Assembly: GCA_963737265.1 (NCBI GenBank)
Contig: CAVTRY010000007.1
Coordinates: forward strand, 288,001-352,000
Length of the DNA: 64,000 nucleotides
DNA from: an uncultured delta proteobacterium
GTDB taxonomy: Bacteria; Myxococcota_A; Polyangia; Fen-1088
Reading direction: 5' to 3'
Of this stretch, positions 1 through 64,000 are shown in pieces (positions within the stretch are counted from its first letter, which is position 1; each line of letters opens with the position of its first letter). The notes below the pieces were generated by a model. The model made no database searches. It saw only the letters and a list, made by a program, of their open reading frames with translations, and was not told the DNA's origin. The translations under genes were made by a program, and so were the position numbers.

Positions 1-25
1 GTGGGCATTCTACTTCGTCGAGGGC

Positions 26-682
26 GTGGCCCTGGTCGCGCTGCCGCTGCTACTCTACCTAGCGCTTAAGCCGGCGTACGCCGATTCCCTGCTGCGCACG
101 TCGGGGCTGCGCCACCCCGACGACAAATACGGCGTGATGATCGACGCGCACAGCGGCGGCCACGTGCCAGCCGTGGAAGTGTTGGATCCGCTGTGCCCAG
201 CCTGCAAGGGATTTTCCGAGCGCCTAGCCGCGAGCGGCCTCGGCGATCAGTTGCAGATAAAGTTCGTCCTTTTTCCGCTGGACAAGGAGTGTAACTGGAT
301 GGTCGGCGAATCGTTGCACGCCGGTGCCTGTGCCGTCAGCGAGGCACTTTTGTGCGCGGGCGAGCGCGCTGGCGGGGTTCTTGCGTGGGCCTTCGAGCAT
401 CAAGCCGAGCTGCGCGCCCTGGGCGGCCAGGGACAGCCCGCCATCTATGCCCGCATCAAACAGGATTTCCCCAACCTTGCCACGTGCGTGGGCCAGCCCA
501 TGGTGCGCGCTCGCATCAACAAGGGATTGCGCTGGATTGTCGCCAATTCGTTGCCCGTGCTGACGCCGCAACTGTTCGTGCGCAACCAGAAGATTCCCGA
601 CGAAGACACGGATCTCGGCCTCGACTACGTCCTGTCGCGCGTGCTGGCGCAGGATTCATCGGCCGGCGAAGTACGACGATGA
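26..682 (+). CDS. DsbA/thioredoxin-fold protein (possibly the C-terminal part of a VKOR-DsbA fusion; 5' end may lie outside the window)
   Basis: CPAC motif in 'VLDPLCPACKGF', 'FPLDKECNW' and 'TPQLFV' are typical of DsbA-like domains; hydrophobic N-terminus. Confidence 0.65.
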   Translation: MALVALPLLLYLALKPAYADSLLRTSGLRHPDDKYGVMIDAHSGGHVPAVEVLDPLCPACKGFSERLAASGLGDQLQIKFVLFPLDKECNWMVGESLHAGACAVSEALLCAGERAGGVLAWAFEHQAELRALGGQGQPAIYARIKQDFPNLATCVGQPMVRARINKGLRWIVANSLPVLTPQLFVRNQKIPDEDTDLGLDYVLSRVLAQDSSAGEVRR

Positions 683-1392
683 ACGCGACGGTGAACGCGA
701 CGATGAATACCGGACGGGCTCATCTTGTTTTGGTCCTGGCCGCCTTCGCTGGCGTCGGAGGCGCGGTGTCTTCGTGGACGCACGCGGCGGCCGTTCGCCT
801 AGCCGAAACGCAAGGCAAGGCGCCTGATGTAGCCACCGCCAGCGCTTCGGACATGGGCTACTGTACCGGCGACCTCAAGGTAATCTTGAAACGCGTGCTC
901 ACCTCGTGCGGTCTCGTCTCCGAAGGGAGCTCGCGCGGGTGCCAACCGCTGCAGGCGCGCCAGGTGGCCGCGATGTCGGGCGGCGATTTCAACGCGCTCT
1001 TCACGCCGCTCGCCGAGCGCGCCGCCATCATCCAGTTCGACAAGGACAACGCCGAGCTGGACGCCGCCGCCGCCCTGCTGCTCGAAAAGACCTTCGCCGA
1101 CCGGCGCGGCGCTTCGTACTTCTTCGTCGTATCGCGCGCCTCGCCCGAGGGCTCGGTCGAGCACAATCGCGATCTCAGCCATCGCCGTGGCACCGCCGTG
1201 CTTGACTACATCAAGGGCAAATTTCAGGATCCCGACGTCGACCAAGAGGTCGGGCTGCTTTGGCTGGGCGAGGAGTTCGCACAACTCGACCAACAGTTTT
1301 GCAGGTGGCAGCGCTCGCGCGCGGGCGACGCCTGCAGCACGGCGGAACTGAATCGCTCGTCCTTCATCGCGTGGATCGATTGTCGGCTGTGA
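679..1392 (+). CDS. exported protein with OmpA-like C-terminal domain
   Basis: ATG overlaps the upstream stop (ATGA); signal peptide-like N-terminus; 'IQFDKDNAEL...RASPEGSVEHNRDLSHRRG' resembles the OmpA-C motif. Confidence 0.55.
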   Translation: MNATVNATMNTGRAHLVLVLAAFAGVGGAVSSWTHAAAVRLAETQGKAPDVATASASDMGYCTGDLKVILKRVLTSCGLVSEGSSRGCQPLQARQVAAMSGGDFNALFTPLAERAAIIQFDKDNAELDAAAALLLEKTFADRRGASYFFVVSRASPEGSVEHNRDLSHRRGTAVLDYIKGKFQDPDVDQEVGLLWLGEEFAQLDQQFCRWQRSRAGDACSTAELNRSSFIAWIDCRL

Positions 1393-1985
1393 GGCGTTCG
1401 TTGCTGGCGCTGGCGCTTGCCCTCGGCGCGTGCGCCGGCTGCAACGAAAAGCACGAGGCGATCGTACCTTCGTCGCGCTACGAGGCCGTGAAGGCCGTCG
1501 CGGACTCGCCCTCGCGCTGGTGCGACTCCACGTTTTCCGGTGCGGCTTCGCGTTTGACCCTGCCACCTCTCGCTGCCGCCCGCCCGGGCATGGCCCCGCT
1601 CGCGCTGCCCAAGGGCAAGCGCCTCTGGGTGAACCTGTGGGCGACCTGGTGCAAGCCCTGCCTGCGCGAAATGCCACTTCTTATCAAGTGGCGGGACGAA
1701 TTGCGCAAGGACGGCGTGGAGGTCGAGATCGCCTTCCTGTCCATCGACGAGGACGCGGAGACGCTTGATCGATTTCTGTTCGCACGCAAAGACATCCCGG
1801 CGGCATCGGTTGCGCGCGTGGCGTCTCAGCACGACTACGAGCAGTGGGTGAAGGCGTACGTGAAAGATCCGGCGACGCCCATTCCCATTCACCTGCTCGG
1901 CTCGGCCGACGGCAACCTGCGCTGCATTCGCAGCGGATCGCTCCGTGAAGGCGACTATCCGGCTGCGAAATCGGCGCTGCGCTAG
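1389..1985 (+). CDS. TlpA-family thiol:disulfide oxidoreductase lipoprotein
   Basis: GTG start overlapping the upstream stop; lipobox-like 'LGACAGC'; 'VNLWATWCKPCLREMP'. Confidence 0.85.
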   Translation: MRRSLLALALALGACAGCNEKHEAIVPSSRYEAVKAVADSPSRWCDSTFSGAASRLTLPPLAAARPGMAPLALPKGKRLWVNLWATWCKPCLREMPLLIKWRDELRKDGVEVEIAFLSIDEDAETLDRFLFARKDIPAASVARVASQHDYEQWVKAYVKDPATPIPIHLLGSADGNLRCIRSGSLREGDYPAAKSALR

Positions 1986-1994
1986 TCGGCGGCG

Positions 1995-3851
1995 ATGAAA
2001 GACGACTGTCCCCAATGGTGGCAAGATGGGGTAGCAATGGAAAACCTGCACCGATACCGCCCACGCACAAGAATCCCGATGGGCTGCCTCGTTGGGGTCC
2101 TGGCCGCCGCGCTCGCCTCGGCGCCCGCCGGGGGCCATGCCGCTCCGGTGGCGATGACCGCGGGCGATTTCTCACTTGCCGTCTATCCTTCCGGCGCGAC
2201 TTCGTCGAATAGCTCGGATCTCACCGGATTCTTCACCGAGCATCGGTGCCTCTGTCCCGTCAGCTTTACGGCGCAGTTGCAACTCACGTCTTCCGGCGTG
2301 ACCGACGTGAGTAGCTCGACGGTCGTGGTCAGCTTTCTGCTCGGGGGCAGTTGCGCGGGTTCCACCTCGTCTGCGTCGTGCGTCTCCATGGGGCAGGCGT
2401 CCTTGTCTGCGGCCCAGTCGTCGGTATCGGTGACGTTCAACAGCAGCGAAGTCTTTCAGGTGGCGGCTGGCGGCGCTACCGTGAGCTGCGCGAGCTTGAC
2501 GGCGGATTCGACTACGGTGTGGGCCGTACTTGTTCAGGACGGAGTCGCGCTCTCCTTCGCTCCATCCGTCGAGCTCCCCGTGACCGCGACCGTAGTCGGC
2601 TCCCCGACTGCCGTCACCGCTCAGCCCGCCAACAACGGAATTCTCGTTACCTGGACGCCCCCGGCGGACACGTCGCAGGTCGCCGGGTATCAGGTGCTTT
2701 GCTTGCCTCGTCCGGATGTGGCGTCGACCGCCGCCTATGAAAGCTGCGGGCTGACCAGCAGCACGGGCGGATCGATTCTGACCCCAGGCGACGAAACCCA
2801 GGTTTGTTCAATCGAGCTACCCGCCACAGCGACATCGGTTCGTCTGGCCGGCTTGATAAATGGCACTTCCTACACCGTCGCCGTGATCTCCATCGATCCG
2901 AGCGGCGGCGTCAGCGCGCTGTCAGCGCCGGCCGTGGCCACCCCCCAGCCGACCCTCGGCTTCTACGACGTTTACAAGAACGACGGTGGGGCCGCCACCG
3001 GGTGCGCGGTTGCTCCGTCGCCGCGTTTAGGACCGTCAGGTCTGTTCTGGATCGCGTTCGCCGCGGCTTTGTTCCTTGGTCTCTGCCGACGCTCGCGTCG
3101 CCGCCATCGCCGTCGAGACATCGCCGGTATCGGCGTTTCCGTCCTCGCTCTGCTCGCGCCGAGCGCCACGGTTCGCGCGCAAGACTCGCGGGATGGGTTC
3201 GGCGCTGACTGGCCGTCGGATTCATCGGCGCGGCGGTTCAGCTCGGCACCTGATTGGGGCTTCGAGCTCGGCATCTCGTTCTATCGTCCCGCGGTCGATA
3301 GCGAGTTCGGAAACGGGCCGCATCCCTTCGCCGACACGTTTTCGTCCACGCGCCATGTCCTCACGGAGGGTGAATTGGACCGCTACCTTGTCCACCACTT
3401 CGGAACCTGGGGCGTGGGCCTGCGCGCTGGCTACTACAAGGTGACGGGGGCGGCCTTCCTCGCCTCCGGAATGCGCAGCGGAGACGAGACTTCCCTGCGT
3501 CTCATTCCCTTGTCGCTGTCCTTGCTCTATCGAGCGGATGGGCTGGCGGGCCTGCGGGAAGTGCCGCTGATTCCGTACGTGAAGGCCGGACTCGACGGCG
3601 TGACCTGGACCGCGACCAGCACGGGTGACAGCGCGTCTCACAGCGGCTTCACGCCCGGATGGCACGCCGCCGCGGGCCTGGCGCTCGGCCTCAAGTTCCT
3701 TGGCGTCGGCAACCTGAACCCGGGAGCGCTCCCCGACCCGTTCGCGCTCTTTTTCGAATGGGACTACGCCGCAATCAACGGTCTTGGCCTCAGCGGCAAG
3801 CTACACGTTGGCGACAACATCTGGTTCGCCGGCGCGGTGTTCGACCTGTGA
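1995..3851 (+). CDS. FN3-domain surface protein with internal MYXO-CTERM-like segment fused to an outer-membrane beta-barrel (MXAN_2561/2562-like)
   Basis: FN3 motif 'VTWTPP...GLINGTSYTVAVISID'; 'GCAVAP...hydrophobic...RRSRRRHRRR'; C-terminal amphipathic beta strands ending 'AVFDL'. Confidence 0.65.
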   Translation: MKDDCPQWWQDGVAMENLHRYRPRTRIPMGCLVGVLAAALASAPAGGHAAPVAMTAGDFSLAVYPSGATSSNSSDLTGFFTEHRCLCPVSFTAQLQLTSSGVTDVSSSTVVVSFLLGGSCAGSTSSASCVSMGQASLSAAQSSVSVTFNSSEVFQVAAGGATVSCASLTADSTTVWAVLVQDGVALSFAPSVELPVTATVVGSPTAVTAQPANNGILVTWTPPADTSQVAGYQVLCLPRPDVASTAAYESCGLTSSTGGSILTPGDETQVCSIELPATATSVRLAGLINGTSYTVAVISIDPSGGVSALSAPAVATPQPTLGFYDVYKNDGGAATGCAVAPSPRLGPSGLFWIAFAAALFLGLCRRSRRRHRRRDIAGIGVSVLALLAPSATVRAQDSRDGFGADWPSDSSARRFSSAPDWGFELGISFYRPAVDSEFGNGPHPFADTFSSTRHVLTEGELDRYLVHHFGTWGVGLRAGYYKVTGAAFLASGMRSGDETSLRLIPLSLSLLYRADGLAGLREVPLIPYVKAGLDGVTWTATSTGDSASHSGFTPGWHAAAGLALGLKFLGVGNLNPGALPDPFALFFEWDYAAINGLGLSGKLHVGDNIWFAGAVFDL

Positions 3852-3890
3852 CGGTCCGCGCTGGCGCGGTGTCCATTGGCTTAGTCCATC

Positions 3891-4373
3891 ATGGATGGTA
3901 CAATGATGGGCATGTCAATGAACGTGCTGGACGCCATCATCCAACTGCGGCGTGCGCTTGCGCGCGCGTTCGCCGTGACCTTCACGGGTGATATCAGCGG
4001 CCGGCAGTCGGTGATTCTGCGCGAGATCGGAATCTGCGGTCCGGTGTCGCAGGTGGCCCTGGCGCGCGCCACGGCGAGCGATCCGTCGGCACTCGTACGG
4101 CTGCTCGACGATCTCGAAGCGCGTGAGCTCGTCGAACGACATCGTAGCGAGACGGACCGACGGGAGATGGTGGTGTCGCTGACGAGCCAAGGACGCAAGA
4201 CGCTCAAGCCTCTGGAGGTGGCGCACAAGCGATTGGCGGATACCGCCGCGGGGGCTCTCACCGTGGATGAAAGGCGCGTCTTTGTGGCCCTGGCCGCGAA
4301 GATCCAAAACCGTCTCACCACGCTGGTGGAAGGCGAGGTTGTTCTCTCGAAAGGTGCCGATGGGCAGAGCTAA
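3891..4373 (+). CDS. MarR-family transcriptional regulator
   Basis: 'LVRLLDDLEARELVER...DRREMVVSLT' wHTH; upstream of emrAB; exact start uncertain. Confidence 0.85.
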   Translation: MDGTMMGMSMNVLDAIIQLRRALARAFAVTFTGDISGRQSVILREIGICGPVSQVALARATASDPSALVRLLDDLEARELVERHRSETDRREMVVSLTSQGRKTLKPLEVAHKRLADTAAGALTVDERRVFVALAAKIQNRLTTLVEGEVVLSKGADGQS

Positions 4374-5643
4374 GCCAGCGGTTGAGGAGCCTATAGCGAC
4401 GGAATCCGCCGAAGTTTCGTCCGCAAGGCTCTATTTTCTCCGGCACCCGATCCTCCAGCATTCGCGCTTTCGGCGCGTCGTGGCCGCTCTCGCCCTGGTT
4501 CTGGCTGGCTTGGGCTTGCTGTGGTGGTTCCACTATCGCCCCTATGTCTCGACCGACGACGCGCGCGTCGCCGCTCCTTTGATCGTCATCGCGCCGCAGG
4601 GCTCGGGTGGTCGGGTGGACCGCGTTCTCGTGCGCGAGGGTCAGACGGTGCAAGCCGCCGAGCCGCTCGTCGAGCTGGATGCAAGCGCCGAGCGTTCCCA
4701 GGTCGACCGGGCTCGTGCTCTCCTCGCGCTCGCGGACGCGCGCGTGGGCGAGGCCGAGGCGCAGCTTCGCCTCGAACGCCGCCTGTCGGAGGCCACCGAG
4801 CGGCGGGCACGCGCCACTGTGCATTCGGCGCAGGCCTCTCAAGAGCGTACCACGCGCGGAGCACGCACCGAGGAAGTCGCCAAGGCGCGTGCCGACGTTT
4901 CCGCGGCCGAAACCCTTGCGGTTCAGGCCGGCCGCGACCTCGACCGGGCCGCGATGCTGGCGCGCGAAGGCGCCATCGCCGAAGTCAGTCTGGAAACCGC
5001 GCGAACTGGCGAAGCAGCAGCGCGCGCGTCGCTCGCATCGAAGCAAGCCATGCTCGACCTCCTTGAGCACGGCAATCGCTCCGAGGATATTTCCATCGCC
5101 CAAAGCGGCGTGCTGGCCGCCCAAGCCGGCCTTCTCGACGCCAGCGGCGGCACGGATCGTGTCGCTTTCCGCAGCCGCCAGGTCGAGGCTGCGCGTGCCC
5201 AGGCCGCGCAGGCGCGAGCCGAGCTGACGCTTGCCGAGGTCGCGCTCGCACGCATGACCTTGAAGAGTAGCGTCGGCGGCGTGGTCGTCCGCGTGCCGGT
5301 CGATCCCGGCGACTACCTATCGCCAGGGCAGGGCGCGGTGACCGTCGTCGACATCGCCCACGCCTGGATCGCCGCCAATGTCGAAGAGACGGCGTCGGGG
5401 CTGCTGCGTCTCGGGCAGGCCGCCGATATTTCCATCGACGAAGGTGGCGATCTGTCGGGGCGAGTCGACGTCATCACGCAGTCGGCGGCGTCCGCGTTCG
5501 CGCTCATTCCGGCCGACAACGCCGCCGGCAACTACACCAAGGTGGTCCAGCGCATTCCTATCCGCATCGCCATCGATGCCAGCCCGCGGGTTCGAGCCTT
5601 GCGCGCCGGCCAGTCGGTGGTGGTGAGGATCCGGGTTCGATGA
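4360..5643 (+). CDS. emrA: HlyD/EmrA-family membrane fusion protein
   Basis: TM anchor, 'VSTDDARV', coiled coil, 'ALIPADNAAGNYTKVVQRIPIRI'. Confidence 0.9.
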   Translation: MGRAKPAVEEPIATESAEVSSARLYFLRHPILQHSRFRRVVAALALVLAGLGLLWWFHYRPYVSTDDARVAAPLIVIAPQGSGGRVDRVLVREGQTVQAAEPLVELDASAERSQVDRARALLALADARVGEAEAQLRLERRLSEATERRARATVHSAQASQERTTRGARTEEVAKARADVSAAETLAVQAGRDLDRAAMLAREGAIAEVSLETARTGEAAARASLASKQAMLDLLEHGNRSEDISIAQSGVLAAQAGLLDASGGTDRVAFRSRQVEAARAQAAQARAELTLAEVALARMTLKSSVGGVVVRVPVDPGDYLSPGQGAVTVVDIAHAWIAANVEETASGLLRLGQAADISIDEGGDLSGRVDVITQSAASAFALIPADNAAGNYTKVVQRIPIRIAIDASPRVRALRAGQSVVVRIRVR

Positions 5644-7235
5644 GTCCGCCGCCTGTGCCCATCGGCCCGCCCGTGGACGACGGGTATCGCTGGCGCGTTC
5701 TTGGCGTGGTCATGCTGGGCACGGTAATGTCGGCGCTCGATTCGAGCATCGTCAACGTGTCGCTGCCCAACATGATGGCCAGCTTCGGCGCAAGCGTCGA
5801 CGACATCGAATGGGTCGTGACCGGTTACATGCTCGGCTTCTCGACCTTCATGCCCTTGACAGCGTGGCTTCGCGATCGCGTGGGTTACAAGGTGCTCTAT
5901 GTCGCCAGCCTCGCTGTTTTCATCGGTGGCTCCGCGCTGTGCGGACTCGCCCCCAACCTGCCGGCGCTGATCTTGGCTCGCGTGGTTCAAGCGTTCGGCG
6001 GCGGCGCCATCACCCCCACCGGCCTGGCCATGATCGCCGAGGTCTTCCCGCCCAAAGAGCGAGGGCGCGCGCTTGGCCTGTGGGGCGTCGGTGTCGTGGT
6101 TGGGCCCGCTTTCGGCCCCACCCTGGGCGGATACCTCACCGAGACGCTCGGCTGGCGCAGCATCTTCAACATCAACCTTCCCATCGGCGTAGTCGGCCTT
6201 CTCGCCGCCTCGCGGATACTTCGCGCCGACAAGCCGCACGCCGCGAGCCATCGTGGCTTCGATCTACCCGGGTTCGTGTTGCTCACCGCCTTTCTCGTCG
6301 GCGCACTACTCGGTCTCTCCAACGGCAATCGGGAAGGTTGGACCTCGAACTACGTCGTTGCCTGCGCGCTTGTGAGCAGCGTCTCGTTCGTGCTTTTCCT
6401 CGCCGTCGAAAGCATCGTCTCCGAGCGCATTCTCGATCTCGGGCTATTCCGCAAACCCCAGTTCACCGTGGCCATGGTGGTGACGTCCGCGCGCTCGGTC
6501 GCCTTGTTCGGTGGCATCTTTTTGTTGCCACTTTTCCTGCAGGATCTGATGGGCCGGAGCGAGATCGACACCGGGTTATTACTGCTTCCCGGCGCCTTGG
6601 TCATGGGGCTGGTCATGCTGGTCTCCGGCCGGATCGCGGATTGGCTCGGCACGCGCGTTTGCACGATTCTCGGCCTCTTGTTCATTGCTTGGTTCATGTG
6701 GACCTACCGCAGGCTCGACGTGACGACGAGCACGTGGGCCGTGCTCTACCCGACCCTGGTACGGGGTGTCGGGCTGGGTCTGCTGGTGACGCCGGTCATG
6801 ACCGCAGCTATCAATGCCGTGCCGACGCCGAAAGCCGGCATGGCTTCTTCGATGTTGAGCTTGATTCAACAAATATCGGGCTCGCTCGGCATCGCCGTGC
6901 TTGCCTGCGTACTCGGCCGGCGTGCCACCTTCCACCTCGCGGTGGTGGGTCAGGGCCTGGATGCCGCGCGACCGGCCCTCGCCGGCGCAACCCGAGCCCT
7001 CGCCACGCGCGCGCTCGAGCTTGGAACGCCGCCCGCCGCGGCAGGCCTAGTCGCGCGCTCGCTCGTCGCGCGCCAGATCGCCGGAGCGGCGTCGGTGCTC
7101 GCATTCAACGATGCCTTTCTAATCGGCGCGGCCATCGTCGGCGCGGGAGCCATCCCCGCGCTTTTTCTCGCATCCAAGTCGAAGTCCAAGGCACGCGCGC
7201 ACGGAGCCGCAGCGCAGGTCGAGGTTGTGGAGTAG
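5640..7235 (+). CDS. emrB: DHA2-family MFS efflux permease (EmrB/QacA)
   Basis: 'MSALDSSIVNVSLP', 'WRSIFNINLPIG', many TM segments. Confidence 0.92.
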   Translation: MSPPPVPIGPPVDDGYRWRVLGVVMLGTVMSALDSSIVNVSLPNMMASFGASVDDIEWVVTGYMLGFSTFMPLTAWLRDRVGYKVLYVASLAVFIGGSALCGLAPNLPALILARVVQAFGGGAITPTGLAMIAEVFPPKERGRALGLWGVGVVVGPAFGPTLGGYLTETLGWRSIFNINLPIGVVGLLAASRILRADKPHAASHRGFDLPGFVLLTAFLVGALLGLSNGNREGWTSNYVVACALVSSVSFVLFLAVESIVSERILDLGLFRKPQFTVAMVVTSARSVALFGGIFLLPLFLQDLMGRSEIDTGLLLLPGALVMGLVMLVSGRIADWLGTRVCTILGLLFIAWFMWTYRRLDVTTSTWAVLYPTLVRGVGLGLLVTPVMTAAINAVPTPKAGMASSMLSLIQQISGSLGIAVLACVLGRRATFHLAVVGQGLDAARPALAGATRALATRALELGTPPAAAGLVARSLVARQIAGAASVLAFNDAFLIGAAIVGAGAIPALFLASKSKSKARAHGAAAQVEVVE

Positions 7236-7241
7236 AGGCCG
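5929..7241 (+). repeat. direct repeat copy 1 (1313 bp) of emrB 3' part; partner 15708-17020
   Basis: Constant offset of 9779 bp; about ten substitutions seen by eye. Confidence 0.95.
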
Positions 7242-7314
7242 CGACCGGGTACCTCCTGTCTATTGGTCATGCCAGTCGCACCCCTGCCCCACGCGGCTGC
7301 GCCGCGCCCGTCGC

Positions 7315-7556
7315 TGAGCCGCCCAAACTCTGGCCCGCACGACCGCCTCCCTCGCGACCTGGTGGCGAGGGCGGAGACTGGCTGAACTGACGGCACGTCG
7401 ACCAGGTCGGGATGGAGTCGACTGCCCTGCGTGCTCGAGAAAGACCCCGTCAGCCCCAGAAACCGGATCAAGCGCGCTGCGCCAACGCGATCGGGGCCAA
7501 CCTGATGCGTTCCGGCAGGGTTCTCCGACGCTCAAAACACCCTTTGATTTGCCTAT
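7315..7556 (+). mobile_element. ISCR/IS91-family 3' remnant with oriIS-like end
   Basis: Near-identical to 23898-24141; encodes transposase tail 'PKLWPARPPP...GGDWLN*'; ends CCCTTTGATTTGCCTAT, similar to the ISCR oriIS consensus (TTGAA.TTCCTAT). Confidence 0.8.
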
Positions 7557-7621
7557 GGTCACGGCCCTCGTCTGTTCTTTTTACTTGCACTGCCTACGAG
7601 AGCTGCAACGGCATGTTGGAC
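7557..7621 (-). other. attC site truncated by the ISCR oriIS end
   Basis: Minus strand GTCCAAC-atgcc-GTTGCAGC-...ctcgtaggcagtgcaagtaaaaagaacag, homologous to attC 8130-8253; right arm missing. Confidence 0.85.
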
Positions 7622-7645
7622 GGCGCGATGTTCCCGGGTGCTCGC

Positions 7646-8113
7646 CTACGAAGGCTTTTCCCCCGCCGCCATTGCTCTCACCTGCGCCACCAGAGCGTCG
7701 ATGTCAATACCACCGAGCGCGAGAGCGAGCTTGTATGCATCCAGGACCGCGGCGTGGATCTGCTCAAGATCCTCCAGCATCCGCATCCGCCCTTCTTCAG
7801 AGAATTTGGCGAATCCGTGCCGGCGGTAGAATGAATGGGCCAGTCGATTTCGTGCAGCCAAAGCCGTAGCGAACACGCCATCAGCATCATGGAACTGAGG
7901 GTGCTTGTCCTTGAGTCTCCGGAAGATCTGCCCGAGCGTGCTTCGATTGATCTTCCGCAGAATCTGCGTTGCCTCTTCCCCACGGTCGCCAAGGAAGGCG
8001 TCGATCTCCTCGGCCTGCAAGATCAGTAGGTGAGTGCCCAGCTCCGTCTCGAGGAGCTGGGCAGCCTGGGAAGCATCTCCGAACTTGCGGAATATCTCGT
8101 CCATCGATGGCAT
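7646..8113 (-). CDS. cassette 4: hypothetical protein (155 aa)
   Basis: ORF bracketed by the complementary cores GTTGGAC (8130-8136) and GTCCAAC (7615-7621). Confidence 0.75.
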   Translation of the reverse strand: MPSMDEIFRKFGDASQAAQLLETELGTHLLILQAEEIDAFLGDRGEEATQILRKINRSTLGQIFRRLKDKHPQFHDADGVFATALAARNRLAHSFYRRHGFAKFSEEGRMRMLEDLEQIHAAVLDAYKLALALGGIDIDALVAQVRAMAAGEKPS

Positions 8114-8129
8114 GAGCCGATCTTCGTCC

Positions 8130-8253
8130 GTCCAACGCCTTGGCGTTAAGCTGCGGGCGGCCGTCTGCGACCGCCCATCTGCCCAGACGACCCGAATCAC
8201 TCCCTGTTCTTTTTACTTGCACTGCCTACGAGCGCTTCAACGGCCTGTTGGGC
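8130..8253 (-). other. attC site (124 bp)
   Basis: R'' GCCCAAC, L'' GTTGAAGC, L' GCTTAAC, R' GTTGGAC, with one extrahelical base in L''. Confidence 0.88.
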
Positions 8254-8262
8254 GGCGCACAC

Positions 8263-9741
8263 TCAGAACGCGAAGGCCTGTTGTGGTGAGCGGGCCAATC
8301 TAGGTCGCGGACCGAGGCCTTCGGCTCGCAGTAGCGCATCCAGAGAAAGCGACTGCAACAAAGCCTTATTGATTGGCCTCTTAGCGTCCCAGAAGATTCG
8401 AGCTGTGAAGAATGCAGATGCCTTTTCGCCGTTGAGAACACACGCCAGCTCGGCGGCTTCTTCTTCTGTCTTGCATGGAAGGAAGTACGCCGTATCGTCA
8501 ACCATCACGGGCTGTCCATCGATTGGCCGAACAACAGTGAATGCGATCCTTTTGTACAATCCACAGATTGCGACTTTGTATGGCGAGAAGGAATAGTCGC
8601 CGACCCCGAAAATCGCGAATGGTGGCTGATCTCGATAGATGCTGCTCTTACGCGCATCCAGATGTTCACGGTGGGAAATGAGATAGGCCCACGTAGAGGG
8701 AGCACGGTCTCGAATAGCGCCAGTATTTTCGCCAAGCGACCTTTGTGGGACAACAACGCGACGACGCGCAGTCATACGCCCGTTGGCCAGATCGGATCCC
8801 TTGAGGAGCGGATAGACGTACTCACGTTCGAGGTCAACTCGCTTCCCCATGCCATTGACCAAGTGGTCATCCACGATCTCAAGTTCCATGATGCGAGCAC
8901 AGTCATGCTTGATCCCGGAACGCCATTCTACCTCGGACGGGCCTTCGAGATTACGGGTTGCAAGATATGCGTCGACGTCACTGCAGAGCTGTCCATCCAC
9001 GACGCCCATGTGTTTGGATGGCGCAGAAGCGGTGATGCTTTCGTAGACGGACCATTTGTGAGCGTGACCCTTTTGAAGCGCGGAACTCGGGCGGTGAACA
9101 GTAAGGAGAACGGCGTCGACAGCAGCTGCGAAGTGCATGCGCGCGTCGATCGCGTGAACGGAGCCTTGGAGGTTCCAGCGTTGCAAAGCAACGTGCTCCA
9201 TAACTTTGCGAGCGACCCCTGCCTTACAGAGCATCGCCAGTGTTGTGTCGCTACCGTTGGCGGCCTGTAACAAGCGCAGGAGCATCCATTCCGAGATGTC
9301 AAAGTTGCTCTTCCCGGTCATCGCATCAAGCCCGCTCAGGTTCTTGAAGTTGGTCTTCGCCGGAAGGTTGCCGGCATCGAGCGCGCCTAGCGCGGAGTTG
9401 GTCACCCAGGGTGGATTGCCGATGACAAGCACCGGGGACGGGAGGCGAGCCAGGACGTTCTCCCATTTCACTTGAAAGAAGTCGGCAACTGCGATCTCTG
9501 CGTCGTAGCCGGTGAGTGCGTCGCGGGCATCGCGCACGTAGGATTCATTCAGATCGAACCCGAAGAGTCGCGCCTTCGGGAACACGGCGGCAGCTGCCGC
9601 GAGGAACGCGCCGCGGCCGCACGTGGGCTCCAGAATCGAAGCGGGAACACGAACATTGCTCGCCAGCAAAGAAACCACTCCCTCGGCCAGTTCTTGCGGC
9701 GTTTGCCAGTCACCAAATTCGATTCGTTTCTCATCACGCAT
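8263..9741 (-). CDS. cassette 3: amino-DNA methyltransferase (gamma motif order), NspV-like
   Basis: 'GDWQTP', 'ILEPTCGRGAF' (motif I), 'IGNPPW' (motif IV); directly downstream of the REase. Confidence 0.85.
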   Translation of the reverse strand: MRDEKRIEFGDWQTPQELAEGVVSLLASNVRVPASILEPTCGRGAFLAAAAAVFPKARLFGFDLNESYVRDARDALTGYDAEIAVADFFQVKWENVLARLPSPVLVIGNPPWVTNSALGALDAGNLPAKTNFKNLSGLDAMTGKSNFDISEWMLLRLLQAANGSDTTLAMLCKAGVARKVMEHVALQRWNLQGSVHAIDARMHFAAAVDAVLLTVHRPSSALQKGHAHKWSVYESITASAPSKHMGVVDGQLCSDVDAYLATRNLEGPSEVEWRSGIKHDCARIMELEIVDDHLVNGMGKRVDLEREYVYPLLKGSDLANGRMTARRRVVVPQRSLGENTGAIRDRAPSTWAYLISHREHLDARKSSIYRDQPPFAIFGVGDYSFSPYKVAICGLYKRIAFTVVRPIDGQPVMVDDTAYFLPCKTEEEAAELACVLNGEKASAFFTARIFWDAKRPINKALLQSLSLDALLRAEGLGPRPRLARSPQQAFAF

Positions 9742-9758
9742 GGTGCAAGGTCCAGGGT

Positions 9759-10421
9759 CTAGAGGCGAGCGACACCCTCGACAGAGCCGGCCTCGCGTAT
9801 CGCGTGACCGTACTGAAGTCTCCACTGGAGCGCGTTTGAGATGGTCAAGTAGCCCTGTGCGGGCGAGCTCTTGAGGACGTCGCGAGCAATATTGCGCAGC
9901 TCTATTTCTTCCACGGGAAGATTGCGGTCGGTCAGGTAAGCAACAACATCATCCTCATTGGCATCGTCGCTGATCATCTCCCGGAGCCTGCGAGTCATCG
10001 TGAAGTCGCCAGTTGCCCGCGCTTCAACGAAGATGGTGTGGAGGATTCTGAGATTAGCGGTTCGGTTTTGACGATCGTCCTTCTTGTCGTAGACGAAGAC
10101 CAAGAGGGAGTACCCGAGCCCAAAGATCTTCTGCCGAGCGGACTTGAACGGGCATGATGACTGCGGCTGCTTCTCGCTGGTGACCTTGATGTCGACGTTG
10201 ACGTCGGGGAAGTCGATACCCTTTGCCGAGTTGCCTTCTTCGAGGGCGTAGCGGTCTGCAATATAGGCCCGAAATTTCTGTTCCAGGTAGGTGCCGACGG
10301 CTTTGCCGTCGGTCACCCCGAAGAGACTCGGTTCGGCGTGCAGACTCTCCTTCTCAGAAGAACCGCGTGCTTCCTGCCGAAGCAGGGCTTCTGTGAGCTT
10401 ACGTTTCGCGGTGCGCGTCAT
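9759..10421 (-). CDS. cassette 3: type II restriction endonuclease, NspV-like
   Basis: 'GVTDGKAVGTYLEQKF', PD-(D/E)xK-like 'IDFPDVNVDIKVT'; paired with the MTase; the family is recalled from memory. Confidence 0.75.
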   Translation of the reverse strand: MTRTAKRKLTEALLRQEARGSSEKESLHAEPSLFGVTDGKAVGTYLEQKFRAYIADRYALEEGNSAKGIDFPDVNVDIKVTSEKQPQSSCPFKSARQKIFGLGYSLLVFVYDKKDDRQNRTANLRILHTIFVEARATGDFTMTRRLREMISDDANEDDVVAYLTDRNLPVEEIELRNIARDVLKSSPAQGYLTISNALQWRLQYGHAIREAGSVEGVARL

Positions 10422-10531
10422 GGTGAACAGACGTACAGTATGCTACCAGGTACTGGGACAACTGGCCACCGGGAACCGCACGCATGAGAAACACATGCAT
10501 CCACACCGCTTTGCGAGGTCCATCGTCGTCC

Positions 10532-10544
10532 GCCCAACGCTTTG
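10532..10544 (-). other. distal 13 bp (spacer + R' GTTGGGC) of the intron-interrupted attC
   Basis: CAAAGC-GTTGGGC matches CAAGGC-GTTCGAC of the sibling attC 13116-13219. Confidence 0.88.
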
Positions 10545-12430
10545 ATCGGCATAGGGGCCTCGACAGATCGTCAAGGACCCCTGCCACACCACCCGGCGTG
10601 CGGGTCCGCACCGGGCGGTTCGGGAAGTTGAGGTTACGTGGCCAGCCGGGGTACCCCCAACTGGTCAAAGTAGCGAATGGGAAATGCCACGTTCATCATA
10701 CTAGCCGAGTTTTTCCACCAGCGGCGACAGTTCACGGCCACTACGCCTGCTGCGTCATGGGACATCCCCCGAGCCCGCAGTTCCCGATAGACGGTCGATT
10801 GTTGTCCCCAGTGTTTCAAGTGGAGAGCCCGTAGGCGACGGCGAATCCATTTGTCCAAGTTGCCAAAGACCCGAGGCGTGTCCGCGAGCCGGAAGTATTC
10901 CTTCCAACCACGCAGATATTCCCCCAGCCGTTTGCAGACCTGGCCAATGCTTTGCCCGCCCGTCCGCCTCGTGATGTTCCGGACTTTGTCCTTCATCGTG
11001 GCAAGGGCTTTGTCTGCCACCGCGCGCTTCACCGTTCCTTCCCGGTTTACCCAGAATGTGTAACCCAGGATTTTCCGGTTCCACGCCAAGCCCACCGCGC
11101 TTTTCGTTTCATTGACTTGAAGTCGCAGTCCCGCGTAGAGCCGCCGTAGCAGCCCCATCACACGCTCGCCCGCACGCCGCGACCGAAGGTATACGTTGCA
11201 GTCATCAGCGTACCGGCAGAATGCGTGCCCGCGTTTCTCCAGCTCCTTGTCCACTTCGTCGAGCAGCACGTTGGCTAGCAGCGGTGACAAGGGGCCGCCT
11301 TGTGGCGTTCCCTCGTACCGCTCCGTCGCCACCCCGCCAGCCATAATGCCGGCCCCGAGGTAACGCCGGATGAGCCCCAGCAAACGACGGTCGCCGATGC
11401 GTTTCGCCAGTCTTCCCATCAGCACGTCGTGGTTCACGCGGTCAAAGAATTGCTCCAAGTCCACGTCTACCACCCACTTGCGTCCGCCCTGGATATACCC
11501 CTGCGCCTCGACGATGGCGTCGTGCGCACGGTGCCCAGGCCGGAAACCGTGGCTGTGCTTTGAGAAGTCCGGGTCGAACATCGGTTGCAGAACCTGCAAT
11601 ACAGCCTGCTGGATGAATCGGTCGACCACCGTCGGAATGCCAAGCTTGCGCATTCCTCCGCTGGCCTTCGGTATGAGTTGCTCCTTCACAAGCGCGGGCT
11701 GGTACGTCCCCGCGAGCAGTTCCTCGCGCAGCCGTGGCCAGTATTCGCGCAGGTGTATCGGCAATTCATCCACCGTCATCCCGTCGATGCCGGGACTGCC
11801 CTTGTTCCTTCTCACTCGCTTCAGCGCGGCCAAAAGGTTCGGGCGTTCGCACACCCTCTCCATCAGGCCGCTCGCTCCCGAGCGCTCGTTTTCACACGTC
11901 GCCGTCGGCGCTTCCTCGCTTCGTTTTCCCGTCGGGGTTTCACCCCTATTTGAAAACGTTAGCTCCAGTTGCCTGGTCATCTGAGGCCGTTTGCTTCCGA
12001 GACGCATGTTCGTTTCGCTCTCCTTCTCGTTCAGTCCTTCGCATCGCCAAAGACTTCCGGCGTCGGTGATATCGCCGCCCCGGCTTCGACTTCGCTACTA
12101 CGACCTCTGCTGACTTCTCGCCCCGTCGCGTCCGCGCCGTCGCCCTTTCAGGCACAAGGCGAGATCTCCCCAGGTAAGTACGTCGTCCTTCCCCGCACGA
12201 CCGCCGGATCTACGTAGCCTGAGCTTTGACCATCGAGGCTTTGTGGCAACGGGCCCACTCGCCCCGCTCGGCGCCGCCTCTTATCCGGTTTTTGTTCATC
12301 AGCCCGCGGTTTCGCTCCCTGCTTCCTCCCCACGATTGGTCGCCCTTTCGCAGTTGCAGTTCGCTTCGTTTGGGATGGTCTCCTTTCGGGGGGACTTGCA
12401 CCCCCAAGACGACGCCCATGCTGGGCGCAC
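10545..12430 (-). mobile_element. group IIC intron (1886 nt) inserted in an attC site
   Basis: 5' GTGCGCCCAGCATGGGCG; short DV with CGC triad (GAACCGCCCGGTGCGGACCCGCACGCCGGGTGGTG); DVI ending CCTATGCCGAT; removal restores a 104-bp attC. Confidence 0.95.
10634..12007 (-). CDS. ltrA: group II intron reverse transcriptase/maturase (no En domain)
   Basis: 'LGIPTVVDRFIQQA', 'GTPQGGPLSPLLAN', 'RYADD'. Confidence 0.95.
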   Translation of the reverse strand: MRLGSKRPQMTRQLELTFSNRGETPTGKRSEEAPTATCENERSGASGLMERVCERPNLLAALKRVRRNKGSPGIDGMTVDELPIHLREYWPRLREELLAGTYQPALVKEQLIPKASGGMRKLGIPTVVDRFIQQAVLQVLQPMFDPDFSKHSHGFRPGHRAHDAIVEAQGYIQGGRKWVVDVDLEQFFDRVNHDVLMGRLAKRIGDRRLLGLIRRYLGAGIMAGGVATERYEGTPQGGPLSPLLANVLLDEVDKELEKRGHAFCRYADDCNVYLRSRRAGERVMGLLRRLYAGLRLQVNETKSAVGLAWNRKILGYTFWVNREGTVKRAVADKALATMKDKVRNITRRTGGQSIGQVCKRLGEYLRGWKEYFRLADTPRVFGNLDKWIRRRLRALHLKHWGQQSTVYRELRARGMSHDAAGVVAVNCRRWWKNSASMMNVAFPIRYFDQLGVPRLAT

Positions 12431-12521
12431 CCGTTCAGCGGCAAGCCCGCCGCCGAGTCGGCGCTTCTATTCTACACGATGTCCCTGCGGCGGGATTGTC
12501 AGCTGCAACGGCTTGTTCGAC
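12431..12521 (-). other. proximal 91 bp of the intron-interrupted attC
   Basis: R'' GTCGAAC, L'' GTTGCAGC, L' GCTGAAC; highly similar to 13116-13219. Confidence 0.9.
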
Positions 12522-12551
12522 AGCGCGTCGGGGGCGCGGTTGGTTGCGCTC

Positions 12552-12926
12552 CTACTTCTTGGGCGGCTTCTTGCTCACCGTCATCGATCCCTTGGTCATA
12601 CGTGCGCCACCACCCTGGTCCAGCAGAACGGTCAACTCCGCCGAAGCGTCGACATTCAGCTTCTTCGGCGCGTTCGTCGAGATGACGATCGTCTGTTGGC
12701 CGAGATGAAAAGTGGTGGTACCAGACTCGATGGTGACGATCAGTGCTACGTTCGTCTGGTTCTTCACTTTCAGCTCAAGCTTGGCTCCTTCCTCCTTGGC
12801 CGTGAAGGTGAGGGCGAGCTGACCTGCGTCGAAGCCGTCCTTCAGCAGCACCGTTTCGCCGGCGAGGGCGGATCCGGCTGCCACGATCGTCATCACCAGC
12901 GCCATGACCATGAAGAGCTTTGTCAC
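12552..12926 (-). CDS. cassette 2: small secreted hypothetical protein
   Basis: GGAG RBS, GTG start, signal peptide 'MTKLFMVMALVMTIVAAGSALA'; bracketed by GTTCGAC/GTCGAAC. Confidence 0.8.
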   Translation of the reverse strand: MTKLFMVMALVMTIVAAGSALAGETVLLKDGFDAGQLALTFTAKEEGAKLELKVKNQTNVALIVTIESGTTTFHLGQQTIVISTNAPKKLNVDASAELTVLLDQGGGARMTKGSMTVSKKPPKK

Positions 12927-13115
12927 CGGAGGTCTCCTTTGTAGCCTCGCTGAGTCGACACGCTTGCCCTGTTGTTCGCTTACAGGGCCTGCGCGAGCAA
13001 GGAAACCGACCTATATCACGAACTCCCGGTCGAGCCTACCCTCAATGCCGGTTACTCAAGTGGTCCCCCAACGGTGAGATCGTAGGCGGCAGCGGTCCAT
13101 ACCACTCCCCAGTCT

Positions 13116-13219
13116 GTCGAACGCCTTGCCGTTCAGCTGCAAGCCCGCCGCCGAGTCGGCGCCTCGATTCTACACGATATCTCTGCGGCGGGATTGTCAG
13201 CTGCAACGGCTTGTTCGGC
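13116..13219 (-). other. attC site (104 bp)
   Basis: GCCGAAC-aagcc-GTTGCAGC...cccgccgc...gcggcggg...GCTGAAC-ggcaaggc-GTTCGAC imperfect palindrome. Confidence 0.93.
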
Positions 13220-13379
13220 GGCACACTGCCGAAAGATAGCATCGAGATCCGGGGACCCGATCGCCTCGGGGCAGTGTGCTTACGACGTGGCCTCCGCGAT
13301 GCCCCCTATGCCACCATCCCCAATCACCGACGGAAACAGGCCGTTTTTGAATCAGTAGTGCCAAATCCCATACCCAGGT

Positions 13380-14300
13380 CTACTTCACCAGTTGGACCTT
13401 AAAGTACACCGCCTTGGCAAGGATACCGGCGCCAACCCGAAGGGTAATTTGCTTCGGAGATTTCTCAAAGCCGTAGGTCAACTTGCATTTGAAGACGCCA
13501 TTTGGCGGTAGCGTGCCGTCGCACTTCGACTTCATCAAATCCAGCTCGCCCTGGTCGCCCTCCTCGGAAAGCGCCTCGAAAAATACAAGAGACGAAATCG
13601 TCTCCTCCTTTTCGGACTGGTTTTGTACTACCAACCCGAGGCTGGCCGTCTTGTTCTTGAGCGACGCTTCCTTGAGAGTCACCAACGTCTTTGCCCAGCG
13701 CTTCTGTGTACCGATTGGGTCGAGCGCGGTCTGAACCGCTGGCGACGCAGGTACAGACGGGTTTTCGATGAGGGGGACAGTAGCCGTGCACGCCTTCACC
13801 GATGAGAAGGCAATCTCGTACACAGGCGCGGTAATGGCGCCCTTCTCCGTGAGGCTTCGTTCCCGGCCATTGATCTTTCCGGAAAAGAGGACACAGCCGC
13901 CTTCCTGGAGGCTGCTTGCGGCTTGGTAGACTTCACTGCTGGACTTGATCTTGTCGAATAGCCCATAGCCCTGTTCGAACGTAATCTTGGCAGCGCCCCG
14001 GCCGATTGCGACGCGTAGCTTTAGTTTCGTCCCACCGTGGTTGGTCTCCAGTCTATCGACCCAGCCCTCCCAGTTCGTCACACGATGTTGCAAATCAGCG
14101 AAGAAGCGATCTTCGAATGCACGCGCCTCATTGAACACTTGGGACTTCTTGATTTCATTTGGCGCTGCATTGTACCTGTCCCTGAACTTCGCCATCTCGG
14201 ACGCGAAGTCTTGTGGGTGGCCGCTTGATGGCTCAGGCGTGACGGCGGCCGTGAAGAATGCCAGGAAGAACCCGGCCGCAGTCGATAAGGTTGTTTCCAT
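13380..14300 (-). CDS. cassette 1, ORF 2: exported hypothetical protein (possible OB-fold plus Ig-like domain)
   Basis: AGGAG RBS before the ATG at 14300; hydrophobic N-terminus; beta-rich C-terminus. Confidence 0.65.
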   Translation of the reverse strand: METTLSTAAGFFLAFFTAAVTPEPSSGHPQDFASEMAKFRDRYNAAPNEIKKSQVFNEARAFEDRFFADLQHRVTNWEGWVDRLETNHGGTKLKLRVAIGRGAAKITFEQGYGLFDKIKSSSEVYQAASSLQEGGCVLFSGKINGRERSLTEKGAITAPVYEIAFSSVKACTATVPLIENPSVPASPAVQTALDPIGTQKRWAKTLVTLKEASLKNKTASLGLVVQNQSEKEETISSLVFFEALSEEGDQGELDLMKSKCDGTLPPNGVFKCKLTYGFEKSPKQITLRVGAGILAKAVYFKVQLVK

Positions 14301-14313
14301 ATTGCGACTCCTT

Positions 14314-15321
14314 CTAATGCCTGATGTTCTGCAGGAACTCCGGATCGGCACGAACTCTGGCAATCCAGGCCCGATGCGCGGTTCCGAAGGCTGGGATGGT
14401 CCTGACCGCGGCAGGATGAGCAAGAGGGAGCCACGCGACAGAACGACCGCCGAGACGCAGGCTCACGGCCTTTCCGTAATCGTGACCCGCTGACAGGGCG
14501 GTAGGTGCAACCGAGCCGCCGTCCTTCGCCAGAAGCGTACGCAGCACGCGAAGGGCGGCATTCCCCAGGGTTACGATGACCTTGGGCTGAGCCTTCTCGA
14601 GCTCAGCCATCAACCGACGGCGCTGTGGTTGTTCCAGACCTTCTTGCACGATCGCATCCTCAGAAGGGTGGTGGGCAAGGGCTGCTGGCGGCGCCTTCGC
14701 GGCTGCAGCAAAGTGTGCGTAGGTATCTGCGATACGTTCTTCAGCACCCTCGCTGGCACGGTAGGTGTCCAGCACATCGGTGATCCAGACATCGCTGCGG
14801 ACAACCCCCAGCGGTGCTAGGAAATCGTGTGCTAGCTCAACTCCTGAGGAGCCGTTCAGTTTGCCGGTTGGTTCGACCCTGCCCCATTGGTTCTCGTCGA
14901 ACCTGACCTTGCGCTTCCACTCAGCGACTACTTCTACTTCGTCCGATCCCTGCCAAAAGGGCTCGGGTTCATTGTCCACGGGGAGCGCGCGCACGGTCTT
15001 GCCTGCCCTCGGCGGCGTCCATTGAACGTGAACGGCACTTGGGTAGGCACCTAGCACGAAGAGCAAACGCGGCGTGGATGCAGATGGCGGCCGCCGAAGA
15101 ACATGCGCTCCGAAGGGAAACCTATATTCTGGTAAATGGTCACCGGCGGTGTCCGTCGAGCTGGCGGCGATTCGGGCTGAGTTCATTCGCTCTTCTCCAC
15201 CGTCTCCTGCCAAAGTCAGTTTGCTCGCGACCAGAACCGTCAGCGCTGCGCCCAGCGAGCAAAGCGTACTGCCAGTCTGGGGCACGGACAGCATCATCTC
15301 ACTTTTCGAACGCAAATACAT
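14314..15321 (-). CDS. cassette 1, ORF 1: uracil-DNA glycosylase superfamily protein
   Basis: 'FVLGAYP', 'VWITD', 'QPKVIVTLGNAA', 'LPLAHPAA' UDG-like motifs; start uncertain. Confidence 0.7.
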   Translation of the reverse strand: MYLRSKSEMMLSVPQTGSTLCSLGAALTVLVASKLTLAGDGGEERMNSARIAASSTDTAGDHLPEYRFPFGAHVLRRPPSASTPRLLFVLGAYPSAVHVQWTPPRAGKTVRALPVDNEPEPFWQGSDEVEVVAEWKRKVRFDENQWGRVEPTGKLNGSSGVELAHDFLAPLGVVRSDVWITDVLDTYRASEGAEERIADTYAHFAAAAKAPPAALAHHPSEDAIVQEGLEQPQRRRLMAELEKAQPKVIVTLGNAALRVLRTLLAKDGGSVAPTALSAGHDYGKAVSLRLGGRSVAWLPLAHPAAVRTIPAFGTAHRAWIARVRADPEFLQNIRH

Positions 15322-15333
15322 CGAGGTTTGTCC

Positions 15334-15350
15334 GCCGAACTACCATTATC
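15334..15350 (-). other. attI site (core GTTCGGC, L box GATAATG)
   Basis: Minus strand GATAATG-gta-GTTCGGC; the core is complementary to R'' GCCGAAC of the first attC; lies between intI and the first cassette. Confidence 0.75.
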
Positions 15351-15534
15351 CCACGAAAAATAATCAATATCCCAACGCTGGATGCACGCCGTGATGGCTG
15401 AAAGCGGGGGTGCCGTTCCAGTCATTTCGCGGACTTGGATGCGTCTGCTTCATGAGAGGCCACCAGCCGGCCTGCCGGATAAAGACGGCGCGGCGGCCGG
15501 ATAAATATGGGAGCCACGTTCTTTGCGCCCGTTG

Positions 15535-15707
15535 TCAGTGGTCGAGAGGGCTTCGGACTCCACCAGCGCCGCGGTTCAGGACGTGGGTGTAGACCATGGT
15601 CGTGGCCACGTCTTTGTGGCCTAGCAACTCCTGAATCGTGCGGATGTCGTAGCCGTCTTCCAGCAGGTGGGTGGCGAAGGAATGACGCAAGGTGTGGGGG
15701 CTGACCA
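15535..15707 (-). pseudogene. intI: integron integrase, 3' remnant
   Basis: '[55 protein letters not shown]'; 5' part replaced by the emrB copy. Confidence 0.92.
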
Positions 15708-17020
15708 GCTCCGCGCTGTGCGGACTCGCCCCCAACCTGCCGGCGCTGATCTTGGCTCGCGTGGTTCAAGCGTTCGGCGGCGGCGCCATCACCCCCACCG
15801 GCCTGGCCATGATCGCCGAGGTCTTCCCGCCCAAAGAGCGAGGGCGCGCGCTTGGCCTGTGGGGCGTCGGTGTCGTGGTTGGGCCCGCTTTCGGCCCCAC
15901 CCTGGGCGGATACCTCACCGAGACGCTCGGCTGGCGCAGCATCTTCAACATCAACCTTCCCATCGGCGTAGTCGGCCTTCTCGCCGCCTCGCGGATACTT
16001 CGCGCCGACAAGCCGCACGCCGCGAGCCATCGTGGCTTCGATCTACCCGGGTTCGTGTTGCTCACCGCCTTTCTCGTCAGCGCACTACTCGGTCTCTCCA
16101 ACGGCAATCGGGAAGGTTGGACCTCGAACTACGTCGTTGCCTGCGCGCTTGTGAGCAGCGTCTCGTTCGTGCTTTTCCTCGCCGTCGAAAGCATCGTCTC
16201 CGAGCGCATTCTCGATCTCGGGCTATTCCGCAAACCCCAGTTCACCGTGGCCATGGTGGTGACGTCCGCGCGCTCGGTCGCCTTGTTCGGTGGCATCTTT
16301 TTGTTGCCACTTTTCCTGCAGGATCTGATGGGCCGAAGCGAGATCGACACCGGGTTGTTACTGCTTCCCGGCGCCTTGGTCATGGGGCTGGTCATGCTGG
16401 TCTCCGGCCGGATCGCGGATTGGCTCGGCACGCGCGTTTGCACGATTCTCGGCCTCTTGTTCATTGCTTGGTTCATGTGGACCTACCGCAGGCTCGACGT
16501 GACGACGAGCACGTGGGCCGTGCTCTACCCGACCCTGGTACGGGGTGTCGGGCTGGGTCTGCTGGTGACGCCGGTCATGACCGCAGCTATCAATGCCGTG
16601 CCGACGCCGAAAGCCGGCATGGCTTCTTCGATGTTGAGCTTGATTCAACAAATATCGGGCTCGCTCGGCATTGCCGTGCTTGCCTGCGTACTTGGCCGGC
16701 GTGCCACCTTCCACCTCGCGGTGGTGGGTCAGGGCCTGGATGCCGCGCGACCGGCCCTCGCCGGCGCAACCCGCGCCCTCGCCACGCGCGCGCTCGAGCT
16801 TGGAACGCCGCCCGCCGCGGCAGGCCTAGTCGCGCGCTCGCTCATCGCACGCCAGATCGCTGGAGCGGCGTCGGTACTCGCATTCAACGATGCCTTTCTA
16901 ATCGGCGCGGCCATCGTCGGCGCGGGAGCCATCCCCGCGCTTTTTCTCGCATCCAAGTCGAAGTCCAAGGCACGCGCGCACGGAGCCGCAGCGCAGGTCG
17001 AGGTTGTGGAGTAGAGGCCG
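15708..17020 (+). pseudogene. emrB: 5'-truncated duplicate of emrB (repeat copy 2)
   Basis: ~99% identical to 5929-7241; lacks the first ~96 codons; frame still open. Confidence 0.93.
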
Positions 17021-17186
17021 GGAGGCTGCTTTGCTATACATCCGTCCGAGCTGGATGGCGCCTTCGAGGGTGGACATCTTCTTATCGAAGGTCAGCGTGT
17101 TGGCGCCCTCGGAGCGATGGCGTGCGTGAATGAGGCGATTCGCGAGGCCGGCGCCGACGCCGGGATCGAGCGCAGCTGCCGCCTCG

Positions 17187-17492
17187 GACTTCCTTGGCTT
17201 CGGCGTTTTGGCGCGAGGTCTCGCCCAACTCTTCTGTCCTACCTGCCACGAGCGCTACGTTGTGGCCTGGAGCTGCAGAGGGCGCGGGTTCTGTCCAAGC
17301 TGTGGCGGCCGACGAATGAACGCGGGCGCGTTCAATCTGCTAGATCACCCCCTGCCCGAGGTGCCCTCGCGACAGTTTGTGATCACGGTGCCTTTCTCGC
17401 CGAGTTTCCGTTGGCCTTCGACCGGAAACTAAGTCCTGCGCATCTTCATCGACACCGTGGCGGCAAACGACCGCAGGCGTATGGCGGATCGA
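17187..17492 (+). pseudogene. ISCR/IS91 transposase fragment (Zn-binding region), interrupted by IS21
   Basis: 'CPTCHERYVVAWSCRGRGFCPSCGGRRM'; homologous to 23262-23580. Confidence 0.85.
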
Positions 17493-17528
17493 TGCTGGAC
17501 GTCAACTACATTCACCCGGTGACGTCAA

Positions 17529-18377
17529 TTACATCGCCCCATTGTTGTCGGGGGTAGTTGTCGTTGGTTGATCGGTAGTTGTCGTAGTTGTCGCTGGGGT
17601 GGTGACGCCTCTCTTTCGTGCTTCTTCGCTGCGGTAGCTGGGGCCGGTCATCTCAAGGATGACCGCGTGGTGGACCAGTCGGTCGATGGCGGCGGCGGTG
17701 GTCATGGGATCCTTGAAAATGCGGATCCAATCGCTGAAGACCAGGTTGCTGGTGATGAGGACGCTCTTGCGTTCGTACCGCTCGGCCAGGAAGGTGAAAA
17801 GGACCTCCATTTCATCGCGGCTCTGCTGGACGTAGCCGATGTCGTCGAGGATCACGGCGTGATAGATGTTGAGCGCGGCCAGTTCTCGTTCCAGGCGAAG
17901 GTCGCGCTTGGCGGCCAGCAGCCTCTGGACAAGCGCGAAGGTCGGCGTGAAGAGGACCCGGTAGCCGCGCCGGATGAGTTCGTGGCCGATGGCAGCCACA
18001 ACGTGACTTTTGCCTCGGCCGGGCAGTCCGAAGACGAGCAGGTTCTCCCCACGTTCGACAAAGCCACCCTCACACAGGCTCGCCATCTGCTTCATCACCT
18101 TGGGTGACAGCCGACCACGTTCCAGGGTGGCCAGGGTTTTCTCCGTGGGAAGGTCCGAATCGCGAAGCGCGCGATCGATGCGACGGGTTCGGCGCTCTTC
18201 GATTTCCAGTTCGGCCAGGTGCTGGAGGTATTGGCTGAAGGTCCACCCCTCGCGGCTGGCCTTGATCGCGATCTCCTCGGCGTGCCGGGTGAAGGCAGGC
18301 AGCTTGAGCGCGCGCAGAAGCACCAGCAGAGCGTCGAGCGCGCTCGGCTTGACCGTGTCTACGGAGACGTTGGTCAT
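17529..18377 (-). CDS. istB: IS21 helper ATPase
   Basis: Walker A 'GLPGRGKSH', 'ILDDIGY', 'AAIDRLVHH'. Confidence 0.93.
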   Translation of the reverse strand: MTNVSVDTVKPSALDALLVLLRALKLPAFTRHAEEIAIKASREGWTFSQYLQHLAELEIEERRTRRIDRALRDSDLPTEKTLATLERGRLSPKVMKQMASLCEGGFVERGENLLVFGLPGRGKSHVVAAIGHELIRRGYRVLFTPTFALVQRLLAAKRDLRLERELAALNIYHAVILDDIGYVQQSRDEMEVLFTFLAERYERKSVLITSNLVFSDWIRIFKDPMTTAAAIDRLVHHAVILEMTGPSYRSEEARKRGVTTPATTTTTTDQPTTTTPDNNGAM

Positions 18378-19873
18378 GATGCCACCTGTTCGAGGAGCAG
18401 GTCGTAGGACGCGAGATCGACCAGCGGTGCTTCGAGCGCGGGGACGCTCGGTGGATAGGTACTGTCCGTCGCCTGTGTGCATCTCTTCTTGGTTGCATCC
18501 GCCGTCAAGATGGTCCCATCGGCAAGCAGAGTCGTGAGCGCTTGCTCGACATCGGCTTCCATCGTGCTGGCGGCCAGGTGAAGAATGCGCAGGTATTCAA
18601 CGTCGCCTTTGATTCCAGGCTTGGTCGCCTGGATCGCGTCGTATGCCCGCCTGAAAGTCACGCTTGGAAACAGCTCTTCTCGGTAGACGTAGCGAGAAAA
18701 CGCGCCCGGCTTGCGCACCAAAGACCAGATGACGTGCCGGTAGTCGATGCGCGCGGTCTTGCCTCGCAGCCTGTCGCAGGCCAATTCCAAGTTGTCGGCG
18801 TAGTACACCTCGATTCGGTGCTCGAACACGCGGACTCTCACCCGTGCGCCGATCAGCCTCGACGGCACCGAGTAGGCGCACGACTTGACCCGGATGGTGC
18901 TCGTCGACGCCACAGGTGCCGTCATTTCTGCGTACTCCGGCAAACGCTCCACCACCAGCGGCCGCATGGCTTCGATCTCCTCGGCGACGCGCGGGCCTCG
19001 CGAAGCGTTGGCTTTGCGGACCACCTTGGCTACGAAGCGTTCGTAGTCGTCTTGGTCCGCGAAGTCGCGGCTGCCACGCACCAGCAACGCTTGTTCAAGC
19101 CGACGCTTGAGCGCGCCGTTGCTGGCCTCCACATCGCCGTTTTGTTCCTTGGCCCCGACGGCTGTAGTTCGTGGCTCCATTCCGAGGTGCCGCATGACCG
19201 CCTTGTATTCATCGTTGAAAGTGCGATCTTCCGCATCGCGAGCGATCTGATGTGTCGCCGCCGTCGAGTGGTCGGTTTGGTGGTATCGCGGCACCCGCCC
19301 AAGCTGGAACAGCGCCGACTGGATCCCTCGCCGAAGCGCTGCCAGAGACTCCGACAGACACGCGGTCGCCCATTGCCAGTTCGAGTACGGCAGCACCGTC
19401 ACGCACAAAAGGTGCACAAATAGCTGGCCCACGATCGTCACACCAAGCTCCGCCGTCGACGTGAAGTCGGTTTGCGCGGCTTCACCGGGCCGATGCGCCT
19501 GCGTGAACCAAATCTCACGCGCAGGACCATGCTCGGCCCGCCAGCGACGGATTCGCCGCTGCATTGTCCGAAGATGGCTCTCGTTGTACCGCCCTGGCTG
19601 CTTCGCCTCCAGCAGCTCCAGCACCGTCTGAGCCTCCAGCCCAGGCGTTTCCTCCAGCAACTTGGCCACGGCTGGCCAGTCCTCGGCGAACGCGTCAGGG
19701 CGCGTCCGCCACCACCGCGGCTGCCGTAGCTCCGACGGTAGCTTGCCCGCGGCGATGTATCGCCGCCCTGTCTTCCGGTCCATGCCCGCCTTCATGGCGG
19801 CCTGGCCTACTTTTCCAATCTTGCTCATCTCTTCCATCAAACGCCTCACTTGGGCGTCGGTGACCGGCTTCAA
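18374..19873 (-). CDS. istA: IS21 transposase
   Basis: 'AGMDRKTGRRY', 'PGEAAQTDF', 'YSVPSRLIG'. Confidence 0.92.
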   Translation of the reverse strand: MKPVTDAQVRRLMEEMSKIGKVGQAAMKAGMDRKTGRRYIAAGKLPSELRQPRWWRTRPDAFAEDWPAVAKLLEETPGLEAQTVLELLEAKQPGRYNESHLRTMQRRIRRWRAEHGPAREIWFTQAHRPGEAAQTDFTSTAELGVTIVGQLFVHLLCVTVLPYSNWQWATACLSESLAALRRGIQSALFQLGRVPRYHQTDHSTAATHQIARDAEDRTFNDEYKAVMRHLGMEPRTTAVGAKEQNGDVEASNGALKRRLEQALLVRGSRDFADQDDYERFVAKVVRKANASRGPRVAEEIEAMRPLVVERLPEYAEMTAPVASTSTIRVKSCAYSVPSRLIGARVRVRVFEHRIEVYYADNLELACDRLRGKTARIDYRHVIWSLVRKPGAFSRYVYREELFPSVTFRRAYDAIQATKPGIKGDVEYLRILHLAASTMEADVEQALTTLLADGTILTADATKKRCTQATDSTYPPSVPALEAPLVDLASYDLLLEQVAS

Positions 19874-19985
19874 AGGTGCCTCCTGCCCGCTTGCGGGCTT
19901 GGAGGTCTACCTCACGGTCACCGTCGCGCCTCAAAGCGGGGCGACGTAGCTGTCGTCTTTGGGGAGATGTAATTGTCGCTCAGCA

Positions 19986-20068
19986 GATCGAGGCATTCCC
20001 GGCAGCAAGCATGGCGCGGTCGCAGTCATCCAGTGCGCCAACAGCGACCTGCGCTGTAACCCTCATTC
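19986..20068 (+). pseudogene. continuation of the ISCR/IS91 transposase
   Basis: 'DRGIPGSKHGAVAVIQCANSDLRCNPH' resembles the IS91 'GAVT.IQR...NPH' motif and continues the fragment left of IS21. Confidence 0.75.
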
Positions 20069-20189
20069 TACCGGGCGGTGGCGACGTCGCTTCCCACCTG
20101 CACGTGGCGCGCGGTGTGCCGCCGGGCCGAACGACAGTGCGCCTGGCCGCAACCGAAAACCTGGGCTCGCAGGTCGTTCCTTATCTCAA

Positions 20190-20510
20190 CCGGCTTTCTT
20201 TGCTGCTGTTCTCGATGGGCAAGCCACCCTTGACGGTGTGCCAGCACTGCTCGACACGCATGAGCTGCTTGTAGCCAAGCGCCAGCCAAGGCCATCCTAG
20301 AGAAGAACGGCTTTTCCGACGTCACCAATGCCGGAGGGCTCAAGGACATGCCGCCCCGCTAGTCTTGTGTGACACGTTCACGTACGAACGGCAGCACCTT
20401 CTTGTGTCTGGCTCAACGTGCATGCCCACGTGCGCGTGGGCGCCAATGACCGCGACGGACTCGAGCACCTGTGCCGGTACCTTGCCAGGACGCCGATTGC
20501 GAACGCGGTC
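20190..20510. pseudogene. mosaic of fragments: IS1634-like (minus), rhodanese C-terminus (plus), ISCR transposase (plus)
   Basis: 'YKQLMRVEQCWHTVK'; 'AKAILEKNGFSDVTNAGGLKDM*'; 'NVHAHVRVGANDRDGLEHLCRYLARTPIA'. Confidence 0.55.
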
Positions 20511-20706
20511 TGCAAGTAGGCGCCCCAGTGCCAGCGCCGCGGGTGGAGCAACCCTCGGCGCTTCACCTCGGTGGCAATCTCCTCGTCACTCAGACCTGCC
20601 GAGAACAGCGCCGCGATGGCTTGCTCCACCTCGACGGAGGATCGATACCATCCGGACCCGCGTCCCAGCCGCGCAACGGTCAGCTCGCTCACCGCTCCCG
20701 TCTGCC

Positions 20707-21390
20707 CTACATCGTCGCGAACAAGCCTTGCAGCATGCCGGCGAGGGCGGTCAGAAGTTGCTCCACGTCGAGCGCGGGCGGATGGTGCACGAGCGTGCGG
20801 CCTACGTTGCCCAAGGTCACGCACGCGAGCCAGGCCATGGGGCGAACACTGTCCTCCGTGCGATTGAAACGTGTGGCGAAGATTCTGGTGGTGGCTTCCG
20901 AGAAGGACTGAATCTCCGCGCCCGATATCTCTTCCTGCAGCTCTTCCGAAATCGCTCGCAGGCGCGCAGGCGCATCCGCGTGCAGCTCGGCCATTGCACG
21001 CGTCAATCCGACCATGACATCGACCATGTCCAGTCCAGGATCCGCAAGGCGAGCCAGCGTGTGCTGAATGAGAGGCATCACCTGGTCGCGGTGTCGTTCT
21101 TGTAGTGCCGCGAAAATCGCCTCCTTGTTGGGAAAGTATTGGTAGAGCGAGCCGATGGACACGCCGGCGCGTTCCGCGACCGCATTGGTGGTCACCCCGA
21201 GCCTGCCGTGCTCTACCAGCAATCGGCCGGCCGCCTCGACGATGGCGTCCACGGTTTGGCGGGACCGATCTTGCGCCGGGTCTCGTCGTGGACGACGGTC
21301 GAGCCGAGGTCCCGGAATGTGAGCCGGCGCTGCCCTTATGGGGCGTGCCTGTCGCGTTCCGATCGGTGTTTTGCGGGTTTTGCCGTTCAT
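20707..21390 (-). CDS. TetR/AcrR-family regulator
   Basis: 'TTNAVAERAGVSIGSLYQYFPNKEAI'. Confidence 0.9.
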   Translation of the reverse strand: MNGKTRKTPIGTRQARPIRAAPAHIPGPRLDRRPRRDPAQDRSRQTVDAIVEAAGRLLVEHGRLGVTTNAVAERAGVSIGSLYQYFPNKEAIFAALQERHRDQVMPLIQHTLARLADPGLDMVDVMVGLTRAMAELHADAPARLRAISEELQEEISGAEIQSFSEATTRIFATRFNRTEDSVRPMAWLACVTLGNVGRTLVHHPPALDVEQLLTALAGMLQGLFATM

Positions 21391-21479
21391 GGGGAAAGGC
21401 GAGTTTTCACGGTAAAAACAAACGTGCATGCTTTCAGCGAGAACCTAGCCCGCACAGCGGGCAGCAAGGAGCGAGTGCC

Positions 21480-22070
21480 ATGCAACCATCGAAGGCAACC
21501 GAGAGCAAGATCGTTCACACCTGTCCAGTCTGGATTGGCCACCTATTGGCTAGCCCTCTGCGACGCCTGTTCGAGAACCCGGCCACCGTTGTCCTGCCGT
21601 TGCTCAGACCCAAGGATCGCGTGCTCGAGCTTGGCCCGGCGCTGGGATTCTTCACCCTCCCGGTCGCCGAGGCGCTGGGTCCTGAAGGAAAGCTCGTGTG
21701 CGTCGACGTGCAGGAAGGCATGCTGCGACGATTGCGCAGACGCCTCGAGAAACGCGGGCTCGCCGGCCGAACCGAGTTGCGCCAATGCACGCACGAAGAT
21801 CTCGGGCTTGCTGACCTCGAAGGAACCTGCGATCTCGTGCTCGCGCTTCACGTGATCCACGAGACCGTTTCGCCTGCCGGAACCATGAAGGCACTGGCCA
21901 GATGCTTGAAGCCCGGCGGTCGCCTGTTGCTGGTTGAACCGCCCGGGCATTGCTCGCCCGCCGTTTTTCAATCAGAGGTCGAGGCAGCGGGAGCAGCAGG
22001 CCTGGAACGAGCTCCGCACCCGCGCGCCGAGGGCCGCAGGAACCTCGCGCTGTGGAGGCGACCCGCATAG
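21480..22070 (+). CDS. class I SAM-dependent methyltransferase
   Basis: AAGGAG RBS; 'VLELGPALGFF', 'VDVQ', 'LKPGGRLLL'; divergent from TetR. Confidence 0.85.
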   Translation: MQPSKATESKIVHTCPVWIGHLLASPLRRLFENPATVVLPLLRPKDRVLELGPALGFFTLPVAEALGPEGKLVCVDVQEGMLRRLRRRLEKRGLAGRTELRQCTHEDLGLADLEGTCDLVLALHVIHETVSPAGTMKALARCLKPGGRLLLVEPPGHCSPAVFQSEVEAAGAAGLERAPHPRAEGRRNLALWRRPA

Positions 22071-22223
22071 GCAACCCTCTTGATGTGCACTGCCTACGTT
22101 CCGTTCGGAGTGCGGATACTGGAGGGGCGCGACAAGTAGGTGGGATTCGAAGTGCCGTGAACGATGTGAAATGAGCTGTAGATAACTCGACCACAGCCTT
22201 CGTCGGACGACGACTTCACCGGC

Positions 22224-22720
22224 GTGTCAATCGTGAAATGCTTGGCAGCGCGGAATCGCAAGGCGATGCGCCAGTTGGTGCTGGCGGTGGGGCCAGCGAT
22301 GTTGCGGGCGGTTCGCAAAGTGCTCGGGGGCGCGACGGCGCGGAAGACGTATTGCAGGACGCGGTCGAGGGACCGCTTCATGCTATCCGAGGATTCGGTG
22401 GCCCGTTCAGAGTCGCGCCCGCGACGGCAGGCGACTGCAGCTCCGGCGCCAAAGAAAGACGACGCCGCAGCGCCGTTCGCCGAAGCGAATGCCGTGCGTC
22501 GGGCGGGCGAGTTACGACAGGCCGTGGGGCTCTATCAGTCATTGCGACGGCAGTTCCCGGAATCGGGCCAAGCGTTGCTTGCCTCGCTGTCGGTCGCGGA
22601 TATTCTTCTCGATCTCGGCGATCCTGCGGGCGCCATCGGGGCGTATGATTCGTATCTGAATCGCAACCCGCCCGGCGCGCTGACCGAAGAAGCCTTGTTC
22701 GGCCGAGCCGAACTGCGCTC
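22224..22720 (+). pseudogene. fused remnants of an ECF sigma factor N-terminus and a TPR protein
   Basis: 'AMRQLVLAVGPAMLRAVRKVLG..AEDVLQD' followed by 'FAEANAVRRAG...YDSYLNRNPPGALTEEALFGRA'. Confidence 0.45.
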
Positions 22721-22989
22721 AGATCGATTTTTAGCCCACCCCACGGTGCCTGGCGCAGGTAGCGCGCGAAACGCGGGGTCGATAGAAGTTCGCAGGTTCG
22801 CCTCCAGCGCTCGCTTGGCATCTTGTGTGGGCGCGACCTTGTAGGCTTTGTAGTCGCAACTTTTTCGCGCCGTCTCCGCATCGACGTGTTTACGCAAAGG
22901 CGCTAGCACCTCGGTCCCCGCGGCACGCAGCTTGCGCAAATGGCGAATATTGAGCAGCACGAGGCCCGCCTCCACCGCCCACCAGCACG

Positions 22990-23060
22990 GCGGCACCGGA
23001 TCGAGAATGTTCGCGGTGGCTATGAACATCACCTTCGACAGATCGAACGGCAGCAACTTC
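22990..23060 (-). pseudogene. short Lon protease fragment
   Basis: 'LPFDLSKVMFIATANILDPVP' is the Lon AAA+ signature. Confidence 0.55.
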
Positions 23061-23088
23061 TGTAACCCGCTGACCGACATCCTCCTTC

Positions 23089-24141
23089 GTGGAGGCAGCG
23101 GCATGCGCAAAACCTGCGACCGGTTACACCTATGCCCGCCGGGAGCCGGAAAAGACTGCCCTTTTCCAGGTGCTCCAGCAGCACCTTCTGACCTTCGAGC
23201 AAGAGTGGACCGACAAGTCCGACGGCCGCACGCTGCCCAGCTTCGTGACTGACGAGCTGCACGACTTCCTAGGCTGTGGAATCTTGGCGCGAGGCTTCGC
23301 ACAACTTCTTTGCAAGACCTGCCACGAGCGGTATGCGGTCGCTTGGAGCTGCAAGGGTCGCGGCTTCTGTCCAAGCTGCGGCGGCAGACGCATGAACGCG
23401 GGCGTCCTGACTCTGGTCGACTACGTCCTGCCCGAAGTGCCCATCCGACAATTCGTGCTGACCGTGCCTTTCTCGCTGAGATTTCCCTTGGCCTCCGACG
23501 GAAAATTGCTCGGCCAAGTCCTGCGCATCTTCATCGACACCGTGGCGTCCAACTATCGCAGGCGCCTGGCAGATCGGGGTATTGCCGACGGCGAGTCTGG
23601 CGCCGTCACGCGATCATCCCCCCTCCGCGTCGTCATGTCGTCAGATATTCGGGGGTCATCTCAGCACACTCCAGCCTCCGCAGCCAAGTCGTCCCAGTCC
23701 CGGCCGCGGCCACGCCCGAGGAAAACGACAAGCCTTCACTGCTCCTTTCACACTACATTTCTTGGAGCCAGCTCCTAAAAAAGACATTCGACATCGACAC
23801 GATCTGCCCGTGCTGCCAAGAGCCCGCTGCGCCTCATCGCCATGATCGAGACCGAGGACACCATCAAAAAGATTCTCTCTGCCATGGGGCTACCCATCGA
23901 GGCGCCCAAGCTCTGGCCCGCACGGCCGCCTCCCTCGCAATCTGGTGGCGAGGGCGGAGACTGGCTGAACTGACGGCACCTCGACCAGGGCGGGATGGAG
24001 TAGACTGCCCTGCGTGCTCGAGAAAGACCCCGTCAGGCCCCAGAAACCCGGTCAAGTGCGCTGCGCCAACGTGATCGGGGCCGACCTGATGCGGTCCGAC
24101 AGGGTTCTCCAACGCTCAAAACACCCCTTCGAAATGCCTAC
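23089..24141 (+). mobile_element. internally deleted ISCR/IS91-family element with oriIS-like end
   Basis: Zn-finger N-terminus; jump at ~23610 from 'GAVT' to 'IIPPPRRHVVRYSGV' removes the HUH core; stop at 23973; ends CCCCTTCGAAATGCCTAC|GGTCA. Confidence 0.85.
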
Positions 24142-24274
24142 GGTCAAGCGCCCCTGGATGCAGGATCTCGTGGTGCGCTGAACCTGAGACGCTTCACTTC
24201 AAGGCAGATTTGCGATGCCGCCAGTCAATGAAAAACATCATCTGGTCTGAGCTTTTTCATGGTACTTTCAGCCG

Positions 24275-25423
24275 GTGATTCATCGCTCGGTCTATGAAGC
24301 ACTGGTGCGGCGGGCACTGACGCGTAGCCCTGTCGTTTCCGTGCTTGGGCCCCGCCAAGTGGGAAAGACCACCCTTGCTCGAACCGTTGCGCGCGTCCCC
24401 AGGGTGACGGTCTTCGATCTGGAAAACCCCGCCGATTTTGCTCGGCTTTCGGCGCCCATGCGTGCACTCGAACCCCTGCGTGGACTCGTGGTCATCGACG
24501 AGATCCAGCGGTTGCCGAAACTTTTCGAAATTCTTCGCGTCCTTGCAGATCGGCCCCGGACCCCGGCAAGGTTCTTAATCCTGGGCAGTGCCGATCCGCG
24601 CCTGGTGCGCGGGGTATCCGAGAGCCTCGCGGGTCGTGTCAGTCACGTCGACGTCGGCGGGTTCGACCTTCATGAAGTTGGCGTGGACAGCTTCATTCGG
24701 CTTTGGCTTCGCGGCGGCTTTCCACGCTCGTTCCTGGGGAAATCGGACGGCGCCAGCCTGTCGTGGCGCCGCGACTATGTGCGGGACTTTCTTCAACGCG
24801 ATCTGAGCGAGCTGGGGGTGACCATTCCGGCCGCTACCTTGGGTCGCTTTTGGAACATGGTCGCCCACTATCACGGCGGGATCTGGAATGCCGCGGAGTT
24901 TGCCCGGTCCCTCGGAACATCGGAAAACACCGCTCGACACTACCTCGACATTCTCTCTGGTGCTTGGGCCGTGCGCGTCCTGCAGCCGTGGTTCGAGAAT
25001 CTGGGCAAGCGGCAACTCCGCTCCCCCAAGATCTATGTCCGCGACCCTGGGTTGCTGCACGCTTTACTTGACGTCGAGAGCCACCACCAACTGATGGGGC
25101 ATCCGAAGGTGGGCGCATCTTGGGAGGGCTTCGCCATCGAGCAAGTTCTTGCGGTCCTCGGAGTTCGCGAGGCCTATTTCTGGGGCACGCACCAAGGGGC
25201 CGAGCTTGATCTCCTGGTCACGCGCGGCGGGAGGCGCTACGGGTTCGAGATGAAGATGGCCGATGCTCCGACCGCTTCCAAGTCCATGCGGATTGCGATC
25301 GGGGATCTCAAATTGGAGCGACTCTTCGTGGTCTACCCAGGTCGGCAATCGTATCCGATAGACCGGCACATCGAGGTGCTTTCGATTCTAGACTTGCCGG
25401 CACGCCTTTCGGCTTTGAAATGA
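24275..25423 (+). CDS. AAA_14 ATPase with DUF4143 C-terminal domain
   Basis: 'GPRQVGKTT', 'IDEIQ', 'ESLAGR', 'PKIYVRDPG', 'ELDLL..FEMK'. Confidence 0.88.
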   Translation: MIHRSVYEALVRRALTRSPVVSVLGPRQVGKTTLARTVARVPRVTVFDLENPADFARLSAPMRALEPLRGLVVIDEIQRLPKLFEILRVLADRPRTPARFLILGSADPRLVRGVSESLAGRVSHVDVGGFDLHEVGVDSFIRLWLRGGFPRSFLGKSDGASLSWRRDYVRDFLQRDLSELGVTIPAATLGRFWNMVAHYHGGIWNAAEFARSLGTSENTARHYLDILSGAWAVRVLQPWFENLGKRQLRSPKIYVRDPGLLHALLDVESHHQLMGHPKVGASWEGFAIEQVLAVLGVREAYFWGTHQGAELDLLVTRGGRRYGFEMKMADAPTASKSMRIAIGDLKLERLFVVYPGRQSYPIDRHIEVLSILDLPARLSALK

Positions 25424-25679
25424 ATCTCGTTACCCGAGGCGCGGGGGATGTGTCGCGAGAGGGGTGTCTGCTAGTCTTTCCTGGCCATCCGGCCGAAACG
25501 GAGCAATCCGACCAGGGCAGCCTCCCGCCACGCCGAGGCCGGAGCTATCCGTGCGAATCTCTCGGTAGAGGACACCAAGGGTTGGAATCGCGAAGTCGGC
25601 GATAGGGTCCGTGTCGATTGCCGTTGTAACTTGTATTGAAGACCCAGCTACGAGCCAGGACCTCCTGGAGTTATGGCGT

Positions 25680-26386
25680 CGCAAATGCAACAAGTGTGAA
25701 ATTGCAGAGGAAATTACGCCTTGGCTGACTTGCCCCGCGAGCCCGGCGAAAGCATCGTTGTCGCATGTCCACCTCGCTCTGCCGTAACGCGTATGACCAC
25801 CGGCTTCGCGACATCACTTGCGAAGAAGGTGACCCCATGCTGTTCCGTGACCTCGGTGTGCCGCGCTCCACTGCGGCCAGCTGGATTCGCCGCGGCCAGC
25901 GCCCGGTCGTTTCCGCCCAGGTCCTTGCCTTGGACCAGCTCGAACTCCAGGCCGAGGTCCTCGCTCTTGAGCGCAGGATTAAGTTCCTCCTTGCCGTCAT
26001 CCGCTTGGCCTTCCTCCTTGTGCGCCTCTCCGGTTTTCGTCTCGACACCAAGCACGTGCCTGACGGCGCCACCAAGCGGTCCATCCTGGACGCCATCGCG
26101 CACGCCACGAAGGTTATCCCGCTTGCCGTGGCTCTCCGGGTGTTGCGGCTGTCCGCTGCAAGGTTTCATGATTGGAGCAAACGCCCGCCAGACTGCTCTC
26201 TCGACGATCGTTCGAGTTGCCCTCACACGTCGCCCACGCAGGTCACCGCCAAAGAGATTTCCGACATGCGGGACATGGTCGTCTCGAATCCAATCGAGAT
26301 CTGTCCTGTGAAGCGTGTCGACTACCGGTCCAAGACACGCCCGACACCTCGGATTCCTCTGCAATCTCCAGCGTGTTGCAATTGCG
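25680..26386 (+). mobile_element. internally deleted IS derivative with terminal inverted repeats
   Basis: TGCAACAAGTGTGAAATTGCAGAGGAA (25686-25712) vs rc of 26354-26380 (22/27); contains a transposase-like N-terminus 25765-26290; no TSD seen. Confidence 0.6.
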
Positions 26387-26602
26387 CGAAGGATCGGCTG
26401 CAATGTCCTGATTCGCAGCCGTGTTCTGCACTTTGTGAACATTGCGTCTCACGCGGCCGAGGCGCCTGCGAACCGGACCGGCGAGGACGAGATTGCGCTG
26501 TTCCTCGAGACTTGGTTCACCACACGCGCGCGCAGCGTTCCGTCAACAGCCCTCACGCGAACGCGAAGAAATTGGTTCGGGCCGGTGGACCTTCATGCCA
26601 CC

Positions 26603-28636
26603 ATGCCCGGAATGGAATCGGGCTTCGAGGCAAGCCAAAACAACAGGCCATGGCGCGGGTGGCTGCTCCTCGTGGGTTGCGCGGTGGCCCTGCTGGCCGC
26701 CCTGGGCGCGTACCGCGTGGTCGACGACCCGGATCTGTTTTGGCACCTCAAGGTTGGCGAACAAATCCTGGCCGAGCACGCGGTGCCGACCACGGATCGC
26801 TATTCGTACACCTTCGAAGGTCGTCCATTTCCCATCGTCGATTGGGCCGCCGAGGCGACGATGGCCTGGCTTCATCTGCGCTTCGGCGCTGGCGGACTCT
26901 TTGCCATGGCCGCGCTGTTGGCCGCGGCTACCATGCTCTTGGTGGCGCTTCGTATGCGCGCCGCCAGCGAACGGCATTCGCCCACGTTGGCTGCGCTGTT
27001 TCTGCTTCTGGTCTACGCCGTCGCGACTTTTCGATTCACGCCCAGGCCGCAAACCTTTCTTTGGGTCTGCCTTGGCGTTCTTCTGGCGCTTTTAGAACGG
27101 GCGCGGGACAATCGAGCTCTTGCGCCGGTCTGGCTGGTTCCGCCGTTGGCCGTGGTGTGGGCCAATCTCCACTCCTCGTCGATTCTTGCGTTGGTATTCC
27201 TGGGCGCCTTCGTCACGGGCGAGCTGTGGACGGAACGCGCGCATGTTCGCCCGCGCTTGGCGAAGACCTGGCGCGCCTTGCTTGGGCTGGGCCTGCTCAG
27301 CATCGCCGCGTGCTTCGTGGTGCCCCACGCGGGCGGCCGATTGCATGCTACGTTCGCTGCGTTTTTCTCGCCGTATTCCACCAGCGTGCTTTCGGAGTGG
27401 CAACCGACGACGCTGGACCAGTGGCTCGCGCCGAGCGGGCTTTTGCTGGTGCTGACCACAATGGGACTGGTTCTCGATCGCCGTCGCACGCACGCCTCCG
27501 AAGTGTTGGCTTTTGCCGTTGCCGCGTGGCTTGGATTTCGTCATATCCGCTTCCTGCCTATTCTGGCGCTGGTGGGCGCCCCCCTTGCGTACCGGCACTG
27601 GTTGAATCTGCTTTTCCGTCGAAGTCGACCGGGCGATGGCGGAGCGCCGCCACGCTGGACTCGAATCTGGGCGCGTGTCGATGGCTGGAGCGCGGTGGCC
27701 ATGATCGCGGGCTTCGCCTGGGCGACCATGCTTGCGGACAGCAGGAGCCCGTGGCTGGGCGGGTTGGGGAAGCCCCACGCCGACTTCGCGGGCATGGCGT
27801 ATCCCGTGGGAGCGACGGATTTCCTGGCCCGGGAACGTCCCGGCGGGCACATGTACAACACTTTTCACTTCGGCGGCTATTTGCTCTACCGGCTGGGACC
27901 AGAGGTGAAAGTGTTTGTCGATGGGCGCACATCCAACGTTTACGACGACGCGCACATGCGTGATGTCATGGAAATTCGTTCGAGGTGGCGCCACACCTTT
28001 GCCCGCTGGGATATCCAGTACGCGGTGGTTCAGCACGGGGAAATCGAAGACCAGCTCGCGGCGGATCCTCGCTGGTCGTTGGTCTACCTCGACGATGCAG
28101 CGTTGGTGTTCGTGCGCAAGGATGGCGTGAACGCGGCCTTGGCGGGCAGGTTGGCATACCGCGCGTTGCGACCGCCGTTCGCTCGGCCGCCCGCCGACGA
28201 AGCCGAACGAACCCTGTTTGTCGAAGAGTGCGAGCGCGCGGTTCGCGAAGCGCCTCGTTCAGCGCTGGCGCGTATCCTGCGTGGACGGGCGCGGGCGGCC
28301 ACCGGTGATGTGCCGGGATTCGAGGCGGACATGCACGAGGCAAGGACCTTGGATCCGACGCGTGCCGAACCATGGATTCGGCTGGGGCTGCTCGCCTTCG
28401 GCCGAGGACGGATGTTGGAAGCGGCCGAGAGCCTGGCGCGCGCTGCGGTGCTGGAAAGGAACCCCAACGTTTTCGGCATGCAAAGGGCCGCCGCGAACCT
28501 GGCGTTGGGAAATCGGAGTGCCGCGCTCGAACATTCTGCGCCCTCTGGTCAACGAAGGTCACGGCATCGAGGATCTTCTGTCGACAGCGACCGCGCTGGC
28601 GTCCGGGGGCGGAAGCAAGCCCTAGCGACGGGCTAA
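26603..28636 (+). CDS. polytopic membrane protein (GT-C-like) with C-terminal TPR
   Basis: 'DPDLFWHLKVGEQI', 'WANLH', 'GGYL...VFVDGR'; the tail may be frameshifted. Confidence 0.65.
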   Translation: MPGMESGFEASQNNRPWRGWLLLVGCAVALLAALGAYRVVDDPDLFWHLKVGEQILAEHAVPTTDRYSYTFEGRPFPIVDWAAEATMAWLHLRFGAGGLFAMAALLAAATMLLVALRMRAASERHSPTLAALFLLLVYAVATFRFTPRPQTFLWVCLGVLLALLERARDNRALAPVWLVPPLAVVWANLHSSSILALVFLGAFVTGELWTERAHVRPRLAKTWRALLGLGLLSIAACFVVPHAGGRLHATFAAFFSPYSTSVLSEWQPTTLDQWLAPSGLLLVLTTMGLVLDRRRTHASEVLAFAVAAWLGFRHIRFLPILALVGAPLAYRHWLNLLFRRSRPGDGGAPPRWTRIWARVDGWSAVAMIAGFAWATMLADSRSPWLGGLGKPHADFAGMAYPVGATDFLARERPGGHMYNTFHFGGYLLYRLGPEVKVFVDGRTSNVYDDAHMRDVMEIRSRWRHTFARWDIQYAVVQHGEIEDQLAADPRWSLVYLDDAALVFVRKDGVNAALAGRLAYRALRPPFARPPADEAERTLFVEECERAVREAPRSALARILRGRARAATGDVPGFEADMHEARTLDPTRAEPWIRLGLLAFGRGRMLEAAESLARAAVLERNPNVFGMQRAAANLALGNRSAALEHSAPSGQRRSRHRGSSVDSDRAGVRGRKQALATG

Positions 28637-28844
28637 GCGAGGGGCCAGGTCGCCGCGCTGGTGCTTTTCCCGGGCGGTGAAGTCGAGACGGACACGTCTT
28701 CTCCAATCGTGCCATCCTGGAGAGGCGCCCCTTTCTGCCGCCTTCCGCGACGTCGCTGCGCTTGTCGCGAGATTACGGGGGGAACTACTACGCTTGCCTT
28801 ACTCGTCAGTAGATTGGTAAGGCAAAGCTGCGAGGCTACGGGGG

Positions 28845-29507
28845 CTATTTCGCGCCCGCTTTCTGCGCGCGGACGGCCTCGCGCCATTCGTAGAGTTGCT
28901 CGCGATAGGCTTCGGCGATATCGTGAGCCTTGAGCTGCTGCTCCTGCGCGAGCAACGCTTCGGCATCGAAATACGCCTTGGTGTCGTTCTCGTCCATTTG
29001 TGCCTGCGCATCCGGGTGTTTGGCCTCACTGCTCGATGAGCCGCCGGGCAACGCGTGCCGAAAGCCTCCGCCTCTTCCCATTCCACGTCCGCCTCCCCCG
29101 CCAGGCCCGCGACCTCCGCCGCCGCCTCCGGGCGAATTTGAATCCTGGCCGTTGTTGGTCGGCGCGCTTGCTGGAGCGGCCTCGCTGCTCTTGCCGGAGC
29201 TCGGCGCGGCCGTCTTCTTACTGTTGCCGCCAGGCTGATTGGCGGCGCGAATAGCCTCGTTGGCGGCCAGCATTTGCCGGTCGATGTCTTCCAGCTTCGT
29301 CGTTTGCTCCAGGGTCAGTTGCAATTCACCTTGGTGGGCCAAAACTGCTGCGACTGACGAATGAAACAGCGGAGGCTTCGGGGCTGGTGCGGGCGCCGCC
29401 AAGACAGGCTGGGCTACCGGTTCGAGCGGCGCCTCGGCGCATGCCATGGTCAGTACCAGCAGCGTCGTCAAACATGTCCTGCCAATTGTTGCGCTACACG
29501 CGGACAT
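28845..29507 (-). CDS. hypothetical lipoprotein with Gly-rich segment
   Basis: 'LLVLTMAC' lipobox-like; 'ELQLTLEQTTKL' helical Spy-like motif. Confidence 0.55.
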   Translation of the reverse strand: MSACSATIGRTCLTTLLVLTMACAEAPLEPVAQPVLAAPAPAPKPPLFHSSVAAVLAHQGELQLTLEQTTKLEDIDRQMLAANEAIRAANQPGGNSKKTAAPSSGKSSEAAPASAPTNNGQDSNSPGGGGGGRGPGGGGGRGMGRGGGFRHALPGGSSSSEAKHPDAQAQMDENDTKAYFDAEALLAQEQQLKAHDIAEAYREQLYEWREAVRAQKAGAK

Positions 29508-29638
29508 GGGCGGCAATCTACTCCTTGTTGGTCGTGCAATGTGCGGCCACAGCAGCAAAGCAGAACGGGCGGCCAGGGGCGAGTGACTGCCGAATTCGCA
29601 CTCTCCTTGCAGCAAGGATTCTGGAGTAAGAAGAGCGC

Positions 29639-30262
29639 ATGAAGACCTTCAATGGCGTCGAAGTCTACGAAAGCCTCAACGAAATCGTCGATTCGTCCCA
29701 CAGTTGTCTCGTGGTTTGGGACGTACAACAGGGGCTGGTCAACCGCATCTTCAACAAGGATGCTTTTCTGGCTTCGTTGGCGTGCTTGCTGGATGGGTTA
29801 CGGGGGAAAATCCCCATCGTCTACACCCTCATCACGCCCTTGCCCCAGGCGTACCAATCGGGCTGGAATCTGCTTTCAATGATGCGAAGGTGGCAAGTCG
29901 ACGACCCGGCGAAACTGCCGGCATTCATGGCACCGGGCTCCCCGGAAAGCGAGATTCCGCAGGCTATAAAGCCGCATGCCGGCGATATCCAGATCGCAAA
30001 ATCCACGCCCAATATTTTTCTCGGCACCAACGTCGAGCTGATGATGAAGAATCGGGGCATCAAGAGTCTGATTTTTACCGGCATCGCCACCGAAATGGGG
30101 GTTGAGCATTCCGCCCGCGATGCGGGTGCACGTGGGTTCTACCCGGTGGTCGTGACCGACTGTGTTTCTTCCATGAGCCGCGAAGGGCACGAAAGATCCC
30201 TGGCCAATCTGGCAAGGCTGACGACGACGGCTAGTTGCAAGGAGATTCTCGACTGCTACTGA
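29639..30262 (+). CDS. isochorismatase/cysteine hydrolase family protein
   Basis: 'LVVWDVQ', 'GIATEMGVEHSARDA', 'VVTDC'. Confidence 0.85.
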   Translation: MKTFNGVEVYESLNEIVDSSHSCLVVWDVQQGLVNRIFNKDAFLASLACLLDGLRGKIPIVYTLITPLPQAYQSGWNLLSMMRRWQVDDPAKLPAFMAPGSPESEIPQAIKPHAGDIQIAKSTPNIFLGTNVELMMKNRGIKSLIFTGIATEMGVEHSARDAGARGFYPVVVTDCVSSMSREGHERSLANLARLTTTASCKEILDCY

Positions 30263-30286
30263 GTCGAAGGTGCGAGGACGCTTCCG

Positions 30287-30952
30287 CTACTCGCTCAGAC
30301 TTTCGAGTGTGTTCCGGTCAAGGATACGCAGGCGTTTGTCGTCGATCAGCTCGACCACGCCGTTGTCGGCCAGCTTGCGCAGTACGCGCGAGAAGGTTTC
30401 GCTGGTCAGGTTGAGCTGCGAGGCAATGTGTTTCTTGAGCCCGGCGAGTCCCACCCCACCGCGCGCGTCCTGGCCGGCCTGGAGAATGTGGCGGGCCACG
30501 CGGCCGCTGGCGTCGCGCAAGGCGATGTCTTCGATGAGGTCGGTCAAGCGGCGCACCCAGTGACTCATGCCCACGAGCAGCTCCAGGCAAAACGCGTGCT
30601 CCTCGCGAAGCATGGCCAGGATCGCCGTCGCCGGCAGTAGCGCACACTGCGCGGCTTGCGTGACCTCGGCGTAAGCCGGGCACGGGAAGCCCCCGATGAC
30701 CGCGACCTCGGCAAAGGTTTGCCCGGCGCCCGCCATGTGCAGCGTGTGCTCTTTGCCGCCCGCGCCGATCCGGTACACGCGCACAACGCCGCTGCCCACG
30801 CAGTAAATTCCGGGACAGGGATCCTCTTGCCGGAAAACCAGCGTGCCCGCCGCGAAGGTCACCCTGCGCGCCATGTCCACCAGCCGGCGCTTGTGCGCCG
30901 GGCTGACGTCGTGAAAAAGCGAGCAGGCTGAGATGATGGCGCCCTTGTCCAT
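30287..30952 (-). CDS. Crp/Fnr-family regulator (HcpR/Dnr-like)
   Basis: cNMP-binding fold 'GQTFAEVA', HTH 'IASQLNLTSETFSRVL'; divergent from hcp. Confidence 0.88.
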   Translation of the reverse strand: MDKGAIISACSLFHDVSPAHKRRLVDMARRVTFAAGTLVFRQEDPCPGIYCVGSGVVRVYRIGAGGKEHTLHMAGAGQTFAEVAVIGGFPCPAYAEVTQAAQCALLPATAILAMLREEHAFCLELLVGMSHWVRRLTDLIEDIALRDASGRVARHILQAGQDARGGVGLAGLKKHIASQLNLTSETFSRVLRKLADNGVVELIDDKRLRILDRNTLESLSE

Positions 30953-30974
30953 GGCGCGAAGAATGCGCGGGCGC

Positions 30975-30988
30975 TTGATCCAGATCAA
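30975..30988. promoter_or_regulatory. FNR/Dnr-type box TTGAT-N4-ATCAA
   Basis: Perfect TTGATCCAGATCAA between the regulator and hcp. Confidence 0.85.
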
Positions 30989-31051
30989 GGCGCCCAGCAC
31001 GTGAAATTGCCATCGTGGGGCATACCACCACCTACCAAAGGAGATCGCCCC

Positions 31052-32341
31052 ATGTTCTGCAATCAATGTGAGCAATTCAGCCGCGGCTGCGCCAGCGCGG
31101 GACCCGGAGTCTGCGGCAAGGATCCGGACGTGCAGTCGCTGCAGGAAACCATTCTGTTCGGCCTCAAAGGCATGGCTGCCTATGCGCACCACGCGCGCCG
31201 CCTGGGCATGGTCGACGAAACCGTGAACGCCTTCATGGAGGAAGCGCTCTTCGCCACCATGACCAACGTGAACTTCGACCTCGCGTCCCTGTTCCAGATC
31301 GCCATGGAGCTCGGCAAGGCGAACTTGCGCGTGATGCAGATGCTGGACGCGGGTCACGTGAAACGATTCGGTCAGCCCTCGCCCCTCGAGGTTTCGGAAG
31401 GCACGCAGGCGGGACCCGGCATCCTCATCACCGGCCACGACCTGGTCGACCTCGACGACCTGCTTCGCCAGTGCAGCGGTACCGACGTCAAGGTCTACAC
31501 CCACGGCGAGATGCTGCCGGCGCACATGTACCCGAAGCTTCGCAACCACCCGAACCTGGCCGGACACTTCGGCGGCGCCTGGCAGAACCAGCGCAGCGAG
31601 TTCGCTGCCTTTTCGGGCCCCGTGCTCGCCACCACCAACTGTGTGGTCATCCCGCCGCAAAGCTACGCCGGCCGTTTCTTCACCACGCGCGTGACCGCCG
31701 TGCCGGGCGGCACGCGCCTCGCCAGCAACGATTTCTCCGCGGTCATCGCCAAGGCCAAGGCGTGTCCGCCCCTGCAGAGGCCGGGCCTATCAAGAGGTCG
31801 ACCGTCGGTTTCCACCACTCGGCGATTTTGGCCCTGGCCCCCACCATCGTGGACGCTGTCAAGGCCGGCAAGATCAGCCGCTTCTTCGTCATCGGCGGCT
31901 GCGACGGCGCTGAAGCCGGCCGCAACTACTTCGCCGATTACGCTAAGCTGACCCCGCCCGACTCGTTCATCCTGACCCTCGGCTGCGGCAAGTTCCGCAT
32001 CCGCGAGCACGACTACGGCATGCACCTCGGCTTGCCGCGCCTGATGGACATGGGCCAGTGCAACGATTCCTACGGCGCCATTCAAGTCGCACTGGCGCTG
32101 GCCGGTGCCTTCAATTGCGCGCGTGAACGAATTGCCGCTCACCCTCGTGGTTTCGTGGTTCGAGCAAAAAGCCGTGGCCGTGCTGCTCACCCTGCTTTCA
32201 CTTGGCGTGAAGAAGATCGCCATCGGCCCCAATCCGCCTGCCTTCATCACGCCCGGCGTGTTCAAGATACTGCAAGACAAGTTCGATCTCCGCCTGACCG
32301 GCAACGATCCGGCCAAGGATTTGGCTGCAGCGATGAGCTGA
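31052..32341 (+). CDS. hcp: hybrid cluster protein (hydroxylamine reductase), short form; two apparent frameshifts (~31780, ~32118)
   Basis: '[13 protein letters not shown]', 'GHDL', 'THGEMLPAH', 'GCDG', 'GQCNDSY', 'SWFEQKA' spread over three frames. Confidence 0.88.
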
Positions 32342-32361
32342 GCGTGGATTCTCGCGCCAAA

Positions 32362-33104
32362 GCCCGCGGAGCCGGCATCAGTAGCCGAGCTTCGGCGATA
32401 GCCACCGCTCGGCATCCGCAACGCCGATGCCTTTGCGGGCGGCGTAGTTTTCCACCTGGTCGCGCGCGATGCGGCCGACATCGAAATAGCGCGCCTGTGG
32501 GTGGCCAAGGTAGATGCCGCTCACGCTCGCGGCGGGCCACATGGCGAAGCTTTCGGTTAGCGTGATACCAGCGGCGGATGCTTGTAGAAGATCGAAGAGC
32601 TTTTGTTTTTCGCTATGCTCGGGGCAGGCCGGGTAGCCGAAGGCAGGACGAATGCCGCGGTATTTTTCCGCGATGAGATCCTCGCTGGTCAGCTGCTCGG
32701 CCGCGCCGTAGCCCCACTCGCGGCGCACGCGTGCGTGCAACATTTCCGCCAAGGCTTCGGCCAGGCGATCGGCCAGGGCTTTCACGATGATGGCGTTGTA
32801 GTCGTCGCCGGCCTGCTGGTATTTCACCGACAGCTCCTCGGCGCCGAGCCCCGCGGTCACGGCGAAGGCGCCTACGTGATCCGCCAGGCCCGAAGCGCGC
32901 GGGGCGACGAAATCGGCCAAGCAGCGGAACGGCGGCTCGCCGCCTTGTTGGCGCAACATGGGGAAACGCACCTGCTCGCGGCTGCGGCTTTCGTCGGCGA
33001 AGAGCACGATGTCATTGTCCTCGCTGGCGGCGGGCCAGAAGCCATACACGGCCGAGGCACGGATCTGTTTGCCTTTCACGATGGCGTCGAGGGCTTTCTT
33101 GCCG
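32362..33104 (-). repeat. duplicate of the metH 3' end (~740 bp; partner 34393-35135), open as a 244-aa ORF 32378-33112
   Basis: Constant offset of 2031 bp with scattered substitutions; encodes most of the AdoMet reactivation domain. Confidence 0.93.
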
Positions 33105-33273
33105 CTGGTCACGAGCAGCTGTCAGGAAAATAGAGACTTTTCCTGTGAACAGAATCTGGGTTTGGCTCGAAATACCAAGAACGCAACGCCCCGAGAGGAC
33201 ACCGCTTTGGGCTTTGGGGCTTTTGCTTTCATCTTTGCGGCCTGGTACCTTCAGCACTTGATTGGAGGTGCAT

Positions 33274-33459
33274 ATGTCTGAGGAGCTCAAGAGGCTTCTC
33301 GAAGCCGCACGGCGCGTATCGATGTCCCCTTTGGACTCCGAGAGCCAGCGTCGTAGTTTCGCCTACGGAAACACGCATTTCGAAAACGAACGAATCACTC
33401 GTGAAACCGTAGACAAGGCGGCGGAGAAACTGTCGAAGGGGAATGGTCAGAAAGACTGA
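33274..33459 (+). CDS. putative Fic antitoxin (VbhA-like)
   Basis: GGAGG RBS; 61 aa overlapping fic; 'GNTHFEN' resembles the inhibitory (S/T)xxxE(G/N) motif. Confidence 0.65.
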   Translation: MSEELKRLLEAARRVSMSPLDSESQRRSFAYGNTHFENERITRETVDKAAEKLSKGNGQKD

Positions 33460-34108
33460 CATCCGCCGGGATTCCGAGCCGCGGTCACACCAGCTATTCG
33501 GCGACGAAGACCAGAAGGCAGAGCTCGAAGCCAGGAACGGCCTTCTCCAATTCGACGAGGTGGTGCGGCTGGTTGGGGAGGTTGAACGGGGCGCGAGCTT
33601 TCGCCTGCGCCCGTCGACTCTTCAAACGCTCCATCGCATTGCGATCCAGGACATCTACTCTTGCGCCGGCAACTACCGGACAAGTCCGGTTCACATCAAA
33701 GGCACCGACCATCAGCCTCCTCTTTGGCAGGACGTGCCGAGGCTGGTCGAAGAGATGTGCGACTACGTCAATGACCACTGGCAAGCATCGACGCCCGTCC
33801 ACCTTTCGGCGTACCTGATGTGGCGAATCAACTGGATCCACCCTTTCGCCGGAGGCAATGGCCGCACTTCGAGGGCCGTCTCCTATCTCGCCCTCTGTTC
33901 CCGCTTGGGCTGCCATCTGCCGGGCAGACTGACAATTCCAGAGCAGATCGTCGCGAGTCGTGAACCCTACTACAGGGCTCTTGATGCGGCCGATCTCGCC
34001 TGGAGCAAGAACGCCGTCGATGTTTCCGAGATGGAGAACCTACTTTCCGCCCTTCTCGCGCGCCAGCTGACCGAAGTTCACGCCGCTGCGGTATCCGTTC
34101 CAAAGTAG
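33443..34108 (+). CDS. Fic-family protein
   Basis: 'IHPFAGGNGRTSR'. Confidence 0.9.
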   Translation: MVRKTDIRRDSEPRSHQLFGDEDQKAELEARNGLLQFDEVVRLVGEVERGASFRLRPSTLQTLHRIAIQDIYSCAGNYRTSPVHIKGTDHQPPLWQDVPRLVEEMCDYVNDHWQASTPVHLSAYLMWRINWIHPFAGGNGRTSRAVSYLALCSRLGCHLPGRLTIPEQIVASREPYYRALDAADLAWSKNAVDVSEMENLLSALLARQLTEVHAAAVSVPK

Positions 34109-34256
34109 CGCGAGCCGCGTCGCCAGCGAGGGCGAAGATCGTGGGCAGAACGGATGAGGTGTGTGTGCGGAACAATCTCGGGCCGAGACAAGAACCGGGC
34201 ATAGAGAGGAACCGGGAATCCGAGTTGTGATACCCTCTCCGCACGGAGATTGAGCG

Positions 34257-34392
34257 ATGGGAAAATGCTCCGTGATCCAGCCATTTGATGCCGATGCGTT
34301 CGACAAGCGGTTTGACGATGTCTTGGTTCCCGCCATCAGAGCGGCCGACCTTGACGCCTATCGTGTCGACAGGGATCCGACACACGACTCTT
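34257..34392 (+). pseudogene. N-terminal fragment of a nucleoside deoxyribosyltransferase/TIR-like protein
   Basis: 'MGKCSVIQPFDADAFDKRFDDVLVPAIRAADLDAYRVDRDP', cut off at the metH repeat boundary. Confidence 0.5.
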
Positions 34393-34408
34393 GCCCGCGA
34401 CGCTGGCA

Positions 34409-38072
<3,664 letters not shown>

Positions 38073-38076
<4 letters not shown>

Positions 38077-39044
38077 GTCGATTCCTTGGTGGTTCGGGCA
38101 AGGCTGTCAGGTTTGCGAGCAAATGCACTGATCACGGCGAAGTGGGGCGGGCGCTTTTCGCGCGAGGTGACCTCGCAACGCTCGACCAGCAAGCCGGCTT
38201 CTTGGACGAGCCAGCCATGCAGATCGCGCGGGCGAAATCCATGGTTGATATGACCGTAGGATGCCGTGACGTCATCCCGATCGTGGTGGGCAAGCGTGCT
38301 GATCAGGAGATCGCCGCCCGGCCGCAATACACGAGCCGCCTCGCGCAGCGCCCGAGCCGGATCCGTCGCGTAGGTGAGCACGTGCAATAGGAGCACGTGA
38401 TCGAATCGCCCGTCCGGGAAGGGCAGCGCATGAATGTCCCCCGGCGCAAAATCCACGTTGCCCAGACCGAGCAGGCGGCGTCGCGCTGCCCGCAGCACCT
38501 TTGCGCTGTGGTCGAGGCAGGTAATGCTCTTGCTCTGAGGCGCAAGCAAGAACGCCATGGTGCCATCGCCCGAACCTGCGTCGAGCACATCGCCGAGGCG
38601 GACGTAGCTTAGGAACCCCAGCATGGTCGCTTCCCAGGTGCGCCCCGGCGAATAGTGGCGATCCATCTGGCCAGCGACATTTTCGGGCCAGCTGGCCCCC
38701 TTTTGCCGCGCGCGAACGACTTTTTCGCGGCGCAGACGGTCGACCTGCAACTGGGGCTCGTCCCCGTCTTCCGCCACCAAGCTCCACAGTCGTCGCGCGT
38801 TCTCCGGCATGACCGATCCGCTCAAAGTGTAGTAAGTCGATGCGCCTTGGTGCCGGTCGGTCAGGATGCCGGCGTCGCGAAGCTTGGCGAGGTGGGTAGA
38901 TGCTCGTGATTGCGGCATTTCGGTGATTTGCGTAATTTCGGCGACGGAAAGCTCATGTCCGTCGAGCAAGGCGGCCAGCCTGATGCGGTTTGGATCCGCG
39001 AAGAGACGCAGAATATCAACTGTTTTAGCCAAATCATTCATCAT
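38073..39044 (-). CDS. ArsR-HTH/methyltransferase fusion regulator (SahR/SamR-like)
   Basis: N-terminal ArsR 'QSRASTHLAKL', C-terminal 'VLDAGSGDG'; stop overlaps the metH start. Confidence 0.85.
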
Positions 39045-39063
39045 TTCATCCTGATTTGATGAT
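39040..39063. promoter_or_regulatory. candidate SahR-like autoregulatory operator
   Basis: ATCA-N8-TGAT (39040-39055) and TCATC-N7-GATGA (39046-39062) at the regulator start. Confidence 0.45.
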
Positions 39064-39103
39064 TATAGTACAAATAGTGCTTCCATCCCTCAAGAGGTAA
39101 CCT

Positions 39104-41665
39104 ATGTTCGCCGATATGCCTCCCGTGACCCCAAGCACGCCCGGGAGCGGCCCACGATTATCGGACCGCTACGAGCTCAAAAGCCAAGCCGGTGTCGGCG
39201 GCATGGGGACCGTGTATCAGGCCATCGATCGTGAGAGCGGAGCGTTGGTTGCGCTCAAGATTCTGCATTCCCGCAACACCATCGAGCAGGCGCGCTTCAA
39301 TCAGGAGGCCAGGGTTCTGGCCGAGCTGTCCCACCCTGGCATCGTGCATTACTTCGATCATGGCGTTGCACCGCATGGATCGCCGTACATCGCGATGGAG
39401 TGGCTGGAGGGGGAGACGCTCGAAGATCGGCTGGCACGGGGCATTCTCGGGCCCGCAGCGGTTGGCCACGTTGCGCGCCTAGTCCTTGAAGCGCTGGCGG
39501 CCGCGCACGCGCGCAACATCGTTCACCGCGACATCAAGCCCAGCAACATCTTCCTCGTGGGCTGGAAGGTGACCGAAATTCGCATTCTCGATTTCGGCAT
39601 CGCCAGGCGGGTATTCGATGCCAAGCGCCTCACGCGCAAGGGGTCGACCGTGGGCACGCCACTTTACACATCGCCCGAGCAAGCCCGCGGTCGCGCCGAC
39701 GTGGATGGTCGGGCCGACATATTTTCGCTCGGTTGCGTTTTGTTCGAAGCGCTGACCGGCGAGCCACCGTTCGCGGGCGATACCCCGCTTGAGGTCATGA
39801 CCAAGGTTTGCGCCGGACGCGTTCCCGACCTGGCCTCGCGACGGGCCAATATCCCGCCGTCGATTGCATCGCTGGTACACGGAATGCTCGCGCCCGATCC
39901 CGCCGCCCGGCCACAGTCGGCCGCGGTACTGGCCGACGAGTTCGCCGAGGTCGTGCGCAAACTCGGCGGCATCGGCGGCGAGATCGCCGCTGCGAGCCCG
40001 CCAACCTCCGCCAAGCGCGACAGCATCAGCGAAATCGAGGAACACCTGGCCTGTGCCATGCTGGTGTCCTTGGCCAAACGCGATTCCGCCCTGGACGTGG
40101 TCCGCCCGCTCGCCGAACGTCGCCACGGTCCCAAGGCGGCCTCCACCCAACCCCCGGCCAGCGATCGCGTGGCCAAGGACGAGGACAACTTTCGTCTCGC
40201 CGAGATCCGGCGCCTGCTTGAGCTCTACGCCTGCGAGATGGATCGTCTGATCAATCGCACCCTGCTGCTGACCGCACCGACTGTGTCAACCGCCCACGAG
40301 CAGGCCATCCAGCTCGCATCGGCGGCGCTGGCCCTGCGGGATAAGGAGCCGGACGCCAAGATCGCCATCGCCACCGGGCGCGCGACGTTCCTCGGCCGCC
40401 TGCCCGTGGGCCGGTTGATGGATCGCCTGCCGTCGCTGATGGAAGGGCAAGAGGCCGGCACGATCCGCCTCGACGGGACAACCCGTCGGATTTTGCCCAT
40501 GCGGTTCGCGGCCAGCGGCCCGCCGAGCAATCTGCTCCTGCTGGCCGAGACCAGCGCGCCCGGCGCGGAGCGCCCGCGCGAAATCGGCGGTCGCGTCGGT
40601 CCCTTTCTGGGTCGCGAGCGCGACGTGGCAACCTTGCGTTCGACCTTCGAGGAGATCCTCGAGGAGAAAGTCGCGCGTCCGGTGCTCTTGCTAGGGCAGT
40701 CCGGCCTCGGCAAGACGCGGCTCTTACGCGAGTTCCTGGCCGAGGTGGCCGGACTCTCTGGCGATCAACCGGTGATTGTGAAGGGCGGCGGGAGCCTCCT
40801 GCGCATCGAGCGCCGGTATCCAACGCTGGCGCCCGTGCTGGCCGCCGCTGGCGTCGACGTGCAGGGCAAGTCGAGCACCCACGTCGAGGCTGAGCTGGCG
40901 GCGTGGGTGGCTCGCCAAGGCGACGGCCGCGGGCTTCTGATATTGCTCGAAGACCTGCAATGGGCCGACGGTCCGAGTTTGGAGCTGGTCGATCGGCTGC
41001 TGCAGACGCTTCACGACAAGCCCATCCTGGTCATCGGCGTGGGCCGGGAGGACGTCGAGGACAGGTTCCCAGGTCTGTGGAGCGCGCGTTCCGTGCACCG
41101 ACTTCGCCTGCGGCCGCTGCCGCGCAAGTTGGGCTCCGAGTTGCTCCGCTTCTGGGTTCCCAGTCTGTCGCGTGGCGCGGAGGATTTCGTGCTTGAACGG
41201 TGGGAGGGCAATCCGCAATTCCTGGAAGAATTGGCAGTAAATGTCGCCAACGACCATTTTGGCATTTCCGATGCGGTCTACGCCGTGGTCGAGGGACGAC
41301 TTGAGGGCGTCGAGCCCGACGTTCGCCGCGTGTTGCGCGCGGCCAGTCTGTTCGGCGACAAGCCTTTCACGGTGGATGCTCTGGTTGCCTTGCTCGGCGA
41401 AGCCGCCCGTAAGGGTATCGCCGAATGGCTGGAAATCCTGATCATGAAGGACTTTGTGGAACGCGACGTGGTGGTGGGTGAAGCGACCTATCGTTTCCGT
41501 CAGCGCTTGGTGCGCGACGCCGGCTACCGCATGCTCACCTCGTCCGACCGCGTGCTCGCCCGCCGTCTCGCGCGGGCGTGGCTGGAAGGCGCCGGGCGCA
41601 CCCTGCCAGAATTCCTCGCCGCGCCTGCTTCGTTGACCAGCCAGGTCGCCGTTAGCGGAGGGTAG
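39104..41665 (+). CDS. Ser/Thr protein kinase with AAA ATPase domain
   Basis: 'GVGGMG', 'HRDIKPSN', 'DFG'; later '[10 protein letters not shown]', 'LEDLQWAD'. Confidence 0.92.
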
Positions 41666-41815
41666 CCGCATGGCAACCGAGCCACCTCGCGTGGCGCGAC
41701 GATTTCTTCAGCGTCGTATCATGAGGCTGTCGGGCTTCAGGCTTCAAGCTAAAGTGCAGGCGCGTGAGTCGAGATCCAATCGGTCCCGAAACGGGAGCCG
41801 TTTGACACCGGCCTC

Positions 41816-42304
41816 TTAGTACCGGATCTTCGCCGCCAGTCTGGCGTAAGCGATGAACGGAGCGGCGGCGGCGTCACAGGGCACGCGCTCGCGCGGAACT
41901 TCCGATCCGCCGCCGGTCGCATTCAGCGCTGCGTAGAAAACGGCATCGTCGAAGCCGGCAGCGGCGGCGTCCTCGCGCGCGGCCGCGTAATAGACCGCGC
42001 GCGGCCTGGCCCACAGGATCGCACCCAGGCACATGGGGCAAGGCTCGCAGCTCGCGTACACGTCGCAGCCGTCGAGCTGGAACGACCCGAGGGCGGCGCA
42101 CGCGGCGCGGATGGCCTGCACTTCGGCATGCGCGGTGGGATCGTTGTTCGCCACCACGGCGTTGGCAGCCTTGGCGATCACGACTCCGCCCTTGACCACG
42201 ATTGCGCCGAACGGACCGCCCTGCCCGGCCTCGGCGCCGCGAATCGCCTCGACCACGGCCAGACCGAGGAAGTGCTGCTTGTCGGCCAGCGACGGCAAGG
42301 TCAC
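41816..42304 (-). CDS. guaD: nucleoside/guanine deaminase (CDA-fold)
   Basis: 'GGPFGA', 'DPTAHAEV', 'CEPCPMC'. Confidence 0.8.
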   Translation of the reverse strand: MTLPSLADKQHFLGLAVVEAIRGAEAGQGGPFGAIVVKGGVVIAKAANAVVANNDPTAHAEVQAIRAACAALGSFQLDGCDVYASCEPCPMCLGAILWARPRAVYYAAAREDAAAAGFDDAVFYAALNATGGGSEVPRERVPCDAAAAPFIAYARLAAKIRY

Positions 42305-43026
42305 GTGCGCGCTCCGAAAATCGCGGTGCCGACCCGTATCATCGTCGCGCCCTCGGCGATGGCCACTTCGAGGTCGTGGCTCATCCCCATGGAAAGCTCG
42401 GCGAGCGCCACGTTCGGCCGGCTCGGCGAGCGCTGCTCGTCGTGCAGGCGGCGCACGGCCGCGAAATGAGGACGCGACAGCTCGGGATTCTCGTCGTAGG
42501 GCGGGATGACCATGAGGCCCGAGCAACGCACGTGCGACAGGCCGGCGAAGCTGTCGAGGATCGCCGGCAACGAAGCAGGCGCGATGCCACTCTTCTGGAT
42601 CTCGCCGGCCACATTCACCTGAATCAAGCAATCTTGCCTTGCGCCGAGCACGGCCGCTTTGCGCTCGATCTCGGCCAACACGTCCCGCGACCCCACGGTG
42701 TGAACCAACACGACCTTGCCGGCTACGTACTTGACCTTGTTGGTCTGCAAAGGGCCGATGAAATGCCAGCGCGGCTGGGGCAGGCCGTCCGCCTTCACGA
42801 CCAAACTGGCGACCGCGGCGTGTTTGTCGCGGAATTCCTGGCCGTAATTTTCGGCAAAATCCCGCTGGCCAGCGGCCAGCGCCGCCACGATATCTTCGGG
42901 CGCCACCGTCTTGCTGACTGCCAACAGGCAGACACTGTCCGGCGCGCGCCCCGCGCCAGCGAGAGCCGCAGCCATGCGCGCCCGAACGCCGCGAAGGTTG
43001 GCCGCAATTCGTTCTGCGCCGTTCAC
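42301..43026 (-). CDS. yggS: YggS-family PLP homeostasis protein
   Basis: 'LAVSKT', 'WHFIGPLQTNK', 'LSMGMSHD', 'RVGTAIFG'. Confidence 0.92.
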   Translation of the reverse strand: MNGAERIAANLRGVRARMAAALAGAGRAPDSVCLLAVSKTVAPEDIVAALAAGQRDFAENYGQEFRDKHAAVASLVVKADGLPQPRWHFIGPLQTNKVKYVAGKVVLVHTVGSRDVLAEIERKAAVLGARQDCLIQVNVAGEIQKSGIAPASLPAILDSFAGLSHVRCSGLMVIPPYDENPELSRPHFAAVRRLHDEQRSPSRPNVALAELSMGMSHDLEVAIAEGATMIRVGTAIFGART

Positions 43027-43643
43027 CGCATAACCCCAAAGGCAGGTGGAGGATAGTTGGGCACCGCCTCGAGCGCGCGCAGGTCGGCGAGGACCTCCGC
43101 CAGGGGTAGCCCTACCACGTTGCTGAACGAGCCGCGCAGCTCGGTGGCGAAGCAGCCGGCAATCCCCTGAATCGCGTAGCCGCCCGCCTTGCCGCGCCAC
43201 TCGCCCGACGCCACGTAGGCCGCGACTTCCTTGGCATCGAGCGAACGAAAGGTCACGAAGGTGGCCACCAGCCTCTCGACTGTGCGCTGGCCAAGACGGA
43301 TTTGGTACGCGGTCAGAACCTCGTGCCGTCGTCCGGCCAGGCGCTGCAACATCGCCTCGGCTTGGCCTTCGTCGGCGGGTTTGCCAAGAATTTCGCCACC
43401 CAAGAAAACCACCGTGTCGGCGGCCAGCACGGCGAGAACCGGCGTCGGCATCCCGAGGCGCTCCATCGCGGCATCGCACTTTTCGGCCGCCAGGCGCGCG
43501 GCGTAGCTGCGAACCGGCTCGCCTGGGCGCACCGATTCGTCGATGTCGACGGGCGCGATGGTTAGAGCCAAGCCAAGGCCTTCCAGCAGGTCGCGCCGCC
43601 GCGGCGACGCCGAAGCCAGAATCAAATCGGGAGTACGGTTCAC
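43023..43643 (-). CDS. maf: Maf nucleotide pyrophosphatase
   Basis: 'LILASASPRR', 'AADTVV', 'GKAGGYAIQG', 'NVVGLP'. Confidence 0.92.
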   Translation of the reverse strand: MNRTPDLILASASPRRRDLLEGLGLALTIAPVDIDESVRPGEPVRSYAARLAAEKCDAAMERLGMPTPVLAVLAADTVVFLGGEILGKPADEGQAEAMLQRLAGRRHEVLTAYQIRLGQRTVERLVATFVTFRSLDAKEVAAYVASGEWRGKAGGYAIQGIAGCFATELRGSFSNVVGLPLAEVLADLRALEAVPNYPPPAFGVMR

Positions 43644-43719
43644 GATGTCCCGGAGTATATAGCCGGCGACGGCCACTAAGGTATGCTGGACGCCTTTCTG
43701 ATTCCGAGACTCCTCATCA

Positions 43720-44868
43720 ATGACTGCCTATCTCGACAACGCCGCATCCACCGCACCCTTGCCCGAAGTCGTCGAGGCGGTCAGTCGCGCCATGCGCGAA
43801 CACTTTGCCAATCCTTCATCCTTGCACGGGCTGGGCGCTGCCGCAGCGCGCGCACTCGCCAGCGCCCGCGAAGAGGTCGCGGCGCTCGTCCACGCCGAGC
43901 CCGACGCCATCGTCTTCACCGCGAGCGGCACCGAGGCCAACGCGCTCGGGCTGGTGGGCGCAGCACGTGCTTCGCGCAAGCGCCACGTCGTGATCAGCGA
44001 AATCGAACATGCAGCGGTGTTCGAATCGGCGCAAAGGCTGGGCGGCGAAGGCTGGCAGGTCGAGCGGGTCGCGCCCGGCAGCGACGGCTGCGTGACCGCC
44101 GAAGCGGTATTGGCCGCCGTGACCCCCGAGACGGCGGTGGTTTCCATCATGCTGGTCAACAACGAGATCGGCAGCGCGCAGCCGGTGGCCGACATCGCAC
44201 GCGGCTTGCGGTCGCTTGGGCGCAAGATCCATTTCCACGTCGACGCGGTTCAGTTCGCCGGCATCGTCCCTCTCGATGTGCGCACCAAGGGTGCGGATTC
44301 CATCGCCATTTCCGCGCACAAGTTGCACGGTCCTAAGGGCGCGGGCGCGCTTTGGCTGCGCAAAGGTGCGAACCTTGCGCCGCTTTACGGTGGTGGCGGG
44401 CAAGAGCGCGGCCTGCGCTCGGGCACCGAGAATCTCCCGGCGTGCGTGGGCTTCGGTGTAGCGGCAATGCATGCCCGCTCGGATCTCGAGCGTGCCGCTC
44501 GCGTGGGCCAATTGCGCGACCGACTGGAATCCCTCATTTTCGCGGCGGTTCGGCAAGCCAAGCCCGCGGTGCCGCTCGCCACGCCGCGCGCGCCGCACAT
44601 CGCAGGCGTTCTCTTGCCCGGCTTTCCGGCGGAGCCGGTCCTGCACGCGCTGGAGGCGCGCGGGGTGTATGCCTCCGAGGGCGCGGCCTGCTCGTCGCAC
44701 GCGCGCGAACAAAGCCGCGTCTTGCGCGCCCTAGGGGTTCCAGCGAACACGGGCGCGCTGCGTTTTTCCCTGTCGCGCCTGACCACCGCCGACGACATCG
44801 AACGAGCGGCGCGCGCGTTGTCGGAATCGGTCGAGGTCGTGGCAAAAATGGTAAACGCGGGGCGATGA
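43720..44868 (+). CDS. cysteine desulfurase (group I)
   Basis: 'YLDNAAST', 'HVDAVQ', 'SAHKLHGPKG', 'GAACSS'. Confidence 0.92.
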   Translation: MTAYLDNAASTAPLPEVVEAVSRAMREHFANPSSLHGLGAAAARALASAREEVAALVHAEPDAIVFTASGTEANALGLVGAARASRKRHVVISEIEHAAVFESAQRLGGEGWQVERVAPGSDGCVTAEAVLAAVTPETAVVSIMLVNNEIGSAQPVADIARGLRSLGRKIHFHVDAVQFAGIVPLDVRTKGADSIAISAHKLHGPKGAGALWLRKGANLAPLYGGGGQERGLRSGTENLPACVGFGVAAMHARSDLERAARVGQLRDRLESLIFAAVRQAKPAVPLATPRAPHIAGVLLPGFPAEPVLHALEARGVYASEGAACSSHAREQSRVLRALGVPANTGALRFSLSRLTTADDIERAARALSESVEVVAKMVNAGR

Positions 44869-46031
44869 TTTCGATCCTGTGCCGATACGGCGAGCTGTTC
44901 CTCAAGGGCGGCAACCGCGGATTCTTTCTGCGCGCCATGGCCGACAACGTCCGCGCGGCCGTGCGCGACCTGCCCGAGAGCCAGGTTCTCTCGCCCTACG
45001 GCCGCCTCGTGGTGCGCGTCCCCGGCGAAGCACGCGAAGACGCCTGCGCCCGCTTGGAACGCGTCTTCGGCCTGGTTTCCGTGTCGGCCGGGGCCGAGGC
45101 GGCGCTCAACATTGATGCCATCACCGCCACCGCCGTGGCCGAAGCCAGGGCCGCCGTCGCCCGCAATCCCGAGCTCGGCCGCAGCTTCAAGGTCGAATCC
45201 CGCCGCTCGAACAAAAATTTCCCCCTCAACTCGTATGCCATCGACTGCCACGTCGGCGACGCCATCATCGACGCCCTCGGCATGCCGGTGGATGTGCACA
45301 ATCCAAGCCTGCGCCTGGGTATCGAGATCGCCACCAACGCGGCCTACATCTTCGCCGAGGTTCGGCCCGCGCCGGGTGGCCTGCCGGTGGGCGTGTCGGG
45401 GCGCGGTCTGCTCTTGCTTTCGGGCGGCATCGACTCGCCCGTTGCCGGCTGGCTGGCCGCCAAGCGCGGGCTCGCCCTCGAAGCCCTCACCTTCCACTCG
45501 CCGCCCTTCACCGGCGAACGCGCCAAGGACAAGGTCGTGTCGCTGCTGCGCATTCTTGCGCGCTGGCAGGTCGCCAAGACGCTTTGGGTGGCACCCTTCA
45601 CCGAGGCGCAACAACATCTGCGGGATACCGGCTCCGGCGAATTGGCGGTGGTGCTCTATCGCCGCATGATGATTCGCGTGGCCGACATTCTGTGCAAACG
45701 CACGCGCTGCAACGCCATCGTCACGGGCGAAAACCTCGGCCAAGTTGCCAGCCAGACCTTGATCAACATGGCCAACATCGAAAACGCCGCTCGCCATATC
45801 GTGCTGCGACCGCTGCTCACCTACGACAAGATGGAAACGATCGCGCTTGCTCGCCGGATCGGAACCTTCGACACCTCGTCGTTGCCGTACGAGGATTGTT
45901 GTTCGCTCTTTCTGCCCGCCCATCCCGCCACGGCGGCCAAGATGAAAGACATCAAGGCCGCCGAGCGCAAGCTCGACGTGGGCGAAGAAGCATCCGCCAT
46001 CGCCGAGAAGTGCGAACGCATCGTGGTATAG
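44865..46031 (+). CDS. thiI: tRNA 4-thiouridine synthase
   Basis: 'RYGELFLKG', THUMP domain, 'SGGIDSPV', 'GQVASQT', 'PYEDCC'. Confidence 0.93.
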   Translation: MISILCRYGELFLKGGNRGFFLRAMADNVRAAVRDLPESQVLSPYGRLVVRVPGEAREDACARLERVFGLVSVSAGAEAALNIDAITATAVAEARAAVARNPELGRSFKVESRRSNKNFPLNSYAIDCHVGDAIIDALGMPVDVHNPSLRLGIEIATNAAYIFAEVRPAPGGLPVGVSGRGLLLLSGGIDSPVAGWLAAKRGLALEALTFHSPPFTGERAKDKVVSLLRILARWQVAKTLWVAPFTEAQQHLRDTGSGELAVVLYRRMMIRVADILCKRTRCNAIVTGENLGQVASQTLINMANIENAARHIVLRPLLTYDKMETIALARRIGTFDTSSLPYEDCCSLFLPAHPATAAKMKDIKAAERKLDVGEEASAIAEKCERIVV

Positions 46032-46032
46032 C

Positions 46033-47205
46033 TTACCCCTTCGGGATCAGGCGCGCCATGATCACGCCTTCGATCTTGCGGATCTTGTCGATCACGGCTT
46101 CTGTGACGGCACCATCGACGTCGATGATGTTGTACGCCAGCTCGCCTGCGCTCTTGTTCATCATGTCGATGATGTTGATTTTATCGGCGGCCAGCACGGT
46201 GGTGATTTGGCCGACCATGTTGGGCACGTTGGCGTTGCCGACGACGATGCGCGGGCGTCCCATGTACTGCATCTCGCTGTTGGGAAAATTCACCGAGTTC
46301 TTCACGTTGCCGAACTGGAGGAAGTCGCGCAGCTGGCGGGCAGCCATGACGGCACAGTTGTCCTCGGCCTCGGGCGTGGACGCGCCAAGATGGGGGACAG
46401 AAATGACGTTCTTCTCATCGAGCAGGTCGTCCTCGGGAAAATCCGTGACGTAGCTGGCGACCGTGCCCACGGCCAGGGCCTCCTTCAGATCCGCGGTCTT
46501 GACCAGACCGCCGCGCGCCAGGTTCACGATGCGCACGCCCTTCTTCATGACGGCGAACTGGCTGCGGCCGAGCATGCCCCTGGTGGCATCCAGCAGCGGC
46601 ACATGCAGCGTGATGTAATCGGACTGGGAAAGCAGCATGTCCAGGCTGGTCGCGCGCCGAACCGTGCGCGCCAGGCCCCACGCCGCCTCGACCGAAATGT
46701 ACGGATCGAAGCCGATCACGTCCATGCCGAGCGCAACGGCGTCGTTGGCCACCATGACACCGATGGCGCCGAGGCCGATGATGCCCAGTTTCTTGCCCTT
46801 GATCTCCGGACCCACGAAGTCCTTCTTGCCCTTCTCGACCAGCGGCCCGACCTCTTTGCCCTTGCCCTTGAGCGAACGCGTCCATTCGACGCCGGCGACA
46901 ATGCGCCGCGAGGAGAGCAGCAATCCGGCGAGGACCAGCTCTTTCACGCCGTTGGCGTTGGCGCCCGGCGTATTGAACACCACGATGCCGCGCTTCGAAC
47001 ATTTGTCGACCGGGATGTTGTTCACGCCAGCGCCGGCGCGGGCGATGCCCTTGAGCGAGGCCGGAAGGTCCAAGAACTGCATATCCGCGCTGCGCACGAG
47101 AACGCCGTCGGGGTTCAGGATCTCGGACGCGATTTCATAGCAATCGCGCGGTAGCTCGTCGAGTCCGATGGAAGCAATCTTGTTGAGTGTCTGGATCTTG
47201 AACAT
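46033..47205 (-). CDS. serA: D-3-phosphoglycerate dehydrogenase with ACT domain
   Basis: 'RAGAGVNNIP', 'GLGAIG', 'PHLGAST', C-terminal ACT. Confidence 0.9.
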   Translation of the reverse strand: MFKIQTLNKIASIGLDELPRDCYEIASEILNPDGVLVRSADMQFLDLPASLKGIARAGAGVNNIPVDKCSKRGIVVFNTPGANANGVKELVLAGLLLSSRRIVAGVEWTRSLKGKGKEVGPLVEKGKKDFVGPEIKGKKLGIIGLGAIGVMVANDAVALGMDVIGFDPYISVEAAWGLARTVRRATSLDMLLSQSDYITLHVPLLDATRGMLGRSQFAVMKKGVRIVNLARGGLVKTADLKEALAVGTVASYVTDFPEDDLLDEKNVISVPHLGASTPEAEDNCAVMAARQLRDFLQFGNVKNSVNFPNSEMQYMGRPRIVVGNANVPNMVGQITTVLAADKINIIDMMNKSAGELAYNIIDVDGAVTEAVIDKIRKIEGVIMARLIPKG

Positions 47206-47378
47206 GGTTTCTGCCTCGCGGTGATAGTGATGGTCCGTTCCCCCAGCTTCGGCCGGGTATCCTGGCCGATCACGCGCACGCCGTCTACCAGGTATGATGG
47301 ATGGTAGTGGGTCAGTTTGAAGTCAACGCGCACGGTCGTTTCGTAGACACGGGCCGCGACTTGTGGCAACCCTAGAGC

Positions 47379-47618
47379 ATGCAAAAGCGCGCACGCATGC
47401 CCAAAGACTTCAACCAACTGGCCAAGATGGTCGGCGACATCGCCACGGGTCAGGCCCCGGCCGAGCCAGACGCTAACGCTGGCAAGAATCCCGCAGCGGT
47501 GGCACTGGGGAAGCTCGGAGGCGTGAAGGGTGGCAAAGCGCGGGCCGCCAACATGACCAAGAAGCAGCGATCGGAAGCCGCTAAGAAGGCAGCCAAGGCG
47601 CGGTGGGGAAAGGGTTAG
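47379..47618 (+). CDS. small basic protein with GG-ARA...AAKARW motif
   Basis: 'KNPAAVALGKLGGVKGGKARAANMTKKQRSEAAKKAAKARW'. Confidence 0.75.
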   Translation: MQKRARMPKDFNQLAKMVGDIATGQAPAEPDANAGKNPAAVALGKLGGVKGGKARAANMTKKQRSEAAKKAAKARWGKG

Positions 47619-48589
47619 TCTTCAAACGGGAAACTTGTCTGGCGTCCGAATACCCTCGCCACGTGACGCTCGTATTCCTCGCGAGTCGCCGAGGCGTCCG
47701 CAAGACCAAGTAGACGCCCAAGATGGGTGCGCAGCGCCTTTACCCCTATTTCAGATAGGAACTGATGCAGTCTCTTGTGCGTTTCGCCTCCCCTGGCACG
47801 ACGTGTGAGTTCAAGTATCTTTCCGTGGCTGTGGGCCAAGGGCTCGTACACTTGCGCCACTGTTAGGTGCTTGAACTTCCACGGCCTGTTCTTCTCGGGC
47901 TTGGGAAGCTGGTAAAGCCGATACCACTGCTCGTACAACTCCGGCGGAAATTCCTTCTCGTAGTCGCGGGCTTCTTCGCGGACGTAGAACTTGAAAGCCG
48001 CGATCGTCTCTTCTCGCGTAGCGTCGTAACCGGCAAGCGCATAGACCAGACCCTTGATGCCGGCCTTGGCAGAGGCGCCAAGAATCACGTGGGCTTGTCT
48101 GGCTACATTTTGGTGTGCCTTCTTCAGTTTGCCGTCTGCTTCGGCCTGGATGATGGCCTTACAAATATCGACGAGGATCGTGACGTCGTATCCGTTCACC
48201 GTAACGGGAGGCACCGCCGCGACCAGCGATGACCACTGGAAAACAAGGGGGTTTCTGATCTTTTCGACGAGTTCGCGACCGAGGTAAGGCGCCATCGTCG
48301 CAGTGCTGACGAAGGCAGGTAACCTGCCCCCGCTTCCTCCAGACAGACCCAACGCTGGCGCCATCCCGCGCTGGCTGATGACTGCCGTCTTTGGATCGTC
48401 ATCAAGCACGTAGCACTCGACGTCGATGCCGAACTCTTCCTTGAAATTTCCCTTATGGGTTGCGCGCGGCGTTTTCCCTCCCCACCTGGCAGCTGCGCCT
48501 TTCTTTGCAATGGCCCGCCTCTCTTCTGGCGACAGAATTTCGGCTCGCGCAATTCCTCCCAATGCTCTTCCCTTCGGTTCTTTGTCCAT
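47615..48589 (-). CDS. P63C-domain protein
   Basis: 'CYVLDD', 'GIKGLVYALAGY', 'YEKEFPPELYEQWYRL', 'LHQFLS'. Confidence 0.8.
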   Translation of the reverse strand: MDKEPKGRALGGIARAEILSPEERRAIAKKGAAARWGGKTPRATHKGNFKEEFGIDVECYVLDDDPKTAVISQRGMAPALGLSGGSGGRLPAFVSTATMAPYLGRELVEKIRNPLVFQWSSLVAAVPPVTVNGYDVTILVDICKAIIQAEADGKLKKAHQNVARQAHVILGASAKAGIKGLVYALAGYDATREETIAAFKFYVREEARDYEKEFPPELYEQWYRLYQLPKPEKNRPWKFKHLTVAQVYEPLAHSHGKILELTRRARGGETHKRLHQFLSEIGVKALRTHLGRLLGLADASATREEYERHVARVFGRQTSFPFED

Positions 48590-48690
48590 GCTTGCTTACC
48601 TTTCTTTGCTTGCATTCTAAGCACCGACAAGCAGAATGCAAGCATGAGTGAAGAAAAATGCTTGCATATACCTAACCGTTCAGGCATACT
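48589..48690. promoter_or_regulatory. divergent control region: TGCTTGC(AT) repeats and a sigma70-like transposase promoter
   Basis: 12-bp perfect inverted arms 48607-48618/48633-48644; TTGCAT-17-CATACT (48662-48690), 7 nt before the ATG. Confidence 0.65.
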
Positions 48691-48697
48691 GTTCAGT

Positions 48698-49516
48698 ATG
48701 AATCGGTTGCCACAAAACAAGCAGATCGCGGTGGTGAAGGCCCTCGTCGAGGGTTGCAGCATTCGCGCGACGGTGCGCATGACCGGCGTCGCGAAGAACA
48801 CCGTGATCAAGCTTCTTTTGGATCTCGGCGCGGCCTGTGAGGCGTACCAAGTCGAGCACTTGGTCAACCTCCCGTGCAAGCGCATTCAGTGCGACGAGAT
48901 TTGGAGTTTTGTGGGCGCGAAGGCGAAGCAGGTTGCCATGGGCGCGCACGGCGTGGGCGACGTCTGGACCTGGACCGCCATCGACGCAGAAACCAAGCTG
49001 GTCCCCTCGTGGCTTGTCGGCGACCGTGGCGCGGACACCGCCCGCCGCTTCATCTCGGATCTCGCTGGCCGTCTCTCAAGCCGTGTGCAACTCACGACCG
49101 ACGGCCACAAGGTCTACCTGGACGCCATCGAGCGCGCGTTCGGCGACGACATCGACTACGCGATGCTGGTCAAGCAGTACGGCGAGTGCCGCGAGGGCGG
49201 CGAAGTCCGCTACAGCCCGGCCGTCTGCACCGGAGCGAAGAAGGAAGCGATCACGGGGAACCCGGACGCCGCACACATTTCTACCAGCTACGTCGAGCGC
49301 CAGAATCTCACCATGCGCATGAGCATGCGGCGGTTCACCCGCCTGACGAACGCTTTCTCGAAGAAGGTCGAGAACCACGCCGCTGCCGTCGCGCTCTACT
49401 TCATGCACTACAATTTCTGCCGCATCCATCAGTCGTTGCGGGTGACGCCTGCGATGGCGGCGGGCGTGACGGATCACGTTTGGGAAATCGCGGAGATCGT
49501 CGACCTCTTGGGCTAG
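48698..49516 (+). CDS. IS1-family DDE transposase
   Basis: HTH 'SIRATVRMTGVAKNTV', 'IQCDEIWSFV', 'LTTDG', 'ISTSYVERQNLTMR'. Confidence 0.88.
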   Translation: MNRLPQNKQIAVVKALVEGCSIRATVRMTGVAKNTVIKLLLDLGAACEAYQVEHLVNLPCKRIQCDEIWSFVGAKAKQVAMGAHGVGDVWTWTAIDAETKLVPSWLVGDRGADTARRFISDLAGRLSSRVQLTTDGHKVYLDAIERAFGDDIDYAMLVKQYGECREGGEVRYSPAVCTGAKKEAITGNPDAAHISTSYVERQNLTMRMSMRRFTRLTNAFSKKVENHAAAVALYFMHYNFCRIHQSLRVTPAMAAGVTDHVWEIAEIVDLLG

Positions 49517-49590
49517 CCGGAGGATTCGGGAGCAACTTCCGCGACGTCCAGGCCGATAGGTCGTTAGAAGTTGCAAGACACGAGGATTTC

Positions 49591-51283
49591 ATGGGAACGT
49601 ACCTCAACGTGAACACGCTCTACTACGGCGACAACCTCGACGTGTTACGGCGGTATGTCCCCGACGAGTCGGTCCATCTCGTCTATCTGGATCCCCCCTT
49701 CCAGAGTGGACGTGATTACAACGTACTTTTCGAGGAACAGGATGGGACGAAGGCCAAGGCGCAGATTCAGGCATTCGAAGACACCTGGGAGTGGGATACG
49801 GGAGCTGCGGCGACCTTCGATGAAGCAGTTGGTGCTGGGGGGAAGGTAGGCGAGGCTTTGCTCGCATTCCGCCAACTCTTAGGCGGTAGCCCGATGCTGG
49901 CCTATCTGTCGATGATGGCCCCACGTCTCGTCGAACTGCGCCGAGTCCTAAAACCGACGGGCTCTCTCTACCTGCACTGCGATCCGAGCGCTAGCCACTA
50001 CATCAAATTGCTTCTTGATGCGGTTTTCGGCCCGGAACGCTTCATCAGCGAAATCGTATGGCAGCGCGCGATGTCGAAGGGGCTCTCGACGCGACGGCTT
50101 CCATCGAATCACGATGTCATCTTCCACTACAGCAAAGATGAGAACTGGATATGGAACGTCGACACCAACCTTCCGGCCGTATGACCCTGATGATCTCGAC
50201 GAGAAAACGGCAGGAAAATACTGCCACAAAGATCCAGACGGCAGAGTCTACCGTCTCAGCGACGTGACGAACCCCAATCCCGACCGCCCAAATCTGACAT
50301 ACGAGTTTCTTGGGATGACGAAAGTCTGGCGATGGACGAAGGATCGCATGCAGGCCGCATTCAATGCCGGCCTGGTCATCCAGACCAAACCGAGCACGAT
50401 ACCCCAGCTCAAGCGTTATCTCGACGAGCAGCGAGGACGCCCACTCGATGATGTCTGGACGGATATTCCTCCGCTCAATTCACAGGCAAAAGAACGGTTA
50501 GGGTATCCGACGCAGAAGCCGGTGGCTCTCTTGGAAAGAATCATCAGGGTTTCATCGAATGAAGGCGACGTTGTGCTTGATCCATTCTGTGGCTGTGGGA
50601 CCACGATTGAGGCTGCGGCGACGATGAAGAGGGAATGGATCGGGATCGACGTCACGCATCTTGCCGTGAGCCTAATCAAGCACCGCCTCTTGGGCAGTCT
50701 TGGAGCGAAGCCAGGCGTCGACTACAAGGTGATCGGGGAGCCGACCGACTTGGAGGGCGCGAAGCAACTCGCACTGGAGGACCGCCATCAATTCGAGCAT
50801 TGGGCCTTGGGCCTGGTAGGAGCGCGAGCTTCCGCACACGGGAAGGGTGCCGACAAAGGAATCGATGGCCTGCTCTTGTTCCAAGAAGGCGGGATCGGCA
50901 CTCCACACCTACGGGTTCCCATCTCGGTGAAGTCGGGGCATATCCATTCCAACATGGTGAGCGAGTTGCGTGGCGTGGTTGAGCGCGAGAAGGCCGCCCT
51001 GGGGGTTCTCATCACCCTTGAAGAACCAAGCGGGCCAATGAAGCGTGAGGCGGCCTCGGCGGGCTTCTACGAGTCCTCATGGGGCAAGCATCCGAAGTTG
51101 CAGATCCTCACCATAGAAGAACTTCTTGGCGGCAAAGGGATCGACATGCCGCCGATTCGCGCGGGCGGGACGACGTTCAAACAGGCGCCACGCGCGGAAG
51201 CCCAAGTCGAGCCAGAGTTGACGCTTCCTGGGATCGACGCGTCGACCACGCGGCCGGGCGGTCAGAAGCGGCGTCGGAAGTAG
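49591..51283 (+). CDS. beta-class DNA methyltransferase fused to an Mrr-like endonuclease domain; frameshift at ~50170
   Basis: 'YLDPPF', 'YPTQKP', 'LDPFCGCGTT', then 'DKGIDG...ISVKSG'. Confidence 0.82.
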
Positions 51284-51350
51284 AAACGGCGTCGTCAAGC
51301 TGCGTTAGGCGTTTTCGGATTCAAACTGACCCACTACCTGATGGATCGCA

Positions 51351-52106
51351 ATGCTGTCAATGATCGCTCTGCTGCTAGCCACTCCGGCGCTGGCCGAGGC
51401 CGGGGCGCGGGAAGCGCCGGCCGTGCTGTTTCCGTCAGAGCCGCTGGTTGCGGTTGCCGACGACCGGGAGGCGCATTTCGTGCCCGTGCTGCGCGAGCGA
51501 AGCAAGAAGGAGACCTGGTTGGCGGAAAAGGCGTGGCGGCCGGACGTGCACGTGCGCGACGCCGACCTTGCGCGAACGCACCGCCCCGGCGAACAGGCTC
51601 CCCGGCGAACGGGTCCGCCAAACGTCCAAGCCGAAGCGCGATTGGCAGGGGCCATGGCCCCCATCGGCACGGGAATCCAGCCCGTCACGACCCTGTTCAA
51701 CATCTGGAACCGCGAGGCGATGCCCCTCATCGCGGGCCAGCCCTACAAACGGCGCTTTCAAGTCTTCCTGCGCGACCACTACACCGCCGAGTCCACCCAA
51801 GCCGACACCCGACTCGCCATCATTCTGGCCGCGGCAGCGATTAGGTTCCACGCCCCGAGAGTCGAGATCGTTTCAGGATACCGCTCGCCCAAATACAACC
51901 TGATGTTGCGCAAGAAGGGACACCAGGTGGCGCGCGAAAGTCAGCACACGCAGGGCAACGCGGTCGATTTCCGCGTCCACGGCGTCGAGACCGAGGTCCT
52001 GCGGGAATTCGTGCGCGGGCTCCGCATGGGCGGCGTGGGCTTCTATCCGCGCACGCACTTTGTCCACGCGGATACCGGCAAGATCCGCTACTGGCAGGGA
52101 TCCTGA
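51351..52106 (+). CDS. DUF882/YcbK (peptidase M15) protein
   Basis: 'IVSGYRSP', 'SQHTQGNAVD', 'FVHADTG'. Confidence 0.88.
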   Translation: MLSMIALLLATPALAEAGAREAPAVLFPSEPLVAVADDREAHFVPVLRERSKKETWLAEKAWRPDVHVRDADLARTHRPGEQAPRRTGPPNVQAEARLAGAMAPIGTGIQPVTTLFNIWNREAMPLIAGQPYKRRFQVFLRDHYTAESTQADTRLAIILAAAAIRFHAPRVEIVSGYRSPKYNLMLRKKGHQVARESQHTQGNAVDFRVHGVETEVLREFVRGLRMGGVGFYPRTHFVHADTGKIRYWQGS

Positions 52107-52134
52107 CCCGTTCTACCGTCGCCGGGCGGCCTGG

Positions 52135-52956
52135 TCAGAATTTGCCACCCAGGCGAAAAGCCAAACCACCTTCGGGCAAGATATTCATGGCCACAACGCT
52201 GGATAGTGTGGGACGCAGAATCAGGACGGTGCCAACGACAAGCGCGGCTGCACTGGCACCAAAGAAGCCGTAGGACGTGTAGGCAAGGGGCTTGGCGTCG
52301 TCGCAGGCCGACTGTGCCGCCGCTTGACCCTGCATCGTGTACTCGGTACGGCAAGTGTCCATCTGGCTGCGCGCGGCAAGGTTGATGAGCACGGCCGCGC
52401 CAGCGAGGATGCCTGAGCTTCCGAACGCGATCCAAGCCCCGGCCCGTGAGGGCGATGAAGGTGGCTCCGGCGAGGTCACCGATTCAATCGGCTTTTTGTC
52501 GGCTGCGGTCGCCGTCGCACCTCGTTCTTGCGAGGGTTCGGTAGCGCCGGCGGCGGTGGCCGGTTCCGCGTCCTTCAGCCTTACTTGCGCCAGCCGTTCT
52601 CGAAGCGCATCGAGCTTGTGGTTCACTTCCTGGCTGTCCTTGGCGTCGGGAACGAGCAGCAAGTACTGGTTGTAGCTAGAGATGGCCAACTCCAAATCTC
52701 CGATCCGCTCGGCGATCTGCGCGATGTTGAAGGCGGTGAAGCCGTGGGGAACGAATTTGAGCGAGCACTGGAACGCCTTGAGCGCGGCAAGGTCGTCTCC
52801 GGAATTCACCCCTTCATTTCCCCTGCCGAACCATTTCTTGGCCTGTGCCCGGCGCTGCCCGGCGTCCGCTGGAATCTCGTCGGGACAGACCTCGGCGCGC
52901 GCGGTGCCGATAGCGGAAAAAACAGCGAGGGAAATGAGAATGAATCGCATCGTCAT
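52135..52956 (-). CDS. exported TPR-containing protein
   Basis: Signal peptide, TPR-like helices, C-terminal hydrophobic segments. Confidence 0.65.
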   Translation of the reverse strand: MTMRFILISLAVFSAIGTARAEVCPDEIPADAGQRRAQAKKWFGRGNEGVNSGDDLAALKAFQCSLKFVPHGFTAFNIAQIAERIGDLELAISSYNQYLLLVPDAKDSQEVNHKLDALRERLAQVRLKDAEPATAAGATEPSQERGATATAADKKPIESVTSPEPPSSPSRAGAWIAFGSSGILAGAAVLINLAARSQMDTCRTEYTMQGQAAAQSACDDAKPLAYTSYGFFGASAAALVVGTVLILRPTLSSVVAMNILPEGGLAFRLGGKF

Positions 52957-53091
52957 GAGCTACATCCGGGTTGAAGTTAAGCCTTTGCCAGGTTAACAGG
53001 AAGTCCGCTGGTTGTGAATGCACCCGCCCAAGAACCCCAAAAACTCCCAAGAACCCAAGAACGATAACACCGAATCGCGGAGTGGTCCCGC

Positions 53092-54546
53092 CTACATGTG
53101 GTTGAGCCCGAGCGGGATCCGAACGGTGAGCTTGGTGCCTTGCCCGGGTTCGCCCTTCACGGTGAGGGTGCCGCCCAGCATGGCGACGCGTTCCTTCATG
53201 CCGAGTAGCCCGAGCGATCCATGGCGCCGAATTTCTTCCTCGGTGATGCCGCGACCGTCGTCCTTCACGGCGAGCGACAGACGCGTGTCGGAGCATTCGA
53301 CCTGAATGTCGACATGGGCGGCGCTGGCGTGCCGGGTGACGTTGGTCAGCGCTTCTTGGCAGATACGAAAAAGCGGCGTGGCCAAATTGGACGGCAGCAC
53401 AAGCTCTTCCGGCACTTGCACGGCACACGGGACGTGAGTTCGGGTTTCGAAATCGTGCGCCAGCCATTCCACCGCCGCGCCGAGGCCGAGATCGTCGAGG
53501 ATGCTCGGGCGCAGCTCGGAGGAAATACGTCGCACGCAGCGGATGGTGTCCTTGACCAGCTCGACGAGAGCCGCCACGCGCGCACCGGCTTCCTTGTTGT
53601 TGGGATCGATCTGTTTGTCGAGGAAGGCGAGATCCATCCCCATGCAGGTGAGCGACTGGCCGAGCTCGTCGTGAATCTCGCGCGCGATGCGCACGCGTTC
53701 CTGCTCGCGCACGGATTCGAGGTGCGCGGTGAGCGCACGCAGCTGCTCGCGGAAACGGCGCTGTTCTTCTTCAAGCTGCCGGCGCTCGGTGACGTCGTGG
53801 GCAAAACCCGTGGTTCCGATCACCTTGCCCAAGGCGTCGACCACCGGCGACTTGAAGGTCTCCGACCAGCGCCGCTCGCCCCCGACCGGGATCTCCTCTT
53901 CCACAAGCTTCTGCTGGCGCGTGCGCATGACTTCGCGGTCGTCGGCGACGTAGGCGGCGGCGAGCTCGCGCGGCCAGACGGCGAAGTCGTCCAACCCGAC
54001 GAGCTCGCCGGGGTGCGCCTTTTCGGCCGCTTTGGCGAAGGGCTGATTCACGACGATGAATTTGCCCTCGGTGTCCTTGAACCAGACCATGTAGGGGAAG
54101 TTGTCGAGCACGCTGCGCAGGTAGGCCTCGCGCAGGGCCAGCCCCTCCTGGGCCTGGCGGCGCTCGCTGACGTCGCGGACGATTCCCACCACCGCCGCGA
54201 TGGTTCCCGTCGGATCGCGAAAGGGAACCAGGCGCGTATCGATCCACACCGGCCGGGTGTGCAGGTCCTGCTGATTCTCGGTGAAGACGGCCTCGCCGGT
54301 GCGGAAGACGTGCTGGATGGCCTGGCTGTGGCGAGCGGCGAGGGCGGGAGAAAAAAGATCGGCCTGCTTGCGTCCGACCAAATCCGCCGGCGCCCGGCCG
54401 AGGGCCCGGGCTGCGACCGCGTTCACGAAGAGAACGGTCTCGTCGGGATCCACGACGAACACCATGTCCGGGAAGATCTCGAACACCGAGGACAGTCCGA
54501 GACCGTTCTGGGTGAGAAGTCGCTCGATTTGGGAAATGTCCACCAT
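53092..54546 (-). CDS. PAS-PAS sensor histidine kinase (HisKA_3)
   Basis: Two PAS/PAC domains, 'ERVRIAREIHDELGQ', 'QEALTN', 'DDGRG'. Confidence 0.92.
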   Translation of the reverse strand: MVDISQIERLLTQNGLGLSSVFEIFPDMVFVVDPDETVLFVNAVAARALGRAPADLVGRKQADLFSPALAARHSQAIQHVFRTGEAVFTENQQDLHTRPVWIDTRLVPFRDPTGTIAAVVGIVRDVSERRQAQEGLALREAYLRSVLDNFPYMVWFKDTEGKFIVVNQPFAKAAEKAHPGELVGLDDFAVWPRELAAAYVADDREVMRTRQQKLVEEEIPVGGERRWSETFKSPVVDALGKVIGTTGFAHDVTERRQLEEEQRRFREQLRALTAHLESVREQERVRIAREIHDELGQSLTCMGMDLAFLDKQIDPNNKEAGARVAALVELVKDTIRCVRRISSELRPSILDDLGLGAAVEWLAHDFETRTHVPCAVQVPEELVLPSNLATPLFRICQEALTNVTRHASAAHVDIQVECSDTRLSLAVKDDGRGITEEEIRRHGSLGLLGMKERVAMLGGTLTVKGEPGQGTKLTVRIPLGLNHM

Positions 54547-54628
54547 GGCGCCCCCGCAGCGGCATTGTACCCACTCGCGGGAGGCGGTGTTACGAAATGG
54601 ATGCTCGCGTGCTAGGGTTTGCGCGATC

Positions 54629-55940
54629 ATGAAAATCGCCGTTATCGGAACCGGGTACGTGGGCCTCGTCGCTGGGGCCGGTTTTTCGGACATGGGCAGC
54701 GACGTCGCGTGCGCGGACATCGACGCAGGCAAGATTGCCATGCTCCAACGCGGCGAGATCCCTATCTACGAACCGGGCCTCGACAAGCTCATCGCGCACA
54801 ACGTGAAGGAGGGCCGTCTGTCCTTCACCACCGACGTTTCGGCCGCGGTGGCGGGCGCCGAAGTTATCTTCCTCGCCGTGGGCACGCCGCCCAGGGCAGA
54901 CGGCTCGGCCGATCTTAGCTACATCTTGCAGGCTGCGGAGACCGCGGCGCTTGCGCTTACCGGGTGGGCGGTCATCGTGACCAAATCCACCGTGCCGGTG
55001 GGCACCGGGGACAAGATCGAGGAAATCGCGCGCAAGCACGGACGTTGCGAATGCGCCGTAGCGTCCAATCCCGAGTTCCTCAAGGAAGGCGACGCCGTCA
55101 CCGACTTTCTGAAACCCGACCGGGTCATCGTGGGCACCAGCGACGCACGCGCCATTGCCACGTTGCAGGCGCTCTATGCCCCGTTCACGCGTTCGAGCGA
55201 TCGCATGCTGGTCATGGATCGCCGCTCGGCCGAGCTGACCAAGTACGCCGCCAATTCCATGCTGGCCACGCGCATTTCGTTCATGAACGACCTCGCCAAC
55301 CTGTGCGATGTCGTCGGCGCCGACATCGAGCTCGTGCGCAAGGGCATGGGCTCGGACGTGCGCATCGGCACCAAGTTCCTGTACGCCGGCGTCGGCTTCG
55401 GCGGAAGCTGCTTTCCCAAAGATCTGCGTGCCGCCATCAACACCGGCAAGGAAGCCGGCGTGCCACTTCGGGTTCTCGACGCAGTGGTGGCATCGAACGA
55501 GGGGCAGAAGCATCGTTTGGGCGAAGACATCCGGCGCTATTTTCACGGCAGCCTGGCCGGCAAGCGCATTGCCCTGTGGGGCTTGGCGTTCAAGCCGGGC
55601 ACCGACGATGTGCGCGAAGCGGCCGCGCTGGTCTTGGCCGAGGATCTGCTGGCCGCGGGTGCCGAGGTGGTGGTGACGGATCCAGTGGCGATCCCCACCG
55701 CGAAGAAGGTCTTGGGCGAGCGCGTGCGCTACGTGGATTTCGAACTACGCGTGCGCCGAGGGCGCCGATGCGCTCGCCCTCGTCACCGAATGGCGCGATT
55801 ATCGCCGCCCCAACTTCGAGCGCCTGGCAGGCATCATGCGCGGTAAGGTGGTGTTCGACGGCCGCAACATCTGGGAGCCGGCCGACGTCCGCGCCGCCGG
55901 CCTCACCTACTTCGGCATCGGCCGCGGCGCAAGGCCGTAG
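54629..55940 (+). CDS. ugd: UDP-glucose 6-dehydrogenase; apparent frameshift at ~55738
   Basis: 'GTGYVGL', 'SNPEFLKEG', 'GFGGSCFPKD'; C-terminus 'ALVTEW...FDGRN' in a shifted frame. Confidence 0.9.
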
Positions 55941-55971
55941 CTACAGACGCGTTAGCCATGCCGCGCGGGAT

Positions 55972-56181
55972 CTAGAGCCACGTAAAGGGCACGCCAAGCA
56001 GCTTGTCCGCGAAGATGCGCGGGGATTGGTCGTTGGTGGTGACCAATCCCAAGCGCGCGCTGTGCTCGGCCACGAAGTCGCGAAGCCCGCGCAACGCACG
56101 TGGATTCACAAAGGACGTGCGCTTGATCTCGATGGCGACGCGCCCGAAATCCCCCTCGATGTCAAGGTCGAGCTCGGCCAA
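55972..56181 (-). pseudogene. DUF4143 C-terminal fragment
   Basis: 'ELDLDIE..VAIEIK', similar to the tail of 24275-25423. Confidence 0.5.
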
Positions 56182-56235
56182 GCCGAAACCGAAATACCTC
56201 GTTGGCCGGATCGGAAAGTGCTCGCGCGCCAGGAG

Positions 56236-56703
56236 CTAGGGCTCGCGCGAACGAGACCGCACGAGCCGGGTGGCTTCGAGCGCGGGAAGCTGAGCGAGAT
56301 CCTTTGCACGTCGAGTGGCGCGCTTGCTGGCGATCACGCGATCGAGGGACAAGATTCGCACCTTCACGCCGTCGACCTCCCGCTCAAGTGCACCGGCGTA
56401 CTCTATCTCGAAGGGTTCCAGCCCGTGGGCCGTAAGAACGATATCAAGCCTGTCCAAGCCCACGCCCCCGAAGGCGGGCGGTTGCATCCCGAATCCGTTG
56501 ATCAAGAATCCGCCTGCATCGACTGCCGCCGACTTGACCGCTTCGCTTTTCCAGTCCTCGAACCACAAATCGATGTCTTGGGTCGCGAAGGGCGCGCCCT
56601 CGAGTACGGCAGCGCCCATCCCAACCAGAATGAACCTCACGTCCCTGTGCAACAGGGCCGCTAATAGCGCCCTTTCAGCGGGCGTGAGCGCGAAGGTTTC
56701 CAC
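56236..56703 (-). CDS. nucleotidyltransferase-like protein
   Basis: 'VGMGAAVLEG...TQDIDL', 'IASKRATRRAKD'. Confidence 0.7.
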   Translation of the reverse strand: METFALTPAERALLAALLHRDVRFILVGMGAAVLEGAPFATQDIDLWFEDWKSEAVKSAAVDAGGFLINGFGMQPPAFGGVGLDRLDIVLTAHGLEPFEIEYAGALEREVDGVKVRILSLDRVIASKRATRRAKDLAQLPALEATRLVRSRSREP

Positions 56704-56920
56704 GAGCCAATCCCCTGCGCAGCCGCTCTGTCGGGGTCAAATCAAGGCACTGAAGTGCGTGGTAGACGTCACCAACGTCGACGCCGGGCGCGTCGCTAGC
56801 GATCTCGTGGGCACGGCGCCACATTGCCTCCGAGCGGAGTGCCCAAGCGCGCTGCTCTGCCGTGAGGCCGGCCGGCACCTCAAGGGAATCTGCAACGACA
56901 TCTGGCGTTACACCTGCCAT
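56675..56920 (-). CDS. small partner protein of the nucleotidyltransferase (TA-like pair)
   Basis: 81 aa, overlaps the downstream gene; 'LDLTPTERLR'. Confidence 0.5.
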   Translation of the reverse strand: MAGVTPDVVADSLEVPAGLTAEQRAWALRSEAMWRRAHEIASDAPGVDVGDVYHALQCLDLTPTERLRRGLARGNLRAHAR

Positions 56921-57089
56921 GGCAAGATTATGGCACGAATGCGGGCCAAGAGATCGTGGTTGGCCACGGGGCAATGGACACCACATCGGCCATCGAAATC
57001 TCGCCGAGTGGCAGCTACGAGCCAAACCCGGCGGCGTGGGCTAACCAATAGGCCCTCCCGCGCAGCTTCCGCTATCGACAGCATCGCCA

Positions 57090-57360
57090 CGCGCCGAGGA
57101 ACAGATCGACTATGTGCAGGTTGTCTGGGACGTCATCGCGGCCCATACAGAGGATGTGCCCCTTCCAGGGTGGCATAGGGAAATTCTGAATGCACAGCTG
57201 GCGGAGTATGAGAGGGATCCGGACGAAGGCGCTTCGTGGGAAGAATTCAGGGCTGAGCTTCTGGCCGTAGCCAAGAAACGATGACCAGTCTGATTGTTCG
57301 TCGGGCCGCGCAGCTCGATGTCCGTTCGATCTAGGAATGGTATGAGGTCGAGGAAGTTGT
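57090..57360 (+). pseudogene. degraded addiction module: antitoxin C-terminus plus ParE/RelE N-terminus
   Basis: 'EEQIDYVQVVWD...EGASWEEFR*' (stop 57284), then 'MTSLIVRRAAQLDVRSI*EWYE'. Confidence 0.6.
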
Positions 57361-59428
57361 CCCCGATCATGGTTAGCGCCGACGCGTTGTAAGTCCCGCC
57401 CCAGAGCTTGCCGGCCATCAAGAGCGCGTATGCCGCGTCTTCGTCGGCGTCCGTGGCCGAACCGCCAGAAACCGCGCAAGCTTGCCCGACGCTGCCACCG
57501 CCGCTGCCAAGACACCAGGTCATCAGCGACCCGGCCGTGGCATTCGCTTGCCACGTGCCGTAGAGAGTGTCGAAGAGTGCCTGGTCGTTCATGTTCACGG
57601 CGATGAGCATGCCGTAGGCGATACCCTCGGAAATCGTGTCGTTCTGGAACTCCGGACGAATGACTGTTGCGCCCTTGACGAAGGTGGCCTTCCATTGATT
57701 GTAGGCGGGCACCAAGTACTTCGCCGATGCGCTTGGCCCTTGGGGCAAAAGGCAGCCAACCACACCGACACCCGTGGACAATGGGAAGCCCGTTCGCGTC
57801 TGCAGGCCCGAATCGTCCGTCGTGAATGCCACGTCGTCGATCCACAGGTCATAGGTGCCGGGTGCCGATCCAGCCGGCTTCGGGAAGCCAGGATCTTGAT
57901 ACATAGAAACCTGGATTCCAAGAACGTGAGCCGGATTGAATGCCGGCGCCTGGCACTTCGGAGTTCCACCGGCCGGACAGGTTCCGGCGACCGGAACCCA
58001 ACGGGGTACCAAAGTTCCGAAGGGTACGGTGAGAGTCTGATAGGTGCTTGTGATTCCCCCCCGTGTCCAAGGATCATTCAGCATCTGGCCGCGGTTGTTG
58101 TAGAGGCCAACGGAAGAGTCAGGACCGCCTACTGGACCAAGAAGCCCGCCCTGGGCAGAGGAAATCGTTTCCTGAGTGAGGATCTCGAAATAGACCGCCT
58201 GCTGCGTGCCGCTGCCTGCTTTCATCCTGAACTTGATACCAGCGTACGCACTGGCGTCGTAGGCGTTCCAGCTCTGTTGCGTCTGATCTTTAGGCGAGAA
58301 ACCGGCACCGAATCCAACGTAGTTGTTGATCGTTCCTCCAAAACCAGATCCCGTCGAGTGGAGCGCATACTTGTTGCAAGTACTGGCGTCCGGCGCAGCC
58401 GCCGTCGCGACTGGACCGCTGTTGTTCGCTGCTGGCGTCTGTGTGCCACCGCCCAGCACGGCGCTGGGCGAGCCTGGGTAGTACACGTACCACCAGCCAG
58501 TCCGGGCGGGAGATCCCTGCGGATTCATGTCCGCTTGGCCGGGAGCTGATTCGAAATTGGAGATCATCGTCGGGTCGACAGGGCAGACAATGGTGGCGCC
58601 ACCGGTACCGGTGATCTCGCCGCCACTTGTCGTACCTCCGGTTGCCGTCGTTCCACCGCTAGCTGCTCCGCCAGTGCCCGCGGTGCCACCCATGTTAGTT
58701 GAGCCGCCGCTCGTTGTTCCGCCGCTGGTTGTTGAGGCACCAGTCCCGGTCGTGCCACCAGTGACTGCTCCGCCGCCCGCACTCGTTGTGCCACCGGCAA
58801 TCGTCCTACCGCCTGAAATCACCACGCCGCCTGCGCCCGCAGTGCCGCCTTTGGCGCTCGCGCCGCCGAGTAATGTCGTGCCACCTGACCCGGTCGCGCC
58901 GCCCGCGCCGAACGTTCCACCGCCACCTGGCGCCCCGCCTGCGCCCGTTACGCCGCCCGTGCCCATTACCCCGCCAGCTCCGGATTGGTTTTGGTCTTGG
59001 CCCGTGTCGGCGGTATAGGGCGCATCTGGAATTTGGGTCTGCGGAACATCGACTACCCCGTCGCTTGAAGGTGCGTCCGGATGGGCATTGCCGCTGACAT
59101 CGGAACTGCCGTCCCCTGCGCGAGCGACATCGGTGGTCGTCGGCGCATCGTTGCCACCGTCGCCAGCGAGAAGCGCCGCGATTACGTCCGAAGGGAGACT
59201 GGCCCCACAGCCCGTGCCCTTACAGCACACGCTGACCACTGGAGGCTGCGCAACAGTCTTCGGAAACTGGACCTGCTCGCAGGTGTAGCCAGATGGACAA
59301 TCAGCTTGTGTTTTGCAAATGATGTGGCCATTCGGCACGTTGGGCGAAAAGCTACAGGCGGCAAGAGTCCAGGCGAAGCTCGCGAACGCCAGCCGGCGAA
59401 CCTGAAATCTGGGCATGGTCATCCTCAT
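57360..59428 (-). pseudogene. lipoprotein with Gly/Thr linker, CBM-like domain and truncated GH8 domain
   Basis: Lipobox 'LAAC'; 'YDLWIDDVAF'; GH8 'TISEGIAYGML', 'SATDADED'; cut off at the toxin remnant. Confidence 0.7.
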
Positions 59429-59440
59429 CGGAAAGCGCGA

Positions 59441-60262
59441 CTAGAAAGCCATGTTCAGGCCGGCGCCCGCGCCGCTGGCCATGAATACGGGAAAGACATA
59501 CGTCGATGTTACCCGAGTTTTGTGCGCGGTGGACGTCGTTCCGATCCAGTACAGCACGCTGCCAGAGACAACCGCCGCTGCGCCCACACCGTACGAAATC
59601 CATTGCAGGGTCTCGTAGCGACGGCCGTCCGCGAGCTTTCCGCTGACCGCGGACGCCTGGACCACATCGTTCTTGGTTTGATTAGCGACGTCACTTGCCG
59701 TCTGCTTCACGAGCAGCGTGAACACGACCCCAGTGACCAAGGCCGCGCCCCCGAAAATGCCAACTCCGATTCCGGTATATCGCAAACCGCGTCCGGGCTG
59801 GAGCGGGATGGCTTGCGCGGAGGCGACGGGCACGGTTGTCGTCGCGTTTGACACGGCGCCGCCAGCCGGATGCTCCCGCTGCCGATCGCCTTCGATTTCA
59901 GCGATGTATTTCTTCGCGTCCTTGATATCTTCATCGAGCGCGCCTTGACCCTTGCGCAAAAATTCCTTGAATCTGGACAGGGCGAGGGCAGGCTGAGCGT
60001 TCTGGTGATAGCAGCGTCCCTGGTCGAAAATCCAGATTGGGTCGCCCGAAGCCAGATACAGCTCGGCCAATAGGCGAACGCCCTTCTGGACGTCGCCCGC
60101 CACACAATCTGCTTTCGCCTCGCCCACGCGTGGGTCCTGGCCCGCCTCCTCGGCCCGCGCGACACTCCCCGCAAGCAGGCAACAGACGAGCAGGCAACAT
60201 ACAAGCAAGCCAGGCACTTTCTGCATTCTCTTCCTCACCAGGGCCGGAATACTACCAGACAA
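59441..60262 (-). CDS. exported TPR-like hypothetical protein
   Basis: Signal peptide, 'WIFDQGRCY', C-terminal hydrophobic segments; start uncertain. Confidence 0.6.
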   Translation of the reverse strand: MSGSIPALVRKRMQKVPGLLVCCLLVCCLLAGSVARAEEAGQDPRVGEAKADCVAGDVQKGVRLLAELYLASGDPIWIFDQGRCYHQNAQPALALSRFKEFLRKGQGALDEDIKDAKKYIAEIEGDRQREHPAGGAVSNATTTVPVASAQAIPLQPGRGLRYTGIGVGIFGGAALVTGVVFTLLVKQTASDVANQTKNDVVQASAVSGKLADGRRYETLQWISYGVGAAAVVSGSVLYWIGTTSTAHKTRVTSTYVFPVFMASGAGAGLNMAF

Positions 60263-60559
60263 CCTATCGGCTGCCTACGACACCAGCATCCGGGTGCATC
60301 CGGGGCATCCGGGGGACATCCGAGGTCCGTTGCATGAACCGCGGTTTTGGATCCCTTTGCCGCCTCGTCCCGGGCTGAGAGGTCGCCTCGCGTAGCGAGG
60401 CGGGTGAAGGGCCATGCCGATCAAAACGCTTCGTGATGAACGCCGGCTCGCCGGAAGAGAGCGGAATCAAGCCTGCCTCCGCCGTGCGCAGGCCCGAAGC
60501 TCGCGGTGGTATTGTTTCCGCCGGTGGCGCAGGCGGGGCCGGCGGCGCGCTCGACGCCG

Positions 60560-61010
60560 CCCTGGGACGTCTCGCAGTTGCCGGGACTCTACCCGTGACA
60601 TTTCAATAACGGACGCCACAACGGACAGCGCGGCTGACGTGCCGTTGAACACCCCCGATGCAAGCGGCACATGCCCGACTGGACAGAAGGCGTGTACCTC
60701 ATCCGCCGGTACGAGGTGCATCGCGACGTCAGCCTGTTGCGTGAACGCCGATTGCCCCGGTACCTGCCAGACCTGCAACCCAATCCGCGCCTGTGTCGCG
60801 GCCGTCAGCCAGGACGACCCCAACGGCCGTTGCTCCGGAACCTGCGACACCACAGGCGCGTGCAGGAGCAAGAAAGGCCAGACCTGCCAGACCGTGGCCG
60901 CTGGCTGTGCAAGTGGCACGACATGCTCGGCAGACGGTATTGCTGCGACACCGCTTGCACGGGCTCGTGCCAAGCCTGCGATATCCCTGGCTACCTCGGT
61001 ATTTGTTCTG
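60560..61010 (+). pseudogene. Cys-rich repeat protein fragment
   Basis: Dense Cys pattern with a frameshift near 60935; no clear start. Confidence 0.4.
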
Positions 61011-61699
61011 GCCTCGGCCGTAGCTGACCTCGTCGACGCCGATGATGCGAAACTTGCGATGGAAGCGGCGCTTGACCGCATCCTCGACCCATGACGGCCC
61101 CCGGAGCGGCGGCTACGCCGTTGCCTTCGCAATCACTCGAACGCGCGATGAGCCAATATATTGCTATCGGGCAAACAGACGAATACGCTGAACCCAGGGC
61201 GAGTAGCCAGCCCGGCGGCCAGCCCGTGGGGGCTACTCGATGAAATTGACGTCGTCGACCCAGATCTCGAAGTCGTTAGGTGTTGGTGCGCCACCGACGT
61301 ACGTCGCGTTTACTTGGATGGCCATTCCGGTCAGATGGGCCACATCCAAATTGGATGTCGTAAGGTCCGAAGCACCGTGAAAACCTAGGTTGTACTGGTC
61401 CTGGCGGGTGTCCGCGAAGAAAACGTCAAATCGCTTCCAAGTCGTGTCGATCTGGTAGGCGGCGCCCTGGTAGGCGGGGAAATGCGCGGCATCCGTGCCG
61501 AACTTGACCAGGTACTTGCGGCCAAATCAAGTCGCTTCATCCTCGGCGCGAGCATCTTGCGGGCCCAAGCGAGATGACCGTGGGGAGGCCCGGTCGTCAA
61601 TCTCAGGATTCCAGAGCGAGCGTGCCGGGGTGTGATAGTAGACAAAGGTATGGCGCTCCCGGGCGCATGACGCAGTGGTGCGCGAACGAGTGGCTGGTT

Positions 61700-61975
61700 A
61701 CCACCAGCACGTCGGACGCTTGAGAAGTCGAATGCGCGGTAGACGGACGGCATCAACGGAGCGTAAACATAATGCCTCGTGAGAGCGTATGGCAAATGCT
61801 GAACAAAACTCGTTCAGGATCTCTCGGTTTGCGAGCCACGGGTAGATCGAAGGATTACACTGGGAAGAGTAGATTTCGCCAGGCAAGAGCTTGCATATCT
61901 CGCCGAAGACTTGTTCAGCGCCGCCATAAACTGCTAGCCAATCGCTCACCAGTGCGTAGCGCAGCGAAGGATTGA
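61700..61975 (-). pseudogene. GT4 glycosyltransferase N-terminal fragment
   Basis: 'ALVSDWLAVYGGAEQV', then frameshifted 'YAPLMPSVYRAFDFS'. Confidence 0.55.
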
Positions 61976-62313
61976 GCTTGCGCTCGCAAGTTTGAAGCGA
62001 AATTGCGGCGACATTGATCGGTGCGGTTTGCATGTTGCCGGCACTCCAAACATTGCTCGCGTGCCGTAGTTCATCTTACGGACGGAGGGAGTAACGGCAC
62101 ACTGGTATTAATCAGGGAATTCTCGATCCGAGGACTGAATCCAGTCCAATTACGCTTTCTTGGCTTGCCCAGAGCACCGCTGACGCTCGGGAAGCGGCTG
62201 GTAAGACAGCAGAAATACTAGATAGGTTCGCATCTGACTTGTTTGCCAAGCATTTCTAATGCAACAAGCCCGGTGCGAGGTCCGGCCCATGCCGATTTGG
62301 ACTCCTTTGAGGG

Positions 62314-62975
62314 TCAGGTGATCACTTGGCTGTACGCTTGTCGGCGCGCAATCATTTCCTGGTTGACCTGGTGGAGAGAGAAGCCAGGGTCTGATTGGCG
62401 GCTATGACCGGCGATCCTATATCGAAGATTACCGTCGTCGCGAGACCGTGGTGAAAAAGTGCAACTGGTTTTTGGGTGAACACCGAGACCATTCGCGGAG
62501 ATTGCGGGCCGGCTACGGGCCGGCTCACGGGCATGGACAACACCCCTATAGTCGCCGTGAATCGTTGTAATGTAGTAGCGGACCCCATACTCTTGCAAGA
62601 CCTTCCTCAGTGGGCGCTGTTGCTTGATGTTCTCAAGGAACGGTTTATCCATAACCAAACCTTCCAGTTGAATGAGTGGCGACTTGAGGAGGTAGCCGAC
62701 CGAGCCGGCTCGGTCCCCCATTGCGTACACGCCCGGGTGTGTTTCGGAAAAGCGAGCAATGTCGATAGAAGCATCCGAGATCTCGGGTACTTGGTGCCAA
62801 TCGCGTCTGATGCCGAAGACAAGACAGCATCCCGTGCACGCAACTGCGGAGAGAATGGTCGACCGATTAAGCCAGGCAAAAATCTTGAGATGCACATTCC
62901 AGAAGCAACTGCGAATTGTCCGGAATCAGTGGGTAGGAATACCAGCCCCATAGCGTCGATTCCAGTTGACCTTCG
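62314..62975 (-). pseudogene. C-terminal fragment of a membrane protein
   Basis: 'YAMGDRAGSVGY...IQLEGLVMD'; no start. Confidence 0.4.
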
Positions 62976-63937
62976 CTGAGTCTGAGCCGCCTTACCTCAG
63001 CCCTGCAGCACGACGCTCGACTCTGCGCCTTAACCTGGACGCCATGAGTGATCGACGTTCAGGATCGGAGAGTGTGATGCGGGGCGTGTCCGGTCGGCCC
63101 CAGGTGGTGTGGCGGCTCCGGCGCTCGCCGTTGGTATGGGGAGCCTTGGGTTGGGTGGCCAAGATCTGCGTCGCAATGCTCGCCGTGGTCACCCTCTTCA
63201 CCCTGTTCTTCGTCTGGGCCTTCGGCCATCCGGTGGCGTGGAGCGTCGATCGGGTGCCTGTTCGGCGTGCTTCCCCTGGCCGGGCTCCTGCTCACCATCG
63301 GCGTCGGCCTGCGGGCGGCCGTGGCGGCCGGCCCGGGTCGGATCGCCATCCGGTTCCTCGGCCGGTGGCGCGTCATCGATCTCGGACAGGTGCGGGCCGT
63401 CCGGCTCGCCGACGGCGGATCGTTCCCGGGTTCGGTGGCATTCGGCGCACGAGGTGGGCGGCGGCTTCGGCGGGTTCGGGAGTTTTGGTGCGGGCGGTGG
63501 CTTCGGCGGACCGGGTGGACCCGGTGGACCGAGCGGTGCGGGAACGGGGCGGAGGCGGGCGCGTCGGCGGACGACTCGTGTTCGAGGACGTCAACGGTGG
63601 GCGCGTGCAGATCGGGGTCGACGCGCTCGATGCCGGGCTGGCGGCGGTCGTGCGCGAAGGGCTCGCTCCCGACGCGGTCATCGACGCCGGCGCGGCCATG
63701 CGCTCGGGCGCGGTCGACGATGCCGGTGCCGCACGCTGGAGGTTCCGGTACTGCAGGAGCGAGGATGCTCGATGTTGCGCCTGGACAACCCGGCGGTGCC
63801 GCCGGAACAGGAGAGCGGCCACCGGCCCTAACCTTGGGCCCCATGGCTCCGACGATGCAACGGTCTCCGGACCGAATGACGGCGCCGAACGAGGTGGGCC
63901 CGGACCAGGTGACCGGCAGGGCTCGGGACCGCACGGC

Positions 63938-64000
63938 ATGAAGATCCGCAGCTTCGAGGTCACCGACGGGCCCACCCGTGCGCCGGCCCGGGCCATGCTG
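63938..64000 (+). CDS. ilvD: dihydroxy-acid dehydratase, 5' end (runs off the window)
   Basis: 'MKIRSFEVTDGPTRAPARAML'. Confidence 0.75.
   Translation, partial: MKIRSFEVTDGPTRAPARAML

Follow-up and report, generated by a model that had tools for sequence, protein, structure and literature searches.

A full emrB gene, an ISCR/IS91-type stub, a piece of an integron, and a partial emrB copy follow one another in a 64,000-nt stretch of DNA (the window) from an uncultured soil bacterium. We propose, with a probability of roughly 0.45, that the mosaic at this locus is real and arose through the action of an ISCR/IS91-type rolling-circle element followed by homologous recombination. The parts, their joints, and the shared end and variable left extents of the element family were observed directly in the DNA (Table 1).

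The duplicated emrB gene and its surroundings

The product of emrB was assigned to the DHA2/EmrB-type MFS permeases on its TIGR00711 score of 397 bits (cut-off 230), and the emrA-like gene upstream is kept in relatives. As the initial annotation had stated, the full gene precedes the ISCR remnant, and its 3' part recurs as a direct repeat of 1313 bp; the repeat, which had been estimated at about 99% identity, contained 10 mismatches (99.2%), and both flanks were at background identity. Eight of the 10 differences were synonymous (P between 0.0009 and 0.015 for neutral change, according to the mutation model used), which suggests that the two copies diverged as working alleles in separate lineages and thus favors import over local duplication and decay. 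The differences were polarized with four outgroups (~78% identity). The derived state was mostly in copy 2, which also carries both non-synonymous changes. Since third positions are too saturated and one-sided patterns are predicted by both models, no crossover could be placed in emrB by SNP mapping, as had been hoped in the initial annotation.

The spacer between emrB and the stub had no second copy elsewhere in the genome, and it was rejected as the left end (terIS) of an ISCR element because it is unlike the left ends of the family. If the spacer is native intergenic DNA, the divergence of the two copies 6 bp after the stop codon needs one illegitimate joint only (17020/17021).

ISCR-type transposase sequence does follow the second emrB copy, as initially annotated, but about 150 bp with a vapC fragment separate it from the repeat, and it belongs to ISCRb, a different, older, and decayed element outside the canonical layout. 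The two pieces of ISCRb (17170–17492 and 19986–20504) showed 71% amino acid identity to the family and matched ISCR_clade_Ia (E 3e-17). The IS21-family element between them is flanked by GATCGA on both sides. The oriIS end of ISCRb itself was not found in the genome. The region from 7242 to 29627 is an island absent from four related genomes. This 22-kb island is a patchwork of the IS21 element, three ISCR remnants, the vapC fragment, and unannotated genes, and many of its joints are without a recognizable signature.

Table 1 Features of the emrB locus, with positions in the window.
Feature	Position	Strand	Evidence or remark
emrA-like membrane-fusion protein (HlyD family)	4267..5643	+	Pfam HlyD_D23 and HlyD_3
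Full emrB (DHA2 MFS efflux permease), anchor gene	5640..7235	+	TIGR00711; MFS_1 E 2e-60
Repeat copy 1 (emrB 3' 1307 bp + 6 bp)	5929..7241	+	1303/1313 identical to 15708-17020
39-bp spacer	7242..7280		possibly native emrB-downstream DNA
ISCRa', 5'-truncated ISCR/IS91-type element, 280 bp	7281..7560	+	matches family copies in the same genome
Truncated attC of cassette 4	7561..7621	-	R'' box GTCCAAC at 7621-7615; cut at 7561 by the ISCR end
Cassette 4 ORF, 155 aa	7646..8113	-	no family match
attC of cassette 3	8130..8253	-	box positions; relatives in the genome's other arrays
Cassette 3: type II restriction endonuclease (9759-10421) and methyltransferase (8263-9825)	8263..10421	-
Group II intron	10545..12429	-	RT/maturase ORF 10634-12007; RVT_1 and GIIM; Rfam RF02001, 100.6 bits
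Cassette 2 ORF, 124 aa	12552..12926	-	ORF call
attC of cassette 1	13116..13219	-	hairpin -34.1 kcal/mol, z -4.5, 0/200 shuffles match; boxes
Cassette 1, two genes	13380..15321	-	Pfam and ORF calls
attI region	15334..15537	-	core GTTCGGC at 15340-15334; 97% identical to the post-intI stretch at C17 and C11
intI stub, last ~57 codons	15538..15707	-	cut at 15707/15708; TIGR02249
Repeat copy 2 (5'-truncated emrB 3' part + 6 bp)	15708..17020	+	alignment to copy 1
25 bp and 3' fragment of a vapC/PIN gene	17021..17187	-	73-81% identical to PIN-domain genes of 3 relatives
ISCRb, diverged decayed 5'-truncated ISCR-type transposase gene (aa ~58-348)	17170..20504	+	tblastn
IS21-family element, 2493 bp, splitting ISCRb	17493..19985	-	istA 18374-19873, istB 17529-18482

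The ISCR/IS91-type stub and its family

ISCRa' starts 45 bp past the end of emrB and contains a 35-bp GC-rich repeat (7281–7315), the last 25 transposase codons (7313–7387), and the oriIS-side terminus ...CCTATGGTC, whose final base is 7560. These codons and the fragment in ISCRb are the transposase sequence that remains at the locus. The stretch 7242–7571 matched 45 places in the genome, in which the element has about 25 copies. The 25 copy ends listed (one more ran off a contig edge) terminated at ...CTATGGTC or a close variant, and their flanks diverged beyond it; 16 were exactly TATGGTC, and nine had variants of one or two bases, an indel, or a tandem terminal repeat. The element end was placed at 7560/7561 because the copies stop there and the flanks differ after it. 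The fusion of an oriIS end to a cut attC, described in the initial annotation, is thus real, but its boundary lies 4 bp to the right of the 7556/7557 given there. A second partial terminal repeat directly followed five of the 25 listed oriIS ends.

Full copies of the family carry Zn_Tnp_IS91 and Y2_Tnp, which, together with the common terminus, bears out the earlier reading of the stub as an IS91-family end. PF04986 was above its cut-off at 28 places in the genome, and PF14319 was detected in the window copy at 23089–23778. The family transposase was 36.9% identical to IS91/ISCR transposases of resistance plasmids. Its best NCBIfam score, 291.8 bits with ISCR_clade_Ia, and its score of 86.5 bits with the IS91 equivalog were below the curated cut-offs of 925 and 125 bits, respectively. 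On these comparisons the family is a distant branch of the ISCR/IS91 superfamily and no named ISCR.

Four copies at 99.75% identity or higher have a common oriIS end and different flanks leftwards. Relative to the fourth of them (C23, ending at 545023), the left extents of the other three were 1919, 2713, and at least 3215 bp. One oriIS end with varying left extents indicates that the family carries upstream DNA along, and this pattern is a signature pointing to read-through rolling-circle transposition. The last 90 nt of the oriIS side folded no better than shuffles (z -0.44), and the left ends were fuzzy; no terIS or termination motif was present at any left end, and no motif was common to the read-through termini.

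If the ISCR end were a bystander, the locus would have arisen by an unrelated illegitimate rearrangement, such as a repair-mediated insertion or a segmental duplication later remodelled by indels, as the patchwork island with its many signature-free joints might suggest. However, the cargo begins at the exact terminal nucleotide common to about 25 element copies, a coincidence that is unlikely unless the element's end helped form the joint. We consider such a rearrangement quite improbable.

The integron fragment

The ISCR end leads into a cut attC, after which come four cassettes, attI, and the 57 C-terminal codons of intI. This is an 'inverted' integron, in which intI and the cassettes share one strand; since intI points towards attI in this type, the part kept here is the 3' part. 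The cut attC matched only the R''/L'' half of the 124-bp attC of cassette 3. The presence of four cassettes, as initially annotated, agrees with the finding that in 4/4 cases the cassette starts with six bases able to pair with its own R'' box, and C-AAC-N5-GTTNNNC occurs on the plus strand in all four attCs. A scan with a stem-score threshold recovered attC D only, and the boxes were then placed directly. On folding, attC D had a z-score of -4.5 and attC B was unremarkable (z -0.6).

The two genes of cassette 1, which encode a UDG-superfamily protein (14314–15321) and a secreted-looking protein without an assigned family (13380–14300), are 13 nt apart, with a ribosome-binding site AAGGAG. Cassette 2 was 99.86% identical to a cassette in the C11 array of the same genome. 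Its attC is split into 10532–10544 and 12430–12521 by the group II intron, of which further copies are present in the genome. Judging from ORFs, attI position, and attC geometry, the intron lies on the strand of all cassette ORFs and intI, unlike group IIC-attC introns, which according to PMC3001079 occupy the bottom strand of attC and are oriented against the direction in which cassettes are transcribed. The endonuclease of cassette 3 scored 327.5 bits with NF052465 (cut-off 290); the Pfam matches of the methyltransferase were weak.

Both the attI and the cut intI of the initial annotation were recovered. The intI stub matched model positions 258–313 of TIGR02249 (E 2e-31) and was 87% identical in amino acids to residues 290–356 of the intact IntI at C17, which scored 455.8 bits with this model (cut-off 265). 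With the class 1 integrase model NF011946, the IntI of this lineage scored 346.5 bits, under the cut-off of 435. The identity of attI to C17 and C11 stopped at the core. The attI of C17 was 97.7% identical to the orphan attI, and the intact IntI at C17 could still serve the orphan attI and its array in trans. The integron piece was 97.1–97.7% identical, and not identical, to the two other intI/attI regions of the genome, and the genome held no second intI'/emrB' joint; these results fit an outside donor.

The cargo ends in a cut attC and in intI with only 3 bp of microhomology (15708–15710), which fits joints of a transposition type rather than site-specific or homologous ones. A plain insertion of emrB'-ISCRb into intI was rejected, as the missing 5' part of intI, which was sought near ISCRb, was absent from the window.

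Origin of the mosaic and its relation to known systems

The assembly is of the metagenome type, with 25 contigs and a rated contamination of 7.6%, and an a-b-a path is what an assembly-graph loop yields. Thus, a single-emrB chromosome with vapC'-ISCRb might have had 7242–15707 and an emrB 3' fragment threaded into it via the 1.3-kb repeat, from a free 9,779-bp circle, a tandem multimer, or another strain. However, a 2.5-kb IS is traversed by the contigs in 18 other full-length copies that are at least 99.8% identical. This implies that long reads were used, and such reads would tell apart two copies of a 1.3-kb repeat with 10 differences as well. The 3-bp overlap at the intI'/emrB' joint likewise argues that this joint was not made by the assembler, and the assembly held no alternative contig for the locus. 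We regard threading as very unlikely. In metagenome scans, two words, one of 33 nt spanning the intI'/emrB' joint and one of 24 nt from the emrB end plus 6 bp, each gave 0 matches. The best matching read set came from a soil metagenome of low depth that is stored in the form of short contigs. Much of 7251–17400 is covered by its pieces, and among those listed none crosses 7241/7242, 7560/7561, 15707/15708, or 17020/17021.

For the rolling-circle and recombination reading, we infer the following order of events, including the circle and the crossover. A related donor lineage would have had a transposase-less ISCRa' with an intact oriIS end 45 bp downstream of emrB. Replication would begin at this end, with transposase from intact copies elsewhere, and run leftward beyond the stub, copying 1313 bp of emrB. 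The ISCRa'-emrB' unit would insert in the intI of an integron, giving the joint at 15707/15708. A second read-through from the same end would copy emrB', the intI stub, attI, and the four cassettes (8.1 kb of integron) and halt inside an attC, and the product would close into a 9,779-bp circle with the joint at 7560/7561. One crossover within emrB would then bring the circle into the recipient chromosome, leaving the full emrB with the circle DNA, and the 5'-truncated emrB with the recipient's vapC fragment, ISCRb, and the rest of the island.

A full gene, an insert, and a 5'-truncated direct copy are the expected outcome when a circle enters by one crossover, which would explain the 9.8 kb spacing of the emrB copies. 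If the four joints are real, their sole alternative pairing is a one-emrB chromosome plus a closed 9,779-bp circle, which is the very intermediate predicted by the circle model. As the 280-bp stub between emrB and the cargo is without a transposase, mobilization in trans must be assumed. In addition, if 7242–7280 is the native spacer, 39 bp are missing from the right edge of the older island and an extra deletion is needed. It is possible, if rather doubtful, that the transposase-less stub lifted attI and cassettes from a sedentary chromosomal integron and that these were delivered by emrB homology beside the efflux operon of another strain.

The joints are explained about equally well by a circle with recombination and by serial capture through ISCRb, a route that involves no homologous recombination. 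On this route ISCRb, its left end lost, would first have carried the vapC fragment. After insertion 6 bp past the emrB of another lineage, read-through would have added 1313 bp of that gene, and after a further insertion in intI it would have added the 8.1 kb of integron. Finally, the whole unit, from 7561 to beyond ISCRb, would have been joined to the resident ISCRa' at its oriIS cleavage site, which happened to lie 45 bp past the emrB already present. The vapC', emrB', and integron pieces are nested to the left of ISCRb as successive read-through captures predict, every joint would be of the same type (left end to target), and the 39-bp deletion is unnecessary. The re-use of oriIS ends as joining sites is also consistent with the second partial terminal repeats in the family. 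However, an emrB fragment would have come back to a site within 325 bp of the resident gene by chance alone, with odds of about 1 in 25 even if oriIS ends were the only targets. Moreover, since ISCRb is decayed and its oriIS end was not found, the supposed unit has no defined right end. We judge serial capture unlikely.

The initial annotation had proposed an analogue of a complex integron. The topology agrees with this proposal: as in ISCR1-linked complex class 1 integrons, an anchor, an oriIS end towards variable DNA, and a partial direct anchor copy are found. The analogy is weakened in that only a 280-bp 3' end is present instead of a complete ISCR with its transposase gene, the right-hand ISCR is non-canonical, serial capture also fits the joints, and none of the joints was bridged by a read or an independent contig. 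A circle-plus-recombination model was reportedly put forward for ISCR1 by Toleman et al. in 2006. The anchor here is a chromosomal emrB and not the 3'-CS (qacEdelta1-sul1) of class 1 integrons, the cargo is itself an integron fragment, and the host belongs to an uncultured soil lineage. The first joint lies 6 or 45 bp after emrB; PMC6218425 places ISCR1 24 bp downstream of sul1 and describes variable DNA on the oriIS side. Duplications of the 3'-CS are described in a passage of PMC3575428.

The groEL/intI1-ISCR3 arrangement (Salmonella genomic island 1, In104; qepA/rmtB plasmids) is similar in that an ISCR-borne fragment of a housekeeping-type host gene is fused to a truncated integrase. According to extracts of PMC3285670 and PMC4606065, the attI and cassette side was kept in the fusion beside ISCR3, as here. 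In that fusion the 5' part of intI1 is kept, whereas here it is the 3' part, and emrB replaces groEL.

The constant oriIS end, variable left extents, lack of inverted repeats, and co-transfer of upstream DNA resemble one-ended transposition of IS91/IS1294, of which sections of PMC3575428, PMC6218425, and PMC13393415 give a general description. The family differs from IS91 in falling short of the IS91 equivalog cut-off. A GTTC/CTTG-type target is a feature of IS91; none was found beside the ends examined in the present family. The complete gene, circle DNA, truncated direct copy, and resident downstream DNA resemble Campbell-type integration by a single crossover, except that the circle here is deduced.

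The mechanism, that of ISCR1 complex integrons and groEL/intI1-ISCR3, is a known one, to which the locus adds a new case from the environment. ISCR elements are held responsible for the assembly of multi-resistance regions, and as of 2018 no ISCR transposition had been shown experimentally, according to PMC6218425. Near-identical copies with one end and differing left extents provide comparative evidence of recent ISCR-type activity. The locus offers a non-clinical worked example in which a complex-integron layout is made from other parts, the anchor being an efflux gene and the cargo an integron fragment, and it indicates that attI/cassette arrays of integrons can themselves be ISCR cargo. 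If the stub did lift an integron, this would be an independent natural replay of the origin of complex class 1 integrons and would point to ISCR-type read-through as a general means of mobilizing chromosomal integron platforms. The family could be a tractable system for oriIS-only mobilization in trans.

emrB repeat and ISCR end

In a self-alignment of the window, copies 1 and 2 of emrB matched at a shift of 9779 bp with 10 mismatches over 1313 bp, and identity outside them was at background level. Copy 1 forms the 3′ portion of an intact emrB gene, which is preceded by an emrA-like gene. Copy 2 begins within the gene and is 5′-truncated. Eight of the 10 differences were synonymous (P 0.0009–0.015), which favours an outside donor.

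Features of the emrB–integron locus (window coordinates)
Feature	Position	Strand	Match or content
emrB, complete	5640–7235		TIGR00711, 397 bits
emrB copy 1	5929–7241		
ISCR stub	7281–7560		
Integron piece (cargo)	7561–15707	minus	
Cassette 1			UDG-like gene and unknown gene
Cassette 2			124-aa ORF
Cassette 3	8263–10421	minus	type II restriction-modification pair; NF052465, 327.5 bits
Cassette 4			155-aa ORF
Group II intron	10545–12429	minus	
intI stub	15538–15707	minus	last 56 positions of TIGR02249
emrB copy 2 (emrB′)	15708–17020		
Decayed ISCR-type transposase gene (ISCRb)	17170–20504		
IS21-family element	17493–19985		
Third ISCR copy	23074–24146		internally deleted
Isochorismatase-like hydrolase	29639–30262		next conserved gene after emrB

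The DNA after copy 1 matched 45 places in the genome containing the window. Contig C23 carries a full-length copy whose 501-aa product scored below the cut-offs of both NCBIfam ISCR_clade_Ia (291.8 bits) and the IS91 model (86.5 bits). Pfam Y2_Tnp was detected at 28 places in the genome and Zn_Tnp_IS91 in one copy within the window, and the closest plasmid-borne transposases share 36.9% identity with this family. Twenty-five right ends were listed, and one more was truncated by a contig edge. Among those listed, 16 stop exactly at TATGGTC, nine differ slightly from it or carry a tandem terminal repeat, and the flanks diverge beyond the shared end. The ISCR end in the window was therefore placed at 7560/7561. 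At five ends (C12:46246, C19:10042, C14:431215, C14:418419 and C14:364192), another partial copy of the terminal ~20 bp follows without a gap, a pattern that would fit re-use of the oriIS cleavage site.

The ISCR stub retains only the last 25 transposase codons and starts within a 66-bp insertion typical of one ISCR sub-lineage. A 35-bp GC-rich repeat (7281–7315; hairpin GCGGC-TGC-GCCGC) is inserted at several sites within one ISCR sub-lineage (e.g., C23:539540–539574 and 539800–539837), and is scattered across the genus at 91–100% identity, including six congeneric genomes. Four ISCR copies at least 99.75% identical have a common right end; relative to the C23 copy, the other three stretch left by 1919, 2713 and at least 3215 bp into different DNA. 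Such variable left extents with a shared end are direct evidence, by comparison of copies, that read-through transposition occurred in this genome.

Integron cargo

The cargo is an integron piece lying on the minus strand. An intact intI paralogue on C17 scored 455.8 bits against TIGR02249. The 200 bp past the intI stop were 97% identical among three loci of the genome, with identity stopping at the GTTCGGC core; we read this stretch as a putative attI. In a survey of this genome and two related MAGs, annotated as Myxococcales or delta proteobacterium, 11, 5, 14 and 4 attC-like matches were found at loci L033, L034, L036 and L037, respectively. All lay downstream of intI in its orientation and none upstream, so the integron is of the "inverted" type. 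Inverted integrons of the lineage, with intI transcribed toward attI and the cassettes, include C17:93518–94585 (array to ~109277), C11:1164756–1197663, L036 and L037.

The first six bases of each of the four cassettes pair with the cassette's own R″ box, and cassette 4 has an attC truncated at 7561. The whole restriction-modification pair constitutes a single cassette. All four attCs read have C as the extra-helical base of the presumed bottom strand; in classical attCs it is G. The integron piece differs by 2–3% from the other integrons of the genome, which again favours an outside donor.

The attC of cassette 2 contains a 1885-bp group II intron. Other copies are at C17:97172–99169, C11:1168246–1170211 and C14:93212–95107, and three of the four copies lie in attCs. 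According to PMC3001079, integron-associated IIC-attC introns sit on the bottom strand, against the direction of cassette transcription; the window copy shares its strand with the cassette genes.

Island downstream of emrB

Past copy 2, six shared bases and 25 bp lead to a vapC/PIN gene fragment. It is followed by ISCRb, which lacks the first ~58 codons, is decayed, shows 71% identity to the family and is interrupted by a 2493-bp IS21-family element. The genome has 19 full-length copies of this element (18 of them at other places) with at least 99.8% identity, indicating a very recent burst.

At four of five relatives' loci (G010, G002, G008 and G005), the hydrolase homologue follows emrB within about 15–110 bp; at the fifth, G012, it was not matched within the 1.3 kb examined. 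The 22.4-kb segment between emrB and the hydrolase (7242–29627), missing from those four loci, is thus an island of mobile debris. It also contains TetR, methyltransferase, TPR protein and AAA/DUF4143 ATPase genes, large unannotated ORFs and the third ISCR copy. The sequence at 29605–29638, directly before the hydrolase start (…CTGGAGTAAGAAGAGCGC-ATG), resembles the relatives' emrB stop region (…CTGGAGTGAAGA…) and may be a remnant of the original emrB end, or a chance similarity.

Origin of the locus

The initial annotation proposed rolling-circle capture followed by homologous recombination. When a circle enters a chromosome by a single crossover, the product is an intact gene, then the insert, then a 5′-truncated direct copy with the resident's downstream sequence behind it. 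The same order in the window favours this scheme. The cargo starts precisely after the element's last base, each of its two ends interrupts a functional unit, and overlap at the intI′/emrB′ joint is only 3 bp. Read-through from an oriIS stub would have captured 1.3 kb of emrB, and the emrB-carrying unit would have inserted into an intI gene. A second read-through would have captured 8.1 kb of integron; the product would have closed to a circle and recombined in emrB of a strain already carrying vapC′-ISCRb after emrB. Weak points stay: the stub lacks its transposase, an extra 39-bp deletion (7242–7280) may be required, and a search of the ISCR left ends of the genome found no termination motif.

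Serial capture by ISCRb would explain the nested order of vapC′, emrB′ and integron without recombination, but under it the two emrB copies would lie close together only by chance. Apart from the assembled arrangement, the four joints (7241/7242, 7560/7561, 15707/15708 and 17020/17021) allow just one pairing: a chromosome holding one emrB, accompanied by a closed circle of 9,779 bp. This corresponds to the favoured crossover model at the stage preceding integration, or to threading of such a circle by the assembler. None of the public short-read contigs listed bridged any joint, and two metagenome scans, one for the intI′/emrB′ joint and one for the emrB end plus 6 bp, gave no match. As assembled, the structure appears real and well resolved.

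The locus has the same layout as class 1 integrons linked to ISCR1 (PMC6218425, PMC3575428, PMC13393415), and the intI′/emrB′ fusion parallels groEL/intI1 beside ISCR3 (PMC3285670, PMC4606065). The locus belongs to neither system, having a different integrase, anchor and ISCR lineage. We consider it a new environmental instance of an already known mechanism.

Follow-up and report, generated by a model that had tools for sequence, protein, structure and literature searches.

Group IIC introns reportedly insert after intrinsic terminators, a behaviour that Robart, Seo and Zimmerly are said to have described in 2007. Terminator-inserting class C introns are summarised in passages of PMC4424553. 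Other members of the class use the attC recombination sites of integrons. Excerpts of PMC3001079 treat these IIC-attC introns as a monophyletic subset and, together with excerpts of PMC7923331, place them on the bottom strand, antisense to the cassettes, at TTGT/T in R'' (a slash marks the insertion point), as the initial annotation of this locus had stated. The latter excerpts add that IIC-attC introns retain the use of terminators. Sense insertions are also in print. A sense, top-strand IIC intron in a class 1 integron attC of Enterobacter cloacae is attributed to Rodriguez-Martinez 2012 in a passage of PMC7923331, and a passage of PMC9229058 describes a IIC intron of Shewanella algae KC-Na-R1 located in an attC, likewise of a class 1 integron, 'in the same orientation'. 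The reservation of the initial annotation that top-strand cases might already be catalogued is borne out by these passages; its concern that CCGU might lie outside the EBS1 loop is not, as described below.

Integron arrays are usually treated as substrates of the integrase alone. In the window, that is, the whole stretch of 64,000 nucleotides that was analysed, they are also homing sites of a retroelement in sense orientation. It is very probable that this element is a recently mobile IIC intron of the terminator type, for which attCs have become the main homing sites.

The intron and the attC that it splits

Rfam and the comparison of genomic copies delimit a complete group IIC (class C) intron of 1886 nt, read on the minus strand from 12430 to 10545 (Table 1). 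It begins with GTGCG and ends with ...CCCCTATGCCGAT. Both limits are exact, the flanks of four genomic copies diverging directly outside them. Together with an open reading frame matching RVT_1 and GIIM, these data confirm, at a level well above chance, the element named in the initial annotation. Beside the full-length match to group-II-D1D4-3, Rfam D1D4-1 was matched at 12142-12034 with 34.6 bits, slightly below its cut-off of 35. The Rfam DV and DVI families gave no match to the intron at E 0.1, and the assignment of domains V and VI therefore rests on the fold and on a 3' end conserved in relatives.

Several properties place the intron in class C. The ribozyme has a 5' GUGYG, a domain V-like hairpin and a domain VI-like hairpin preceding the 3' AY, and the protein combines reverse transcriptase and maturase X domains without an endonuclease domain. 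The exons are recognised through short EBS1-IBS1 and EBS3-IBS3 pairings next to a DNA hairpin located upstream, and a long homing site is lacking. Finally, the intron-encoded protein (IEP) nests among those of hairpin-inserting and attC-inserting introns in protein trees whose class labels rest on insertion behaviour.

The intron interrupts an attC of 104 nt, separating L′ from R′ (…GCTGAACGG/CAAAGCGTTGGGC), in agreement with the first reading of the locus. Joined by coordinates, the two exon parts give back these 104 nt and align without gaps to an empty sibling attC located further along the array. The sites have the organisation of attCs, namely an imperfect palindrome R''-L''...L'-R', with RYYYAAC and GTTRRRY ends and unpaired bases on one arm. 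This attC family is present in about ten arrays of the genome, with arrays beside an integron integrase on C17. A strict hairpin finder missed most of the attCs, and a mismatch-tolerant motif scan was noisy outside the arrays. The integrase remnant of the window is cut by an insertion sequence copy, whose repeat D1 starts at 15708. The same attC recombination sites are also home to an IS110-family element, in antisense orientation.

Table 1. Features of the intron and of its integron surroundings, in window positions
Feature	Positions	Strand	Details
Group IIC intron	10545..12430	-	5' GTGCG, 3' ...CCGAT; Rfam match, four copies with the same limits
Intron-encoded protein, 457 aa	10634..12007	-	RVT_1 8.3e-37, GIIM 1.5e-19; YADD; no endonuclease domain
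Domain I distal part, with EBS1 hairpin and EBS3 internal loop	12178..12349	-	Rfam group-II-D1D4-3, full-length model, 100.6 bits (gathering 32)
EBS1 CCGUU (intron 179-183), in 8-nt loop GCCCGUUG	12248..12252	-	Covariation
EBS3, G (intron 221), internal loop GUA-G-AUCCGG	12210..12210	-	Covariation, 55/63 introns
Domain V-like hairpin	10588..10619	-	Minimum-energy fold, last 100 nt
Domain VI-like hairpin	10553..10582	-	Minimum-energy fold
Candidate branch A	10552	-	8th base from 3' end, placed by eye
5' exon part of split attC	12431..12521	-	R'' GTCGAAC 12521-12515; L'' GTTGCAGC 12509-12502; L' GCTGAAC 12439-12433; IBS1 AACGG 12435-12431
3' exon part of split attC	10532..10544	-	IBS3 C 10544, spacer, R' GTTGGGC 10538-10532
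Empty sibling attC, same AACGG/C	13116..13219	-	95/104 identical to rejoined split attC
Cassette ORF, 124 aa, upstream of split attC	12552..12926	-	No Pfam match; same strand as intron
UDG-like ORF	14314..15321	-	Pfam E 1.3e-6; only array gene with a match in the window
Integron integrase C-terminal remnant, 57 residues	15538..15708	-	TIGR02249 106 bits, model positions 258-314

Strand of insertion, copies and target

Three lines of evidence agree that the intron lies on the cassette-coding top strand, so that the co-orientation with the cassettes reported at the outset holds. The first is gene orientation. With 296 of the 432 array ORFs of at least 90 aa scanned against Pfam at E<=1e-6 (the array C13:448500-462000, or L144, and many nested ORFs being excluded), with mobile genes (transposases, recombinases, intron proteins) set aside before the tally, and with six array-edge matches (TMEM175, LMF1, FHA, AA_kinase, LeuA, Unstab_antitox) excluded by judgement as flanking genes, 18 of the 24 Pfam-supported cassette genes are on the intron strand, which is the strand reading R''-L''...L'-R'. 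All six genes on the opposite strand are PIN-domain toxin genes. Gene calling based on GC3, which gave 31 same-strand and 28 opposite ORFs, was rejected and replaced by the Pfam-supported genes because several of its long 'ORFs' crossed attCs and entered the intron. The second line is the hairpin arm. In the folded attCs, the unpaired bases are on the AAC-bearing arm; according to excerpts of PMC5027507 this is the top-strand geometry, the unpaired bases of bottom strands lying on the arm opposite AAC. The third line comes from C17, where an intact intI (TIGR02249, 456 bits for a cut-off of 265) is found 416 bp upstream of the first site and on the same strand, a layout named 'inverted integron-integrase' in a passage of 10.1101/030866.

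The unpaired bases of the top strand, G16 and T23, are atypical. The presumed recombinogenic bottom strand would therefore carry C and A, and the studied attC bottom strands presented in excerpts of PMC5027507 carry unpaired G and T. Since the identities and the numbering of G16 and T23 are those of bottom-strand bases in the same excerpts, it can be asked whether the attC is of a mirror type, in which the intron strand would be the recombinogenic strand, 'top' only by gene orientation, and the intron would target the very substrate of the integrase. This is unlikely. The unpaired bases are on the wrong arm for a bottom strand as described in these excerpts. Moreover, the spacers (5 nt between R'' and L'', 8 nt between L' and R') and the extra L'' base reproduce the arrangement seen on the top strand of attC aadA1 at the S. 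algae locus (L129), and the cassette genes point the same way as the intron. From the geometry of the sites, the bottom strand would thus be the recombinogenic one in the host attC family, and the intron would occupy the other.

Four full-length copies of the intron are present in the genome. They match over positions 1-1886 and differ by 0-1 nt; each of the three others differs from the window copy at one base, and a C>T change at 10747 marks them. Three copies (window; C17:97267; C11:1168309) are at the same spot of three different attCs, in the context ...GCTGAACGG / intron / CAA(A/G)GCGTT..., and the fourth, at C14:93221, follows a plain GC-rich hairpin with no attC (...GCCGGCCTCGCGGCCGGCTCATCGG/CCGTGC). 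Partial copies, a 5' fragment on C13 and a 26-nt 3' remnant on C12, occupy the same attC position. Although the genome contains AACGGC 5514 times, five of the six insertions or remnants are in the 27 top-strand attC sites with this motif. The intron has been mobile recently, as seen from the near-identity of the four copies and from their location in three different attCs and at one non-attC hairpin. A near-identical intron, including the C>T at 10747, is contained in two soil DNA metagenome runs. Contigs from RNA libraries are 93-97% alike and have other exons, and therefore come from relatives. The joint 10544/12431 was not seen in contigs from four metagenome runs, two of DNA and two of RNA; contigs by their nature cannot show splicing.

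Cassettes do move, and the hosting attCs share one sequence family. An intron-bearing cassette might thus have been moved or duplicated by the integrase or by homologous recombination, the apparent attC preference then reflecting one founding event. Such a scenario has very little to recommend it, however, because the central parts of the three occupied attCs are different, as are the cassettes next to them, the C11 site also holding an IS110-family element, and because one copy lies outside any attC. Furthermore, relatives in other genomes occupy this same position or one 3 nt upstream of it, and show EBS1 changes to match.

L'' and L' almost form a palindrome, and for this reason the attCs also read ...CAACGG/CTTGTT... 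on their bottom strand. Within the arrays, the AACGG/C sites of the top strand comprise 22 empty and five occupied ones, and those of the bottom strand 27 empty and none occupied (Fisher p 0.051). Because the bottom strand carries the same motif and yet 0 of 27 sites are occupied, strand choice would go beyond base pairing alone. One possible cause is that the unpaired bases of the bottom strand are on the 3' arm, beside IBS1. Alternatively, replication forks may expose the top strands to a greater extent, or selection may remove polar antisense insertions. Regarding the forks, excerpts of PMC5371416 indicate that in 25 of 30 sedentary chromosomal integrons the leading-strand template is the one that contains the attC bottom strands, which would expose the top strands. 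GC skew at the six insertion places, computed on an assembly of 25 contigs, is clearly consistent with the replication-strand idea on C17 and weakly consistent on C7 and C14; at C11, it is inconsistent at 50-200 kb and locally consistent. In any case, the strand exclusivity offers a clean natural test case for what IIC introns read in DNA hairpins beyond pairing.

Exon-binding sites and lineage

In the Rfam alignment, CCGU (12252-12249) is found in an 8-nt terminal loop; it is complementary to ACGG, and the complementarity extends to CCGUU facing AACGG. Covariation was studied with six same-order introns, the window copy, the C14 copy and 63 of 80 loci from other genomes, these 63 being the loci whose 5' junction was found by pattern (70 entries in total, 68 of them non-identical). 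In an unbiased scan of each alignment column against each exon position, exon position -1 pairs best with intron position 179 (93%, n=68), -2 with 180 (96%, n=68), -3 with 181 (98%, n=66) and -4 with 182 (59%, n=64). Positions 182-183 are complementary to the exon in the window intron and less constrained across the family. Intron position 221 (12210 in the window) is paired with the first base of the 3' exon in 55 of 63 introns (G-C 22, G-T 19, A-T 13, T-G 1) and unpaired in the remaining eight; its column ties for the highest mutual information with a rival column that pairs in only 30%. EBS1 and EBS3, which the initial annotation had assigned by eye, are thus supported by natural variation in 63-68 relatives. 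The close relative G083 is an exception, as its site obeys neither of the two pairing rules, for EBS1 or for EBS3. The junction of the S. algae plasmid intron fits the same EBS1 rule, with loop ACG facing exon ...CGT.

For the lineage, the comparison set included five introns from class 1 integrons that run antisense to the cassettes, located in a dfrA12 array or beside blaIMP-4, blaIMP-38, dfrA14 and aadA1. One of them (L130) shows the classical .../TAGAC 3' junction in attC aadA1. The window protein is 38-45% identical to those of the five antisense introns, 54-87% identical to those of relatives from the same order and 57% identical to that of an intron on a Sinorhizobium meliloti plasmid. 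Two trees were built, with 75 and 46 proteins; the smaller one leaves out 24 redundant rows as well as L045, L047, L052, L088 and L089 (wrong ORF, branch lengths <=10). The five antisense introns form a clade of their own (99, starred). The window protein groups with G034, G052, G083, L046 and L044 in a six-row clade (96, starred), itself inside a 32-row clade (100, starred) made almost wholly of hairpin-inserting introns. Forcing the window pair to group with the five antisense introns is worse by 74.8 log-likelihood units, and the AU test rejects this union (p-AU 0.0026, the group having been named after the first tree). Although the presence of a IIC intron in an attC, and the terminator use of IIC-attC introns mentioned in PMC7923331 excerpts together with the one non-attC copy found here, would suit a member of the classical IIC-attC lineage with flipped strand, this origin is scarcely credible in view of the identities, the separate clades and the AU test, and of an insertion in the L'-R' spacer at AACGG/C, on the top strand and in sense, instead of TTGT/T in R''. 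The 'retargeted lineage' of the initial annotation, understood as derived from IIC-attC introns, has to be abandoned on the same grounds. The window intron rather appears to be a terminator-type IIC intron whose EBS1 fits the attC motif.

The relatives are consistent with this terminator-type origin. Within the order, IEP matches at E<=1e-60 were obtained in 11 of 89 genomes, one of them G000. Among the 80 loci taken from other genomes, a GC-rich hairpin precedes almost every junction that could be read, and an attC-like site, as judged by eye, is present only at L049 and L091. The introns of G034 (87% identical) and G045 (84%, partial) are inserted at the same attC position as the window intron, and that of G083 (80%) is placed after a hairpin and a T-run. 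Three G033 introns (64-67%) are located 3 nt upstream of the window position (GCTTAA/CGGCAAAGCGTT) and have UUA as EBS1. In L049, an intron from a Burkholderiales MAG (69%), the junction is CAGCTTAT/CGGCC... and EBS1 is AUA. The S. algae KC-Na-R1 plasmid intron encodes a protein 47% identical to that of the window and branches outside the 32-row clade. Introns in the top strand of attCs are therefore found at four places of the tree (window clade, G033, L049, S. algae plasmid), with strong support only for the split between the S. algae row and the others. Because top-strand use recurs at separate places, the data suggest that IIC introns come to use attCs easily in evolution, and that this ability is not the property of one lineage.

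Proposed homing model, expected consequences and comparison with known introns

A homing model can be proposed from these comparisons. Members of the lineage would normally insert directly behind terminator-like DNA hairpins, and the site would be selected through a short stretch of EBS1-IBS1 pairing (3-5 bp) plus one EBS3-IBS3 base pair. In this host, EBS1 (CCGUU) and EBS3 (G) match AACGG/C, a motif that the attC family preserves where L' meets the spacer, and the top-strand hairpin of the attC would replace the terminator stem-loop. Owing to this match and to this substitution of hairpins, attCs would serve as the main homing sites. Retrohoming would probably follow an endonuclease-independent route into single-stranded DNA.

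Since the insertion is in the coding strand, transcription running through the array would yield an RNA with the intron in sense orientation, from which it could be spliced out; co-transcription and splicing in vivo are reasonable expectations. At the DNA level, R' is 1.9 kb away from L', which should leave the bottom strand unable to assemble the R box or to adopt the fold of a recombinogenic attC; attC function would then be lost. It is reasonable to expect that the cassette at 12552-12926 and the next one behave as one unit, in line with the 'locking cassettes 2 and 3' put forward initially. If the intron splices, two cassettes could be frozen together without being silenced, unlike what happens with the polar antisense IIC-attC introns of clinical integrons.

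A broader generalisation, according to which terminator IIC introns have adjusted EBS1 to the conserved L'-spacer of a host's attC family several times over, each time independently, and colonise the coding strand only, is unlikely when taken as a whole. If it were true, the intron particle would read either the asymmetry of the attC hairpin or the exposure of strands at replication forks, and a sense insertion between L' and R' would act as an RNA-silent lock on cassette excision. Recombination between a terminator-borne and an attC-borne copy would moreover graft the R' core site onto a terminator hairpin, thereby opening a sense-strand route to new cassettes.

Compared with known systems, the window intron resembles the terminator IIC introns by its RT and X protein devoid of an endonuclease domain, its small ribozyme, its upstream hairpin, its short EBS1 and its single-base EBS3, and by the fact that its nearest relatives and one of its own copies are behind plain hairpins. 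It differs from them in that three of four full copies and both fragments are in an attC hairpin, not at a terminator, and in that the extended stem of the attC contains IBS1 in its 3' arm. With the IIC-attC introns (S.ma.I2 and kin), it shares the IIC class, homing to an attC hairpin and the splitting of the site. However, those introns are antisense, on the bottom strand and at TTGT/T in R'', whereas the window intron is in sense, on the top strand and at AACGG/C between L' and R'; they also form a separate IEP clade, and the window intron is elsewhere in the tree. The S. algae intron (L129) is co-directional with cmlA5-blaOXA-10-aadA1-qacEdelta1-sul1. Its junction, ...AAGCGT/TAGAT, is inside the R' core site of attC aadA1, whereas the window intron uses another attC position, in the chromosomal integron of a soil bacterium with a myxobacterium-like genome, and exists in several copies.

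In the literature searched, no IIC intron is described from myxobacterial integrons, nor is the L'-R' spacer described as a IIC target; further sense-strand cases may exist in the supplementary figures of PMC9229058, and earlier primary papers may catalogue more of them. The novelty is modest, and consists of an independent lineage in chromosomal integrons, a new attC position and a top-strand use that recurs in relatives. Together with the few earlier reports, the present case indicates that ordinary terminator-seeking IIC introns can adopt integron hairpins as homing sites.

IS110-family insertions in attC sites

At least five attC sites of the genome that includes the window carry an inserted IS110-family element of about 1.9 kb, which encodes a Pfam Transposase_20 protein. 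Within the attC, the element is inserted directly 3' of L'' (GTTGCAGC|) and is, in every case, antisense to the cassettes. One attC on contig C11 is host to both this element and the group IIC intron. It resembles IS1111 elements, for which attC is reportedly a target (Post & Hall 2008, as cited in PMC9229058). Around the window integron, insertion sequences have cost the array its integrase; a 300-nt repeat, D1, occurs in the window in two copies at 100% identity, and an IS21-type pair is also found.

Features of the genome (C, contigs; L139, a locus taken from it)
Feature	Location	Remark
IS110-family element in attC	C17:94990-96890	
IS110-family element in attC	C17:100007-101894	
IS110-family element in attC	C17:109201-109772 + 111144-112275	two segments
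IS110-family element in attC	C11:1166346-1168241	
IS110-family element in attC	C13:376785-374889	
Short match to first ~80 nt of element	window 8180-8257	
Short match to first ~80 nt of element	C11:1196710-1196781	
D1, copy 1	window 15708-16007	adjoins truncated intI
D1, copy 2	window 5929-6228	within MFS transporter ORF
IS21-type pair	window 17529-19873	IstB, Mu-transposase-like/rve
Array, antisense PIN-domain toxin genes	C7:243500-248000	
Array, antisense PIN-domain toxin genes	C11:1-4000	
Array, antisense PIN-domain toxin genes	C13:369500-377500	
Array, antisense PIN-domain toxin genes	C21:198500-201500	
Serine beta-lactamase-family gene	C11:1194282-1195631 (L139:9282-10631)	450 aa, sense in array; PF00144, 8e-72
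attC example	C17:104460-104530	
attC example	window 13116-13219	

Cassette genes

All six antisense cassette genes with Pfam support encode PIN-domain toxins; the BrnT/CopG, PemK, HicB and Fic toxin-antitoxin genes are in sense orientation. The array holding the serine beta-lactamase-family gene is chromosomal, and this gene is preceded by those of a PadR regulator and a DUF1048 protein.

Related introns in other genomes

In genome G083 (locus L019/L043), the protein of a group II intron is a close relative of the window intron protein (80% identity). The junction of this intron, GGGGTTTTTCGT|GTGCG...|CGCTGC, lies in the T-run of a terminator, 3-4 nt downstream of the site predicted from its own EBS1 (AAG) and EBS3 (A). 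This displacement reflects either off-target insertion or a subsequent change at the junction. In G035, of the same genus, a different group II intron is present in at least seven copies (L024, L029, L032 and others), with an open frame of 580 aa (43-45% identity). In the tree, this intron falls outside the starred clade of 35 rows containing the window protein, on a long branch.

Unpaired bases and spacer of the attC family

The L'-R' spacer of this attC family is 8 nt long (GGCAAGGC) and strongly conserved. On the coding strand, the folded sites have an unpaired G at position 16 and an unpaired T at position 23, so that the presumed recombinogenic bottom strand has C and A, whereas in studied attCs the unpaired bottom-strand bases are G and T (PMC5027507).

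Follow-up and report, generated by a model that had tools for sequence, protein, structure and literature searches.

The 64,000-nt window, the whole stretch of DNA analysed here, contains two genes, emrB and metH, whose 3' end recurs, as a copy lacking the 5' part, behind an insert that follows the gene (Table 1). The emrB tail is a 1313-bp direct repeat with 99.24% identity between copies by self-BLAST, the first copy extending 6 nt beyond the stop codon, and the metH tail is repeated over 743 bp at 96.1% identity; the copies are spaced 9779 and 2031 bp apart, the distances given in an initial annotation of this DNA. Synonymous changes make up 8 of the 10 differences between emrB copies and 21 of the 26 coding differences between metH copies, and this bias suggests, from sequence comparison, that the copies are alleles from different lineages. 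Of the 24 metH changes that could be polarised, the partial copy has the derived state in 18; 14 of these are synonymous (4 non-synonymous) and 14 fall at third codon positions, and the 743 nt of that copy contain no stop codon and no indel. The initial annotation had proposed that a unit of gene tail and cargo joins through tail homology and leaves the host gene intact; such joining fits our data and emrB is whole, but the full-length metH has two frame changes near 36282-36427 and, because it runs through three reading frames, is not an intact ORF in the assembly.

Table 1. Features of the emrB and metH loci (window coordinates).
Feature	Position	Strand	Basis and details
marR, 5' neighbour of full emrB	3891-4373
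emrA/HlyD, 5' neighbour of full emrB	4267-5643
Full emrB, DHA2 efflux permease, 531 aa	5640..7235	+	Pfam MFS_1; NCBIfam TIGR00711, 397 bits vs cut-off 230
emrB tail, copy 1 of direct repeat	5929..7241	+	self-BLAST
38 unique bases and 35-bp repeat piece	7242..7315	+
ISCR (IS91 family) oriIS-end remnant, 242 bp, without transposase gene	7316..7561	+
Insert 1, integron cassette array fragment	7558..15707	.
attC-like repeats in insert 1	7572-7626, 8204-8258, 12431-12524, 13129-13222
Group II intron in insert 1	10528-12524	-	RT ORF 10634-12007; RF02001 at 12178-12349; TIGR04416
UDG-like ORF in insert 1	14314-15321	-
Integron integrase gene (intI), 3' fragment, ~aa 298-356	15535..15710	-	tblastn
Joint 1, TGACCA|GCT	15702..15710	+	3-bp GCT overlap, intI vs emrB
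emrB', tail copy without 5' part	15708..17020	+	ORF 15692-17014
Convergent PIN/VapC-like gene, 3' end	17046..17187	-	homologues in G004, G002, G012
Degenerate ISCR-B transposase gene	17187..20504	+	pieces 17187-17501, 19977-20066, 20412-20504; tblastn
IS21-family element interrupting ISCR-B gene	17493-19985	-	Pfam IstB and rve; IS ends
Second ISCR copy, ~620-bp internal deletion	22900..24147	+
Isochorismatase gene, far edge of ~22-kb inserted mosaic (putative)	29639..30262	+
metH', tail copy without 5' part	32362..33104	-	ORF 32378-33112, 244 aa, activation domain; begins at GTG of joint 2
12-nt orphan stretch GCTCGTGACCAG	33105..33116	-	neither metH nor Fic module; holds joint 2 motif
Fic/DOC module	33117..34114	+	61-aa upstream ORF 33274-33459; Fic 33443-34108; Pfam Fic
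278 bases unique to genome	34115..34392	.	between Fic module and metH stop
Full-length metH	34393..38076	-	tail 34393-35135 = copy 2 of 743-bp repeat

The DNA between emrB and the isochorismatase gene is composite. The 38 unique bases behind the first emrB tail include an oriIS-like CTATTGGTCA (7259-7269), and the 35-bp piece (7280-7314) comes from a small repeat that is found inserted in other ISCR copies too. The ISCR remnant that follows matches over 20 genomic copies at 90-96% identity, and the full element is 1918 bp long and encodes Y2_Tnp and Zn_Tnp_IS91 domains; the remnant terminates ...GCCTATG, then GTCA, and the second ISCR copy has its oriIS end at ...GCCTACG, then GTCA. Repeats of insert 1, which contains a predicted hairpin of -30 kcal/mol (z = -4.95), are also present in the arrays adjoining intI on two other contigs, C17 and C11. 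Beyond the partial emrB, a diverged ISCR, itself truncated, interrupts the PIN/VapC-like gene at 17187. In all three relatives fetched (G010, G002, G008) emrB directly adjoins the isochorismatase gene; judging from this gene order, the ~22 kb between them in the window is inserted mosaic DNA. The metH insert carries a Fic/DOC (toxin-antitoxin) module with 85-89% DNA matches in the sister species G001, in G061 and in three metagenome contigs. The left end of this module is broken at differing places in differing contexts, and the module adjoins the tails of two different genes with differing cut points. No ISCR sequence was found in or beside the metH insert.

At joint 1 the sequence reads TGACCA|GCTCC, because homology to the full emrB begins at 15708, and the break may lie anywhere in 15707-15710, since GCT is common to the parent integrase gene. 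The motif here, TGACCAGCT, is native coding sequence of the integrase gene that is truncated there: two longer copies, on C17 and C11, run past this position (...CTGACCAGCTTGGGAAT), and the full copy on C17 scores 456 bits against TIGR02249 (cut-off 265). The fragment is cut at the single TGGTCA hexamer in 1071 nt of intI, and tblastn and comparison with the longer copies did not find the remainder of the gene within the window. Joint 2 reads TGACCAG|C within the orphan stretch, at whose position other Fic-module copies read CGTGTGCGAAGT. The initial annotation had described both joints as TGACCAG|C. The letters are indeed present at 15702-15708 (+) and on the reverse strand of 33105-33111, the full genes lack them at the matching position, and both joints share the codon phase NTG ACC AGC; the junction as such, however, holds at joint 2 only, and given TGACCA|GCT at joint 1 the two registers differ by 0-3 nt.

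The same build occurs at three more loci in this genome (gshB, uvrA and mrdA-rodA), the five being spread over four contigs of a 25-contig assembly, and twice at one gene in G001. The hexamer is enriched near insert ends (below), but the motif lies flush at the joint in 0/3 of the other loci here and 0/2 in G001, and the breakpoints of all these loci are at unrelated sequences. Synonymous changes account for 5/9 differences at gshB, 4/6 at uvrA and 4/7 at mrdAB. In 6/7 cases the repeat ends 0-19 nt past the stop codon.

We consider it moderately probable that these structures arose by homologous recombination on the gene side combined with one illegitimate joint, either as a recircularised fragment entering by a single crossover or through homology-facilitated illegitimate recombination (HFIR). 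On this reading each locus would record a single event in which foreign DNA was placed after a gene by means of homology on the gene side alone. Donor, order of events and the choice between circle and direct joining are inferred as follows. A close relative would have borne the same gene with different downstream DNA, an ISCR remnant and integron for emrB and the Fic module for metH, and its DNA would have entered the cell. Homologous recombination on one side would have taken place in the gene tail or upstream of it, and the non-homologous end would have been joined illegitimately: the fragment may have closed on itself, giving a circle of tail and cargo that entered by single crossover, or its free end may have joined directly inside the recipient gene. 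Both routes would yield full gene, cargo, 5'-truncated tail and the old downstream DNA, with one gene copy complete.

The repeats and their boundaries, the truncation of intI, the mostly synonymous differences, the gene order of the relatives, the further loci and the varying left end of the Fic module count in favour of one-sided homology with an illegitimate joint, and so does the 12-nt orphan stretch at joint 2, as illegitimate joints often carry such stretches. There is also precedent: among recombinants obtained experimentally in E. coli, 56/60 were reported as single crossovers of end-nibbled, recircularised DNA, with gene-end duplications of 109-950 bp (PMC3240628), and HFIR is the route proposed for those Vibrio T6SS arrays in which displaced 3' ends persist (PMC5361080). 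Against it count the flush TGACCA at both joints, a hexamer present once in 1071 nt of intI, and the hexamers near other insert ends; the regular position of repeat ends just past the stop codon, which a random process would not predict; and the weaker synonymous bias at gshB, uvrA and mrdAB. Part of the synonymous bias could arise with no selection involved, from GC-rich third positions and mutation biased from GC to AT. A donor or empty-site genome was not found. Under this reading the TGACCAG common to both joints is a coincidence. A shared run of at least 7 bases near the joint, for one pair of joints and a shift of at most 2, has P = 0.003 (P = 0.0009 for at least 8); in 6.55 Mb we counted TGACCAG 589 times on one strand and 608 times on the other (observed/expected 0.87), a density of one per 11 kb per strand where the first estimate was one per 15-20 kb. 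The motif at both joints is suggestive, with no consistent enzyme mechanism behind it.

It is possible, though we think it unlikely, that a nuclease cutting at TGGTCA/TGACCA made breaks that were later joined to a gene tail, the most obvious candidate being the ISCR transposase acting at target-like sites. The IS91 family is target-specific and cleaves beside a tetranucleotide, for which CTTG, GTTC and GTCC are reported, the last for IS1294b (PMC13181058). Our table of oriIS flanks covers 28 ends genome-wide, of which 26 are usable (GGTCA 8, GGTCC 9, GGCCN 5, GGGCA 1, variant end 3); TGGTC(A/C) is present at 17 of these and TGGTCA at 8, so that the GGTCA adjoining both oriIS ends in the window, correctly noted earlier, is not special to it. 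Beyond the severing of intI at its sole hexamer, the hexamer lies flush at both distal ends (P = 2e-5, within-insert permutation) and, for a span of 30 nt picked after seeing the data, near 5/10 insert ends, or 3/8 without the two defining joints (P = 0.0002 against genome background; P = 0.007 with hexamers permuted within each insert). The emrB locus is moreover rich in ISCR remnants, and the mrdA-rodA insert carries another IS91-family element. By analogy with the family, however, the ISCR end would be ...CCTATG and the target GTC(A/C), which would place cleavage at TGAC|CA, 2-3 nt from both joints; both retain CA(G), which at joint 1 is native intI. Neither of the breakpoints on the gene side, CGGTG|G and GCCGA|C, resembles a target, and the metH insert and its flanks are devoid of ISCR, so the earlier proposal of an ISCR HUH transposase cutting at TGACC is not supported. 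The flush motif is absent from the other loci, and at uvrA the hexamers, 5 and 13 nt away from the insert ends, have the opposite orientation. Hexamers of this kind are also frequent locally (the window has 65, shuffled sequence 22; 4 are in the 565-bp uvrA insert), and nested oriIS ends suggest that GGTC may be part of the ISCR element and not its target.

It is improbable that the duplication arose in place within one lineage, by template switching during replication or by unequal exchange, with later decay of the partial copy. The 3-bp overlap at joint 1 is typical of template switches, and most derived metH changes lie in the partial copy and run from GC to AT, but the predominance of synonymous changes there and the absence of stop codons and indels count against it; the DNA past the second copy differs from the insert, with no second insert copy, and both inserts are foreign by comparison with relatives. 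Still less probable is that two co-existing strains were joined in series during assembly. This genome is metagenome-derived with a contamination score of 7.6%, the sequencing run that best contains it is a soil metagenome of low depth, metH shows homopolymer-type frame errors, and none among the contigs listed bridges either joint; but a false graph join requires sequence overlap, which is 0-3 nt at the joints, and the same build recurs across the four contigs and in the 9-contig sister genome. Site-specific elements that bring a replacement 3' end, like e14 and phage 21 at icd, are the least likely source: they share the layout of gene, element and displaced 3' end with a complete gene copy, but a recombinase gene is missing from the metH insert, intI, the only one in the emrB insert, is truncated by joint 1 itself, repeats of 743-1313 bp far exceed attachment sites, and the Fic module's cut points differ beside its two gene tails. 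At icd the substitute 3' end supplied by the element keeps the gene complete, and the old one lies beyond the element; e14 and phage 21 both require an integrase together with a short core site, a combination not found at the emrB or metH inserts.

The initial annotation knew of no described system of this kind, yet complex class 1 integrons with ISCR1 share both the layout (3'-CS, ISCR1, variable region, partial second 3'-CS) and the proposed route of circle and recombination, in which homologous recombination rescues a rolling-circle product (PMC3940617, PMC3575428). Like them, the emrB locus runs from a conserved upstream segment through an ISCR oriIS end, oriented alike, and variable DNA to a 5'-truncated second copy and another ISCR. 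Unlike them, it is chromosomal in a soil bacterium, its duplicated segment is the tail of a housekeeping efflux gene, all that is left of its first ISCR is a 242-bp remnant that lacks a transposase gene and is separated from the tail, and a fragment of an integron makes up its variable region; ISCR is entirely absent from the metH locus. One-ended transposition of the IS91 family, as reported, uses distinct oriIS and terIS ends with a target tetranucleotide beside oriIS and carries adjacent DNA by read-through in 1-14% of events (PMC13181058), but here no oriIS lies beside either joint, and the break position and gene-side ends depart from the cleavage rule. In the E. coli conjugation recombinants, single crossover of recircularised DNA likewise duplicates part of a gene's 3' end around the incoming DNA and the joint is illegitimate and variable (PMC3240628), although that case is a laboratory construct on a suicide plasmid and ours are natural events with repeats of up to 1313 bp. 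HFIR, described in Streptococcus, Acinetobacter and Pseudomonas and proposed for Vibrio T6SS and Rhs arrays, also has one-sided homology, joins the other end at 3-10 bp of microhomology and leaves 3' remnants displaced downstream (PMC3240628, PMC5361080). Its classical products are insertions coupled to deletions, whereas a duplication is visible here, because the donor allele would replace the deleted recipient stretch. Duplication of a gene tail around an insert is a known footprint of recombination with one-sided homology.

Self-alignment of the window returned two long direct repeats, the 3' parts of emrB (a DHA2 efflux permease gene) and metH, each present a second time as a 5'-truncated copy (emrB' and metH', listed in the table below). 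The genome under study (G000; 6.55 Mb in 25 contigs, completeness 99.5%, contamination 7.6%) holds exactly two copies of each tail. The motif TGACCAG stands at both boundaries, joint 1 (15707/15708, between insert 1 and emrB') and joint 2 (33104/33105, at metH'), and its letters, spacings and codon phase there, compared with the full genes, are as the initial annotation had read them. Among the pieces listed from metagenome contigs of four runs (contigs, not reads), pieces stop at 15700 and start at 15712 and none spans either joint, a result that counts neither for nor against the joints.

Tail repeats, gene-insert-tail loci and, in order, the parts of the DNA between emrB and the isochorismatase gene (positions without a contig number are those of the window)
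Feature	Position	Strand	Size	Remarks
emrB tail repeat	5929-7241 = 15708-17020		1313 bp	99.24% (self-alignment)
metH tail repeat	32362-33104 = 34393-35135	minus	743 bp	96.1% (self-alignment)
Full emrB	5640-7235			NCBIfam TIGR00711, score above cut-off
gshB locus	C13:96310-98769		repeat 690 bp	insert is a satP-like gene
uvrA locus	C12:345153-346107		repeat 195 bp	565-bp insert with PIN fragment
mrdA-rodA locus	C15:138706-147908		repeat 678 bp	7.8-kb insert
Mosaic part 1				38 unique bases, then part of a small repeat
Mosaic part 2			242 bp	ISCR oriIS remnant
Mosaic part 3				cassette-array fragment; attC-like repeats and group II intron in common with arrays beside two intact intI genes
Mosaic part 4				intI fragment
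Mosaic part 5				emrB'
Mosaic part 6				PIN-like gene, 3' end, convergent
Mosaic part 7				degenerate ISCR, interrupted by IS21-family element
Mosaic part 8				further ISCR with internal deletion

In all three fetched relatives (~80% identity) the isochorismatase gene follows emrB within 20-70 nt. Here it lies at position 29639, and the ~22 kb between the two genes is an inserted mosaic. The 38 bases after emrB have no second occurrence in the genome, and a search for a third emrB remnant ahead of the isochorismatase gene found none. A 35-bp repeat at 7280-7314 recurs on contigs C14 and C23 in both orientations, often within copies of ISCR (IS91-family elements with a HUH transposase), and resembles one end of some small non-autonomous element with ISCRs as its targets. 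Farther into the mosaic, a DUF4143/AAA_14 gene (24275-25423) precedes long overlapping ORFs of 732 and 773 aa (25765-28636) without a Pfam match.

Joint 1 reads ...GGGGGCTGACCA^GCTCCGCG (the caret marks the joint), and the full emrB has CATCGGTG^GCTCC at the equivalent place. Its left side is the final ~59 codons, on the minus strand, of an integron integrase gene, intI; because longer intI copies on contigs C17 and C11 run on beyond the break, as CTGACCAGCTTGGGAAT, joint 1 truncates intI, with 3 bp (GCT) common to intI and emrB. The remainder of intI, expected from a simple insertion, is absent from the whole window. The intI fragment in insert 1 (7558-15707) is of the IntI type: TIGR02249, the model for integron integrases, gives the full C17 paralogue 456 bits (cut-off 265), and the window fragment matches that paralogue at ~99% DNA identity over the intI part and 97.6% over a longer 382-bp stretch. 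The attC-like repeats of insert 1, candidate cassette boundaries, recur in the arrays adjoining intI on C17 and C11. One such repeat folds into a long imperfect hairpin, and an Rfam search of insert 1 returned the intron only. A 521-bp query from the 3' part of intI, including some downstream DNA, has matches in 69 of 89 family genomes; many short matches are probably other tyrosine recombinases, and integron integrase genes may be common in the family.

In gene sense, joint 2 is ...GCTCGTGACCAG^CGGCAAG, where the full metH has TTCGCCGA^CGGCAAG. The 12 bases adjoining metH' are part of neither metH nor the Fic module and differ in four other copies of the module, and an exact search of metagenome contigs for this insert end gave 0 hits. 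The 1288-bp metH insert, unique in the genome, carries the Fic module and, upstream of Fic, a small ORF; the surroundings of metH are rearranged in comparison with the relative G010. The joint supplies an in-frame GTG (33104-33112, minus strand), and metH' is therefore an open ORF of 244 aa, the MetH activation domain alone, free of stop codons and indels in spite of 3.9% divergence. The full-length metH runs through three frames at 36282-36427 (minus strand), where a relative's MetH aligns in -2, -3 and -1; one of the shifts sits on a run of G, and the frame changes could be sequencing error or a broken gene. At its promoter-side end (33117-33170) the Fic module has different cut points across six contexts (the window, L023, which is contig C9 of the sister species G001, and L044, L045, L046 and L047), with the same long form in two of the six, G001 and L045.

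Aligned against itself, the whole genome showed 34 local direct repeats, of which the 30 other than short tandem arrays were inspected and their loci classed by hand. A complete gene followed by an insert and a 5'-truncated tail occurs at five loci (emrB, metH, gshB, uvrA and mrdA-rodA); in the mrdA-rodA insert an IS91-family element and a further transposase are accompanied by an IS110 gene that the joint cuts. In G001 the tail copied next to the Fic module (89% identical) is that of a different gene: 337 nt of it adjoin the module, and another tail copy, of 69 nt, lies farther on together with a RhuM gene. The gene so copied, in the locus L023 7066-11543, has a weak NucS_C match, below the cut-off; its two extra tail copies separate the RhuM gene, an unknown ORF and the Fic module, an arrangement that looks like two successive stacking events. 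In six of seven cases the repeat ends 0-19 nt past the stop codon, for which selection and shared hotspots are the only explanation we can offer. Elsewhere, a 1197-bp repeat on C11 (1127001-1128197 and 1143876-1145072; 99.8%, copies 16.9 kb apart) runs exactly from start codon to stop codon of a low-GC gene.

These structures would be accounted for by one-sided homologous recombination coupled to an illegitimate joint, either as homology-facilitated illegitimate recombination (HFIR) or as a Campbell-type event. At both window loci homology is confined to one side, as one-sided recombination requires; the other joint is, at joint 1, the 3-bp overlap of two known parents and, at joint 2, the 12-nt orphan stretch. 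The initial annotation had proposed circles of host gene tail plus cargo that integrate by single crossover, a route that is reasonable and not new (PMC3940617, PMC3575428, PMC3240628). Circles with that joint would also arise by ordinary recombination between the direct repeats of 743 bp and 1313 bp, and are therefore not diagnostic of the route. Published for complex class 1 integrons is a circle rescued through homologous recombination (PMC3940617, PMC3575428) and, for E. coli conjugation, 56 of 60 recombinants in which end-nibbled, recircularised DNA had entered by single crossover, with gene-end duplications of 109-950 bp, the other four being HFIR (PMC3240628). HFIR has also been put forward for arrays retaining displaced 3' ends (PMC5361080). 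The order of the ISCR1 complex class 1 integron (conserved segment, ISCR, variable region, truncated second copy) is that of the emrB locus. At emrB an oriIS remnant lies 75 nt past the repeat, and the second copy has lost its 5' part; metH is without any ISCR.

The two copies at a locus are probably alleles of separate lineages. Synonymous changes make up 8 of 10 differences between the emrB copies and 21 of 26 coding differences between the metH copies (3 further differences lie 3' of the stop codon), or 29 of 36 coding differences pooled. Six outgroups polarise 24 of the metH differences, and in 18 of these the partial copy has the derived state; 14 of the 18 are synonymous and 14 lie at third codon positions. 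Judged from substitution patterns, divergence within working genes of separate lineages fits better than decay in place, an argument softened by GC-rich third positions and GC-to-AT mutation bias; the synonymous shares elsewhere are weaker (gshB 5/9, uvrA 4/6, mrdA-rodA 4/7). Searches of genomes and metagenome contigs found no conspecific genome or contig, donor or empty site, and the relatives with emrB beside the isochorismatase gene stand at ~80% identity.

A common run of at least 7 bases at one pair of joints has P = 0.003 (at least 8, P = 0.0009), which by simple multiplication becomes roughly 0.02-0.06 over the 21 pairs from 7 known joints, in a finding that came out of a scan over a great many windows. 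TGACCAG is flush at none of the joints of the other three loci in G000 or the two in G001. A Chi-like recombination hotspot is unsupported, TGACCAG not being over-represented (589 and 608 copies, observed/expected 0.87, rank 7228 of 8192 heptamer pairs).

A shorter word keeps a different reading alive, one we consider unlikely: that in this genus the illegitimate joints start from breaks at TGGTC(A/C) hexamers, by which foreign DNA comes to be stacked behind core-gene stop codons and the tail is duplicated. The breaker would be an ISCR transposase working elsewhere than at its own ends, or another nuclease of that specificity. The hexamer is the sequence flanking oriIS of the resident ISCRs, and joint 1 cuts intI at its only TGGTCA or TGACCA, which counts against chance. 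So does the finding that 5 of 10 insert ends have the hexamer no more than 30 nt away, a span picked after seeing the data. Excluding the two defining joints leaves 3 of 8 ends, with P = 0.0002 relative to the genome background and P = 0.007 under permutation of the hexamers inside each insert; the word is locally common (65 in the window vs 22 in shuffles). Of the four TGGTCA or TGACCA hexamers in the 565-bp uvrA insert, two lie close to its ends, at 5 and 13 nt.

The elements themselves belong with the HUH transposases: a full copy on C14 matches Y2_Tnp (E = 2.6e-16) and Zn_Tnp_IS91 (E = 4.5e-15), with NCBIfam scores below cut-off (ISCR clade Ia 234 vs 925, IS91 65 vs 125), and the family's two unlike ends, lack of inverted repeats and conserved oriIS with a short specific flank are all seen. 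Contig C14 has an intact copy at 444504-446421. The copies in the window are degenerate or without a transposase gene. At 23 of 26 usable oriIS ends in the genome the sequence is ...CCTATG followed by G(T/C)C(A/C/G), with GGTCA at 8 and GGTCC at 9; the GGTCA noted earlier at both oriIS ends in the window (7557 and 24142) is indeed present, and because it is seen across these ends it is a family-wide feature and not special to the window. The left end begins ATGCAAACG and is unrelated to the joint motif, which disposes of a resemblance to terIS. For the ISCR at 24142, an empty-site search in relatives found homology beginning only inside the next gene. Doubled or nested oriIS ends (e.g. CCTATGGTCCCTATGGTC) occur at C12:46243, C19:10045, C14:418416 and C14:364195, as if ends had been re-used or re-initiated, and some suggest that GGTC travels with the element.

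The IS91 family inserts beside CTTG, GTTC or GTCC, with far-end read-through in 1-14% of events (PMC13181058). By analogy, the resident target would be GTC(A/C) and the expected cut TGAC^CA, whereas the joints observed are TGACCA^G and TGACCAG^C. The joints thus keep CA or CAG, at joint 1 as native intI sequence, the gene-side ends look nothing like an ISCR target, no ISCR is present at metH, and GGTC perhaps belongs to the element. Because the fit fails on those points, the ISCR transposase, named as a possible cutting enzyme in the initial annotation, stays a rival only, and that assignment is not supported.

Other routes were rejected. Elements of the e14/icd type, which bring a replacement 3' end, carry a recombinase gene and use a fixed core site; the metH insert has no recombinase gene, and intI is cut by joint 1 itself. 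The Fic module as a tail-duplicating cassette adjoins a tail copy in two of three genomic contexts, the third (G061) being without a flanking repeat over 18 kb, and the three metagenome contigs with the module are too short to judge. IntI secondary-site recombination has the core G^TT, found at neither joint, and an origin of joint 1 in a restriction site or cohesive ends is at odds with parents that have only GCT in common.

Read as products of one-sided recombination, partial 3' copies of housekeeping genes beside foreign DNA are readable scars of the entry of islands with one shared flank. Because there are at least five such scars in G000 and at least two in the sister species, these soil bacteria may take in islands this way quite often; among the contents of the inserts are mobile elements and genes of toxin-antitoxin or defence type (Fic, PIN, RhuM). 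The ISCR1 complex integron layout, familiar chiefly from clinical plasmids, has in the emrB locus a chromosomal counterpart from the environment. Should the link to the hexamer be real, break positions would be tied to an IS91-family enzyme, and were that reading true, a rolling-circle transposase would be a general driver of tail duplication and island stacking, even where the ISCR is gone.
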